Assembly: GCF_004010195.1 (NCBI RefSeq)
Contig: NC_057719.1
Coordinates: forward strand, 3,045,797-3,109,796
Reading direction: 5' to 3'
DNA from: Chiloscyllium plagiosum
Taxonomy: Eukaryota
DNA: 64,000 nt
Under the pieces are notes generated by a model. It made no database searches. It was given only the letters and a program-made list of their open reading frames with translations, and had not been told where the DNA came from. How positions within the stretch are numbered: the stretch's first letter is position 1; every line of letters begins with the position of its first letter. The translations under genes were made by a program, and so were the position numbers. Below, piece by piece: positions 1 to 64,000 of the stretch.

Positions 1-857
1 TGATAGTATAGAGGGCTGTTGTAGGCTGCAGCGGGACATTGACAGGATGCAGAGATGGGCTGAGAGGTGGCAGATGGAGTTCAACCTGGATAAATGCGAG
101 GTGATGCATTTTGGAAGGTCGAATTTGAAAGCTGAGTACAGGATTAAGGATAGGATTCTTGGCAGTGTGGAGGAACAGAGGGATCTTGGTGTGCAGGTAC
201 ATAGAACCCTTAAAATGGCCACCCAAGTGGACACGGTTGTTAAGAAAGCATATGGTGTTTTGGCTTTCACTAACATGGGGATTGAGTTTCAGAGTCGTGA
301 GATCTTGTTGCAGCTCTATAAAACTTTGGTTAGACCGCACTTGAATTCTGCGTCCAGTTCTGGTCACCCTATTATAGGAAAGATGTGAATGCTTTGGAGA
401 GGATTCAGAGGAGGTTTACCAGGATGCTGCCTGGACTGGAGGGCTTATCTTATGAAGAGAGGTTGACTGAGCTTGGACTTTTTACATTGGAGAAAAGGAG
501 GAGGAGAGGGGACCTAATTGAGGTATACAAGGTAATGAGAGGCATAAATAGAGTCAATAGCCAGAGACTATTTCCCAGGGCAGAAATGGCTAACACGAGG
601 GGTCATAGTTTTAAGCTGGTTGGAGGAAAGTATAGAGGGGATGTCAGAGGCGGGTTCTTTACACAGAGAGTTGTGAGAGCGTGGAATGCGTTGCCAGCAG
701 CAGTTGTGGAAGCAAGGTCATTGGGGACATCTAAGAGACTGCTGGGCATGCATATGGTCTCAGAAATTTGAGGGTGCATACATGAGGATCAATAGTCGGC
801 ACAACATTGTGGGCTGAAGGGCCTGTTCTGTGCTGTACTGTTCTATGTTCTATGTTA
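1..857 (+). mobile_element. CR1-clade LINE (HER1-like), 3' end of ORF2 plus 3' tail
   Basis: ORFs 47-388 and 385-771 give the CR1 C-terminus (WAERWQMEFNLDKCEVMHFG...LERIQRRFTRMLPGL...FFTQRVVRAWNALP), broken by a frameshift; ends in a TTCTATG-repeat tail. Confidence 0.95.
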
Positions 858-1945
858 TCATCCCTGTGCCTAAGAAGGCTCATGCAACACGTCTTAATGA
901 CTACCACCCAGTGGCCCTAACTTCGGTGGTCATGAAATGCTTTGAAAGGCTGTTCATGGCATTAATCAACTCCAGCCTCCCCACTACTCTTGACCCACTC
1001 CAATTTGCCTATTGGACCAACAGATCCATGTCAGATGCCAAATCGCTTGCCCTTCACTCCTCCCTAGAACATCTTGATACCAAGAACAGCTATGTAAAAA
1101 TCCTACTCAATGACTACAGTTCAGCCTTCAACACTATTATCCCATCGAGACTGATTACTGAACTCAGTGATCTCAGACTAAGCCCCACTCTCTACAACTG
1201 GATCTTCAGTTCCTGACCCATAGGCCACAATAAGTGAAGATTGGGGACAATATTACATCCTCACTAACACTCAACACTGGAACCCCCAGGGGTGCGTACT
1301 CAGCCCCCTACTGTACTCACTGTATACCCATGACTGCATCGCCAAATACCAGACTAATGCCATTTACAAGTTCGCTGATGACACCACCATAGTCGGTTGA
1401 ATCTCAGATGGCGACAAAACAGACTACAGACGGGAGGTGGAAGACTTGGAAAAATGGTGCACTGAGAACAACCTAGCTCTCAATGCTGGCTAAACCAAGG
1501 AACTTATTATTGACTTTCAGCAGGATTTTACTCATGCCCCCCTACATATTAACAGCACAGAGGTGGAACAAGTGCACAAAGGCCAACCTCCCATCTATAG
1601 AATCCATCTACCAGGCCCTCTGTCAAGGAAAGGCCACCAGCATTCTCAAAGATCCATTCCACCCTGGCGATGTTTTGCTACATCCTCTACCATCGGGGAG
1701 AAGGTACAGAAGCCTGAACAAACAGTGCAAAACAGTTTCTACCCAACTGTTTCAGAATACTGAATGGACTCACAAGCCCTTAGCATTCGCCTATACCTGT
1801 GTTTTTGTTTTTGCCGCTGTTTACCTATTACTTACTTATCTATGCTACTTAATTCTGTGATCTGCCTGTTTTGCTCGCAAGTCAAAGCTTTTCACTGCCT
1901 CAGTACATGTGACAATAAATTCAATTCAATTCAATTCAGTTCAGT
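858..1945 (+). mobile_element. Rex1/Babar-type LINE fragment (RT and 3' end, internally deleted)
   Basis: IIPVPKK..LNDYHPVALTSVVMKCFERL..LDPLQFAY..DYSSAFNTI; PQGCVLSP near 1285-1310; KFADD near 1367-1382; LPSGRRYRS; 3' tail AATAAA(TTCAA)n. Confidence 0.9.
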
Positions 1946-2672
1946 CTCCCATGGGGAACCTTATCAAATGCCTTACTGAAGTCCATATGGATCACATCTA
2001 CCGCTCTGCCCTCATCAATCCTCTTTGTTACTTCTTCAAAAAACTCAATCAAGTTTGTGAGACATGATCTCCCACGCACAAAGCCATGTTGACTATCCCA
2101 AATAATGAATATCCTGTCCATCAGGATTCCCTCCAACAACCTGCCCACTACCGACGTCAGTCTCACTGGTCTCCCTGGCTTGTCCTTACCACCTTTCTTA
2201 AATAGTGGCACCATGTTAGGCAACCTCCAGTCTTCCGGCACCTCACCTGTGACTATCAATGATACAAATATCTCAGCAAAGGGCCCAGCAATCACTTCCC
2301 TAGCTTCCCACAGAATTCTAGGGTACACCTGATCAGGTCCTGGGGATTTATCCTGGGGATTTATGCATTTCAAGACATCCAGCACTTCCTCCTCTGTACT
2401 ATGGACATTTTTCAAGACGTCACCATTTATTTCCCTACATTCCATGTCTTCCATGTGCTTTTCCACAGTAAACACTGATGCAAAATACTCGTTTATTATC
2501 TCCGCCATCTCCTGCGCCTCCACACAAAGCCTCCTTGCTGACCTTTGAGGGGTCCTATTCCATCCCCAGTTACCCTTTTGTCCTTAATGTATTTGTAAAA
2601 ACTCTTTGGATTCTCCTTAACTCTATTTGCCAAAGCTATCTCATGTCCCCTTTTTGTCCTCCTGATTTCCCC
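1946..2672 (-). mobile_element. CR1 LINE ORF2 fragment (RT N-terminal half)
   Basis: ORF 1936-2523: KSPGPDQVYPRIL..VPEDWR..PLFKKG..SQHGFVRGRSCLTNLIEFFEEVT..MDFSKAFDKVPHGRL. Confidence 0.93.
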
Positions 2673-3269
2673 TGATTAAAAAATATACCTGTGTGTTATT
2701 TCTATGTTTTATTCACCATGGTTCACAGGTAAAGCGTATATTGAAAATATTAGCATGAATACATTGTGGCACCCAGAGTGATCCTATTGTCCATCAATGA
2801 GTCATGACATCAGCAAAAGCCAGACTTCTTGGTTAGGTCACTTGCATTCTAGCCCAACCAGCTAAATTAATGCAATTCCAATAGCATATGATTGATGCAG
2901 TTTGGAAGAGAGTTGAGTCAGACCTTTGGAGAGCTTCAGTCAGTAGTAACCTTATTATCCTTTGTCAGAACAAAGCCTAGAATATTCAGTCTGGCCTTGA
3001 AAGCGACATTGTTCACTTGCATATCTCAAAGGGATTCTTCAATATTAAAATCAAGATGTAAAAGGCTCCAGTGCAGTTCCGTGTTCAAAGCAGGAATGCT
3101 TTTTATGATTCCTTGTATGATTCTAGTTCAACAAGCAAAGAAACACTTTCTCAATTTCAAACAGGTGAATTTAAACAAGTTTGAATTTTAACTGTCTGAG
3201 GGGTTGGGTGTTGATTGAGTTAAAATTGGATGCCCAGGTTCTGTAAGTGTAGAGTCATCTGTTAGTGAA

Positions 3270-3600
3270 TGACTAGTGCTCTTGTTTCTGAGGCCAAATG
3301 CTCTGGCTTCAAATCTTCTGACATTCGGTGTAGTACTGACGAGGTGCAGATGAGATATTGAACCCGTTTGAAAATGTATTTGGCTTTATGGCACTGTTTT
3401 GAAGAACTGTAAAGGGGATCATTCTGGTGTCCTGGCTAATATTTATCCTTCAACCCACACCATGGAAAAAAAAGTTTATCTGACCTTTATCACATTACTG
3501 TGTGTGGGAACTTATGGTGGGCAAATTGATGCTGTACTTGCAAAATTACAACAGTTAATGACTATATTCAAATATAGCCTAATTCATCTAATGATGGATT
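3270..3600 (+). mobile_element. Old Deu-domain SINE (SacSINE1-like)
   Basis: GGTGTCCTGGCTAATATTTATCCTTCAACC...TTATCACATTACTGTGTGTGGGAACTT; the same block recurs at about 6040-6780, 25470-25710, 45350-45530 and 48097-48480; family name from recall. Confidence 0.6.
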
Positions 3601-3674
3601 CTCCTGAAGGGAATTTGAAGGTCCAGGAATAATCAGGTTGCAGGGGTGAATTTTTTTTTCTGTTTCCGCAAATA

Positions 3675-3860
3675 ACCTACACCCCCCCACTTTCTCCAGC
3701 ATCTATAGCAACCTTTCCCTAACCACAATCAGTTTGGAAGGAGGGTCACTGGACCTGAAACATTAACTCTGATTTCTCTCCGCAGACCTGCTGATGATTT
3801 CCAGCAATTCTTGATTTTGTTTCTAATTTCCAGCATCTGCATTTCTTTGGTGTTTTGTTA
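3675..3860 (+). mobile_element. Penelope-like terminal-repeat fragment, family C (degenerate hammerhead)
   Basis: GGGTCACTGGACCTGAAACATTAACTCTGATTTCTCTCC...CAGCATCTGCA, shared with copies at 8990, 25900 and 31530. Confidence 0.7.
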
Positions 3861-4114
3861 AATTTTTTTTGTTAGTTTTTACAAATTGTGTAAGATTACA
3901 GGTCAAAGGAGACCAGGAGCCAGTAAAAAGTCTGGAAAATTATATCAGCAGCAGGTTCCTGAGGACATATGACTAGGCCTTATTGGCTTTGACAGTAGAT
4001 GAAATCAAAGATTTGATTTGTTTTGGATTTGATTTATTTATTGTGATGTGTATTTTATGGTACAAAAATACAACAAAATACAGTGAAAAGCTTTCATTCG
4101 TCACCATGCTAAGT

Positions 4115-4452
4115 AGAGGCGATGACCTAGTGATATTATTGCTGGACTATTAATCAAGAAACCAAGGTAATGTCCTGGAGATCCAGTTCAAATTCTGCCA
4201 CAGTGGGAATTTGAATTCAATAATAATCTGGAATTAAGAGTTTAATGGTGACAATGATTCTTTTCTCAGGAAAAACCAGTCTGGGTCAATAATGCCCTTT
4301 CAGGAAGGAAATCTGCCATCCTTACCTGGTCTGACCTACATGTGATTCCAGACCCACAGCAATATGATTGATTCTTATCTGCCCTCTGGGTAATTAGAGA
4401 TGGGCATTAAATGCTGACTTAGCCAGCGATGTCCTCATCCCATGAATGAATA
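4115..4452 (+). mobile_element. tRNA-derived SINE, second family, with LINE-derived tail
   Basis: tRNA-like head GAGGCGATGACCTAGTGATATT..AGTTCAAATTC; tail GATGGGCATTAAATGCTG..CATCCCATGAATGAAT shared with LINE tails at 6480-6535 and 58260-58320. Confidence 0.8.
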
Positions 4453-4931
4453 TGATAAAAATATTGATAGTTTAAGAATAAGAGAAAAAATTAAAAGGGG
4501 TAGCTTAAGGAGAAGTCCATTTACGTACGAAGTCTGAGACAGCTCAGAACAACCACAGTCAGTGCCAGACCCAACCAATGACAAAGTGACCGATTTTCAG
4601 GTGCCATCATCCACCACTGGGCCTGTGGCTCTGATGTCACCTCCTTCAGTGTACCAGGCACTGATTCCAGGGTCTTGTGCTCACCTCAGACAAGTAAATA
4701 AGGGTTCACTCTCCCCCCAAGCTGGGCTCGCTGTCCTCCACACAAAGTGGCTGTGACCTGAGGTTTGAGAACTTGAATGAAAACATGACCAGTTGCAGTC
4801 TTCAATTGCAAACAAATGAGCAAGGACTCATACAACAACATACAACAGCCACGAATAACGTACAACATGCGATTCCTCCCACACAACCAGTAATCCGCAT
4901 CCATCAGCCTGTTCCAATATCCCTTTATTCT

Positions 4932-5393
4932 GTTGTTGTGGTTCTGTTCGCCGAGCTGGAAGTTTTTGTTGCAAACGTTTCGTCCCCTGGCTAGGCGACA
5001 TCATCAGTGCTTGGGAGCCTCCTGCGAAGCGCTTCTTTGATGTTTCCTCCGCTGTTTATAGTGGCTTGTCCCTGCCGCTTCCGGTTGTCAGTTTCAGCTG
5101 TCCGCTGTAGTGGTTGGTATATTGGGTCCAGGTCGATGTGTTTGTTGATGGAGTTTGTGGATGAATGCCATGCCTCTAGGAATTCCTGGCTGTTCTCTGT
5201 CTGGCTTGCCCTATGGTAGTAGTGTTGTCCCAGTCGTATTCATGTTGCTTGTTGTCTGCGTGTGTGGCTACTAAGGATAGCTGTTCGTGTCGTTTCGTGG
5301 CTAGTTGATGTTCATGTATGCGGATTGTTAGCTGTCTTCCTGTTTGTCCTATATAGTGTTTTGTGCAGTCCTTGCATGGTATTTTGTACACTA
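4932..5393 (-). mobile_element. Penelope-like element 3' fragment (GIY-YIG endonuclease), family A
   Basis: ORF 5176-5391 YKIPCKDCTKHYIGQTGRQLTIRIHEH is a GIY-YIG motif; 11-bp TSD CCCTTTATTCT at 4921-4931 and 5394-5404. Confidence 0.92.
4971..5010 (-). ncRNA. Minimal type-I hammerhead ribozyme motif (family A)
   Basis: Minus strand gca-CTGATGA-T-GTCGCC-TAGCCA-GGGGAC-GAAAC-GTT-tgc: intact core, stem II with one mismatch, 3-bp stem I. Confidence 0.8.
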
Positions 5394-6039
5394 CCCTTTA
5401 TTCTCTCTTGCTGTCAGCCACCAATCTAAAATATTTTTAAATGCTGAACTGCTCTCCACTTCAATCAGTAACTCCCCCAGTGAATACCACAAATTTGTTT
5501 CCACAAAGTTGTTTTTCCACATTTAATCTTCCAGCTATCAAGTCATGTTGGCCTCAAATATCTGAATGTCACTAGTACAGGTGGATACTTACCAAAATTC
5601 TGACCTTGATGAAGATTGATTGATCAAGATATTTTAATGCATTGAATTGAGGACTCGAATTGGGAGGCTGTCATTAGCTCTTTCAGAATATGGGTCGAAT
5701 GTTTGTAGAGTGTTTAAAGTGCCCAGAAAGCTGTTGGAAATGTACAATCTGTGTAGTAAATGCATAATTGTAAGTGGCATTTAATCTTACACAAACGTGA
5801 TTTGCATTCCTGAGAGTTTGGAAGATTATGGGTTGATCTAATTGAGTCCTTAAAATAATGAAAGGGCTTGATTAGCCTGATACTATAAAAAGGTGGTGGA
5901 GGAAGCGAGGCCAGTGGAATCTTAAACTTGGAGCCGGGTCATTTCAGTGTGAAATCGTGCATTTCACACAGTGGTGTTGGGATTTGGAATTAACCATCTC
6001 CAAAAGTCAGTGGGTGCTTCAATCATTGATGTTTTCAAG

Positions 6040-6780
6040 ACCTTTACATTATATAGGCTGTGACAAGATTCAATCCAAGTCTAAGACTGAAGTGAAAAAA
6101 AACTGCACTGACATTCTTGCACAGTGCTGAATGAGTGCTGCACTGCTGGACGCCCTGTTTTTCAGTCGAGGTGATACACTGAAGTCTCCAAACAACGTTC
6201 TCTTTCCAGTGTTCCACACCCACGGCTCCTGGCATCAACTTCCTGTTCCAGAGGTCGCTGCCTGCTTTGGGCCTCAGGAGGTGCTGTGTAGCTAGGAGGA
6301 AGATGAGAAGGTACCCGGCCCTACTCTGTCAAGTCATACACGATCAGATTTGAAATATCTCTTCATTCCTTCATGGTTAGTTCCTGGAACACCCTTCCCA
6401 CCAGCACTGTAGGTGTCATTGCACCCCAGGGAATACAGCAGTTCAAGATAACAGCTCACCTCCACTTTTTCAAGAGCAATTAGGGATGGGCGATAAATGC
6501 TGGCCCAGCTAGTGACATCCACATCCCATGAACAAAAACAAAAAGGCCCATCTTCCCCTCTCTGAGGGACGTAAAAGACTCCTTGGCACTCTTTCCAAAC
6601 TCTTGTCCCTCAATCTAAACCACAAAATATATTCATTATTACATTGCTGTTTGTGGGAGCTTAAGTACCAATTAGCTGCTGCTTTTCCAACATTACAACT
6701 TCAAAGCACTTAGTTGGACAGATTGTGTTTTAAGACATGGTTGTTGTGAAGGCTGTATATAATTTAAAGTCTTCCCTTTT
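6040..6780 (+). mobile_element. Old Deu-domain SINE interrupted by a LINE 3' tail (about 6355-6540)
   Basis: GTGCTGAATGAGTGCTGCACTG..TTATTACATTGCTGTTTGTGGGAGCTT; insert ends GATGGGCGATAAATGCTGGCCCAG..CATCCCATGAAC. Confidence 0.6.
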
Positions 6781-7127
6781 TGTGGATTGATAAGATTGGC
6801 ATTATTAGGGGAAGTGGATCACGGGATATCATTCAGGAGTATAGGAAATAAGAGAGAAATTGACAATATCATTTGTGCATTAGGAAGAAAATGTTGGCAG
6901 TAGACATTCAATGGGCTGAAGGGCCTCTTGTGTACCATGTGATTCTATGAAACTCTGTGAGCATGGGAAAAGTAGCAGATTGCAAAGAGACATTTATGTA
7001 GCACCTTTAATGCAGTAAAACCTCCAAAGGCATTTCACAGGAACTTTACCAAACACAACCTGAGTGGTACAGATGACCAAGAGCTAACTTAAAGTTGCAG
7101 GTTCTAAGGAACATGATGGATAAGGTG

Positions 7128-7503
7128 GAGAGGTAGAACGGTTGAGTGAAGGAATTTCAGAACTTTGGGCAGCATCAGCTGATGTGGTGGGGGAGTGCTG
7201 AAATCTCGGAAAGTAGTAGGGCACACAAAACGTAAGCAACTGGAAGAAACAAACTAGTAAAGTAAAGGATGGCGAAAATCTGAAATTAAAAGACAAAATG
7301 CTGGAAATTGTCAGTGAGAGGTAGAACGGTTGAGTGAAGGAATTTCAGAACTTTGGGCAGCATCAGCTGATGTGGTGGGGGAGTGCTGAAATCTCGGAAA
7401 GTAGTAGGGCACACAAAATGTAAGCAACTGGAAGAAACAAACTAGTAAAGTAAAGGATGGCGAAAATCTGAAATCAAAAGACAAAATGCTGGAAATTGTC
7501 AGT
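7128..7503 (+). repeat. Tandem duplication, 2 x 188 bp
   Basis: Units 7128-7315 and 7316-7503 both start GAGAGGTAGAACGG; two substitutions seen. Confidence 0.95.
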
Positions 7504-7954
7504 GGGTCAGACACCATCTGTGGAAAGAGGAAGAGAGTTAATATTTCAGGTTAATCTTTTCAGACATCTTGTCACAGCTGGGAAACATTTGAGGCTCTTG
7601 TTTTTGGCAAATGTTAAAGGGAAACGTGGAAGATATGTGAAAGGGTTTTTGCAAATCCCTCCATGGTCTCACTCATCACTGTCTTTGAAATCACCTTTAG
7701 CACCAAAACCGTTTGAGATAATTATGTTAACTAATTCTGCCCGGTAGAGTATCATGGATTTTAATTTTCCCATTACCGGTGGTCATGCCATCAAATGCTT
7801 GGGCTCTAAACTCTGGAATTCCTTCCCTATAACTATTACCTCTCTACCCGTCACTATTCCTTTAACGTGCACCTTATATCAACCTCTTTAAGCAAGCTTA
7901 CGGTGCATCTGATTTCATAATCTCACATGTGCCTCAGTGTCACATTCTATTATG

Positions 7955-8506
7955 ATGTGGAGGTGCCAGTGTTGGACTGGGTTGAACAGTGTCAGAAGTC
8001 ACATGACACCAGGTTATTGTTTATTAGAAATCACAAGCTTTCTGTGCGCTGTTCCTTCATCAGGTGAAGTGGAGGGAATTGCACAGGCACGGAATTTATA
8101 GGTAGAAAGATAATGGTAAATAATTCCAGGTAATTAAGAGTGTCAAAAGATAGCAAGTGAAGGGGATGACCTATGAACTGACTAATTAAGGCAAAGAGAT
8201 AATTACAAATTATTAGTTAATCTGTTCCTAGGTCATCCCTTCATTTGCTATTCAGCTGTTGACACTTTACTCACACCGTCTGACACTTTTGATCAGCTGC
8301 AGAGACTTGTTATTCAGCCTGTCGACAGTCCACTCACACCATTTGTACTATCTTTTGGCAATTAATTACCTAGAATTATCTTACAATTAAATCTCTGCCA
8401 ATAAATTCTATGCCCATGCACTTCCTTCTACTTCACCTGAGCATTCCAAACCCTTGAAATTTCAAATAAACCTGTTGGACTATAACCTGGTGTCTCGGGA
8501 CCTCTG
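7955..8506. mobile_element. Penelope-like foldback element, family D
   Basis: Inverted ends (GTCAGAAGTCACATGACACCAGGTTAT / ATAACCTGGTGTCTCGGGACCTCTGAC); minus-strand CTGATGAAGGAAC..GAAAGCTT at 8035-8063; imperfect 13-bp TSD at 7942-7954 and 8507-8519. Confidence 0.75.
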
Positions 8507-8869
8507 ACATTCTGCTATGCATTCATCCTACAGAAATCCTTGTGATGTTTTAATGTATTAAATATTGTTACAACCAAGTTGAGAACAGTGAAAATGTTCC
8601 TCCCTTTCCATTGTTGAGTTTGGTAAGAAGGGAATTTGTTTTCTTTTTAAATATGTGATTATGTAATTCAATATGTGCACGAACGTGTATAACCATATAA
8701 AGAAATAAGCCAAACAGATCTCTCAAGTTAACAAAAATAGCGAATGACATTAATTTTATAACTAACTCAGATAAATTATAGTTATTAAAAAGCCAAAACC
8801 TGTCCTGTGTCCGTTGACATGCACAAACATACAAGCACACTAGAAACAGACAAACCTATAATGCTAGTT

Positions 8870-9092
8870 AAAAATTGAAAGAATTACAAATGCTGTAAAT
8901 CAGAAATAAAGCAGAAATTGCAAGAAAAACTCAGCAGGTTTGGCAGTATCTGTGGAGAGAAATTAGAGTTAACGTTTCAGGTCCAGTGACAAGTTCTGAG
9001 GAAGGGTCACTCAAAACGAAACGTTAACTCTGATTTCTCTCCACAGATGCCACCAGATCTGCTGAGCTTTTCCTGAAATTTTTGTTTCCGTT
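8870..9092. mobile_element. Penelope-like foldback mini-element, family C
   Basis: Inverted arms around 8990; CTGAGGAAGGGTC..GAAACGTT at 8996-9025 with damaged stem II; TSD TATA(A/C)TGCTAGTT at 8857-8869 and 9093-9105. Confidence 0.8.
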
Positions 9093-9941
9093 TATACTGC
9101 TAGTTGTTTCCAAGTGGGGCTTCAATCATGTGACAGGTGGCTATTGGCACTCAATGGTGACTTCTCTCTCCCATTGTCAAAGCTGTCATGGTGTCATTGA
9201 GACAGAAGGGGGTACTTAGCACCCTCTTTGCAAAGAGAGTTTGTGTTGACATTGTCCTTAGCAGTTTGTGTTGTGATTTTTTTTTCTGGGAATTTAAATG
9301 TGAGATTCTGCTGAGCAGCTGCCCTGGCCTGTGTCCATAAACTCAAATTCTGAGACTTCACAAAACTTGGCCAACTTGTTAGTCAGGTGACCTCTATGGC
9401 CATTTTTAAAATGGTAACTTTGCAGATCGAGTTGTTTTTAAAAGAAAACAAGGCATTATATCAGCTGATGAAAACTAAAGTGTTTTTATTGCACACGACA
9501 CACTATTGTGACAGTAGAAGTTGTTGTCCCTGATTTCCCTACAGAATAAAATTTATCAATCTCAGTTCCAAATGAAAAGGAACCAATGAAGCATCCACAA
9601 CTCTCTGGTGTACAGAGGTTCAAAGGTTTACAAGCCTCTGAGTTTCTTCTTATCTCAGAGCTAAATAATTCATTATCCTGATGCTGTGACTAGTTCTGAA
9701 TGCACCCTTCAATGTCGATATCTTTTGACTCCAAACACCCTTTACTGATCCATTCCTTTTGAAAAATAAACTACTTAATGAAATAGGGGCTTAGTCCTCA
9801 GTACAAACCCATTGACGCCATCTTCCAGTGACTATGTATCACTGAACCTCCTACTTCAATGATACGTTTCTATTCACACAGCCACCTTGGTAGATAGTCC
9901 AGTTCTGCTGACACTGGCTCAGAATCCTTCCACTCTATGTG

Positions 9942-10285
9942 GAATCATAGAATCCCTACAACATGGAACCAGGCCATTCGAGTCCACGCCAACCCTCTGA
10001 AGTGCTTCCTACCCAAACCCACCACATACATGTACCCTGCATTTCCCATGGTGAACCCACCTAGCCTGCACATCCCTGAACATTATGGGCAATTTAGCTT
10101 GGCCAATCCACCCTGATCTGCACATCTTTCGACTGTGGGAGGAAACCGGAACACCCGATGGAAGACCACGCAGACACGGGGAGAACATGCAAACTCCACA
10201 CGGACAGTTGCCCGGGACTGGAATCAAACCTGGGTCTCTAGCGCTGTGAGGTAGCAGTGCTAACCACTGAGCCATCAGGCTGCCC
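9942..10285 (-). mobile_element. HE1-type V-SINE (tRNA-derived)
   Basis: A box TGGCTCAGTGG, B box GGTTTGATTCC, V-domain GGAGTTTGCATGTTCTCCCCGTGTCTGCGTGG, HER1-like tail. Confidence 0.9.
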
Positions 10286-10715
10286 AGTTTGTCTGATCCC
10301 TACATTTCCAAAGGTTACATGTTGGGTAACTTTGCAGTGTTAAGAGACAACTTTCCACAATTGCTCCAAGGAATTTGTAGCAAAAATATCATTCATCGGT
10401 TGTGAGTATCAGTAGCTGGACCTAGCATTTATTGTTCTGACTAGTTTGCCCTTGAAAGGTTGGTGATAAGCTGCCTTCTCGAACCTCTGAGGGGTGTAGT
10501 GACATATAGTGCTGTTCAGAAAAGAGTCCCGGATTTTGACCAGATGATAGCCAAGGGACAGTGATATAATTTACCTTCTACCCCCAACCCCCAACCCCCA
10601 ACAGGAAGTTCCATATTCAGAAAGATTCCTGATGCTAACAATCTCTATACTCCTCCTTAGCAACAATCATTCTCTTTCTGCTGTTGATGAAGAGAAGCAC
10701 AGACTACTGAACTAT

Positions 10716-11446
10716 AGAATAGAATTGCAATTTATTGTCACGTATATTTTTACTTGAAACTACAGTGAAAGGTTTTATAAGCCATCCCTCCAAGCGCCTA
10801 CATCAGTGACAGAAGTCAGACATTATAAAGAAAGGTAAAATTAAGACAAAATTCATTACATACCAGCTAACAGCTCCTGGCAGGGGGAAAAGCTGATTAA
10901 GGAACGATGGAATATCCTGAAGATGCAGCTGGGATGAGACAGCCAAGCAGGGGTCGCTGAACACTAGGCTGGAAGCCTCCACTGAAGAAGACCGCCATTC
11001 TGGGCCGAGGCCTCCACTCCTGGAGGGACTGTCTGCCAGGCAGTTGGAATACCTGGATGCCAAAGATGAAGAAGACCACCACAACGGGATGAGATCTCCA
11101 TGCTGGGATGAGACCGCATTTCACCTCCTTCAGGCACCCGGGCCTAGCTGCAGCTGTGTAGTCTCGGCCTAGCTTAAGGGTCCGGGCCCTGGGAGTCAGG
11201 CCGGGACCTGGCCCTTGCTTACCGGGAGACCCCAGACTGGAGTGTGGCCATGTCTGTCTCAGCCTGGTGTTGATGCTGCTGCCATTGGAGGCCTCCTCCT
11301 TCACCTGCTTCTGGCTTAAAAGAAAATAAAGAAAAAATGAAAAAAATAAGCACAAAAGTGAAAAAAGGAGAAAGAATGCCGACAGGGGTGCAGATGAACT
11401 CTGGCCTCAACACCACCACCCCACCCACCAACTTTGCTGCCATCTT
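10716..11446 (-). mobile_element. Probable non-autonomous retroposon with a Rex1-like 3' tail
   Basis: Minus strand starts AAGATGGCAGC, has a pyrimidine-rich then GC-rich body, and ends TTTCACTGTA..GTGACAATAAAT..(ATTCT)n like the Rex tails at 1890-1945 and 44413-44470. Confidence 0.5.
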
Positions 11447-12669
11447 AAGAAAAAAATTCAACCTTGAATTTAATGAGAGGCGGTATTTGAGAAAAATGGG
11501 GAAGGGGTGAAGATAGGCTTGACATTTTTGGTGAGGAAGTGAGTCAGAAGCGTCGATCAATAAAAGTGCATGCATTTGCTGAAACTAGTGATCTGTCCTT
11601 AATGCTACTTTAATAAAGTCCTCCCATGGGACCAATTCCACTCTCCTTTATTAGGGATGACGTAAGGCCATTTAAACCATGTGACTAGCACTTGACAGTT
11701 AACACCCTACAATAAGAGTTTACTATCAGGCTTATCACTGCTCTCTTATTTCATATTCATTTTATTTTTGAATTCAGAAGCCAGCTGGGCTCAGTACCTT
11801 GGTGTGGAGCTGGTAGCATCACTGTTCAGTTTCTCTGTGCTCACTTGTTTCCCTATCTGGAAGCAGTTAGGTGTTGAACAGTGAAACTGTCTGTGTTATT
11901 GATTCACAGAGTTACTCTCTGGGTTGCACGAGCTGTGTTTCCTTGTGGTTTGCTTACAACAAGACAATGCTAACAGGGTCTATTTTTAGCCCAGAGCCCA
12001 GTTTAAAACAAGATTGTCATTAATCAACATGTTCAGAATTTCAGGGGCACGAGCAGCTGTGACAGCAACTGTCTCAACATAAAGACTTCAAATTGGACAG
12101 GATCATCACTGGAAATGCAACCTTTCCAAATGAAATTAGGCAGGTGCAGTTTATCTGGAGATTAATCCCATTAAGTAGACACTAATCATCTCAGTGAATG
12201 GAAAAGGCTTCATGTGATAAGATAGGGAGATGGCTGGCATTTTATCTCCCATCCCTCCCTCCACATCTGTGGGGATCTCATAGTGAAGCCCTTAGATTGT
12301 GATCCCATTTGCCAGTCAGGAGATATTTCAGATTCCTGTCATTGACAGGCTGCTAATTAAGTGCAAAACGGGCTATTTTTATACAAAGCGTAGGAGTAAC
12401 CTTGAGTGAAGGCCATACTGGAACATATAACTATACAGAACTGAATGTCCCAGACTGAGGCTAAATCTGACTCTGTGAAGTGGAAAATAGGTGACAATAC
12501 TGTGCATAACAGCTTCTTTGACCTTTCTCTCTGTTTTTAGTCACAGCGGCTTCAGTGGGGAAAGGTATGAAAGTGTGTTTTAGAGACAGAATTACCTCCA
12601 ATTGTCTGTGGAATAGGACTGACCATCCTAATACTTGCTGTATATTGCATGAACTGTCTGGAATCGGTG

Positions 12670-14620
12670 TAAACTAGGAGCAGAAATAGTCTATTCAGCC
12701 ACCCAAATCTGCTCCATCATTCAAAAAGATCATGGCTTATTTATTTGATTTTTCAGTTTCACATTTCTACCTAACTCTAATAACCATTGATTCCCCAGTC
12801 TAACAAAAATCTATCTGAGGCAGAAAGTTCCAAATCCACACAACCCCTTCTTTGAGGTAAACATTCTCCCCATCTCTGTCGTAAAACTGCAATCTTTAAT
12901 TTTCAAACAATGCTCTAACTCTGGAATCTCCCACAAGAGGAAATGTCTTTTCCATGTCTATCTCATCAAGACCATTCAGAACCTTTTATACTTTAATCAA
13001 GTCACCATACACTCTTCTGTACAATATTGGATACATGCCCAGCCCATCTAACCCTTTCTCATAAAACAAAGGCACGTTTGGGATGTCAAACTCATAAACC
13101 ACCTCCTCACCCCGCCCTCCAAACCACTTACATCCTTCCTTAAATAAGGAGACCAAAACATATGTGTTTGAGATGTGGTCTCATCAATGTTATGTGTAAA
13201 TGAAACATAACCTTTTTAATTCAATGTTCAAGTTATAGAGTCATAGAGCTGTACAGCTTGGAAACAGACCCTTTGGTCCAAATTATCCATGTCGACCAGA
13301 TACCTAAATTAATCTAGTCCCATTCAACAGAATTTGGCCCATCTCCCTCTAAACTCTTTCTATTCATATACCTATCCAGATACCTCTTGAATGCTGTAAT
13401 TGTACCAGTCTCCACCACCTCCTCTGGCAGCTCATTCCATACATGCACGACCCTCAGTCTGAAAAAGTTGCCCCTTAGCTCCCTTTTAACTCTTTCCCCT
13501 CTCACCTTAAACCTATGCCTTCTAGTTTTGGACTCCCATACCCTGGGGAAAAGACCTTGGCTATTCACCCTATCCATTCCCCTCATGATTTTACAAACCC
13601 TTACAAGATCACTTCTCAGCCTCTAATGCTCCAATGCCCCAGCCTATTCAGCCTCTTCCTACGACTGAAACCCTCCATCCCAAGTATCATCATAATAAAG
13701 ATAGCATTCCATTGACATTTTTAATTACTTGCTAGACCTGTATACCAATGTTTTGCGGCTCATGCACTTGAATGCCTACATTCCTCTGCACTGTGGAACT
13801 CTGCTGTCATTTTCTTTTTAAGTAATACTCTGCTTTTCCATTCTTCCTGGCAAAGTGAACAACTTCACATCTGTCCACATTCTCCTTTGCCCTCTCACTC
13901 AAATGTTCACCTTGATCCTTGTGACCTCGTCACAACATTGTTTCCCTTTTATCTTTGTGTCACTTGCAATTTTATTTACTATATCTTCACTTCCTTCACG
14001 TAAGTCATTGATATTAATTGTTAAAATGTTGACAGCCCAGTACCGTGCAACTCCACCTGTCAATTTCTATGCAAAAATATCTATTTCTGCATAGTCTCTT
14101 TTTCCTTTCAGGCAGCCAATCTACTCTCCATATTGATATATTACCCCCTATATCATAAACTCCAACTTTAAGAACCTTTAATTTGACACCTTGTGAAATG
14201 TCTTCTGGAAATCAAATCAATGAGCTCCCCTTTATCCACAGCACATATTTTTCTTCAAAAAAATCCAATAAATTGGTTAAACATGAATTTCCTTTCACAA
14301 AACCACGCCTACTTCTCCAATTACCTTGCGTTTATCTAAGTGCCCAGCTATAACATCCTTAATTTTCAATTCTAACATCTTCCATCTGACAGATATCCAG
14401 CAACTGGTAAGAATTTCCTGTTCCCTGCCTCCAATTCCTTCTTGAGCACGTAAGTTATATTTGCTTCTTTCCAGTCTGATGAAACGTTTCCTGAATCAAG
14501 AAAATTTTAGAAAAATAGCACAAACTCATCTATTACATCATCAGCCACCACTTTTAAGATCCTTGGTTCAAGTTCATCTGGGTCTAGAGACTTGTCAGTC
14601 CCCAGCTCCATCAGTTTGCT
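12670..14620 (-). mobile_element. Old CR1 LINE with a younger HER1-like 3' fragment nested at about 13235-13690
   Basis: ORF 13314-13586 RGMDRVNSQGLFPRV..FKVRGER..VWNELPEEVV; ORF 14507-14791 ends DKSLDPDELEPRILKVVA. Confidence 0.85.
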
Positions 14621-14631
14621 TAGTAATTGTT

Positions 14632-15720
14632 TGATTGGTTGATTGATAATTCTCACATGGACTGAAGTACACTGAAAAGTGTTGTTTTGCGTGCTATACG
14701 AGCAGATTGTGCCATACAAAGTCAGGGTAGCAGAACAGAGTGCAGAATACAGTGTTACATCCACAGAGAATGTGTAGAGAGAGATCAACATTAATGTTTG
14801 ACAGGTCCATTCAGAAGTCTAATAATGACAGTGAAGAAGCTGTTCTTGAATCTGTTCGCATATGTATTCAAAGCTTTATATCCGCTGCCTGACAGAAGGG
14901 GATGGAAGAGAGCATAACTGGGGTGAGAGGGCTCTTTGATGATGTTGAGATCAGAGTGGTGCTGGAAAAGCACAGCAGGTCATGCAGCATCCGAGGAGCA
15001 GGAAAATCGATGTTTTGGGGGATAGGTGGGTAGGGAGATTGGCAGGCAGGACAGGTCATGGGGACGGTTCTGAGCTGGAAGGTTGGAACTGAGGTAAGCT
15101 GCTGGGAGGGGAAATGAGGAAACTGGTGAAGTCCACCTTGATGCCCTGGGGTTGAAGTGTTCCGAGGTGGAAGATGAGGCGTCTTCCTCCAGGCGTCGGG
15201 TGGTGAGGGAGTGGAGGTGGAAGAGGCCCAGGACCTGCATGTCTTCGGCAGAGTGGGAGGGGAAGTTGAAATGTTGGGCCACGGATTGGTTGATTGGTGC
15301 GGGTGTCCCAGAGATGTTCCCTGAAGTGCTCCGTGAGGAGGCGTCCAGTCTCCCCAGTGTAGAGGAGGCTGCATCGGGAGCATTGGATACAGTAAGTGAC
15401 ATTGGTGGATGTGCAGATGAATGATGATGTTGGTTGCTTTCCTAAGGCAGTGGGAAGTATAGATGGAGTCAGTGGTTGGAAGGCGTTTTGCTTGCTGGAC
15501 TGGGCTGCGTTCATAACTCTCTGTAGTTTCTTGTGGTCTTGGGAAGAGCAGTTCCCATACCACGCTGTGACGCATCCAGATAGGATGCTCTCTATGGTGC
15601 ATCTATAAGAATTGGTAAGAGTCCTTGTGGACATGTTGAAATTCTTTAACTTCCTGACGAAGAAGAGAAGTTGTTGTGCTTTCTTGGCTGTCACATCGAC
15701 ATGGGTGGGCCAGGACGACT
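14632..15720 (-). mobile_element. Rex1/Babar LINE 3' fragment interrupted by a Penelope-like element
   Basis: KKAQQLLFFVRKLK..YRCTIESILSGCVTAWYGNCS; NIIKEPSHPSYALFHPLLSG..RFKNSFF. Confidence 0.9.
14948..15421 (-). mobile_element. Penelope-like element (GIY-YIG region plus terminal repeat), family B
   Basis: FICTSTNVTYCIQCSRCSLLYTGETGRLLTEHFREHL; LIFHLGTLQPQGI; 11-bp TSD TGATGATGTTG at 14937-14947 and 15422-15432. Confidence 0.92.
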
Positions 15721-15723
15721 GCT

Positions 15724-15854
15724 AGGCGAAAGTGAATACTGCAAATGCTGGAGATCAGAGTCAAGATTAGCGTAGTGCCGGAAAAGCACAGCAGGTCAGG
15801 CAGCATCCAAGGAGCAAGAAAATTGACGTTTTGGGCAAACGTCCTTCATCAGGA
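15724..15854 (-). mobile_element. Family B terminal-repeat fragment with a decayed hammerhead
   Basis: Minus strand CTGATGAAGGACGTTTGCCCAAAACGTC (GAAA decayed to AAAA). Confidence 0.8.
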
Positions 15855-16399
15855 GAGATTTCTAGCAATCATCACCCCCAGAATTGATGTGTACCTGATG
15901 ATTCCTTCCTTCTCCCTTCTCATTTACAATGTTTTCGTATCCTTTATAGTGAAGACAGAAACAATATCGCAATGACTATGTTTTCATTTGCAATTAGTAA
16001 ATGTTGTTTCTATTCTCAGCTTCTGTTGTAACTTTAGTGAATATCGCACCATATGCTCATTCTATTGAAAAAAAACTGTTATCTTTCCACTTCATCCAAA
16101 TTTTGCCAAGTATGTAGAGAGACATTATCCTTTAGTGCAGTTTCTTGTTCAAAAAATATTTTCATCATTGTGAAACTTTAAATTCCAATGATTCAATTTG
16201 ATTCTGTTGAAGAATTAATAATTGAACGCAAGTTATAAAACAGCATTATAAATATTTCAGGAAGGTAATTGTTATCTGTGATCCTCCATTGCTGCCAAGA
16301 TACCTCCATCCTGATATTTTACTTGTGAAACTAGCTGCACTTACTCCCAGGAGAGTGTAGACTAACTGACATTACCATCAAGATTAAGGTTGCTAATGG

Positions 16400-17820
16400 A
16401 ATGGAGATAGAGATAGTGGGAGAGATTGCTTTAATGTTTCAATCTTCCGTCAATATCAGGAAGATGCTAAAAGAGTAGGAAATGACAACTGTGACCCTCC
16501 TAATGTGAAGAAAGCCCGAGTATATATGGACCATAAGTCTATCAGCACACCCAGGTTACATTCTAGAATCTTTAATTAGGAAAAAGAACATTAACAGGCA
16601 CTTGAGTGATTTCAGGAGAGCCAGTACTTAGCTGAAGGCAGATCATGCTTGGACTGTTCACAACTTATGTAGATGATTTGGTGTTAGGGACCATGTGTAG
16701 TGTGTCATAGTTTGCAGATGACACTAAGATGAGTGGTAGAGCAAAGTGTGCAGAGGACTGTGAAACTTTGCAGAGGAACACAGATACCTTAAGCGACTCA
16801 GCAAAGGTCTGGCAGATGGAATACAATGTTAATAAATATGAAAGTTAAAAATCACATAGCACCAGTTATAGTCCAACACATTTACTTTGGAGCACCAGCT
16901 TTCAGAATGCTACTTCTTTGTCAGCCCTCTGAAAACTAGTGCTTCCAAATACAACCGTTGGACTATAACCTGGTTTTGTGTAATTTTTAACTTTGCACAC
17001 CCCAGTCCAACACCAGCTCCTTCACATAATAAATGTGAAGTCATCCATTTTGGTAGGAGTAACAGTAAAAAGAATTATTATTTGAATGGTAAAAAGTTGC
17101 AGCATGCTGCTATGCAGAGGGACCTGGGTGTCCTTGTGCATGAATCACAGAAGGTTGGTCTGCAGGTACAACAGGTAACTAAGAAGGCAAATGGAATTTT
17201 ATCTTTCATTGCTAAAGGGATTGAGTTTAAAAGCAGGAAGGTTATGTTGCAGCTGTACAGGGTGCTGGTGAGGCCACACCTGGAGTACTGCATGCAGTTT
17301 TGGTCTCCTTACTTGAGAAAGGATGGACTGACACTGGAGGGGGTGCAGAGGAGGTTCGCTAGGTTGATTCCGGAGTTGAGGGAGTTAGCTTATTAGGAGA
17401 GACTGAGTAAACTGGGATTATATTCATGGGAATTTAGAAGAATGAGGGAGGATCTTATAGAAACATATAAAATTATGAAGGGAATAGATAAGATAGAAGT
17501 CGAGACGATGTTTCCACTGGAGGTGAAACTAGGATAAGGGGGAGCAGATTTAGGACTGATTTGAGAAAGAACTTATTCACCCAAAAATTTGAGACTCTGT
17601 GGAATTCCTTGCCCAGGGAAGTAGTTTACACTACATCAGTAAACTTCAGTTTTTAAAGCTAAGGTAGATTTTTTTGAACAATAAAGGGAATCAAAGGATA
17701 CGGTGAGAGGGTGATTAAGTGGAGCTGAGTCCACGAAAAGATCAGCCATGATCATATTGAATGGTGGAGAAGGCTCGGGGGACAGACCGCCTACACCTGT
17801 TCCTAGTTCTTATGTTCTAT
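16400..17820 (+). mobile_element. CR1 LINE RT/3' fragment with a family D foldback inserted at 16843-17026
   Basis: FADDTKM near 16711-16731; ORF 16887-17396 NKCEVIHFGRSN..LYRVLVRPHLEYCMQFWSP; insert TSD TAATAAAT(A/G)TGAA at 16830-16842 and 17027-17039. Confidence 0.9.
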
Positions 17821-17894
17821 CAAATTGCATTTGTTGATGAAGTAACAGAGAAGTTTGTGGAAAGGAATGCTCTGATGTTGTAGACAGGGATCTT

Positions 17895-18525
17895 TTGTTT
17901 AATCACTTGTGGACCATGGGCACTACTGACTGGGCTGGCATTCATTTCCTATCCCTAGTTGTATCTTGAGAAGATGGGGGTGAGCTGCCTTCCTGAACCT
18001 CTACTGTAGATTAGCCCACAATGCTCTTAGGGAGGGAATTCCAGGATTTTCATCCAGTGACACTGGAGGAGCGTTGATATTTTTCCAAGTTGGATTGATG
18101 ATTGGCTCAGAGGGGAACGTGTAGGGGGTGGCATTCCATTTATCTGCTGCCTCTTGTCCTTGGTGGAAGTGGCTATAGGTTTGAAAGGTGCTGTCTGAGG
18201 ATGTTTGGTGAGTTTCTGTAGTGCGTCTTGTAGATGGTACACACTGCTGCTACTGGGCAACAGTGGTGGAGGGAGTGGATGTTTGTGGACGTGGTGCCAA
18301 TCAAGTGGGCTGCTTTGTTCTTGAGTTAGAGCTGCACCCAACCATGCACATGAGGAGTACTCTGTCACACTCCGTTGAGTTTCTGGTCAATGGTAACCTC
18401 AAAGATGTTGACAGTGAGGGGGGGTGAGAGGCTGGGGGCAGTTTAAGTGAAGGTAATACCATTGAATATAAAGGGGCAGTGATTTGATTATTTTTTATTG
18501 GTGATAGACAATGCCTGGCATTTGT
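17895..18525 (-). mobile_element. CR1/L2-like LINE 3' fragment (tail partner of the second SINE family)
   Basis: ORF 18027-18368 begins EYSSCAWLGAA; tail (minus) CTAGGGATAGGAAATGAATGCCAGCCCAG. Confidence 0.75.
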
Positions 18526-18634
18526 AGGGCCCTATTCTCTTCCTACTTACCGTTTTGTCCAATGTATTTATAAAAACCCATTGGATTCTCCTTAACCGTA
18601 TTATGATTCAGCAACCAGGCAGTATCCTGTGTAT

Positions 18635-18711
18635 GAGCTGAAAAATGTATTGCTGGAAAAGTGCAGCAGGTCAGGCAGCATCCAAGGAGCAGGAGAATCA
18701 TTTTGGGCATA
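18635..18711 (-). mobile_element. 77-bp family B terminal-repeat insertion
   Basis: 14-bp TSD AGTATCCTGTGTAT at 18621-18634 and 18712-18725. Confidence 0.85.
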
Positions 18712-19502
18712 AGTATCCTGTGTATAACTGCTTTTCTTCAAACAATGTGGTTTGGGCATATCAACATGCAGTCACAACATGGAGTTCCCGGATTCTGACC
18801 CAGTGACAGTGAAGCAATGGTGACATCATTAAGTCAGGATGGTGAGTGGCTCGGAGGGGAATTTACGGATGGTGGTGTTCCCTAGAATCTGCTGCCCTTG
18901 TCCTATGGGGTAGTAGAGGTCACAGGTTTGGGAGGTGCTGCCAGAGGAGCCTTAATAAAATGCCACCCACATTCCAGGAACAAATTACAAAAACGACATG
19001 ACCCTGCAGGGGAACGAGGTTTAATATTTAATGAGAAGAAAACTTAATATTTAATGATTTGGCTGTCACTCTGAATAAATGGCAGGGGAATCTCTTGATG
19101 GTTCACAGAGTGTCGTGGATTTAGAAGATCAGATACAGCGTGGTATGTTCAAGCAGACTGAGTAATGAGGTGTTCCTCATGGTTGGAAAATACTCTCAAA
19201 GCCAATAAGTGACATATAAAGAAATGAGCTAGCAGGCCTGTTATATATACAGTGATTCCTCAAAGTCTTACACAGAATTTACAGCATGGAATTACATCAG
19301 TCCAGCCAACTAGTCTACACTGGTGTTTCTGGTCAACATAAAACTCGTCACAACCATCTTAATTTCACCTTTTCAATATATTCTTCCTCATATACATAGG
19401 AACTTCGACTAAATGTATTTATACACTTCACCTTGATGGATCCACAGAGTAGCTGATTCCACATTCAGACTACTTTCTGGGTAAAGGCTGTTCTCCTAAA
19501 TT

Positions 19503-19640
19503 GGAGATAGTGAAGACTGCAGATGCTGAAAAGTCAGAGCTGAGAAAGTGTGAAGCTGGGAAAAGCAGTCCTGATGACAGGTCCCACCTTGAAACATTGA
19601 CTTGCCTGCTTGACCTGCTGTGTGTTTCCCACCTCCGCAC
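19503..19640. mobile_element. Rearranged Penelope-like terminal-repeat fragment with a hammerhead-like motif
   Basis: CTGATGA-C-AGGT-CCC-ACCT-T-GAAAC-ATT at 19571-19598. Confidence 0.6.
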
Positions 19641-19789
19641 AATTTCTTCTGAATTCCCAAGGGAATTTATTAGTAGCACTGTATTACATATTTTTTAATC
19701 AAGCACGAGGAGACACAGAAACAAACTTGACAAAGTCATGATCAAATGGTGGAGCAGACCTGATTGGCCAAATGGCTGTTCTGTGTTTC

Positions 19790-22700
19790 AGGTGAGAGTC
19801 CCGAAGGTTGTGTTGCCTGCCTGGTGCTCAGGTTCAGGATACCTCATCTGGGTTGCAGAGGAACCTGGAGTGGGAGGCTAAAGATCCGGTCCTCATGGTC
19901 CACATAGGTATCAATGACATAGATAAAACTGGGGCAGTGGGTCTGCTCTGGGAGCATGAACAGCTAAGAGCTAAATTAAAAAGCAGAACCAAAAAGGGAA
20001 TAATCTCTGGATTACTACTTGAGCCACGAGCTAATTGGCACAGGGTCAGTAAGATTTAGCAGGTAAATACATGGCTCAGAGATTAGTGTGGGAGAAATGG
20101 GTTCAAATTCGTGGGACCTTGGCACCAGTACTGGGGAAGAAGGAACCAGTTCCAATGGGGCGGTCTGCAACTGAACCGTGTGAGGACCAGAGTCCCAGCA
20201 AATCACCTAACCAGGGCCGTAGACTGGGCTTTAAACTAAACTGATTGGGAAATGTGGGGAGTGGGTGGGTAAGGTGGGAATGGTGGGGGAAACGGTTCAG
20301 TTATAGGGGAAATTAGAAAACCTGAATTAAAGGAGGAGGTAAGAGTGCAGAACTCAGGAGAGGTTATTAAAATCTCCAGCACAGACATAAATAGGACAGA
20401 GCACATAGCAATCAAACCTCAAGCACACTATTAAAAATCACGCAACACCAGGTTGTACTCCAACAGGTTTAATTGGGAGCACTAGCTTTTGGAGCTCCGC
20501 TCCTTCATCAGACAATCACCTGGTGAAGGAGCAGTGCTCCGAAAGCTAGTGCTCCCAATTAAACCTGTTGGACTATAACCTGGTGTTGTGTGATTTTTAA
20601 TGTTGTACACCCCACTCCAACACCATCATCTCCAATTCAAACACACTGGATGAACGAATGACAATGAGAAGAGGGATGGTTAATACAGGACTGAAGGTGT
20701 TATATCTGAATGTGCGCAGTATAAGGAATAAGGTAAATGAGCTTGTGGCGCAGATCAAAATTGGCAGGTATGACGTAGTGGGCATTATGGAGACATGGAT
20801 GCAATAGGATCAGGACTGGGAGCTGAACATTCATGGATATACATCCTATCGAAAAGGTGGGCAGAGAGGGTAGGGTTGACTTATTAGTAAGAAATGAAAT
20901 TAAATCAATAGTAAGAAACAAAGTAGGTTCAGATTGTGTGGAATGTGTGTGGATTGAATTGAGGAACCACAAAGGTTTTTTTACCCATAGTTGGAGTTAT
21001 GCATAGGCCTCCAAACAGTAATCAGGAGCTGGGGCACAAGATACACCAGAAGGTAGAAAGGATGTGTAGGAAAGGCAAAATTACAGTGATCATGGGGGAT
21101 TCAATATGCAAGTGGACTGGGAGAATCAGGTTGGTAGCAGTCTGCAAGAAAAGGAATTTGTGGAATGTTTATGAGTTGGCTTTTTGGAGCAGCTTGTGGT
21201 GGAGCCCACTTGGGACTAGGCAATACTGGATTTAGTGCTGTGCAATGAGGCAGACTTGATAAAGGAGCTTAAGGTGAAGGAACGCTTAGGAGGCAGTGAT
21301 TATAATATGATAGAATTTACACTGCATTTTGAGAGGGAGAAGACAGAGTCAGAGGTAACGGTATTACAGCTGAATAAAGGCAACTACAGAGGCATTAGGG
21401 AGGAGCTGGGTAGAACTGACTGGGAGAGGGGCCTAGCAGGAGAGACAGTGGAACAGCAATGGCTGGAGTTTCTGGGAGTAATTCAGGAGACACAGTAGAG
21501 ATTCATCCCAAGGGGAAAAAAAGCATGGTACAGGGAGGATGAGGCAACCATGGCTGACTAGGGAAGTCAGGGACAGCATAAAAGCAAAAGAGAAAGCACA
21601 TAAAGTAGTGAAGGGCAGTGGGAAACCAGAGGATTGGGAAACTTACAAAGACCAACGAAGAGCTACAAAAAAACAAAATAAGGAGGGAGAAGATTAAATA
21701 TGAACGTAAGGTAGCCAGTAATATAAAGGAAGACTTTAAGACTTTCTTTCGATATATAAAGAGCCAAAGAGAGGCAAAAGTGGACATTGGGAAAATGACA
21801 CTGGAGAGATAGTGGGAAACAAAGAAATGGCTGAGGAACTGAATAATTACTTTGCATCAGTCTTCACAGTGGAAGACACGAGTAATTTCCCAAACATTCA
21901 AGAGAGTCAAGAGTTAGGGCAAAGTATGGTGGTCATTAACAAGGAGAAGTGCTGGAAAAACAGAATAGCCTGAAGGTAGATAAATCACCTGGACTAGATG
22001 GTCTGCACCCCAGAGTTCTAAAGGAGATAGCTGAAGAGATAGTGGAGGCATTATCGATGATCTTTCAGGAATCACTGCAATCAGAGACAGTCCTAGAGGA
22101 CTGTAAAATCACTAACATGTTTTTAAAAATGGAGTAAGTCAAAAGATGGAAAATTACAGACTGATGAGCATAACCTTGGTCATGGGTAAGATCCTGTAAT
22201 CCCATTGTGAAGGATGGGATTTCTGAATATTTGGAAGTGTATGGCAAAATAGGGCAAAGTCAGCATGGTTTCATCAAGGGGAGGTCATGCCTGACAAATC
22301 TGTTTGAATTGTTTGAGGAAGTAACAACCAGGTTAGACCAAGGAGAGCCAATGGATATTGTCTAAGTGGACTTCAAGAAAGCCTTTGACAAGGTGCGGTA
22401 CAGAGGGCTACTGAGTGAGGTAAGGGCCCATGGTGTTAGAGGCAAGGTGCTAGCATAGATAGAAGCTTAGCTGTCTGGCAGAAAGCAGAGAGTGAGGATA
22501 AAAGGGTCCTTCTCAGGATGGCAGCCGGTGACAAGTGATGTTCCGCAAGCAGGGTCCCAACATCCCCAGCAGGGATGTTGGGACCATAACTTTTTACTTT
22601 ATACATTAACGACCTAGATGATGAAACTAAGGAAATTCTGACGAAGTTTGCAGATGACATAAAGATAGAGAGAGGGACAAGTAGCATTGAGGAGGTGGGG

Positions 22701-23572
22701 AGGCTGCAGCAAGATTTGGACAGGTCAGGAGAATGGGCAAAGAAGTGGCAGCTGGAGTACAATGTGGGAAAGTGTGAGGTTATACACTTTGGTAGGAAGA
22801 ATGGAGGCATGGAGTATTTTCTAAATGGGGAAATTCATAAATCTGAAGTGCAAAGAGACTTGGGAGTTCTAGTCCAGAATTCTCTCAGGGTAAACTTGCA
22901 GGTTGAGTCAGTGGTTAGGAAGGCAAATGAAATGATGGCATTTATTTTGAGAGGAATTGAATATAAAAGCAGGGATGTACTTTTGAGGCTCTATAAGGCT
23001 TTGGTCAGGCCATATTTGGAATAATGTGTGCAGTTTTGGGGCCCATATCTCAGGAAGGATGTACTGGCCCTGGAGCGTGTTCAGAGGAGGTTCACGAGAA
23101 TGGTTCCAGGAATTAAAAGCTTAACATATGAGGAATGTTTGAGGGCTCTGGGTCTGTATTCAATGAAGTTTAGAAGAATGGGGGGGGGGGAGATCTAATT
23201 GAAACATACAAAATACTGAATGGCCTGGACAGAGTGGACATTGGGAAGATGTTTCCATTGGTAGGAGAGATTAGGGCCTGAGGCCACAGCCTTAGAGTAA
23301 AGGGAAAACCTTTTAGAACGGAGAGAAGAAGAAACTTCTTCAGCCAGAGAGTGGGGAAGCTATGGAATTCATTGCCACAGAAGACTATGGAGGCCAGGTC
23401 ATTGAGTGTATTTAAGACTGAAATAGATAGATTCTTAATTGTCAAGGGGATCAAGGGTTATGGGGAGAAAGCAGGAGAATGGAGTTGAGAAACTTATCAG
23501 CCATGATTGAATGGTGGAGCAGACTCGATGGGCTGAACGGCCTAATTTCTGCTCCTATGTGTTATGGTCTAA
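19790..23572 (+). mobile_element. Near full-length degenerate CR1 LINE: ORF1 esterase region, APE endonuclease, RT and 3' tail
   Basis: CCLPGAQVQD..VHIGINDI (ORF1 esterase-like); LKVLYLNVRSIRNKVNEL..VGIMETW at about 20690-20800; KSPGLDGLHPRVLKE; QHGFIKGRSCLTNL; KFADD near 22644-22658; tail CTGCTCCTATGTGTTATGGTCT; many stops and frameshifts. Confidence 0.93.
20430..20636. mobile_element. Family D foldback mini-element with two opposed, each mutated, hammerhead motifs
   Basis: About 80-bp inverted arms 20431-20511 and 20520-20600; minus CTGATGAAGGAGCGGAGCTCCAAAAGCTA, plus CTGGTGAAGGAGCAGTGCTCCGAAAGCTA; TSD TCAA(G/A)CACACT at 20419-20429 and 20637-20647. Confidence 0.88.
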
Positions 23573-24331
23573 TTCTGCTCCTACATTCTATGCTCTTAAG
23601 GTGATGACGCTGGATTGATATCTAGAAATGATAAATCATAAAATAGTAAGTATTTAGAAGATGTGAAATAAACTACTCGAGCAGTGGAAAAACTCTGGAA
23701 TCATTTCCTGTACTGAGTGTTACAATCTTGTCAGATGAATGAATTAAATTAGGCCAATGACCTTGCAGCCATATTGTGATCTTGTATTATTTCAGGCAAT
23801 GGGAAACTTTTTGAGATTAAACACCCTTCTCTTTTAACTGAACAGCTCTCTCTGTCTCTTCTTAGTTTAAAGAGCAGAGGAGTGGGGTTCTTGTGGCATG
23901 GTCATAGTGCCCCTACATTTGGACTGAGAGGCCTGAGTTTAACTTGCACCTGATGTGTAATAATATCTCTAAACCGGTTGATTTAACAAAAGCCCAAAGA
24001 AAAGCAGTTCCCAGTGTGATTTGTGTTATTTGTTTCAAAATAATCATCCTATTGAATGAGAAGCCCAAAAGACATGCATCATCTTGCATTTTTGGAGTGA
24101 TAGGACTTTTGTCACACTAGCTCAATACACTCAATAAATGTTGGATTTATGCAGAGGTAGCACTGACACACTGAACAATAAATAAATTTATCACCAAAAC
24201 TGTTTGGTGACAAAAGCCCCTGCATTCAAGTAGCACCAAGACACTTAAAACAAGACTTGTTTTGTACTCACTAGCAGGCCTGGTGATTACTAACCAACTG
24301 CTAGTTAACACTAAGCTTAGTGACTACATAG

Positions 24332-24365
24332 ATAAAAACAATGACTGCAGATGCTGGAAACCAGA
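24332..24365 (-). mobile_element. 34-bp Penelope-like terminus micro-insertion
   Basis: ATAAAAACAATGACTGCAGATGCTGGAAACCAGA between perfect 16-bp repeats CTTAGTGACTACATAG at 24316-24331 and 24366-24381. Confidence 0.85.
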
Positions 24366-24829
24366 CTTAGTGACTACATAGTTAGTAAAACTGACAAAAG
24401 CCTTCTTAAGGTCAAAACGTGGAATTAAAGGTACTGGTTGAGCTTATTGTTTCCTGGTGTGAGGCACAGTTTCAAGATGAGCTGAACATGTTTCCGAAGG
24501 GAGCTGGCAGGATCTGCATTCAGCCGTAACCTGTAACTTGGTAATCGGAACTAGATATGTCTCCACAGTAATGACAACCGCTCCTTGGAGTCATTGTGAA
24601 AAGAGTTTTGTTCCATGATTAACAGGCTGTGCTCTCCTTTGATTTGACAGTACCAACATAAGCTAATTCTCCACTGAAATGGTGTGGACACAATGTCAAA
24701 TTTTGAGTAACTACAGTACACAGACATATGACAGACACCATTAAAATTAGCCTTACAACATCTCAGATGAAATAATTGCAGCAAAGCAGGGAGGTATTAA
24801 CTCTCTAACTGCTTTACTTCCAAACATTC

Positions 24830-25390
24830 AGTTACAGAGGCTTACAGCAAGGAAACAGGCCCTTTGGACCAACTTGTCCATGCCACCCAGTTTTCACAAT
24901 TAATGTAGTCCCATTGGCCTGTGTTTGGTCCATATCCCTCCACACCTAGCCCATCCATATACCTGTTCAAATGTTTTTTAAATGACAAAATTGTACTCAC
25001 CTCCACCATTACCTCTGGCATCCCATTCCAGACACTCACCGCCCACCGAGTGAACAATTTGCTTCTCTGGACCCTTGTCTATCTCTCTCCTCTCAACTTA
25101 AACCTATGCCCTATAATTTTAGACTTCCCTACTGTAGGGTCAAGCTGTTGGCAATCTACTGTATCTATGCCTTTTATGATTTTATAGACCTCTATAAGGT
25201 CACCCCTTAGTCTCCAGTGCTACAGGGAAAGAAATCCCAGCCTGTCCAACCTCTCCTTTTTCCCCAGACCTTAAGTTCAGGTAGCATCCTAGTAAATCTT
25301 CTATGCACTCTTCCTAGTTTAATAATATCCTTCCTACAGTAGGGTGACCAGACTTGCACGCAATACGGCAAATGTGGCATCACCAATACT
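24830..25390 (-). mobile_element. CR1 (HER1-like) 3' fragment
   Basis: ORF 24842-25057 FTRWAVSVWNGMPEVMVE..FKKHLNRYM. Confidence 0.88.
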
Positions 25391-25900
25391 TTAAGCAGTT
25401 CTAAATTTTTGTGTTGGGAAATTCATTCGGCAAGGGTCTTGTCTGTCCTTATACAGAAGTGATTGATGTACAGCAAGATTACACAAGCAATAATATGGAA
25501 TGTGACCAGTTGATATGCTTCAATGTTGTTGGTTGAGGGATAAATACTGCCCAGGGACTGTCTTCCTTGCTCTTCTTCAAAAAATGTTGCAGGACCTTTC
25601 ATCTCTGCCTTGAGAGGGGAGGTACTATCTCAGGTTAATATATCTTGTCTGAGGGTCAGCAGTCTCTCAATCCTGCACAACAAATGCCAGCCTGGATTTT
25701 CAGCCTAAGCACCTTTGTATTCTTTGATCTATTATGGGGCAACTGATTGAAGACTATTTGAAACCTAGATAACCTACATTTACAATATTATCACATTGTT
25801 TACTCTCTCTGTTACACAAAGAGTCTCCTCCTGTTTCATCTGCCTCAGTCCAACCTTTCAATGTATCACTCTCCACACTTTTATCTCATGGACTCACCTT

Positions 25901-25940
25901 GAGTTCTGAAGACAGGTGACCCGACCTGAAACGTTAACTC
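25901..25940 (+). ncRNA. Minimal hammerhead motif (family C) within a terminal-repeat fragment at about 25900-25990
   Basis: gagtt-CTGAAGA-C-AGGT-GACCCG-ACCT-GAAAC-GTT-aactc with a 5-bp stem I. Confidence 0.7.
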
Positions 25941-25999
25941 TGTTTCTCTCTCCACAGATGATGCCAGACCTGCTGAGTTTCTCCAGCAGTTCCTCATCG

Positions 26000-27120
26000 A
26001 ATCATAGAGTCCTCATAGAGCACAGTGACAGGCGCTTTGGCCCAAACAGGTCCATGCCAACCAAAATGTCTATCAATGCTAACCCCATTTCCCTGCACTT
26101 GGTCCACATCCTCCTAAACCTATCCTATCCATGTATTTGCCCAAATGCCTTTTAAATGTTGTTAATGTACCCACCTCAACCACTTCCATTGGCAGTTCAT
26201 TCCATATGTATACCACCCTCTGTGTAAAAATATTGCCCTCAGGTTCCCTTTTATTCTTTCCCCCCAACCTTAAACTAATGCCTTCTAGTCCGCAATTCCC
26301 CAATCCTAGGAAAAAGACTGAGTGCATTAACCCTATCCATGTCTTACATGATCTTATACATCTCTATGGGGTACCCCCCGGGTCCTACGCTCTAAAGAAG
26401 AAAGTCCTAGCTTGTCCAACTTCTCCCTATAACTCAGACCATTGAGTCCAAGCAACATCCTTGTAAATTTCTTCTGCAGTCTTTCCAGTTTATTAACATC
26501 CTTCCTATAGCAAGATGATGAAAATTGAACACAGTACTCCCAAGTGCAGCCTCAACAACATCCTGTATAACTGCAATATAATTTCCCAATGTCTATACTC
26601 AATGCCCTGACTGATGAAGGCCAGTGTCCCAAAAGCCGCCTTCACTGTCCTGTCTACCGGTGACTCCACTTTCAGGTTATCGTGCACCTGAATCTCAATG
26701 TCCCTCTGTTTCACTACACTCCTTAAGGCCCTACCCGTTGCTAACGATGATGCAAAAATATCAGCCAAGGCCCCAGAAATTTCTTCTCTAGCCTCTTGCA
26801 GTGTTCTTGGATATATCTGGTCTGGACTAGGAGATTTATCCACCTTCATATATTCTAATATATCCAACATCTCCTCTACTGAGATATGGACTGTCCCCAA
26901 GATATGACCACTAACTTCCCCAAGTTCTCAATTCTTAACGTCTTTCTTCACGGTAAACCCATCTCCTGCAGTCCTACACATACATGTCTACTTTGATCTT
27001 TAATGGGTCCTATTTCCTCTCTCATTATTCTTTTTCCTTTAATATATTGAAAGAGCTCTTTGGATTCACCCTGATCTTCTCAGCCAAGGCTATCTCATGT
27101 GTTGCTTTCATATTCCTGTT
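26000..27120 (-). mobile_element. CR1 LINE fragment, internally deleted
   Basis: ORF 26505-26900 KVDKSPSPDQIYPRTL fused to QRDIEIQVH..FISQGIEYR; ORF 26079-26327 FTQRVVYIWNELP. Confidence 0.88.
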
Positions 27121-27419
27121 TTTAGATTAGATTAGATTACCTACAGTGTGGAAACAGGCCTTCGGCCCAACAAGTCCACACCGACCCTCCGAAGAGCAAC
27201 CCACCCTTCACCTAACACTATGAGCAATTTAGCATGGCCAATTCACCTGACCTGCATATTTTTGGACTGTGGGAGGAAACCGGAGCACCCGGAGGAAACC
27301 CACGCAGACACGGGGAGAATGTGCAAACTCCACACAGACAGTTGCCTAAGGCGGGCATTGAACCTGGGTCTCTGGCACTGTGAGGCAGCAGTGCTAACCA
27401 CTGTGCCACCGTGCCACCC
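27121..27419 (-). mobile_element. HE1-type V-SINE
   Basis: A box TGGCACAGTGG, B box GGTTCAATGCC, V-domain, (TTAGA)n tail on the + strand. Confidence 0.93.
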
Positions 27420-27633
27420 ACTTTTTAAAAATATCTTGTGTCTCTCCTTCCTTCATTTACTCCCTGCTTCAGTCCCATCCTTAGATTAGATTGGATTTGT
27501 TTTTGTTCACCTTTAGTTTTCTGCTCAAAGTGAGCCTGACCCCTAGCACCATGACTTCTGGCATGGCTAGGGTGAGGAGATAGGTCCCAAATCCAGCCCA
27601 GCCTGAAAGGGGGTCAACCCCATTCTATTGGCA

Positions 27634-27778
27634 ACCCTACTGCGAATCCTCTTGCAAGGATGCCTGCCTTGAAGAAGTTTTTCCTCCTCTCTCTACAAGA
27701 TTTTGCCTGTCCTCGGATTTTGCCTGTCCTCGGATGCTGCCTGAACTGTTGTGCTCTTCCAGCATCACTAATCCAGAA
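27634..27778 (+). mobile_element. Family B Penelope-derived rearranged fragment
   Basis: CGGATGCTGCCTGAACTGTTGTGCTCTTCCAGCA; 15-bp TSD CCCATTCTATTGGCA at 27619-27633 and 27779-27793; internal GATTTTGCCTGTCCTCG repeated twice. Confidence 0.75.
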
Positions 27779-29559
27779 CCCATTCTATTGGCACCAATCT
27801 GACCCATATTGGCTATCATTCTGGCCAACTGAAGCTACAGAGTGTACAAGGATTCCAAGTTGCTGTGGCAATGTATACTTTTACAAGCATGGCATACCTT
27901 GGAGCTATGCATAATAATGGTAGAGGTGCCAGTCTTCTATTATCATGTGGCTGACCAGGAATTTCCCCAGCTGTTACATCGGTGTGTGTTGAGAGATTTG
28001 CAGGTTAATGCTCAGTCTATTTCGCGATATCATGAGCACTCATTCCATGGTCATCCGGTCTTGGATTGGGACCTGAAACTGCAACATCCCTGAGCTACAA
28101 GATCTCCACCCACACAACCAGGTTCCTTTAAAACCCAGGTCAGCTATTTGTCTCTTGTGTAACAAGCTCCACATTCTAATCACTCTCAGAGTAAATATGT
28201 GTACTTTCCCAATTGGACTTGTTAGGAATTAACTTAGTTTCTAAATTTGATTTCTCTCAAGTGGAATCTATCTCTCCAAACTGACTGTGTCAATCCATTC
28301 ATAATTTTAAAGATGTCCACCAGGCCACTTGCCTTGCCGGACGATGCCTTTGATGCTGAAACAGGCAGCTTCTTCCTAGCAGTATTTGGATCTTTGGTCA
28401 TTCCTTCTTGGTGGTTACTTCCTTGGAGTTGTATGCATCACAGCTTCAAAATGTGTCAGCAGGTTATTTTCCTTAAACTCACATGTGAAACATGGCATTA
28501 CTGGCTGAGTCAGCATTTATTGCCCGCTCCTAGTTGCCCTTGAAGAGGAGGTGGTGCTGAGTTGCCTTCTTGAAGTCCACATGCTGTCGGCAGACTCACA
28601 GTACAAATTAGAAAGGGAATTCCAGAATTTTAACACTGAAAGAATGACAATACATATCTAAGTCAGAGTGGTGGTTACCATGTTGACTCTCTCCTGAACC
28701 CTCAGTGTCTGCATTATTAATAAAATCAACATGTTCACATGTTCAGTTCCACTCATCAAGATGATTTGGTATAATCTCTGTTACAGTTACTAATGACTTA
28801 TCTTTGGAAAATAAGCAAGAAGAATATTCTGTTTGAACTTGCCTCATCCAAGTCAACTCAGCATCTAACGCCAGTCATGGTTTACCAGGCTGTGTGGCAC
28901 TCCAGGTTATATCAAGTATAGATTTGTTACTTGGCTTAAGTGGGTGTGTTTTTCATTGACAATGGATAGAATCTTACAGAGTCTCAAGTGACAACTTTGG
29001 TACAATTAAATGAGAAGCCCAGTGAGGCCATTTTCAATGTCAGCAGGAACTCATTGCATTTTCCAAAATATTCCGGCTATTGAGACGACATTCTGGCTAG
29101 AGATCAGCATGAGGCCTGTTGTTGAGGATTGTTATCGCCACCATTAACTGCATACCTCATGTCAATAATATGCAGCTTCCCATTATACCATTTATCAGGC
29201 AGGGACTAGACACTGATAACCCCTGACTGGAAGGTCACAGTGAGGATCTGGAGACTCCAGCTTGATACTTGCTCCTCTCGACCTCCAAATTGGACATCGA
29301 CCACCACCATCCCAGGACGACCTGGCAGGGCAGTGGTTGCGTCTATCCGCTTTTCCGAGTTGCTGGCATCTGACAGCCTCTCCACACCTTCTCGGCAATC
29401 TCTGAGGCACTTGCACAATATTGCTGCATCTCAAAGCTGCATGTTGAAGCACACGTGCAACCTTCATCAAAATAGTGCCGCATGGACACTTTATACATAC
29501 AAGATCAAGCAGCTAGCTCAGAGATCAAACCAGGCTGCAGCTCAGGGCAGCTCATAGAC

Positions 29560-30075
29560 TCATGAAAAATGGGAATAGAAGGAAGCCATTCAGCCCTTAT
29601 ATGTTCTGCCGGAGGGTCACCGGAACCCAAATGTTAACTCCGCTTTCTCTCAACAAATGCTGCCAGACCTGCTGAGTTTTTCCAGCATTTCCTGATTTTG
29701 ATCCAAATCGATAGCCTGTTCCTGCCTTTCCATCATATCCTTTGATCCCTTTAGCCCCAAGTACTATACCAACTTTTTCCTGAAATCATATAATGTTTGG
29801 GTCTTGACTGCCTTCTGTCATAGTGAATTCCACAGGCTCACCATTCTCTGGGTGAAGATATTTCTCCTCATCGCCGTCCAAAATGTTTTATCCCATATTC
29901 TTATACTGTGACCCCTGGATCCAGACTCCCCAGTTATCAGGAATGTCCTTCCTTCATTTATGCTATCTAGTCCTGATAGACTTGATTAATTTCCACTCAT
30001 TCTTTTCAACTCCAGTGAATATAATACTAAGCAACTCAAGCTCTCCTGATACATCAGTTCCCCCCAGTCCCAGGA
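29560..30075 (-). mobile_element. Old CR1 3' fragment with a family C insert (about 29603-29705)
   Basis: GAATTCCACAGGCTCACCATTCTCTGGGTGAAGATATTTCTCCTC (CR1 minus strand); insert TGTTAACTCCGCTTTCTCTC..TGCTGCCAGACCTGCTGAG. Confidence 0.75.
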
Positions 30076-31039
30076 AGCAGTCTGTTTCCTTAGCTCTCAT
30101 ACACTGAGCACCTACCTGCCTGCAACATCTCTGCCTCATATATCTTGCCTTCTTGCACTCTGCCTCCCTCAACCAGAGCCTAAGGGCTCATCTTTCTGGT
30201 GTATGCTGTGTTCTTTAGCTTTGACACAGCACCAGGCGGCTTGTCATTGTTGTTAGCAGCCAGCAGTCAAGGGGGTGCACATTTCCTCTCTGACACATTG
30301 CTGCCAATGCCAGCACTATGTGCCAGTCCTGTGCACAGCACATACACCACATGTGCTGTAAGCAAATGGCCTTGTTGCAAATTCGTGGGAGACCAGTCTT
30401 GACTGATGCCCAGGGAGCTACCCTCAGATAGGTAGTCCCAGCAAAGTTACATGAGTGCAGTCTGCCATATCAGTCCATCAGGCTTCCAGTCAGGGCACTT
30501 AGTTAGGGACTTAGGACCTCTTCAATCCTGGGGAACGAGTCACAGTCAGCAACTGGGGACTGGCAATAAATGCTGTTCTAGTCAGTGAGACCCTCAGTCC
30601 ATGAATGAATAAAAATACTCTGTCTTAATGCTGTCCCTGGGTCTGCAGCTGGGGGGGGAGGGAACTGTCTTACAGTCCATCCCATTGGGATTGGAGCTAT
30701 GCTGTCCTGACCTTGGGAACGTTCGGTGTCAAGAGGGTTGAAACATGTTGAATGTGTCCTTCCCAGAGGCAAAATGCATTCTCCTTGGTCTGCAATCCCA
30801 AAGGGTGGAGAAAGGCTGAGGCAGGAAGGGAGGGGTAGAAGGGATGACCCTTCTGGAGACTGCTGGTGACCTGGAGGTGATCCATCCTCTGGCTGGTATC
30901 ACCCTGTTCCCTTGTGAAGAAGGGGCACCCAGAGTGAGTTAAAGCTGTCCTGTCCCTTCGTCAAATTACCACTGGCCTGGAGACCAATGACCCGGTGATG
31001 GAGTGTACACCCGTAGGCACAGCCATTAGATTCTAAAAC

Positions 31040-31320
31040 TGCTGGAACAGAAATTAAAATTCTTGGAGAAACTCAGCAGATCTGACAGCATCCAGGGGAA
31101 TAAAAGCAGAGTTAATATTTCCAGTCTCGGTGACTCTTCATCAGAACTGTTAGCAGCTAGGAAAACATGGTACTTATGTAGAAGACAAAGTCGGGGGGAT
31201 GAAGTGGGTGAAGGAAGAGGTAGCGATAGAACCCAGAGAGAGAGAGAGAGATGGAAGGGGTCGGTAAACAAGCAGATTATGGAAACCAGGCCAGGACAAG
31301 ACAAGCTGAATAAGTGATGA
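31040..31320 (-). mobile_element. Family C terminal repeat with a degenerate hammerhead
   Basis: Minus strand agtt-CTGATGA-A-GAGTC-ACCGA-GACTG-GAAAT-ATT-aact at about 31110-31148. Confidence 0.7.
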
Positions 31321-31339
31321 TTAGAGGTTAGAGTAGGAG

Positions 31340-31860
31340 CTTGAATGCACTCAAAACCCTCCACAGCCTTCTGCAGCAATGATTCATCACCCTCTGGCTG
31401 AAGAAATTCCTCTTCATCTCAGTACTAAAGGGTTCTCCCTTCACTCTGAGGCTGTACCCTCGGGTCCTAGTCTCTCCTACTGATGGAAACACCTTCTCCA
31501 TGTGCATTCTATCCAGGCCCCTCAGTATTCTGAGGAAGGATCACTCATCCTGATACGTTAACTCTGATCTCTCTCCACAGATGCTGCTGGATCTGCTGAG
31601 CTTTTCCAGGAATTTCAGTTTTTATTTCTGATTTACAGCTTCCATAGTTCTTTCCGTTCTTATTCTCTCAGTATTCTGTGAGTTGCAATCAGATCCACTC
31701 GCCAACCCTCCCCCCCACCACCTCACCTTCTAAACCCCATTGAGTACAGACTCAAATGCTCCTCATATGACAAGCCCTTCATCCCCGAGATCATTCTTAT
31801 CATCCTCCTCTGGACTCCCTCCAACACCAGCACATCTTCCCTCAGATACGGGGATCCAAC
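31340..31860 (-). mobile_element. CR1 3' fragment with a family C insert (31533-31666); resumes at about 32818-32885 after a nested Rex element
   Basis: SPYLREDVLVLEGVQRR..MKGLSYEE; insert TSD CTCAGTATTCTG at 31521-31532 and 31667-31678. Confidence 0.85.
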
Positions 31861-32817
31861 AACCAGACTTCCCACATTGATGCAACGGTCAAGACAGCAC
31901 AACAACTGCCTCTTCCTCAGGCAGCTCAGGAAATTCCGCATGTCTATAAGGATCCTCAGCAACATTTACAGATGCACCATCGAGAGCATACTGTCTGGGT
32001 GCATCATGGCCTGGTACAGCAACTGCTCTGCCCAGGGCCGTAAGGAACTACAGAAGGCAGTGTGCACAGCCCAGACCATCCCGGAAGCCAACCTCCCACC
32101 CATGGACTCCATTTACACTTGTCGTTGCCATGGAAAGGCTGCCAACAGCATCAAAGACCCCTCCCACCCTGGTAATGATCTCTGACAGCCTCTTCCATCA
32201 GGTAGAACATGCAGGAGCTTGAAGACATGCTCCAACAGGTTCAAGAGCACTTCTTCCCTGCTGTTATTAGACTGATGAACAGACTCTCTAACTTCAAATA
32301 ATGTTGATCTTGTCTAGTGCACACTTTGTGTGACATAATCTGTATGCCTCTAACTTTTTCACCCTATGATCTGTATGTCCTTGTTTACTATGATCTGCCT
32401 GTATTGCTTGTTAACCAAGCTTTTTGCTACCTTGGTAGAATTATAGAATCCCTACAGTGTGGAAATCGGCCATTTGGCTGAACAAGTCCACACCGACCCT
32501 CCGAAGAATATCCCACCCTAACCCATTCCCCTACTACTCTACATTTACCCCTGACTAATGCACCTAACCTACACATCCCTGGACACTGTGAGCAATTTAG
32601 TATAGCCAGTTCACCAAACCTGCACATCATTGGACTGTGGGAGGAAACTGTAGCACCCAGAGAAAACCCACGCAGACATGGGGAGAGTGTACAAACTCCA
32701 TACAGACAGTTGCCCAAGGCTGGGATGGAACCCGGGTCCCTGGCACTGTGAGGCAGCAGTGCTAATCACGGAGCCACCGTGCCAGGTACACATGACAAGA
32801 AATCAAATCAAATCAAA
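31861..32817 (+). mobile_element. Rex1/Babar LINE 3' fragment with an HE1 SINE inserted in its tail
   Basis: ORF 31877-32185 LFLRQLRKF..YRCTIESILSGCIMAWYSNCS..IKDPSHPG; (AAATC)n tail ends at 32817. Confidence 0.9.
32437..32784 (-). mobile_element. HE1-type V-SINE
   Basis: tRNA-like head, V-domain and HER1-like tail. Confidence 0.9.
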
Positions 32818-32913
32818 ACTGCTACATTCCAAATGTAGTCTGACCAGAGCCTTTTACAACCTCAGCAGTACATCTCTGCTGTTTTCCTCACTGCTGACAG
32901 TTCTGATGAACAG

Positions 32914-33031
32914 GGCTGAAAATGTGTTGCTGGAAAAGCGCAGCAGGTCAGGCAGCATCCAAGGAACAGGAGAATCGACGTTTCGGGCATAAGCCCTTCT
33001 TCAGGAATGAGGAAAGTGTGTCCAGCAGGCT
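32914..33031 (-). mobile_element. Family B terminal repeat with an intact hammerhead motif (32977-33004)
   Basis: Minus strand CTGAAGA-A-GGGC-TTAT-GCCC-GAAAC-GTC; 14-bp TSD GTTCTGATGAACAG at 32900-32913 and 33032-33045. Confidence 0.9.
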
Positions 33032-33963
33032 GTTCTGATGAACAGTCAGTTAACTCTGCTTTCTCTCCACTGATACTGCCAGACCTGTTGAGTTTCTCCA
33101 GCAATTTCAGTTGTCCAGCAGCTGCAACTCTGTTTTATTATCGGAGGGGTCTGCCCTTCGCTCTTCATGGCAGCTACTGAGCTGTCCAGGGAGGCAGTCA
33201 GATAGTCACTTGCCTGAGGCAGTAGTGTGTCCAGGGTCTGGCAGTATTCCAGCTGTCAGTACACTACCCGACTGATGACCCTACTGCCCCAATGCCTGTT
33301 TGTGAATTTGTATGAAATCGCAACTGGCCGGCTAAGCAGGTATCCAGTCTCCGACCATCCTCTGAATATCAGTGACACAGAATGTTTCCTCCTCTACCAG
33401 CCGTGGAGACTAGGTAGTGAACTGCTCTTGAGCAGTTGATGTAGCTGTATTAGTAAGCGAACTGTCAGGATTTTAACTGTGGAGATGTACAGAGAGCTGT
33501 CTGTTTCCTCTGAGGGATCTGTGACTTCTTCTTCAGGATGTGTTTTGGTGACACTATTGTGCCCAGAGGTTTAATGATTTTGAGTTTGAAAGCTGATTTC
33601 CAATACCTGTACATGGGGTTAAAAAACAGCATGGAATGGATCACTGCTTGAGCCAGCATTTATTGCCATTCCTGATTGCTTTTGATTGGTGCTGAGTTGC
33701 CTTCTTGAACTGGTGCTGTTCATGTTGTAAAGGTGCCTAATCCAACAGTAGTGAAGGAACAGGGATACAGTTCCACATTGTGATGTTGACATGAACTGTA
33801 GGCCTTAAATTTAATCCACTGGTTGTGGGATTATTTAGCTTGGTCTATCACTAATGCTGCTCGACACGCAAGCAACCTTCTGTTGTAGCTTCACCAGGTT
33901 GGCATTTCATTTTTAGATATGCCTGGATCTCGTCCTGCAATGACTCCCTGCACTCTCCATTGA

Positions 33964-34154
33964 GCGTCCAAGGAACAGGAGAATCGACGTTTCGGGCATA
34001 AGCCCTTCTTCAGGAATCTTCAGATTCCTGAAGAAGGGCTTATGCCCGAAACGTCGATTCTCCTGTTCCTTGGATGCTGCCTGACCTGCTGCGCTTTTCC
34101 AGCAACACACTTTCAGCTCTGATCTCCAGCATCTGCAGTCCTCACTTTCTCCTC
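33964..34154. mobile_element. Family B foldback mini-element with intact hammerhead motifs on both strands
   Basis: Perfect 53-bp inverted arms 33967-34019 and 34022-34074; 14-bp TSD GCACTCTCCATTGA at 33950-33963 and 34155-34168. Confidence 0.92.
34028..34055 (+). ncRNA. Minimal type-I hammerhead ribozyme motif (family B); mirror copy on the minus strand at 33986-34013
   Basis: CTGAAGA-A-GGGC-TTAT-GCCC-GAAAC-GTC. Confidence 0.82.
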
Positions 34155-34592
34155 GCACTCTCCATTGAACCAAGATGGCTTACCTGGCTGGATATTAATG
34201 GTAAAGTTGGGGAGGGGTATGCCAGACCATAAAGTTGCAGATGATGGTTAAATGCAATTCTACTGATAATGATGACATACAGCAAATTGATTTTGAGTTG
34301 CTACATTTATATGAGGTCTATCCCATTTAACATCGTACAATGCCACATGCCATGATGGAGGGTATTCACAATGTGAAGACTGGACTCCGACTCTACAACC
34401 AGATGCAACTCGATCAGTAGTACTGCTGCCATATATTGAAATCCCCCAACCAGAGTATGTTTTGCACTCTTGATACCCTCAGTGCTTCCTCCAACCACAC
34501 ACCACCAGTGGCTTGCTCAGTCATGTCTGAGGGCTGTTGCGAGTGAAACATATTGCTGTGGGTCTGGAGTCACATGTAGGCCAGACCCAGTG

Positions 34593-34792
34593 ATTAGATT
34601 AGATTCCCTACAGTATGGGAAACAGGCCCTTCGGCCCAATCAGTCCACACCGACCCTCCGAAGAGCAACCCAACCAGACCCATTTCCCTCTGACTAATGC
34701 ACCTAACATTATGGGCAATCTAGCATGGCCAATTCACCCTAACCTGCACATCTTTGGACTGTGGGAGGAAACCGGAGCACCCGGAGGAAACC
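34593..34792 (-). mobile_element. HE1-type SINE, 3' part only
   Basis: (ATTAG)n tail through GGAGGAAACCGGAGCACCCGGAGGAAACC. Confidence 0.9.
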
Positions 34793-35067
34793 TGCCAGTG
34801 GGACAGGACATATCCGGAGATGGTGATGGTGGTGTCTGGGACACTGTCTGTAAGGTATGATCCTGTGAGTATGACTATGTCAGGCTGTTGCTTGACGAAT
34901 CTGTGAGACAGCTCTCACAATGTTGGCACCAGCCCCCAGATGTTAGCGAGAATGACAGTGACTCACAGATCTGCTTGAGTCAGTATCCCTTTGGAGCCTT
35001 GAGCAATGCTGGATCATCTGTTCCATTTCATTTCTCTTATTAGACTTTGTAGTGGCTTAATGCAATT

Positions 35068-35272
35068 CAGTGTGAGCTGCCAGAGGACGTGGTGGAGGCG
35101 TTTGCAATTACTACATTTAAAAGATATTTGGATAGGTACATGGATAGGAAAGGTTTTGAGGGGTATGGGCCAAAGGCAGGAAAATGGGACTAATTCAGTT
35201 TGGGAAAGCTGGTTGGCATGGACAATTTGGGCTGAAGGGCCTGTTTCTGTGCTGCATGCTTCTTTGATTCTA
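35068..35272 (+). mobile_element. CR1 (HER1-like) 3' end
   Basis: GAGCTGCCAGAGGACGTGGTGGAGG..GGGCTGAAGGGCCTGTTTCTGTGCTG. Confidence 0.85.
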
Positions 35273-35477
35273 TTAGTCTGGACAAAAAACGAGGTGATGT
35301 ATTTTGGACAATCAAATGTAGGGTCTAGGCAACTGCGTAGATCTTTAGTTAGGGCACTTTATAGAATATAGCTCACTGTTCTGATCACCATACACCACCA
35401 ATGACTTGCTCAGCCATATCTGAGGGCTGTTGTGAGTGTGCTGTGGGTCTGGAGTCACATGGAGGCCAGACCCAGTG

Positions 35478-35795
35478 ATTAGATTAGATTCCCTACAGTA
35501 TTGGAAACAGGCTCTTCAGCCCAACTAGTCCACACCGACTCTCCGAAGAGCAACCCACCCAGACCCATTTCCCTCTGACTAATGCACCTAACACTATGGG
35601 CAATTTAGCATGGCCAATTCACCTGACCTGCACATCTTTGGACTATGGGGAGAAACTGGAGCACCCAGAGGAAACCCACGCAGACACAGGGAGAATGTGC
35701 AAACTCCACACAGTCAGTCACCCGAGGCTGGAATCGAACCTGGGATCCTGGTGCTGTGAGGCAGCACTGTTAACCACTGAGCCACTATGCCGTCC
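35478..35795 (-). mobile_element. HE1-type V-SINE
   Basis: A box TGGCTCAGTGG, B box GGTTCGATTCC, V-domain. Confidence 0.92.
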
Positions 35796-35948
35796 ATGAA
35801 GGTTCCAATGGATCCTTCTTTTAGTGAACCTGATGAGTTTTTTTACAAACAAAAGAGACAATAGTTTCATTTTTACCATTAGACCAACTTCTAATTGTAG
35901 ACTTATTAATTGAATTGCACCACCTATCATGTGCCCCACAACATTACT

Positions 35949-36290
35949 GGGTGACACAGTGGCTCAGTGGTTAGTACTGCTGCCTCACAGGGACCCGGGT
36001 TCAATTCCACCCCTCGGGCAACTGTCTGTGTAGAGTTTGCACATTCTCCCCGTGTCTGAGTGGGTTTCCTCCGGGTGCTCTGGTTTCTTCCCACAATCCA
36101 AAGTTGTGCAGGTTAGGGTGAATTGGCCATGCTAAATTGCCCATAGTGTTCAGGGATGTGCAGGCTAGGTGGATTGGCTTAGGGAAACGCAGGGGGAGAG
36201 CCTGGGTTGGATGATCTTTGGACGGTCAGTGTGGGCTCGATGGGCTAAATGGCCTGATTCCACACTCTAGGGATTCTATTCTATTCTATG
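35949..36290 (+). mobile_element. HE1-type V-SINE
   Basis: TGGCTCAGTGG..GGTTCAATTCC..V-domain..(ATTCT)n tail. Confidence 0.92.
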
Positions 36291-37086
36291 ATTAATGTGG
36301 CTCTCTGGATTACTCATTCAATGCCAACACCACCAAGTCACCTCCTTGAATAAACTTTACAAAGACCTGAATAGAGAGGTCTGTGCAAGCAGTTAAACAT
36401 TGAAAGAGAGTGGAGAGGGCGAGTTGCAATAAACAAACAGTGTAAATCCACTGCCTCCACTCACTCCTCCAACACTGACTTCATACGCAGTGTTTGCAAT
36501 TGATCATGCAAATCAAGAGTTGATTTGATGTCACACATGAGATGATATCAACCTAGATCTGAGACTATAAACGGTCTATTTTGTGTCTTTAATCAAACAC
36601 TTATCCATTAAACCTCCTGGACAATTGGCCATCCCGTCAACTCCAAGCCAAGTCTTCACAAAAGAAAATAGGCTCTGTCTGTTCATTTTTGCCCAATGGT
36701 CAAAATCTCCTGGTTCCAATATCATCTTATTTGTTTCTTCCAGTGTTCCAGGATAATTTTCACATGCTGGTTATCCATAGCATGCAACACAATGGCTGCG
36801 CATGGAGCAGATCAGTTTGGGCAAAGTGGTCCTGAAACAGGAGCTAAAACCTCACTTTGTACAGCCACAGGCCTAGGGTAACGACTGGAGCGTTCACCAA
36901 TAATGGTGGGCAGAGCTAATCCAGAACCAAACCAGCTGTGCACACAAATCCTAACAGCTACTCAGATACCTGGTTTTATACCTGCATATAGAAAGTGTCC
37001 ATTTCGACACCAAAATCTCGCAACACTCTTCCTGATCAGTATCATGAATTTTACTGGTTCATTTATCTCTGCATGATTCTCTGTAC

Positions 37087-37820
37087 TGCAAGCGGGCATC
37101 AGAGCCGCCTCGCATTTGCCCCGGGACTATGCCTACATCGGTAAAACTATAGGAATTCATTTTGTGTTTTAAAAACGGCAGCCGCAGCTTAAACCGACAG
37201 AACTCAGCAGCTGCTGGTCCGCCCACGTGACCGGGAGATGGGAGCCAGAGGTCAGATCAAATCCACACTAGGCCAGATACTAACCATGACTCATAGACCA
37301 AAACTCCGGAGCTAATTAATATGGAAACCCATCTCCTAATCAAATCAAGAGACTGACTGAAACACACCCATATTCATCAATACAGAACCATCCTGACACA
37401 AAGGACAGGCATCCACCAGACAAGAACGAACAGACTAATACACACCAGCACCCCAAGGGAACAAAGGGTGGTGCTAGCCCCCAGCCCTCACGGAAAGAGA
37501 GACAAGCAGATAGTACCCGGACCCGTTTACATAATCCAATTAGCACCCTATTGGGTTTACACTGCAACTCTCCTGGGACGGCAGGAAACCCACCATTTGC
37601 ACCTACTCCCGCGATGATGGGGAACTAGCATCCCATTCATACTCAAAATCCTCACATCCTGACAAAGAAAGGTATATAATGTGTAGCAGCAGCAGGAACA
37701 GCAGAACAGCCGAGATTCGGACCTCGGTTGGTCTCCGCCGGTGTTACTGTATCAATAAATGTTACCGATTGTTGAACCGCACTCTGGGCTTGGACTGATA
37801 TCATTTAATCCGCGCTAACA
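37087..37820 (+). mobile_element. Solo LTR (734 bp) of an LTR retrotransposon or endogenous retrovirus
   Basis: TG...CA termini; 4-bp TSD GTAC at 37083-37086 and 37821-37824; CCAAT 37536-37540, TATATAA 37673-37679 and AATAAA 37754-37759 in U3-R-U5 order; CpG-rich relative to flanks. Confidence 0.85.
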
Positions 37821-38619
37821 GTACCCTTCCTCCATCACTGCCAATCTAACCCAACTTAAATTAACCTCAAATTATCTTCTCACTTATTGATCAGGTATCT
37901 TTAAGAAAAAAAATCCAAATTGTGTGAAGTGAGTTGGCAAATCCCACTATCTGGACATCTTCATCTCTCTTTGAACTGCTGCAATCTGGGCTGCGAGCGT
38001 GAGATTGGGTTGCTGAGTATGGTCAGCACAAACTGACTCCTGTATAAAGGATTTGTCAACTGGCAGAAGGCTTCCTAATCAGAGGGCGCAGAATTACAAT
38101 AGCAAACACAAGGACCAGAGATGAGATGAGATTTATTTTTCCACAGAAAGTGTGATCTGGAATGCCCTGAGTGAAAGTGTGTAGGAAACACATTCGATAG
38201 TAACTTTCAAACAGCAGATGAATAAATACTTAAAAATGGAACATTTGTAGAACTATCGGGAAAGGGTGTGGGAGTGGAACTAATTAAATTACTTGCAGCA
38301 AACTGGCAAAGACATGATGGGTGAGTGGTTTCCTTCTGTGCCGAACGATTCTATCGCCATAAATGCCAAAAAGCTGAAGAGTTTTATAATAGATGGCAGA
38401 TCTGTACTTCCTCACTCAGTCTGTCAGATTCCACTGGGCAATAAACAGTACTGATCCCATTCCTCCTGTGATGGTATCTCTACTAAATCCTGAGCTAAGC
38501 CACCCCTGAACAAAAACAAATTTGTTAACAGTCTTACTCTATTTAAATCCAAAGATAGGGACTTTCATCAAGTCCTAAAACCTCTGTATATCTCTGCAGC
38601 ATACAATGCTATCTGTTCT

Positions 38620-39555
38620 GAACATATAACATCGAACAGTACAGCACAGGAATGGGCCCTTCGGCCCACAATGCTGTGCCGAACATGACACCAAATTAAA
38701 CTAATCCCTTGTGCCTGCCTTTGGTCCATATTCCTCCATTCTTTCCATATTCATGAACTTATCTAAAAGTCTCTTAAACACTCCTCTTGTAGCTGCCTCC
38801 ATCACCACCCCATAGCAGCACGTTCTAGGTACCTACCACTCTCTGTGTAAAAAACTTGTCCCTTACATCTCCTTTGAACTTGTCCCCCTCTCACCTTAAA
38901 TGCATGCCATATAACATTAGGCATTTCAACTCTGGGAAAAAAATTCTGACTGCCCTATCTGTGCTTCTCACAATTTTATTAACTTCTATCAGGTTTTTCC
39001 TCAGCCTCCGCTGCTCCAAAGAAAACAATCCTATTTTTTCTTTTAGATTAGATTAGATTACTTACAGTGTGGAAACAGGCCCTTCGGCCCAACAAGTCCA
39101 CACCGACCCGCCGAAGCGCAACCCACCCATACCCCTACATTTACCCCTTACCTAACACTACGGGCAATTTAGCATGGCCAATTCACCTGACCTGCACATC
39201 TTTGGACTGTGGGAGGAAACCGGAGCACCCGGAGGAAACCCACGCAGACACGGGGAGAATGTGCAAACTCCACACAGTCAGTCGCCTGAGGCGGGAATTG
39301 AACCTGGGTCTCTGGCGCTGTGAGGCAGCAGTGCTAACCACTGTGCCACCGTGCCGCCCATTCTAGCCTCTCCTTTGAGTTCATACCCTCTAATCCAGGC
39401 AAAATCCTGGATTTTACACCCTCTCCAAAGCCTTTGCTTCCTCCCTGTAATGTGGCAACCAGAATTGAACACAATACAGTAAATGCAGCCTAACCAAACT
39501 TTCATAAAGCTGCAACGTGACATCCTGACTCTTGTACTCAGTTCCCTGACTGAGG
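38620..39555 (-). mobile_element. CR1 3' fragment interrupted by an HE1 SINE
   Basis: SQGTEYKSQDVTLQLYESLVRLHLLYCVQFWLPHY; tail GAACATATAACATCGAACAGTACAGCACAG on the + strand. Confidence 0.88.
39043..39359 (-). mobile_element. HE1-type V-SINE, young full-length copy
   Basis: GGGCGGCACGGTGGCACAGTGG..GGTTCAATTCC; CpGs retained; very similar to the copy at 59504-59811. Confidence 0.95.
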
Positions 39556-39874
39556 ACCAACATTAAACGTAACAGGGAAGGGACTGTCTGGTCAGTTGAC
39601 CTCATTTGGAATATAAATATCAAGAGGCTTGGCAGTAACACTGCTGTTAAACTGGTTGAGTCTGATACACCGGGTCTGTAGCAGGTTCTGAAGAAATGAA
39701 CCAGAGGGGAGAATATATTTGACCTCATCCATACAAACCTACCGGCTGTAGATACATCTGTCTGTGACAGTATTGGAAGTATTGACTACTGTACAGTCCT
39801 TGTGGAGGCAAAGTCCCAAATTCACATTGAGGATGACCTATATTGTGTTATGTGGTACTATCACTGCACTGTTT

Positions 39875-40280
39875 TTTTTTGCTCCCTCACACATGGGATG
39901 TCAATGTTCCTGGCTGGGCCAGCATTTATTAAGCGTCCCTTGTTGCCCCTTGAGAAAGTGGGGGTGAGCTACCTTCTTGAACTGCTACAGTTCACCTGTT
40001 GTGCGTTTGACCCACAATGCCCTGAGGGAGAGAATTCCAGGATTTTGACCCAGTGACACTGAAGGAACAACGATGTATTTCCAAGTCAGGATGGTGAGTG
40101 GCTCAGAGGGGAATTTGCAGGGGGTGGTGTTCCCATATATCTGCTGCCATTGTCCTTGGGTTTGGAAGGTGCTGTCTGAGGATCTTTGATGAATTTCTGC
40201 AGAGCATCTTCTGAATGGTGCACAGTGATGCTACTGAGCATTATTGGTGGAGAGAGTGGATGCTTGTGAATGTGGTGCCA
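39875..40280 (-). mobile_element. CR1/L2-like LINE 3' fragment (same family as 17895-18525)
   Basis: GGCTGGGCCAGCATTTATT..GAGAATTCCAGGATTTTGACCCAGTGACACTGAAGGAAC. Confidence 0.75.
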
Positions 40281-40689
40281 ATGGGATAGATTTTGAACCG
40301 ATGAAATAATACATGACTAGTCATCCATGAGGCACTGTGGGTCCACAGCAACATTGTACTCCAGCACTATCTACAAGCTCAGGGTCTGGCATGTCCCCAA
40401 CTCACTCAGTTGAGCGACTGGATCATGATGCATGAGCAGCACCAACAGCAAGGGTTCAATTCTCGCACTGGCTGAGTTTACCATGTAGGTCCCACCATCT
40501 CACACTCATCCTTTGCCTGACCCTAAGGTTAAACTCTAACAAGAGAGCTGGGGCAATGGTGACTCTACGTTTTTACTCTACTATGGAGCTAGCCTTCAGT
40601 TCAATGATGACATCCCCACCTCTGAGCCAACAGGTGCAGGGTAAAAATTCTTCTCTAGACAGCCCGGACAAGTACATACTGGAATTCTG

Positions 40690-41350
40690 TCATGAACGTA
40701 TAACTTTGGAACAGATGTTGGCCCCTCATGCCTGCTCTCTTTCAATAAGATCACAACAATTTGATTACTCCACATTTCTGCCTACCTCCAACAGCCTTTT
40801 AGCCCTCTACCTTGCTTACCAAGAATCTATCTCTGCCTTAATCATATTCAAGAATTCTGCTTCCACTGCCATTTGAGAAGGAGAGTTACAAAAGATTTAT
40901 GACCCTCTGTGCAAGAAAATGTCTCTTTCTCCTTAAATGATGCCCCTTATTTTGAAACAGTGACCTCTACGTCCAGATTGTCCCACAGGAGGAAACACCT
41001 CCTCCATATTTCATTCTATTGATGCTCCTCAGGATCTTGATTAATGTCTCAATCAAGGTGCATCTGACTAAACTCCAGTGGAAAGAGGCCTAGTCTGTTC
41101 AACCTTTTCTCATAAGACAACCTTCCCTATTCCAAAGTCAGGCATCACACTGAAGTCACCCGACAAAGGAGCAGCGTCCCAAAAGCTTGTGAATTCAAAC
41201 ACACCTGTCGGACTCTAACCTGATGTCGTGTGACATCTGACTTTGTCCAGCCCAGTCCAACACTGGCACCTCCACGACATGGTTCCCCATTCAAACATTT
41301 GGGAAACCTTCTTTGATCTGCTTCCAATGTATTTACATCTCTTTTGAATA
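40690..41350 (-). mobile_element. Old CR1 3' fragment with a family D insert (about 41145-41282)
   Basis: KRDVNTLEADQRRF; insert ACCCGACAAAGGAGCAGCGTCCCAAAAGCTT..CCCAGTCCAACACTGGCACCTCCAC. Confidence 0.7.
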
Positions 41351-42034
41351 AAGACTTCATTTACGATTTTATGTTCCCATCACCTGTGTAGCCACTTGCT
41401 TGGACCCAAAACCTCTGTACAGGTTTCATGGGTATATGTTTGTCGTATCCTGGTGGATTTATGGGTTTGATTTCAATTGGAATCTCTTCAACTGACATTT
41501 TCATTGGACCCACTTTTTAATTCTCTGTTAAATCTGGATCTTGTGAGTATTTTGCAAAGAGTTTGCCTTAGGGTTGATACACTCTCAGGACAGGAACCTG
41601 CAGAGTGAACTGGTGTTGAACTGGCCTCCCATTTCCTTCTCGAAAGAAGCCTGGCAAATCAGAATTGGGTTCTCATGCTGGATGGCTTTCACTGAACGGA
41701 CAAAAAACCCCTATGATCCTCTCTGCATACAACTGGCACATTGGGATCACTTGCTGGAACAAAGTGACAGTGAAATAAATGAACAAAGATATTCTCAGGT
41801 ACAGACTAATACTGTGAACAGTATTCCATAAGACCATAATTCCAGTGTGGTCTCACCAGTGTCCTGTGCACCTCTTCTGAATTACTGAGATATTTCTCCC
41901 TGATGTTTGTAATTTACAACTCGAGCATCCCCACCAGCTTCTTGTAAGGTTTGTGAAAGCCCATAAAGTATTTTGTCGAAAGAGGACGAACCATTAGCTG
42001 GTACAAAGGAAGTTATAACCAATGCAACTGTGTT

Positions 42035-42512
42035 CATAGAGTCATAAAGATGTGCAGCACAGAAACAGACTCTTTGGTACAACCCATCCATGCCAACCAG
42101 ATATCCTAACATAATCTAGTTCCATTTGCCAGCACTTGGTTCAGATCCCGCTAAACCCTTCCTATTCATGTACCCATCCAGATGCCTTTTAAATACTGTA
42201 ATTGTACCAGCCTCCACCACTTCCTCTGGCAGCTCATTCCGTACATGCACCACCCTCTGCGTGAAAAAGTTGCCCCTTAGGAAGTTCTTAAATCTTAGTT
42301 TTAGACTCCCTTATCCTGGGGAAAAGACCTTGGCTATTCACCCTATCCATGCCCCTCATGATTTTATAAACGTCTATAAGGTCATCCCTCAGCCTCCGAT
42401 GCTCCAGGGAAAATAGCCCCAGCCTATTCAGCCTCTCCCTGTAGCTCAAATCCTCCAACCCTGGCAACATCCTTGTAAATCTTTTCTGAACCCTTTCAAA
42501 TTTCACATCATC
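42035..42512 (-). mobile_element. CR1 (HER1-like) 3' fragment
   Basis: ORF 42288-42506 ERVQKRFTRMLPGLEDLSYRERLNRLGLFSLEHRRLRDDLI. Confidence 0.93.
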
Positions 42513-42786
42513 TCATGCTGTGAATTCTCAGTGATCCTCAGGAACTCAGTGCAGAAAGGACAAGCATCAGACACAGTTACTGTACTTTATTGTTGCCAGT
42601 GACCTCCTACTGCAGAGAGAATACATATTTAAGGTGGAACCTCATCATAATATAATAATATTTGAGAATAATGCTCTTTTGCAGACAAACTCAGCACCAA
42701 AGTTGCTCATTGCAGGATTCCACAATCTGTCACGTCTAGCCAAATAATCTGTTTCTTTGATCGTGTGTTTCAGGGAGACTGGCTGG

Positions 42787-43075
42787 ATTTTGGATGTAGG
42801 TGTGCTCACTGAGCTGGAAGGTTCATTTCCAGATGTTTCGTCACCGTAGTGGGTAACATCTTCAGTGGGCCTTTGGCGAAGCACTGCTGATAATTCCTGC
42901 TTTCTATTTATATGTTTGTGTTATAAATAGTAATTTTCAGCAGTGCTTTACCTGAGGCCCACTGAAGATGTTACCTAGTACAGTGATGAAACGTCTGGAA
43001 ATGAGCCTTCAAGCTCAGCGAGCAAACCTACATCCAAAACCTCAATCTGAGCTACAAATCTTCTCAAAACTCGCT
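42787..43075. mobile_element. Family A foldback mini-element with opposed hammerhead motifs
   Basis: Minus cca-CTGAAGA-T-GTTACC-CACTAC-GGTGAC-GAAAC-ATC-tgg (42832-42865); plus cca-CTGAAGA-T-GTTACC-TAGTAC-AGTGAT-GAAAC-GTC-tgg (42962-42995). Confidence 0.85.
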
Positions 43076-44073
43076 CGAATTCAGATAGTATCAGATGATC
43101 TTCTCTATCCACCTGAGATAGGGAGATTGTCTCAACCACATGGCACCTCGAATAGTGCAGCTGGCTCTCAATACTGTGCAGTGCTAGGATTATCAATCTA
43201 GTTTTGCTCTTCAGGTCCCTGCAGTAGCCTCAGCCGTCAGCTTTCCCTGTGTGTTTGTATTTCAGGTGGGGTCAATGCTTCTGCCCTCCTACAGTCACTA
43301 GCTGGAAAATTCCTTGTGCAAGAATAGAGCCCTTGGACGAATGACTTGAGGGCATCTGCAAGCTGTAAGACTGTGCTTCAGCACAGGGTAACCCCTACAT
43401 GGAAGAGGGAGGTAAGATGAAGAAACAAGTGACAGGAGGAAGAAATAGTGACACTCTAAACCATTGGAAATCATCACAGATTATTGAAACTAACCTGGGT
43501 GAGTCTGTAACTAAACTGTCAGAAACTCACTAAACCTAATTAGATTGAATCCTGAGTTACAGGGATAGGGTAGGGGTGGTGAGTCTGGTTGGGATGTGAT
43601 ATGGACTTGATAGTGCTGGAGTACACTGTGGGTGCTCTATGATTCTGTTCCATTGGAGAATATGTTTAAAATGTCGATAATAACATTGGACATTCCAGCG
43701 ATGAAATGAGGATTGGAGAGACTGGACCCACTCACTGGAGAGAATGGCTGTGGAGATCAGGTAGAAGTTTTTTTCAAAATTCTGAACGGTTTGGACAGAT
43801 TAGACAGGAAGAAGCTGTTCCCACTTGTTAAAAAGATTGATAACCAAAGGACTCAGTCTTAAAAGATCAAATATAAGGCAAGAGAAATTTTTTCACAACA
43901 TGGATAGGGTCTAGAATGTACTGCCTGGAAATGGTGGGGGGAGGTCCAGTGGAGACATGCAAAGGGCATTGAATGTTTATTTAAATTGGAGCAACATGCA
44001 GGGTAATGGGGCGAAAAGGGCAGGAAATGGGTCAAGACGCGAAAAGAGCCAATGCAGACATGATGGGCTGAGT

Positions 44074-44220
44074 AGGAGAAAGTGAGGATTGCAGATGCTG
44101 GAGATCAGAGCTGAAAATGTGTTGCTGGAAAAGTGCAGCAGGTCAGGCAGGGCTCATGCCCGAAACGTCGATTCTCCTGCTCCTTGGATGCTGCCTGACC
44201 TGCTGCGCTTTTCCAGCACC
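44074..44220. mobile_element. Family B foldback insertion in the tail of an old CR1 (about 43700-44270)
   Basis: 16-bp TSD ACATGATGGGCTGAGT at 44058-44073 and 44221-44236; the hammerhead lacks its CTGANGA box. Confidence 0.88.
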
Positions 44221-44412
44221 ACATGATGGGCTGAGTGACCTCTTTCTGCAATGTAACAATTCTATCATCCTGTGATAAAGGATTGCGTTGAATTTGTTTA
44301 ATGAATGCAGAGTGGAATAAGCCCTCAGACACAAGATGACATCATTCAAATGAGACACTGAAATAAGGCTCTGCCTGCACTCTGAAGTGAAAGTAAAGTA
44401 ACCCCATGAGGC

Positions 44413-45340
44413 TATTTGATTTGATTTGAATTGATTTATTGTAGTCACATGTACTTAAGTACAGTGAAAAGTTTTGTGTGCAGTACAGAAGCAAACAAGG
44501 ACACATAGATCATAATGTGGAGGTGCCGGTGTTGGACTGGGGTGGACATGGTCAGAAGTCACAAGACATCAGGTTACAGTCCAACAGGTTTATTTGAAAT
44601 CACAAGCTTATGGAGTGCTGCAAGTTCACTTGGTGAAGTACCAATGATCTCAAATCAACCTGTTGGACTATAACCTGGTGTCATGTGACTTCTGACTTTA
44701 TGCAGATCTTAGGGTGTTTCAACAGAGTGGGGCACACAAGGTTACATGCACAGGAGGTGCACAAAGCAAGATCAACATTCAATTGAAGTTACAGAGTCTC
44801 TCCATCAGTCTAATAACAGCAAGGAAGAAGCTGTTCTTGAACCTGTTGGAGCACATGTTTAACCTTCTGTATCTTCTGCCTGATGGAAGAGATTGGAAGC
44901 GAGCATTACCGGGGCGGGAGGGGTCTTTGATGCTGTTGGCAGCCTTTCCGCAGCAACAAAAAGTACAGATGATGTCAACAGATGGGAGGTTGGTTTCTGT
45001 GGTAGTCTGGGCTGTGCACACAACCTTCTGTAGTTTCTTACAGTCCTGGGCAGAGTGGTTGCCGTACCAGGCTGTTACACATTTCGATAGAATGCTTTCT
45101 ATGATGCATCCATAAAAGCTGGTGAGGGTTCTGTGGACATGCCAACTTTCCTTAGCCTCCTGAGGAACTAGAGATGTTATTGTACTTTGTTGACCATTCC
45201 ATCTATGTGGGAGGGCCAGGACAGATGGTTGGTTATCGTCAACCCTAGGAAGTTGATTTCTTGACCCTTTCCACCTCAGCTCCATTGATGTAGAATGGGG
45301 TATGTCTTCCTCCTTTCCTCCTGAAGTCAATGACCAGGAA
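44413..45340 (-). mobile_element. Rex1/Babar LINE 3' fragment with a family D foldback at about 44515-44700
   Basis: ORF 44779-45345 IIESILSKCVTAWYGN..IKDPSRPG..LPSGRRYRRL..RFKNSFF; (ATTTG)n tail on the + strand. Confidence 0.9.
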
Positions 45341-46599
45341 ATCAATGATTAAAGAAGAGGAGATGGGTTTCCCCTTTATTTCTGGTCAATATTTATCCCT
45401 TTTCCAACAACACAACAGAAAGCAGCCAATCCATCATTGCCATATTGTTGTCTGTGGGACCTTATTGTGTTGTACTTCCTACATCAAACAGTGACTGCAC
45501 TCCAGAGATACTCCACCACATTTTTGACATCTTTAAGCTTATTTTCTTTATTTCCTACCTTTTCGACTTTTAGGTTATGGATTTGATGATGTTCGTGATT
45601 GCAGTAACGATCAGACGTGCTAATAGGATGACTGATGCTCCTAGCATGAAGAAAAGCAATGCAATCATTGGGATATTTAATCAATAATGCTGCAAATTGG
45701 CCATTTGTTAGTGCCCCACACGTCTGCTGCCTCGTTATTCCAGCAACTCCCACAACCTCATTAATTCTGAAAAGAAATAAGGCTATGTGTCTGGATTAAA
45801 AGGGGAGCAGCTTGCTGATTTTCTGCCACACGTACAGATTGATCTCATTAATCTTACTGCCTTGATGAAGCAACAAGCCCGTGGAAAGTCAAGACAACAG
45901 CAGTCAGGTTGGAGAATGGTTACTGGCTTTCTGCCAGAGGCTGGTTAGTGGGGGAACTATTCAACAGTCTCAGCAGTTCAGGGAAGGGGGGAAAGATTTT
46001 AGTGCTTTGTATTTTTCACCAAGTACAAAGGGGCTTTTACTGACCTTTCTTCGCATTTTTGAATCTGATGCCTGTAAAGTGGTTAGATTTCCCACCTATC
46101 TCCCACATTACAGCAGGCGAAGATGTATCAGCCTTCTGTTTTAGGGGCTTTTAAGCGTCTTAAATGGCCAATTAATGATCCCCTCAGTTCCTGATTCAGT
46201 CTGTTTTGCGATTTTACATGTAGTAGGTGTTGGCATATAACCCGACAGTTTTCCGGTCGCAGGTAACGTGTGTTCCATTTTTGAGGTATTCCCTTCACCA
46301 ATCAGAGGTACCCTCACTCAGATCATACCCTCATTTTTATCTTCCCTCCTGGGCCTCTCAGACCCACTCTACCCACCATCTCTCACCAGGCTTATCCAAA
46401 ATCCTAGACTTGCTTCTAAATCTGCTTTCCCACAGTTTTCTTCCTAAAGGTCTGTCTGGGTTTCGAGCAGTGTTTGAATTCTTTTGCTTGTGGGCAGTAG
46501 TCGCATTCTGAATCAACAAAGGCCAGTCCACCTCCAATACTGCTAGGGTACAGCCGGGGTTTGGGCACTGGTGGAAGTGAAGAAGGTGCATAGATTCCA

Positions 46600-47260
46600 G
46601 TCTTAAAAACTCCAGGAAACTGCAAGACAAAGGCTAATGGTATGTTGGCCATTATTTCAAGGAGGTTAGAGTATAAGAGTGGGGACATCTCGCTGCGACT
46701 GTACAAGGTACTGGTGAGACCACACCTGGAGCACTGTAAGGTTTTACTTAAAGTGTAACCTACATTCGTTTTTGGTTGAGTTATAACATGAGCAAATCGA
46801 AGAATGAAAATAAGGTCCACTCGAGAATGAAGGTTGATAAATCTCTGGAGCAGCTGGGCTTTATACCAGAGTGTTGAAGTTATGCACAGGGAGATAATAG
46901 CTACATTAGTGGTTATCCTTCAAAATGTTATACATTCTAGAAAGATTCCTGTGGACTGGAAAGTAGCAACTGTAAGCCCACTGTTTAAAAAGGAAGGAAA
47001 AATAAGAATGGGGAATGAGGACCTGTTTGTTTGATGTCAGGAGTAGGGACAATGTTAGAATACATCGATGTGATAACTGGACACTGAAATGAATGAGAAA
47101 ATTGACAATGTCAACATGGATTTATCAAAGAAAAATTATACTTGACAAATGTGATGGAGTTTTTGAGGATGTTATTTGTAGCAATGATAAAATAGGACCA
47201 GTGAATGTGGTGGTTTGACAAGGTGTGAATGAATTTGGAATTGGGGCCATTATATTAGCG
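46600..47260 (+). mobile_element. Old CR1 fragments
   Basis: KANGMLAIISRRLEYKSGDISLRLYKVLVRPHLEHC at about 46630-46740; IPVDWKVATVSPLFKK. Confidence 0.8.
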
Positions 47261-48096
47261 TGGAATTATACAGGGGTTAGGTTCTCTTTAGTTGCAGATA
47301 TTCAGTGTCTGATCATTGTAAATCTTATTTGTCAGTTATCGCCTAAAGCCTTGATGTCCAAGCATTGTGCAATCATCAACAAACATCTTTCTTTCTGACC
47401 TTATGATGGAGGGAAGATCATCGATGAACACCCCTGGTTGGGCCTCAGATACTACCTGAAGGAACTCCTGCAGAGGTTTTCTGGAGCTGAGATGACTGAC
47501 TTCTAACAACCACAACCATCTTACTTTGTACCAGGTATGACTTTCACCAGCAGAGCCTAGAACAATACGGCGCAGAACAGGCCCTTCGGCCCTCGATGTC
47601 TATTGACATTAATTTCCCTAATGATCCTTAATGCCACTCAGTCAATTGCTGCCTTGATGTCAAAAGCAATCATTCTCACCTTGAGTTGATTTTTTTCATC
47701 TGTGTTTGAACAATAGCTTTAATAAAGGGAAGAGCCACGTGGCTCTGGCAGGACTTAGTCTGAGTAACGCAAAGGTGCTCCCTTTTTAAACAATGTTAGC
47801 AGTCCTCTGATATCACAGTTGTTGCCAAAGATTTTAGTAAAATAATGGTCAGTTCCAGCACTGTTTCTTCCTCTCTCTTAGCATTTCATCTTGGACCGGT
47901 GATTTATTTGCATTCAGAGATATTTCAATTCCCCTCTTTCATTCTGCTTATCCTCTCCAGAGCTTCATTTTACATTAATATGTGAACTGTTACTTTTGGA
48001 TTTTACTTGCTAATATATTTTCGTGCATTGTCTTGGCTTTATTAATTTCCTTTCTAATATAATCTCTGCATTTTCTAAAATCCTCAAGGCTTTATG

Positions 48097-48480
48097 GAAG
48101 AAAGACTTACATTTAAGTAACACTTTTCATGCCAGCAATTCCCAAAGAGGTTTAGAGTTAAAATGAAGAAAAATGCAGTACTTTGAAGCGTAGTCACTGG
48201 CTACTGCTTCTAACATAATAACAACGTGTGCACAGCAAGATCCCACACACAGCAAATGTGTTAATGACCAAATAATCTGTTTTTGTGCCATTAATTGAGA
48301 CATAGGTGTTAATCAGAAACCTAGGGACAATTCAACTCCCTTCTTTGCAAAGGTGCCATGGAATCTTTTACATGCACCTGATTGGGCAACTTGCACCATG
48401 ATTCAATGTTTGTTTTAAAAGATAGCACCTCTAACTCTTCATCATTTCCTCAACTGGACTGAAACATTAAGACTCATTTT
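48097..48480 (-). mobile_element. Old Deu-domain SINE
   Basis: AAGAAAGACTTACATTTA..TACTTTGAAGCGTAGTCACTG..GCACAGCAAGATCCCACACACAGCAA. Confidence 0.65.
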
Positions 48481-48577
48481 GATTTATCCCCAATATTTGA
48501 CTTTCTTATCTTCCCGAAGTAACTGAGGTAGAGGTCCTGATTAAAAGCCCTACCCATTTTCCTCGTGGAAGCACATT

Positions 48578-48931
48578 TTTTTTCTTTATTTATTCATGGG
48601 ATGTGGGCGTCACTAGCTAGGCAGCATTTATTGTCCATCCCTAATTGCCCACAGGGTGGTTGAGAGTCACCCACATTACTGTGGGTCTGGAGTCATGTGT
48701 AGGTCAGACCAGGTAAGAATGGCAGTTTCCTTCCCTAAAGGACATTCGTGACCCAGATGGGTGTTCCAACAATGGATTCAGGGTCATCATTAGACTTTTA
48801 ATTCCAGATTTTTATTTTATTGAATTCAAATTTCACAATCTGTCATGGTGAGATTCGAACAAGGGTCCTCTGAACATTATCTGGATCTCTGAATTAACAG
48901 TCCTGTGATAATACCATAGGCCATCACCTCA
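48578..48931 (-). mobile_element. tRNA-derived SINE, second family
   Basis: Minus head GAGGTGATGGCCTATGGTATTATC..GTTCGAATC; same as 4115-4452. Confidence 0.85.
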
Positions 48932-49271
48932 CCAATTTGAATTGTATTGCCTCCTGGGTGCCTCTCATTGTCCTCACATACTTATGTTTAGAGGCTTACC
49001 CATGTCTAACATGAGCAAGACAGAGAATGTGCTTATTTCTGTGTCTGGTGCTTATTTTTTCCAGGAACAGATCACCAGAGGCTGTGGTTTGAGGGCTATC
49101 GTTCCATACCAACCATTGGTCGATGAGGAAATTCTTTTGCCCTTGCCTCCTGCCATAGGTGTATTGCACAGGTTGACAAGTTGGTAATCTATCTGCTCGG
49201 CCATGTTTTGAGGACTTCTGCACTGCCATCATGCTGTGGTACTCAAACCCCCCATCACAACATGATGGCAG

Positions 49272-49491
49272 TTCTCCCCGCGTCTGCGTGGGTTTCCTCC
49301 GGGTGCTCTGGTTTCCTCCCATTGTCCAATGAGGTCAGGTGAATTGGTCATGCTAAATTGTTCATAGTGTTAGATGCATTAGTCAGGGGTAAATATGGGT
49401 AGGGGACTGAGTCTGGGTGGGTTACTCTTTGGAGGGTTGAAGTGGACATGTTGGGCCAAAGGGCCTGTTTCCACACTGTAAGGAATCTAAT
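49272..49491 (+). mobile_element. HE1-type SINE, 5'-truncated
   Basis: TTCTCCCCGCGTCTGCGTGGGTTTCCTCCGGGTGCTC..GGGCCTGTTTCCACACTGTA. Confidence 0.9.
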
Positions 49492-50630
49492 CAGCAGAGG
49501 TCAGAAGGCCTCTAACATGAGTTGCATGTGAGGAGACTACACTTCATTGAATCTCGGAACCAGAGGAAGAATCATTACACCTTATACCAATGGACATGTT
49601 TACGGATGTCCATTGGTATAATGGACTTGCGGGGCTCATGCATTTGCAAACCTATTGAGAGCCTCATAGAACTCCTTAATGTCTATTCTATCAAATCCCT
49701 TAAGAATTTTATACTTCAATTCAATCACTTCTCACATATCTAAACTTTCGGGATTATGAACCTACTCCGGATAATCCCTCATCCTCATGGGACAACACCT
49801 TCCAACCCAAGCATGACCTTCCTTACAAAATGAGACCAAAACATACGCAGTATGCTCCTGATCTGGCATTGTCACACAATATAAAATCGCAGCAAGACTT
49901 CTTTATGCTCTAATCTGTTTGTAATAAAGTTTAATATTGTATTTGCTTTCTGAATTGATAATTGGTACCTGCAGATTATGTTATCTCCCAGCTCTGTTTG
50001 ATTCATGATTTCAATTCCTCTGAATTGCAGCTCATAAGAGCTTCCAGTTTTAATTAGCAACATCCTCTCCACTAACCCTGACTACCCAAACCTCCCTCAC
50101 TAACCCAGAGTATTAGCCCTCGCTCTGACCTGCAAATAACGCTGTGTTCACCTCACTAATCACCTTGTGGGTGTGGGGGTTGTAACTTTGCTGTCACTCC
50201 CTGGGTAGGAACCTGAGTAAATGGATTTCATCACTGTTGGTAGACCCTGTGCAATGTTCCTAAACCCCGATCCATTTCACCAATGGAGAATGATTAAATT
50301 AGCTGCAATGGGCTTGGTACTCTGTTGATGTAAGTTTTTTTTTGAGTTATAATAGCTGCTGGCAACTTTTCATTTCCAAGAGTAAAATCTGAGCCAGCAG
50401 TATTGTAATTGCTGGAGGACAGAAAAGACAAAGATGTGGGTGAGATTTATTCTTTCTGTGACTTTCACAGAAAGACCACAATCCAATGATGTGCAGGCTA
50501 GGTGGATTGGCCATGGGAAATGCAGGGTTACGGAGATAGGGTAGTGTGCTGAGTCTGGATGGGATGTTTTTCAGAATGGACTCACACTGATGGCCTGTTT
50601 AAGCTGCATCCTAAACTCAGATGGCCTGTT

Positions 50631-50818
50631 TAGGCAGCATCCGAGGAGCAGGAAAATTGACATTTTGGGCAAAAGCCCTTCGTCATTCCTGATGAAGGGC
50701 TTTTGCCCGAAACGTTAATTCTCCTGCTCCTTGGATGTTGCCTGACCTGCTGTGCTTTTCCAGCACCACTCTAATCTTGACTCTAATCTCCAGTATCTGC
50801 AGTCCTCACTTTCGCCCA
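50631..50818. mobile_element. Family B foldback inside an HE1 tail; intact plus-strand hammerhead at 50689-50716
   Basis: CTGATGA-A-GGGC-TTTT-GCCC-GAAAC-GTT; inverted arms around 50687; TSD ATGGCCTGTT at 50621-50630 and 50819-50828. Confidence 0.87.
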
Positions 50819-51196
50819 ATGGCCTGTTCCACACTGTAGGGGTTCTATAATTTTATGATTCTAAAGCTTGACCAATACTGGAAGAATGAGTAATCAATTT
50901 GCAACTGAATACCTTGAGACCCTGTTGCTATTAGACTGTGCCTGCCATTATTGGACTGCTGAGTGGATTCTCTAAGTTCAAATAATGCTTATCTTGCTAA
51001 TGTTGATTTAGCTTTGCACAGTTCTTGTTCAGTGTAACCTGTATGCCTCACTCTGTCTAAGCACCCTATGATTCTATGTCTTTGTTTGTTGTGGTTTGAG
51101 GGCTTTCATTCCATATCAACCGTTGGTTGACCAGGAAGTTCTTTCGCCCTTGCCTCCTGCCACAGGTTGACAGGTTGCTAATCTATCTGCTGGTCC

Positions 51197-51397
51197 ACAT
51201 TTTGAGGACTTTTGCACTGCCATCATGTTGCAGTACTCAAACCCAGAACCTCTGACCCAGAGGAAGGGTCATTACCTTTTTTTTTTAGATTACTAAAAAA
51301 TTTTTTTTAGATTACATTTTGAGGACTTTTGCACTGCCATCATGTTGCAGTACTCAAACCCAGAACCTCTGACCCAGAGGAAGGGTCATTACCTTTT
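51197..51397 (+). repeat. Direct duplication, 2 x 84 bp with a 33-bp T-rich spacer
   Basis: 51197-51280 equals 51314-51397. Confidence 0.93.
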
Positions 51398-52296
51398 GTT
51401 GCAGGTCTGCCTGAACTGCTCGCAAAACAAAACTTTTAGACCATAAGACATAGCAGCAGAAGTTAGGCCATTAGCCCATTGAATCTGCTCTGTCATTCAA
51501 TCATGGTTGATAAGTTTCTCAATCCTATTCTCCTACTTTCTTTCCGTAACCCTTGATCCCCATTACAATCAAGAACCTTATTATCTCCACCTTAAATATA
51601 CTCAATGACCTGGTCTCCACAGCCTTCTGTGGCAGTGAATTCCATAGATTCATCTGGCTGAAGAAGTTTCTCCTTATCTCCATTCTAAAATGGTCTTCCC
51701 TTTACTCTAAGTATTGCGGGCTGAGAAAGGGGGTTGGATTATAAGAATATGATAGAAAGTAAAGGCCAACATGCAGTAGTCATTCTAATTGTTTTTTATG
51801 AGTGGGAACACTTTCTCCCACTCCTCTTCTCATTCTTCTTCTCCTCACCAAGGAGAACAGTCCCACCTTCTTCAATCTATCCTCATCACTGAAGTTTCTC
51901 ATCCCTGGAACCATTCTTGTACATTGCTTCTGTAGAATCCACATCTTGCCTGTAATGTGGCTCCCACAACTTTACAGAATACACTAGTTGTGATCTAATA
52001 AGTGTCTTGTAGAAGTTCAACATCAGTTGCTTGCTCTTGCACCCCATGCCCGTATCAATAAAACTGACACACTGATTTCTTTGTTCACTGATCTCTTCAT
52101 CTGTTCTACCACTTTCAATGACCTGTGCACATACACACCCATCTGAGTTGAGAAGTCACACCAACACTCCTTTTTGTGTCTCGCTGTGTTAGTGAACAAA
52201 CCTTGTCTATGTTAGACTCAGATTGACACAAAATACAGATCAGGATTCTCTTCTTAACAGAACTTACTATTTCATTATAAATAAACAAATTTCATT

Positions 52297-53100
52297 ACAA
52301 ATGTGAGGTGCTGCGTTTTGGGAAAGGAAAATCAGAGCTGGACTTATACACTTAATGGTAAGGTCCTAGGGAGTGTTGCTGAACAAAGAGACCTTGGAGT
52401 GCAGGTTCATCCTCCTTGAAAGTGGAGTCGCTGGTAGACAGGATAGTGAAGAAGGTGTTTGGTATGTTTTCCTTTATTGGTCAGAGTACTGAGTACAGGA
52501 GTTGGGAGGTCACGTTATGGCTGTACCGGACATTGGTTAGGCCACTGTTGGAATATTGCGTACAATTCTCATTTCCTTCCTATCGGAAGGATGTTATGAA
52601 ACTTGAAAGGGTTCAGAAAAGATTTACAAGGATGTTGCCAGGATTGGAGGATTTGAGCTATAGGGAGAGGTTGAATAAGCTGAGGCTATTTTTCCTGGAG
52701 TGTCAGAGGATGAGGGGTGACCTTATAGAGGTTTACAAAATCATGGGGGGCATGGATAGGATAAATAGACCAAGTCTTTTCCCTGGAATGGGGGAGTCCA
52801 GAACTAGAGGGCATAGGTTTCGGGTGAGAGGGGAAAGATATAAAAGAGACCTAAGGGGCAACATTTTCCCGCAGAGGGTGGTGCGTGTATGGATGAGCTG
52901 CTAGAGGAAGTGGTGGAGGCTGATACAATTGCAACATTTAAAAGGCATTTGGATGGGTATCTGAATAGGAAGGATTTGGAGGGATATGGGCCCGGTGCTG
53001 GCAGGTGGGACAAGATTGGGTTGGGATATCTGGTCGGCATGGCCGGATTGGACCGAAGGGTCTGTTTCCATGCTGTACAGCTCTAAGTCTCTATGACTCT
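52297..53100 (+). mobile_element. CR1 (HER1-like) 3' fragment
   Basis: ORF 52416-52904 LYRTLVRPLLEYCVQF..RVQKRFTRMLPGL..RTRGHRFRVRGER. Confidence 0.95.
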
Positions 53101-53189
53101 AAATAGATTCTAACTGAAGATAAACCATATACCTATAGCTCTACTCATTAAGAGTCTAAACTTCTTATAAATCTACCCACTACACACAC

Positions 53190-53330
53190 AATGATCTCTC
53201 TGCCTATAAATTCTGTGTTTGCACGCTTCCCTCCACTTCACCTGATGAAGGAGCAGCATTCCAAATGCTTGTTCATTTCAAATAAACCTGTTGGATTATA
53301 ACCTGGTGTTGTGGGACTTCTGACTTTGAC
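53190..53330 (+). mobile_element. Family D terminal repeat with a decayed hammerhead
   Basis: CTGATGAAGGAGCAGCATTCCAAATGCTT from 53242; AAATAAACCTGTTGGATTATAACCTGGTGTTGTG. Confidence 0.75.
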
Positions 53331-53914
53331 AACACACACCTACAGAATGATGCAAGAAACTGGGAAGTTTAATGGTTCCTGTCCATAAGGTTTTCTGAAA
53401 TGATTCCTTTGATGATTAGAGTACTGCTTGTCAGTCTTCCTCCTTTCACTAGTTTTCAGAACAAAAGCAGCTCCTTCCCTTTTAGACATCTGACGGCTTC
53501 TGACCTGAACATTCACACTCACAAACTGTTCAGCTAACTAGGAGTCAACCACTCAGCTGCTGGCAAGCTGGAGATCTTTATCATTGATAGCTGTCTTCAT
53601 TCCACATCCCGGTCAGCTACTTGTTTCTGGCCAAATCACGATTCATACACATCCCTTTTGGATCCAGTTCATCTGCAACTAGACTTCACCCCTAAAGAAG
53701 AAAAAAAACAAAAGAACTATGGAAGCTGGAAATCAGAAACAAAAACAAAAATTGCTGGAGAAACTCAGCTGGTCCAGCAGCATCTGTGGAGAGAAGGCAG
53801 AGTTAACAGGTTCAGTGAACCTTCTTCAGAACATAGACTTTACAACACTGTTTGAGACAAGTAGAAGACCTGCTTAAGTGATTACAGTAGTCTGGCTTAG
53901 TAATAAATTAATTC

Positions 53915-54550
53915 CAAAGGGAATTCACAAAAGCAAGAGTAGTATCTTGGATATATTGTAGGGGAAGGTCAGGTGTTGCCAAGCACAATGAACATGAAGG
54001 CTCTAACAGGGCATTCCCCGCTCCTAAAACGAAATGAGAAATCACAAGGTTTTTAGGATTGTGTGAGTTTTCCAGAAGTTTAGGCATAATTGCAGCGCAA
54101 CACAAATTTGTTAAGGAAATAAGTAAAAGTGATGCAGTCAGCAGAATACCAAGCAGCCTTTGAGACAATGAAGGCAATTTTAACAAATAGGTCCATCAGA
54201 CCACCTCTGAATTTCATAGACCTGTCAAAATGGCAATTGCTGCTAATGTCTGGGGGTTGACTTGATCCAGGGTGATGAGTTGGAGATAGGAAAGTCAGTT
54301 GGTTACTTCTCCAAGAAATTAACTTTCAAAGGAGGTATAATAAAAGTAAAGACTTTCAGATTATTATTGGTTCTTCAATACCTGTCTGTCCAACACGGTA
54401 ACAAAAAACATGAATATTCACTAATCCTGGTATTCATTGCAAAGTTTAAAACTTGAACAAATATTCAGATGGAGTCTTTTGTTTTAACTATTGACGTAAA
54501 GAATATTCCCCATTTCTGGAAAAGGTAATATAATCACTGAGGCATTGTAA
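53915..54550 (+). pseudogene. Gypsy/Ty3 LTR-retrotransposon pol remnant (RT thumb and RNase H)
   Basis: Manual translation across frameshifts: YLGYIVGEGQVLP..FPAPKTK*EITRFLGLC..QAAFETMKAIL..LIQGDELEIGKSVGYFSKKL. Confidence 0.85.
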
Positions 54551-54610
54551 AATGCTCTCGAATCAAAGTTTTAAGGAATACCGAGATTGCTAACAGAAGA
54601 GAAAAGACAA

Positions 54611-54959
54611 TTATTTTTCATTCATTCACGGGATGAGAGTATCGCTGGCCAGGCCAGCATTTATTGTCCATCCCTAATTACCCAGAGAGCATTGCTGTGG
54701 GTCTGGAGTCACATGTAGGCCAGACCAGGTAAGGAAGGCAGCTTCCTTCCCTAAAGGACATTAGTGAACCAGGTGGTTTTTCCAACAATTGGCAACGGAT
54801 TCATGATCATCAATAGACTCTTAATTCCAAATTTTAAAAAAAATTGACTAAACATTCCACCATCGCCTGTGGCAGGATTCAAACCTGGGTCCCCAAGACA
54901 TTACCTGGGTGTCTGGATTAACAGTCCAGAGATAATACCACTTGGCCATCACCTCCCCC
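54611..54959 (-). mobile_element. tRNA-derived SINE, second family
   Basis: Minus head GGGGGAGGTGATGGCCAAGTGGTATTATC..GGTTTGAATCC. Confidence 0.88.
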
Positions 54960-55574
54960 CAAAATAGTTTCATGTTTTGGTTTTTTGTGTATCACAAATC
55001 TTGCAATGAAATGTAGTTTTGAAATGGCGTCTCACTTTTTTGAATAGAGGCATATAAGGACACTGCTTCATTTTATTTTTTGCATTTTTAATCATAGGCT
55101 GAACTGGAAAATTTTGTTTTACAGCAAAAGAGGAGGAATTGCTGTACTTTTAAAAAGCAAGTCACTGAAATTTATTGTGGGTGGTGTTTGCACTCTTGCT
55201 TTATTCAAGCAGTGGAGGATGGTGTTGGTAGATGGCCTGGATCCAAGGGTTTGTGTACAAAGTGATATTCGACTGGCAACAGGTTGTTGATTGGCTTATG
55301 GAATTGCACAATTGTGGATGCCAAAGCTGACAACTATCCGATTGGATCCTGTGTACTGGATCAGCTTGAGCATGTGAACGCTAAGCCTTGGACTGCTGCA
55401 ATGGGGCAGATAGTGTGCATTTCCCTCTTCTGAAAAATATCTAAAACTCAAAGAAAGCCAGTTTATTGATCTACTGCTAAATACTGTAAGTTATAGCATT
55501 TAACCATTAACTGAGAATCTTTGCAGTCGATGTACCAATTACTTCTGCCTCTTTTGAAGAACTGAGAGATCTGA

Positions 55575-56005
55575 AGGAAAAGACCAGAGAACTAGGCTGA
55601 GACTTTTTTCATTGGAGTGTAGGAGGTTGAGAGGTGACGTTACAGAAGTTTATAAAATAATTAGTTATATACATAGAGTTAATGGTAGTTATCTTTTCCT
55701 GAGGATGGGGGATTTCAAGACTGGAGGCACCTTCTTAAAGTGAGAGGAGAGAGATTTAAAAATATACGAGGGGCAAATGTTTTTACACAGAGGGTGGTTT
55801 GTGTGTGGAATGAACTTCCAGAGGAAGTTGAGGATGCAGGTACAATTACAACGTTTAAAAGATATTTGGATAAGTACATGATTAGGAAAGACTTGGAGGG
55901 ATATGGACCAGGGGCAAGTAGGTGGGACTGGTTTAATTTGGCATTATGATCAGCATGGACTGGTTAGACCTAAGGGTCTATTTCCATGCTGTATTACTCT
56001 ATGAC
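55575..56005 (+). mobile_element. CR1 (HER1-like) 3' fragment
   Basis: ORF 55740-55949 FTQRVVCVWNELPEEV..FKRYLDKYM. Confidence 0.9.
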
Positions 56006-56038
56006 TAACTGAAGGACTTGGTAAATAAAAGGAACACC

Positions 56039-56742
56039 TGCAAGGTTTGTGAAGGTTTGTAGCTCAGGTTGAGGTTTAGGGTGTAGGTTTGCCTGCTGAG
56101 CTGTAAGTTTGATATCCAAACGTTTCATTACTTGGCTAGGTAACATCATCAGTGGCGACCTCCAAGTGAAGTGAAGCTGTTGTCTCCTACTTTCTATTTA
56201 TATCTTTCTCCTGGATAGGGTTCCTGGGGTTTGTGGTGATGTCATTTCCTGTTCGTTTTCTGAGGGGTTGATAGATGGTATCTAGATCTATGTGTTTGTT
56301 TATGGTGTTGTGGTTGGAGTGCCAGGCCTCTAGGAATTCTCTGGCATGTCTTTGCTTAGCCTGTCCCAGGATAGATATGTTGTCCCAGTCGAAATGGTGT
56401 TTTTTTTCCTCCAAGTGTAGGGCTACGAGGGAGAGAGGGTCGTGTCTTTTCCTGGGACAGGCTAAGCAAAGACATGCCAGAGAATTCCTAGAGGCCTGGC
56501 ACTCCAACCACAACACCATAAACAAACACATAGATCTAGATACCATCTATCAACCCCTCAGAAAACGAACAGGAAATGACATCACCACAAACTCCAGGAA
56601 CCCCATCCAGGACAAACATATAAATAGAAAGCAGGAGACAACAGCTTTGCTTCACTTGGAGGTCGCCACTGATGATGTTACCTAGCCAGGTAACGAAACG
56701 TCTGGATATCAAACCTACAACTCAGCAAGTAAACCTACACCC
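56039..56742. mobile_element. Family A Penelope-like foldback (about 297-bp inverted arms, 78-bp spacer)
   Basis: Arms about 56075-56371 and 56450-56746; encodes the GIY-YIG C-terminal region HHFDWDNISILGQAKQRHAREFLEAWHS; 13-bp duplication TAAAAGGAACACC at 56026-56038 and 56743-56755. Confidence 0.93.
56666..56705 (+). ncRNA. Minimal type-I hammerhead ribozyme motif (family A), best-preserved copy; mirror copy on the minus strand at 56116-56155
   Basis: cca-CTGATGA-T-GTTACC-TAGCCA-GGTAAC-GAAAC-GTC-tgg: perfect 6-bp stem II, predicted cleavage after GUC (56702). Confidence 0.87.
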
Positions 56743-57397
56743 TAAAAGGAACACCATTGAATCCCAAGGTGCTATTAAACAGTTCCCCAGTTTTTTCCAT
56801 CTACCCTTAGAACCAATTGTTTTTGTCTGTCTGTATCTTTTTTTTATGTGGGTGTAGGAAGCTATAACCCGTAAAGTTATGTTAGCATTCATAGTTGTTT
56901 GCCTGCTCTTAGAATCTATTAATCTGAAGTCAGCAGTAGGTTTTGTTAAGTGTAATCAACTTTGCCTGTGTTTTCCATTAACTCAGGTCCATTAACCGGT
57001 AATTTGGGGACTTGGTGCACTTTAACAGCATTTCTAAGTCTATGTGATGACTCTGGCAAAAGCAGGGATTGATCTCCATTGCACTAGCCCCGTAAAATGT
57101 GACACTTTACCCCAGCTTTACCTCAATAGCACTCCTCTCTTGGTTCCTGAGCTATCTCGAAACTAGCAGACTGCTTGCTCCGGACCTAGTATTGGAAGAG
57201 CAAAATGCTCCTCCAAATAAATATTGTGAAGTCGAAGTAACGTGGGACACAGTGTTAGAAGAAGAGGATTTGAAGACTGAGATGAAGAGGAATGCAGAGG
57301 TTGGTGAATCTTTAAAATTCCTGACCCAAAAAGCGGTAGAAGCTCAGTCATTGAGTACACTCAAGGGATCAATAGATTGCTAGATATTAAAGGTATT

Positions 57398-57860
57398 TGT
57401 TGCCAGGGTTGGAGGATTTGAGCTATAGGGAGAAGTGGAATAGATTCAGGCTGTTTTCCCTGGAGTGTCAGAGGATGAGGGTGACCTTATAGAGCTTTAT
57501 AAAATCATGAGGGGCATGGATAGGGTAAATAGACAAGGTATTTTCCCTGAGTTGGGGGAGTCCAGAACTAGAGGGCATAGGTTTAGGGTGAGAGAGGAAA
57601 GATATAAAAGGGACCTAAGGGGCAGCTTTTTCACGCAGAGGGTGGTGTGTATATAGAATGGGCTGCCCGAGGAAGTGGTGGAGGCTGGTACAATTGCAAC
57701 ATTTAAAAGGCACCTGGATGGGTATATGAATAGGAAGGGTTTGGAGGGATATGGGCTGGGTGCTGGCAGGTGGGACTAGATTGGGTTGGGAATCTGGTCG
57801 GCATGGACAAGTTGGACCGAAGGGTCTGTTTCCATGCTGTACACCTCTATGACTTGATAA
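57398..57860 (+). mobile_element. CR1 (HER1-like) 3' fragment nested in an older CR1 tail
   Basis: GDLIELYKIMRGMDRVNRQGIFP..FFTQRVVCI. Confidence 0.92.
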
Positions 57861-58134
57861 TTCTATATCAAGGGGTATGAAAGTAGTGTGGGAAAACAGC
57901 GTTGAGGTAGAAGATTAACCAGTGAAGCGCTAAATGGCCTCCTACTGCTCTGATTTCCCACTGTCTTCATTCTCTGCCATGAACATTGCTCACTAGTCAG
58001 TGACTGCATGCCTCTCAATGGCAACCATCAGAGGACTAAACTTGATTCTTCACAACCTTAGTCTCATGTTTGACTTAAGATGGACCTTTGAGTGTAAATT
58101 CAAAGCATATCGCAGTTCCTTTAATATGTCACCA

Positions 58135-58325
58135 ATTCTTCAGTGTCACTTGGTCAAAATCCTGGAATTCCCTCCCTAAGGGCATTGTGGGTCAACCCAC
58201 AGCACATGGACTGCAGCGGTTCAAGAAGGCAGCTCACCCCCACCTTCTCAAGGGAGCAACTAGGGATGGGCAGTAAATGCTGGGCCCAGCCAGTGATGCC
58301 CATGTCCCACTGGTGAATAGAAAAA
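58135..58325 (+). mobile_element. LINE 3' tail (partner of the second SINE family)
   Basis: SKSWNSLPKGIVG..LQRFKKAAHPHLLKG; GATGGGCAGTAAATGCTGG. Confidence 0.8.
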
Positions 58326-58339
58326 GAATTACTAAAAAT

Positions 58340-58770
58340 AACTGCTTATTTCCACATCCATAAGGTTGTTCAACTCTGTCCCACTTCAGTTCATCTGCTG
58401 CTAAAACCTTTATTCATGGCATTCTTGCTTTTTGAGTTGACTGTTGAGTGAACGTTTGGACAGTCTCCAAAGGTCTGCCTTCCATATACTTAAGGTCATC
58501 AAAAATTCTGTATTTCAAATTCCCATCCTTGTTTCCAAATTTCTTCATGTTATCACTGCACCCCCCACAATATGTTATCTCTTCCAGCCTCAGACCTGTC
58601 TAAGATTTCACACTTCTCCAATCCCGACCTCCTAAGAAGTTCTGATTTTTATCACTACATCAATGGTGATTGTTCCTTGGGCCATAAACACTGGAATTTT
58701 ATCCCTAAATCTCTCCCATTCCCAACTCCCTCCCCTCCTTTAAACACTTCTCAAAACATGCCTTTTTGAT
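58340..58770 (+). mobile_element. Old L2-like LINE C-terminal remnant
   Basis: AYFHI..SSSAAKTFIH..FQIPILV..KHWNFIP, resembling the L2 ORF2 C-terminus. Confidence 0.55.
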
Positions 58771-59000
58771 CTTAAGTAGGAAGAGCAAATTACGTCTGTG
58801 TTTACAAAAACAGAAATTGCTGGAAAAACTCAGCAGGTCTGACAGCATGTGTGGAGAGAAATCAGGGTTGACTGACACTTCCTCATTACTGTTTGTTTTT
58901 TTTTGTTCCCCAGACTAAGAAGGGCAATGCGAAGGCCCTGATATCAAAAGAATTGTGTAATTATGTTTGTGTAAATGGAAGGAGTATAGTGAACAAAAAC

Positions 59001-59346
59001 TGGGAGAAGTGATGGTTTAGTGGTATTATCACAGGGCAGTTAATCTAGAGATCCACATAATGTTCTGGGGATATGGGTTCGAATACCCACCATGGGATGA
59101 ATTTGAATCCAATAAAAATCTGAAATTAAGAGTCTCATGATGATCATGAATCCATTAACGATTGTTGGGAAAACCCCCATCTGATTCATTAATGTTCTTC
59201 AGAGAAGGAAACTGCTGTCCTTACCTGGTCTGGCCTACATGTGACTCCAGACCCTCAGTAATGTGGTTGACTCTTAGCAGTGTCCTGGGATGGCCAATAA
59301 ATGCTGGCCTCGCCAGTGGCCCCCTCACCCTGTGAATGAATTTTTT
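59001..59346 (+). mobile_element. tRNA-derived SINE, second family
   Basis: TGGTTTAGTGGTATTATC..GGGTTCGAATAC..AATAAATGCTGGCC..TGAATGAA. Confidence 0.85.
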
Positions 59347-59503
59347 TAAAACTGAAAGTAAAAATTGCTCTGATGGGGAAAATGACATGGTCACAATGAT
59401 AGGAATGCGGCTGAAGCCAAAACAGGACTGGACACTTAACATCCCAGTTTATAAGACTTTCAGCAGATACAGTGTGAGTGAAAAGGGGAGCAGATGTTGA
59501 TTG

Positions 59504-59811
59504 TAGATTATATTACAGTGTGGAAACAGGCCCTTCGGCCCAACAAGTCCACACCGACCCGCCGAAGCGAAACCCACCCATACTCCTACATTTACCCCTT
59601 ACCTAACACTACGGGCAATTTAGTATGGCCGATTCACCTGGCCCTGCACATCTTTGGACTGTGGGAGGAAACCGGAGCACCCGGAGGAAACCCACGCAGA
59701 CACGGGGAGAACGTGCAAACTCCACACAGTCAGTCGCCTGAGGCAGGAATTGAACCCGGGTCTCTGGCGCTGTGAGGCAGCAGTGCTAACCACTGTGCCA
59801 CCGTGCCGCCC
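59504..59811 (-). mobile_element. HE1-type V-SINE, young full-length copy
   Basis: A box TGGCACAGTGG, B box GGTTCAATTCC, V-domain. Confidence 0.95.
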
Positions 59812-60647
59812 ACTAATGTAGCAGCCTTGGTCAAAGGTAGTATCGTCATCCTTGAATGAGATGCAGTCGTGGGGACTGAGACAACTTTTCCCAGAATCCC
59901 TCTCATCGCTACCCTCTGATACATTCTCAAATATGTGACCACATAAACACTTACATGTCCAACCCATTTACATTCCAACATACTAACACACACAGATATT
60001 CACATAGAGACACAACTATACATCAGGCATACAAAGACTAACTGGGCTTACCTCATTGACAGAAATACTTGTTCTTCTCATTACTGGAGAATAAAAATAA
60101 CATGGATATTTGAGCATTGACTGGTTTTCACTACCTAAGTTCAGACCTAATTGGCTCTTCCTACTTCAGTTCTGTATAATCTTCCCATTTGTCCAGATGG
60201 TGAAATCAATTGTAGTCTCCAGGGTGGCGAGACAGCATAATAAAGCCCTTGGGTTAATGTGAAGCGTGTGATAAATGAACACTAAAGGTGTCTGCTCCTA
60301 GTGGCTATCGTCAATTGAAACAGTTTATTATGGGAATGGAACACCTACAGGCATGGTGACAGATGGGTGATTAAATTCTTCTGTAACCTGCCAAACTCAC
60401 GCCATCTCATCTCTCTGCTTCATCTATTGAACCAGGCACTTTAAGACAACTATACCAAGACGAACTGTCTCCCAATCCTTCCCTAGGAAGTCTTACACTC
60501 AGAAAGTACCTTCTTAAATCTCTGAGGAACCTCTTGAAACGTCCTTTATTATGGATGATTTTTCAATCCACAGAAGTTCACAAACGAGAGAAATGTGAGG
60601 CAGAGAAGTGGTGAACTGATCTTCAGGATGTATTGAATATTAGTTTG

Positions 60648-60735
60648 GGACAAAGTCACATGACACCAGGTTGTAGTTCAACAGGTTTATTTCAAATCAC
60701 AAGCTTTTGCAGCGCTGCTCCTTTGTCAGGTGAAC
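60648..60735 (-). mobile_element. Family D terminal-repeat fragment
   Basis: GTCACATGACACCAGGTTGTAGTTCAACAGGTTTATTT..AAGCTTTTGCAGCGCTGCTCCTTTGTCAGG. Confidence 0.75.
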
Positions 60736-61483
60736 CTGGCTGGCCTGTAGAGTTTCTCCGGCAATTTCTGCTCATTTGAGGGAAGGTTGCCGTTTATCAG
60801 GGTGTGCTGGAACCTTCAATCCCAGGGAAAGCTCAGACTCAGTCCAGGGCCATGCCAACAGTCAGGTATCTGCTTGGATTGGGCACAGTCAGGGGATTTG
60901 TGCAGTTAAAGTCCACCCAGGCTGATATCCCGTCAGCAAGTCCCACTTTATTTACACATGGAGAATCCTTGACATTGATCCAGCTCCCTCAGAGCCAGCT
61001 CTCAGAGTGAACAGAACCACTGACAGTCCAGTTTATTTTTTTTAAAACAATACAGTTTACAAACAGTTAACATTAACAAGCTGTATACAAGAAACAGCAA
61101 TTTACAAGGGAGAGAAAAGGCAAAGCCAGAACTCAAACCAGTTTTCAGGGAAAGGAGGGCAAGCCTCAAATCCCACTTTCAGTCATCACAAAAGGAGCAG
61201 TAACAAATACATACAAGACAGTCTAACTAGATAAGAAACAATGCATATAACACAGACTTCCCCAGCAAGCCACTCGTCCCTCCCACCTTCCGGCTACTCT
61301 AAGGCAGCCTGCCCCATGTCCCTTCCATCTCTCGGTTCGCCCCTACGCCCCTTCCGGCTCTCGGTCTGTCCCATGCCCTTTCCGGGTCTCAGTTCGCACT
61401 GACACGCCTTCTGGCCACCTGGGGGACAGCCTGTCCTGCTTCCCCAACCACCTCCCCCCCCCTCCCCCAGGATGACAGCAATC

Positions 61484-62769
61484 CAATCCTCCCACTTCCT
61501 CCAACCAAAGGAGTAGCCATGGGCACCCGCATGGCCCTAGCTATGCCTGCCTCTTCGTAGGATATGTGGAACAGTCCATCTTCCGCAGCTACACTGCACC
61601 ACCCCCCACCTTTTCCTCTGCTACATTGATGATTGTATCGGCGCTACCTCATGCTCCCACGAGGAGGTTGAACAGTTCATCNNNNNNNNNNNNNNNNNNN
61701 NNNNNNNNNNNNNNNNNNNNNNNNNNNNNNNNNNNNNNNNNNNNNNNNNNNNNNNNNNNNNNNNNNNNNNNNNNNNNNNNNNNNNNNNNNNNNNNNNNNN
61801 NNNNNNNNNNNNNNNNNNNNNNNNNNNNNNNNNNNNNNNNNNNNNNNNNNNNNNNNNNNNNNNNNNNNNNNNNNNNNNNNNNNNNNNNNNNNNNNNNNNN
61901 NNNNNNNNNNNNNNNNNNNNNNNNNNNNNNNNNNNNNNNNNNNNNNNNNNNNNNNNNNNNNNNNNNNNNNNNNNNNNNNNNNNNNNNNNNNNNNNNNNNN
62001 NNNNNNNNNNNNNNNNNNNNNNNNNNNNNNNNNNNNNNNNNNNNNNNNNNNNNNNNNNNNNNNNNNNNNNNNNNNNNNNNNNNNNNNNNNNNNNNNNNNN
62101 NNNNNNNNNNNNNNNNNNNNNNNNNNNNNNNNNNNNNNNNNNNNNNNNNNNNNNNNNNNNNNNNNNNNNNNNNNNNNNNNNNNNNNNNNNNNNNNNNNNN
62201 NNNNNNNNNNNNNNNNNNNNNNNNNNNNNNNNNNNNNNNNNNNNNNNNNNNNNNNNNNNNNNNNNNNNNNNNNNNNNNNNNNNNNNNNNNNNNNNNNNNN
62301 NNNNNNNNNNNNNNNNNNNNNNNNNNNNNNNNNNNNNNNNNNNNNNNNNNNNNNNNNNNNNNNNNNNNNNNNNNNNNNNNNNNNNNNNNNNNNNNNNNNN
62401 NNNNNNNNNNNNNNNNNNNNNNNNNNNNNNNNNNNNNNNNNNNNNNNNNNNNNNNNNNNNNNNNNNNNNNNNNNNNNNNNNNNNNNNNNGCAATCTTCTT
62501 CCCAACCTCTCCGCCCCCACCCGCACTCCGACCTATCACCCTCACCTTAACCTCCTTCCACCTGTCGCATTCCCAATGTCCCTCCCTCAAGTCCGTCCTC
62601 TCTACCTTTTATCTTAGCCTGCTTGGCACATCCTCCTCATTCGTGAAGAAGGGCTTATGCCCGAAACGTCGATTCTCCTTCTCCTTGGATGCTGCCTGAC
62701 CTGCTGCGCTTTTCCAGCAACACATTTTTAAGCTCTGATCTCCAGCATCTGCAGTTCTCACTTTCTCCT
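61484..62769 (+). mobile_element. Penelope-like element, family B (RT core, gap, then 3' terminal repeat)
   Basis: With frameshifts: SSHFLQ/KGVAMGTRM/PSYACLFVGYVEQSIFRSY/HLFLCYIDDCIG; after the gap GTGAAGAAGGGCTTATGCCCGAAACGTC (hammerhead with C3 mutated); flanking AGCAATC at 61477-61483 and 62770-62776. Confidence 0.85.
61682..62490. other. Assembly gap (N run)
   Basis: Continuous n characters. Confidence 1.
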
Positions 62770-62776
62770 AGCAATC

Positions 62777-63390
62777 AGGACAGCCTACCCACCATGCTGC
62801 TTCCCTAACCACCCTTCACACCTTCTGGCCACCTCTAGGATAGCCCATCTCAGTACCCGCCTGGGGTGACAGCGCTGAGGACGGCCTGCCTGCCTTCCAG
62901 CTCTCGGTCCGCCCTGACACAACTTCTGGACACCTCTAGGACAGCCCATCCCGGTACCTGCCCGGGGTGACAGCACTGAGGACGGGCTACCCGCCTTCTG
63001 GCTCTCGGTCTGCTCCTATGTACCATTGGGCTCTCACCCACCCCAATGCACCATCTGGCCTGTGGACTGCCCTGATACACCTTCCAGCCACCTCTAGGAC
63101 AGCCCGTCCCCTTCCCCAGGGTCGACAGAGTACAGGGCAGACCACAAGCTTTCTGGATCTCAGCCTGCCCCTACCCACCTTCTGGCTTTCGGCCGCTCAG
63201 ACACACCTACCGACCACCTCTAGGACGGCACGTCCTGATTACCCCTTCTCAGGACGACAGCGCTCAGAACGGCCTACCCACGCTCTGGCTCTCGGGGCAA
63301 CCGCCATCAGGATGGCCTACTCACCGTCAGGTTCACAGGACGGCCTACCCTCCCTCCGGCTCTCAGGGTGACAGCTTTCAGGACGATCTA
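62777..63390. repeat. Diverged GC-rich tandem repeat (units of roughly 100-150 bp); related units at about 61280-61476
   Basis: Recurring CACCTCTAGGA(C/T)(A/G)GC near 62830, 62931, 63089 and 63215, and GACAGC(G/A)CTGAGGACGG motifs. Confidence 0.8.
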
Positions 63391-64000
63391 TGAGCCTCCC
63401 AGCTCACAGTGAGGCCTGCCTGACCCAGGGACACACGACAGTGCAGGTGGTAAACCCAACAAGCAACAAGACAGAGTCAATTATCAACAGTGTTCTTTCT
63501 AGTATAGAGCCCATTATCATAAACAATTCTCTTCAAAATATAGAGTATTCCCAGGAACAGAGTCCTCTCCAGTATAAAAAGTTAGAAATGGAGTCCACTC
63601 CAAACTGCAGAGTGCATTGCAAAAACAGAGTCCACAACCGAGGGTGGAGTCCACTCCTGAAGGCAGCAAATACATACCCCACAGCAAACTCACAGGTGTT
63701 CAGTCTCCATGGAGACCTGGTCCATCCACAAAGGACCAGGCCCACTCACAGGAACACTATAAAGTTGTAGTTAACACACAGGAGTTTAGTCCACTCCCGA
63801 AGGCAGCAAATGCTCACCTCCCAGCACACACACAGGTGTCCAGTCTCTCTGGAGGCCTAGTCACCCACAAAGGGTCAGGCTTACACACACAGTAACAGCT
63901 CATCTGGAAAAGGCCTCAGTCCAAACACCAAACAAAAGTGAAAACACATTCAAAAAAAGAAGAAAGAAAACTAGAGTGCAGGGGCTAACCCCTGCCATAA

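Follow-up and report, generated by a model that had tools for sequence, protein, structure and literature searches.

Minimal hammerhead ribozymes occur in the pseudo-LTRs (pLTRs) of metazoan Penelope-like elements (PLEs), with the consensus CUGANGAH, a G10.1-C11.1 pair, a palindromic 15.2-16.2 segment and a short helix I (Cervera and De la Pena 2014, PMC4209133). Cartilaginous fish are not found in the section of the alignment used here or in two supplements of that study, and the sections of its text used here do not mention promoter-anchored 5' ends. For the Poseidon element PAc of the anole (Anolis carolinensis), an internal start of reverse transcription, extension of both strands and uncut RNA as the dominant template are reported (Frangieh et al. 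2024, PMC11167929). The pLTRs of Adineta vaga Penelope elements carry a putative TATA and initiator, an optional tail and inverted ends that meet head-to-head at palindromic junctions (Arkhipova et al. 2013, PMC3846280), and D. virilis Penelope is described with a TATA-less promoter and an intron before the ribozyme. Hammerhead-bearing non-autonomous PLE derivatives, the vertebrate non-LTR retrozymes, include one chondrichthyan genome among their hosts (bioRxiv 10.64898/2026.07.22.740005). Our literature search retrieved no study that describes these motifs in sharks and none on capped Penelope templates.

The window analysed here is a stretch of 64,000 nucleotides from the shark Chiloscyllium plagiosum (NC_057719.1). 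Its motifs belong to the minimal type-I hammerheads and lie in pseudo-LTR ends left by Penelope-like retrotransposons, as a sequence-only reading had proposed; the published consensus and comparison with shuffled sequence bear this out. When CUGANGA, at least 3 bp in stem II and GAAA NN U H are all required (the strict descriptor), the window has 11 matches, whereas 200 dinucleotide shuffles of it average 0.155 (maximum 2). The same descriptor finds 62 matches in 664 kb of the genome, against 0-3 per shuffle (20 shuffles). Density is high across the genome as well, but with 11 strict matches in 63 kb the window lies at about twice the average (75 per Mb across 40 spaced 10-kb samples). At least 92,857 exact cores exist genome-wide, and extrapolation from 29 matches in 386 kb gives a total of ~267,000 strict motifs. 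The motif class has been known since 2014; what is new is a genome with about ten times the published copy numbers, 4,000 in coelacanth and 9,000 in Xenopus by differing descriptors (PMC4209133). The less familiar aspect is the promoter-anchored 5' start of copies in three of the four families, B, C and D.

All 21 coordinates first listed in the window carry the described motif or a remnant, minus-strand sites being given by their left end on the plus strand. The estimate of about 20 motifs was an undercount: some 38 family remnants (A 5, B 11, C 11, D 11) are present, plus the variant at 19571 (Table 1). Every core base is kept at the ten sites called intact, but five of them have lost other features, and core, palindrome, G-C closure and stem I coexist only at 4974, 32977, 33986, 34028 and 56669. 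Family D has no copy with an intact core in the window. An unpaired base between positions 9 and 10.1 together with the G10.1-C11.1 pair is the consensus of all four families (deviants: 25906, 42962 and 56119). The palindrome lacks loop 3 and reads ACGU in A-C and AGCU in D (43/62 strict matches); the looped hairpin stem III of the canonical type-I hammerhead is absent from every core. All these features are shared with the ribozymes of PMC4209133, as are a helix I of 2-5 bp, the presence of several sequence families in one genome, a majority of truncated copies standing alone, and opposite-strand pairs 100-700 bp apart. Rfam returns no hammerhead among its 21 matches to the window at E up to 10. 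Its microRNA-like matches are the head-to-head hairpins.

Table 1 Hammerhead copies and element remnants in the window.
Feature	Position	Strand	Details
Family C damaged copy	3711..3819	+	Core at 3735
Family A 3' remnant, probably Poseidon-type	4933..5307	-	Endonuclease C-terminus, TATA, hammerhead 4974-5007 (nothing lost from core or palindrome; stem II has a single G-G mismatch), tail
Family D damaged copy	8019..8101	-	Core 8035-8063
Family C head-to-head pair	8908..9087	.	Core at 8996 (+), stem II broken
GIY-YIG endonuclease remnant, probably Neptune-type	15107..15442	-	Family B tail remnant downstream, 14930-15025 (-)
Family B damaged short copy	15772..15854	-	Core 15825-15852
B/C-like variant	19571..19598	+	All core bases kept, palindrome broken, inverted arm before
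Family D head-to-head pair	20431..20600	.	Cores at 20511 (-) and 20520 (+), one core change each; + arm begins 8 nt before core; predicted fold a single long hairpin
Family C hammerhead	25906..25935	+	Core bases and palindrome all kept; stem I of 5 bp; stem II opens with A-U, not G10.1-C11.1
Family C longer damaged copy	31064..31255	-	Core 31114-31144, part of 3' UTR
Family C damaged short copy	31528..31623	+	Core at 31530
Family B hammerhead	32977..33004	-	Intact, 2-bp stem I; head-to-head with family C remnant 33049-33112 (+)
Family B short copies, head-to-head pair	33963..34112	.	Cores 33986-34013 (-) and 34028-34055 (+); both copies begin 4 nt before core; predicted fold one 58-bp hairpin
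Family A head-to-head pair	42791..43036	.	Cores 42832-42865 (-; palindrome broken, ACAU) and 42962-42995 (+; G-U pairs in stem II, including its opening pair)
Family B head-to-head pair	50628..50773	.	Core 50689-50716 (+; all core bases, first stem I pair absent); - arm damaged
Family D damaged copy	53204..53319	+	Core at 53242; begins at its own TATA box
Inverted family A insertion with endonuclease C-terminus	56075..56746	.	Cores 56119-56152 (-; stem II opens with G-U) and 56669-56702 (+; fully intact); ORF stop codon inside stem II loop
Family B element	61476..62760	+	RT remnant (YIDD), 808-base N run, 3' UTR, damaged core 62643, tail
Additional family C remnants, absent from the earlier list	7476, 29603, 53741, 58806	.	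Within 7476..60731
Additional family D remnants, absent from the earlier list	8460, 16842/16922, 41158, 44556/44651, 60652	.	
Additional family B remnants, absent from the earlier list	18644, 27717, 44115/44149	.	

Sequence comparison of the families modifies two further points. Stem II of family A, first given as GTTACC/GGTAAC, reads GTCACC/GGGGAC with an internal mismatch in most of the listed genome copies. The four families are not all independent, since B and C have a common downstream tail and are thus relatives. The proposal of a selected RNA fold is supported in family A, where three of nine pairs are altered on both sides and covariation is 0.329 against 0.177 in shuffled alignments (reached in 0/500). 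Support is weaker in family C (2/9 pairs, a count reached by 429/500 shuffles; score reached by 3/500). These tests cover families A and C, and the related copies in them are not independent. It was in active master elements that the fold was under selection; the dispersed copies are decaying relics.

From motifs and tblastn between loci, family A appears to be one Poseidon-type family and B, C and D three Neptune-type families. Families C and D had been ascribed to Penelope by inference; Penelope-like RT or GIY-YIG partners are now found elsewhere in the genome for all four families, these two included. Family D is accompanied by an RT with YVDD in L026 (Pfam RVT_1 E 0.0044, below the cut-off), and family C by same-strand endonuclease remnants 140-300 nt upstream (L043, L129, L134, L138, L139, L143 and L144). 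Family A has RT and GIY-YIG without a Zn-finger linker (L150, L153 and L161); in L150 the RT thumb runs into GIY-YIG with no cysteine linker. A Zn-finger-like CxnCxxC linker is seen for B (L031, followed by GIY-YIG) and for C (L139 and L129), and for D we see RT and endonuclease pieces only. Pfam does not recognise the endonuclease fragments.

The 5' ends of the copies provide insight into their origin. They were placed by local alignment to 4-9 trimmed reference copies per family, with a possible error of a few bases, in 237 of 244 sampled copies, those whose junction contained N or met the edge of a sequence being left out. In B, C and D together, 79/216 copies begin 1-10 nt before the core. 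Starts at -10 to -1 exceed those at -40 to -11 in each family: 50/120 against 6/120 in B, 17/56 against 4/56 in C and 12/40 against 2/40 in D. TATAAA stands at -38 in D and at -33 in C, 29-30 nt ahead of the 5'-end peaks at -8 and -4, respectively; the only TATA-like word in family B, TTTATCT, is weak. Family A departs from the short-copy pattern, as 18/21 copies extend more than 40 nt upstream, beyond a TATA at -50 to -53. Instead of a transcript end, the pile-up could mark a point in a C-rich 3' UTR where the RT stops or where alignments break off artificially: the upstream regions of B and C are C-rich, and ahead of the core no more than the last 4 bases are common to the B subfamilies, so that alignments could end at -4. 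We regard this as quite unlikely, because unrelated DNA or an inverted arm, and not the UTR of another subfamily, lies upstream of the short copies. Moreover, family D is not C-rich there, and its peak at -8 instead of -4 follows its own TATA distance and carries an excess G.

That G was counted by hand. Among cases other than the consensus C in family D, the base before -8 is G in 66, T in 23 and A in 11 (first 100 of 3,149 matches), and 64/80 short copies have G before the start. When copies with a possible G from the neighbouring arm are dropped, G is still found in 20/34 (p 1.6e-4 against 0.28). Family B presents a modest excess by hand tally (G 8, A 2; C 12 and T 4 are the subfamily consensus), and family C none at -5 (3/25). 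Full-length LINE-1 insertions likewise have an untemplated G at the 5' junction, beside a pyrimidine/purine initiator as here, which is read as a reverse-transcribed cap (PMC9341517). Carrying this reading over by analogy to a Penelope family, we infer that the extra G may be a cap copied by the RT. The 5' pile-up itself may be a Pol II start. The starts before the core in B, C and D, the TATAAA of C and D and the extra G of D together point to uncut promoter-started short RNAs as the likely template. Starts at the cut site itself number 5/23 in B (expected 1.9, p 0.04 uncorrected), 0/23 in C and 1/9 in D. A pile-up at the cleavage site is therefore at most weak, and the small excess in B makes some cleaved templates possible.

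A fixed end could also explain the pile-up, if SINE-like non-autonomous masters began at the hammerhead and no fresh pLTR promoter start were involved. The B, C and D copies are indeed about 100 nt long with a common 5' end, SINE is among the keywords of the 2014 paper, and SINE-like tandem motifs are described there for D. willistoni (PMC4209133). Such masters are unlikely, as within every subfamily one core variant occurs both in long copies, which include 3' UTR and endonuclease, and in short ones. In addition, the TATA lies outside the short copy, which for this reason could not restart at the same base.

By the orientation of their neighbours, 104 of the 237 copies are head-to-head, 3 same-sense and 2 tail-to-tail. 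Non-LTR retrozymes, which form head-to-tail tandem arrays, do not fit this arrangement: copies here are solo or head-to-head, and a same-sense upstream neighbour occurs in only 3/237. Head-to-head ends with palindromic junctions are shared with A. vaga, as are the putative TATA and initiator in the pLTR and the optional tail. In PMC3846280 the palindromes are read as self-priming on an antisense template, whereas the sense-strand starts, the extra G and three mixed-family pairs seen here point to two sense RNAs.

These observations lead us to consider it likely that the motifs, as pLTR hammerheads of four PLE families, became numerous via capped, uncut, promoter-started short RNA templates. 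In this scheme, transcription would start directly ahead of the hammerhead in each family, at its promoter, and reverse transcription some 80-130 nt behind the hammerhead, and the resulting short capped uncut RNAs would yield insertions of about 100 nt; this closeness of the two starts is the likely reason for the abundance. Head-to-head pairs would arise where both strands of the target prime synthesis and the ends of the two cDNAs are then joined. PAc is similar, with an RT start about 100 nt behind the ribozyme, an optional tail and priming of both strands (PMC11167929). The junctions offer a fossil read-out on the purpose of the Penelope hammerhead. The templates appear capped and uncut, in agreement with the in vitro work of 2024 (PMC11167929), and such templates argue against cleavage and circularisation as the usual insertion route.

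Should the density hold genome-wide, a very large load of potential self-cleavage sites in shark introns had been expected. A Pfam search that covered the 150 longest out of 338 non-repeat reading frames in the window found no host exon or gene. As for the load, the genome-wide totals are large, and a 2019 review considers such motifs likely to cleave as dimers. All core bases are kept in 71/244 sampled copies, and core bases and palindrome together in 52/244. That these dispersed motifs actively cut host pre-mRNA is nevertheless very unlikely. A monomer cannot form stem III, because it has no loop, and published in vitro tests report no monomer and low dimer cleavage; in the anole, PMC11167929 describes no cleavage unless protein is present, and RNA-seq ends do not fall at the cut site. 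Among 77 core-reaching copies, none has a same-strand partner within 100 nt and two have one within 300 nt, whereas 20/77 have an opposite-strand partner within 100 nt that folds into a blocking hairpin (predicted at -106 to -118 kcal/mol for close antisense pairs). Stem I of family B has only 2 bp, with a predicted probability of at most 0.013 in the four copies modelled. The dimer fold is predicted ~3-24 kcal/mol above the best alternative (25906 left out), but these nearest-neighbour energies weigh little, because tertiary contacts lie outside the energy model. Most short copies begin at the likely promoter start; they probably derive from RNA that had not been cleaved, and cleavage of host transcripts by them is unlikely. 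Within host RNA, the prediction for the dispersed copies is that they are mostly inactive.

If the ribozyme acts at all, it may do so as a palindrome-paired dimer aided by the element's protein. We tentatively suggest, as a possibility more doubtful than the template origin above, that in Neptune-type elements a capped pLTR transcript opens with the hammerhead, which would make up its first ~35 nt, stem I beginning at +1. Cleavage, triggered by dimerisation or protein, would then be a self-decapping switch between mRNA and template, and about one million remnants would record paired priming of capped uncut RNAs on both strands of one cut. Were this true, cleavage would remove the cap, and in family A the start codon too. 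The ORF of family D starts 121 nt after the core, unlike that of PAc. In family A, stem II begins with an ATG (core +6) that opens a conserved short frame at 25/25 loci, like the PAc ORF (PMC11167929).

By their sequence, families A, B, C and D are all identified as ends of Penelope-like elements, with clade names assigned by the zinc-finger/cysteine linker criterion, as described in PMC8557442, and not by a tree. The Penelope origin of C and D, which the sequence-only reading had inferred, is borne out by coding partners at other loci of this genome. Family A encodes reverse transcriptase (RT) and GIY-YIG and lacks the cysteine linker. Its ORF ends inside the ribozyme, where the stop codon falls in the loop of stem II. 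The extra nucleotide of the motif belongs to an ATG opening a conserved frame; the ribozyme therefore overlaps both ORF ends. In family B, a zinc-finger linker and GIY-YIG precede the core by about 220 nt; the complete ORF of this family is unreadable because N runs cover the coding regions of young elements. Related endonuclease remnants lie upstream of family C, on the same strand, at seven loci. In family D, an RT ORF with YVDD lies between two D ribozymes at locus L026 and begins 121 nt behind the 5' one; endonuclease pieces occur at loci L012 and L013. In the L026 element the pseudo-LTRs are in tandem and the RT ORF has an internal deletion, and a LINE fragment abuts the 5' ribozyme on its upstream side. 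The four families are not all separate, since B and C share a downstream tail and are relatives.

A motif or remnant is present at every site listed by the sequence-only reading. The strict descriptor (CUGANGA, stem II of at least 3 bp, GAAA NN U H) finds 11 sites in the window, where 200 shuffles average 0.155. In a sample of 664 kb, made up of the window, 100 kb either side and 40 spaced 10-kb stretches, it finds 62, versus 0-3 per shuffle. Family searches bring the window total to 38 remnants. Ten sites had been called intact: five combine core, palindrome, G10.1-C11.1 and stem I, while the other five do not retain all four (the palindrome is gone at 42832, the first stem I pair at 50689). 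The Rfam scan of the window returned no hammerhead match. The motifs match the consensus that Cervera and De la Pena published in 2014 (PMC4209133) and belong to a known class, of which these families are further members. The proposed conservation of pairing by compensatory change holds for family A in stem I (G-C, U-A, C-G) and stem II and is weaker in C (G-C to A-U in stem II), the copies being related and the events not independent. Stem III lacks a loop, and its formation requires two motifs to pair with each other.

Exact patterns match the 3.56-Gb genome 58,974 times for B, 18,505 for D, 15,140 for A and 238 for C, whose pattern is very strict; reversed-pattern controls gave 0. The spaced sample (40 x 10 kb) holds 75 strict motifs and 329 remnants per Mb, which extrapolates to about 267,000 strict motifs if this density holds genome-wide; the window has about twice the strict-motif density.

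The 5' ends of B, C and D copies are not random. Together, 79 of 216 copies begin 1-10 nt before the core versus 12 in the next 30 nt upstream, with peaks at -4 (B), -4 to -2 (C) and -8 (D). Initiator-like words sit at these peaks, and long copies carry TATAAA at -33 (C) and -38 (D), that is, 29-30 nt further upstream; in B the only TATA-like word is weak, and most A copies extend past their TATA. Few copies start at the cut site (B 5/23, C 0/23, D 1/9). Among D copies that depart from the consensus C just before -8, G accounts for 66 of the first 100 of 3,149 matches (hand tally) and, once long copies and those explained by a neighbouring arm are removed, for 20 of 34 (p 1.6e-4). The same check gave a small G excess in B and none in C. 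An untemplated 5' G in L1 has been interpreted as a reverse-transcribed cap (PMC9341517). Putative TATA and initiator elements, as well as head-to-head junctions, are already described for rotifer pseudo-LTRs in PMC3846280.

Head-to-head pairs include 104 of 237 copies, and three are mixed (B-C twice, C-D once; Table). These mixed pairs suggest that two separate RNAs were primed at one site; they may also have arisen by later insertion of one copy into the head of the other. The pseudo-LTR promoter probably yields short capped RNAs, primed on one or both target strands, with reverse transcription reaching their 5' end; this is the likely reason why the motifs are so numerous. For the anole Poseidon, PMC11167929 places the start of reverse transcription about 100 nt behind the ribozyme, on uncut RNA; the motif is therefore present even in the shortest insertions. 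The literature searched (Lunse et al. and 2014 supplement file 1 lay outside it) contains no account of such motifs for sharks, apart from the tandem retrozymes that bioRxiv 10.64898/2026.07.22.740005 describes for a single chondrichthyan genome; the present analysis adds the counts of G before the start sites and the pairs of mixed family.

Table. Positions of features in the window and at loci (L numbers) fetched elsewhere from the same genome.
Feature	Window	Other loci
Mixed-family head-to-head pair	32920-33112	
Mixed-family head-to-head pair		L079:3670-3755
Mixed-family head-to-head pair		L074:4431-4519
Family A stop codon in stem II loop	56669-56702	L145-L169
Family A ATG at extra nucleotide	56669-56702	L145-L169
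N runs over family B coding regions	~61680-62490	L001, L031-L033
Family D element		L026:1474-3991
Tandem duplication	7128-7503	
Dispersed ~220-nt repeat	10069, 27203, 32571, 34701, 35579, 39143, 59595	
Segment with overlapping open frames	62790-63900	

The effect of the motifs on host RNA is likely small. A large load of active cleavage sites in introns, as once envisaged, is not supported, given the scarcity of intact copies, the lack of close same-strand partners and weak published cleavage. Core and palindrome are both kept in only 52 of 244 sampled copies. Among 77 core-reaching copies, none lies within 100 nt of a partner on the same strand, and 20 have an antisense partner, which buries the motif in a hairpin. 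Stem I of family B, at 2 bp, is not predicted to form. In published assays monomers did not cleave and dimers did so at a low level; for the anole Poseidon, PMC11167929 describes cleavage that depended on the element's protein, and RNA-seq showed no ends at the site. The 150 of 338 window frames examined yielded no host exon.

Other stretches of the genome match about half of the window, and LINE RT fragments account for much of this. The segment near the end of the window has no matches in the fetched loci; it contains several open frames (105-143 aa) that overlap one another, with no Pfam match, and a short repeated peptide. A 188-nt tandem duplication (99% identity) overlaps a family C tail, and a dispersed repeat of about 220 nt, which we take to be SINE-like, occurs in 6-7 copies.
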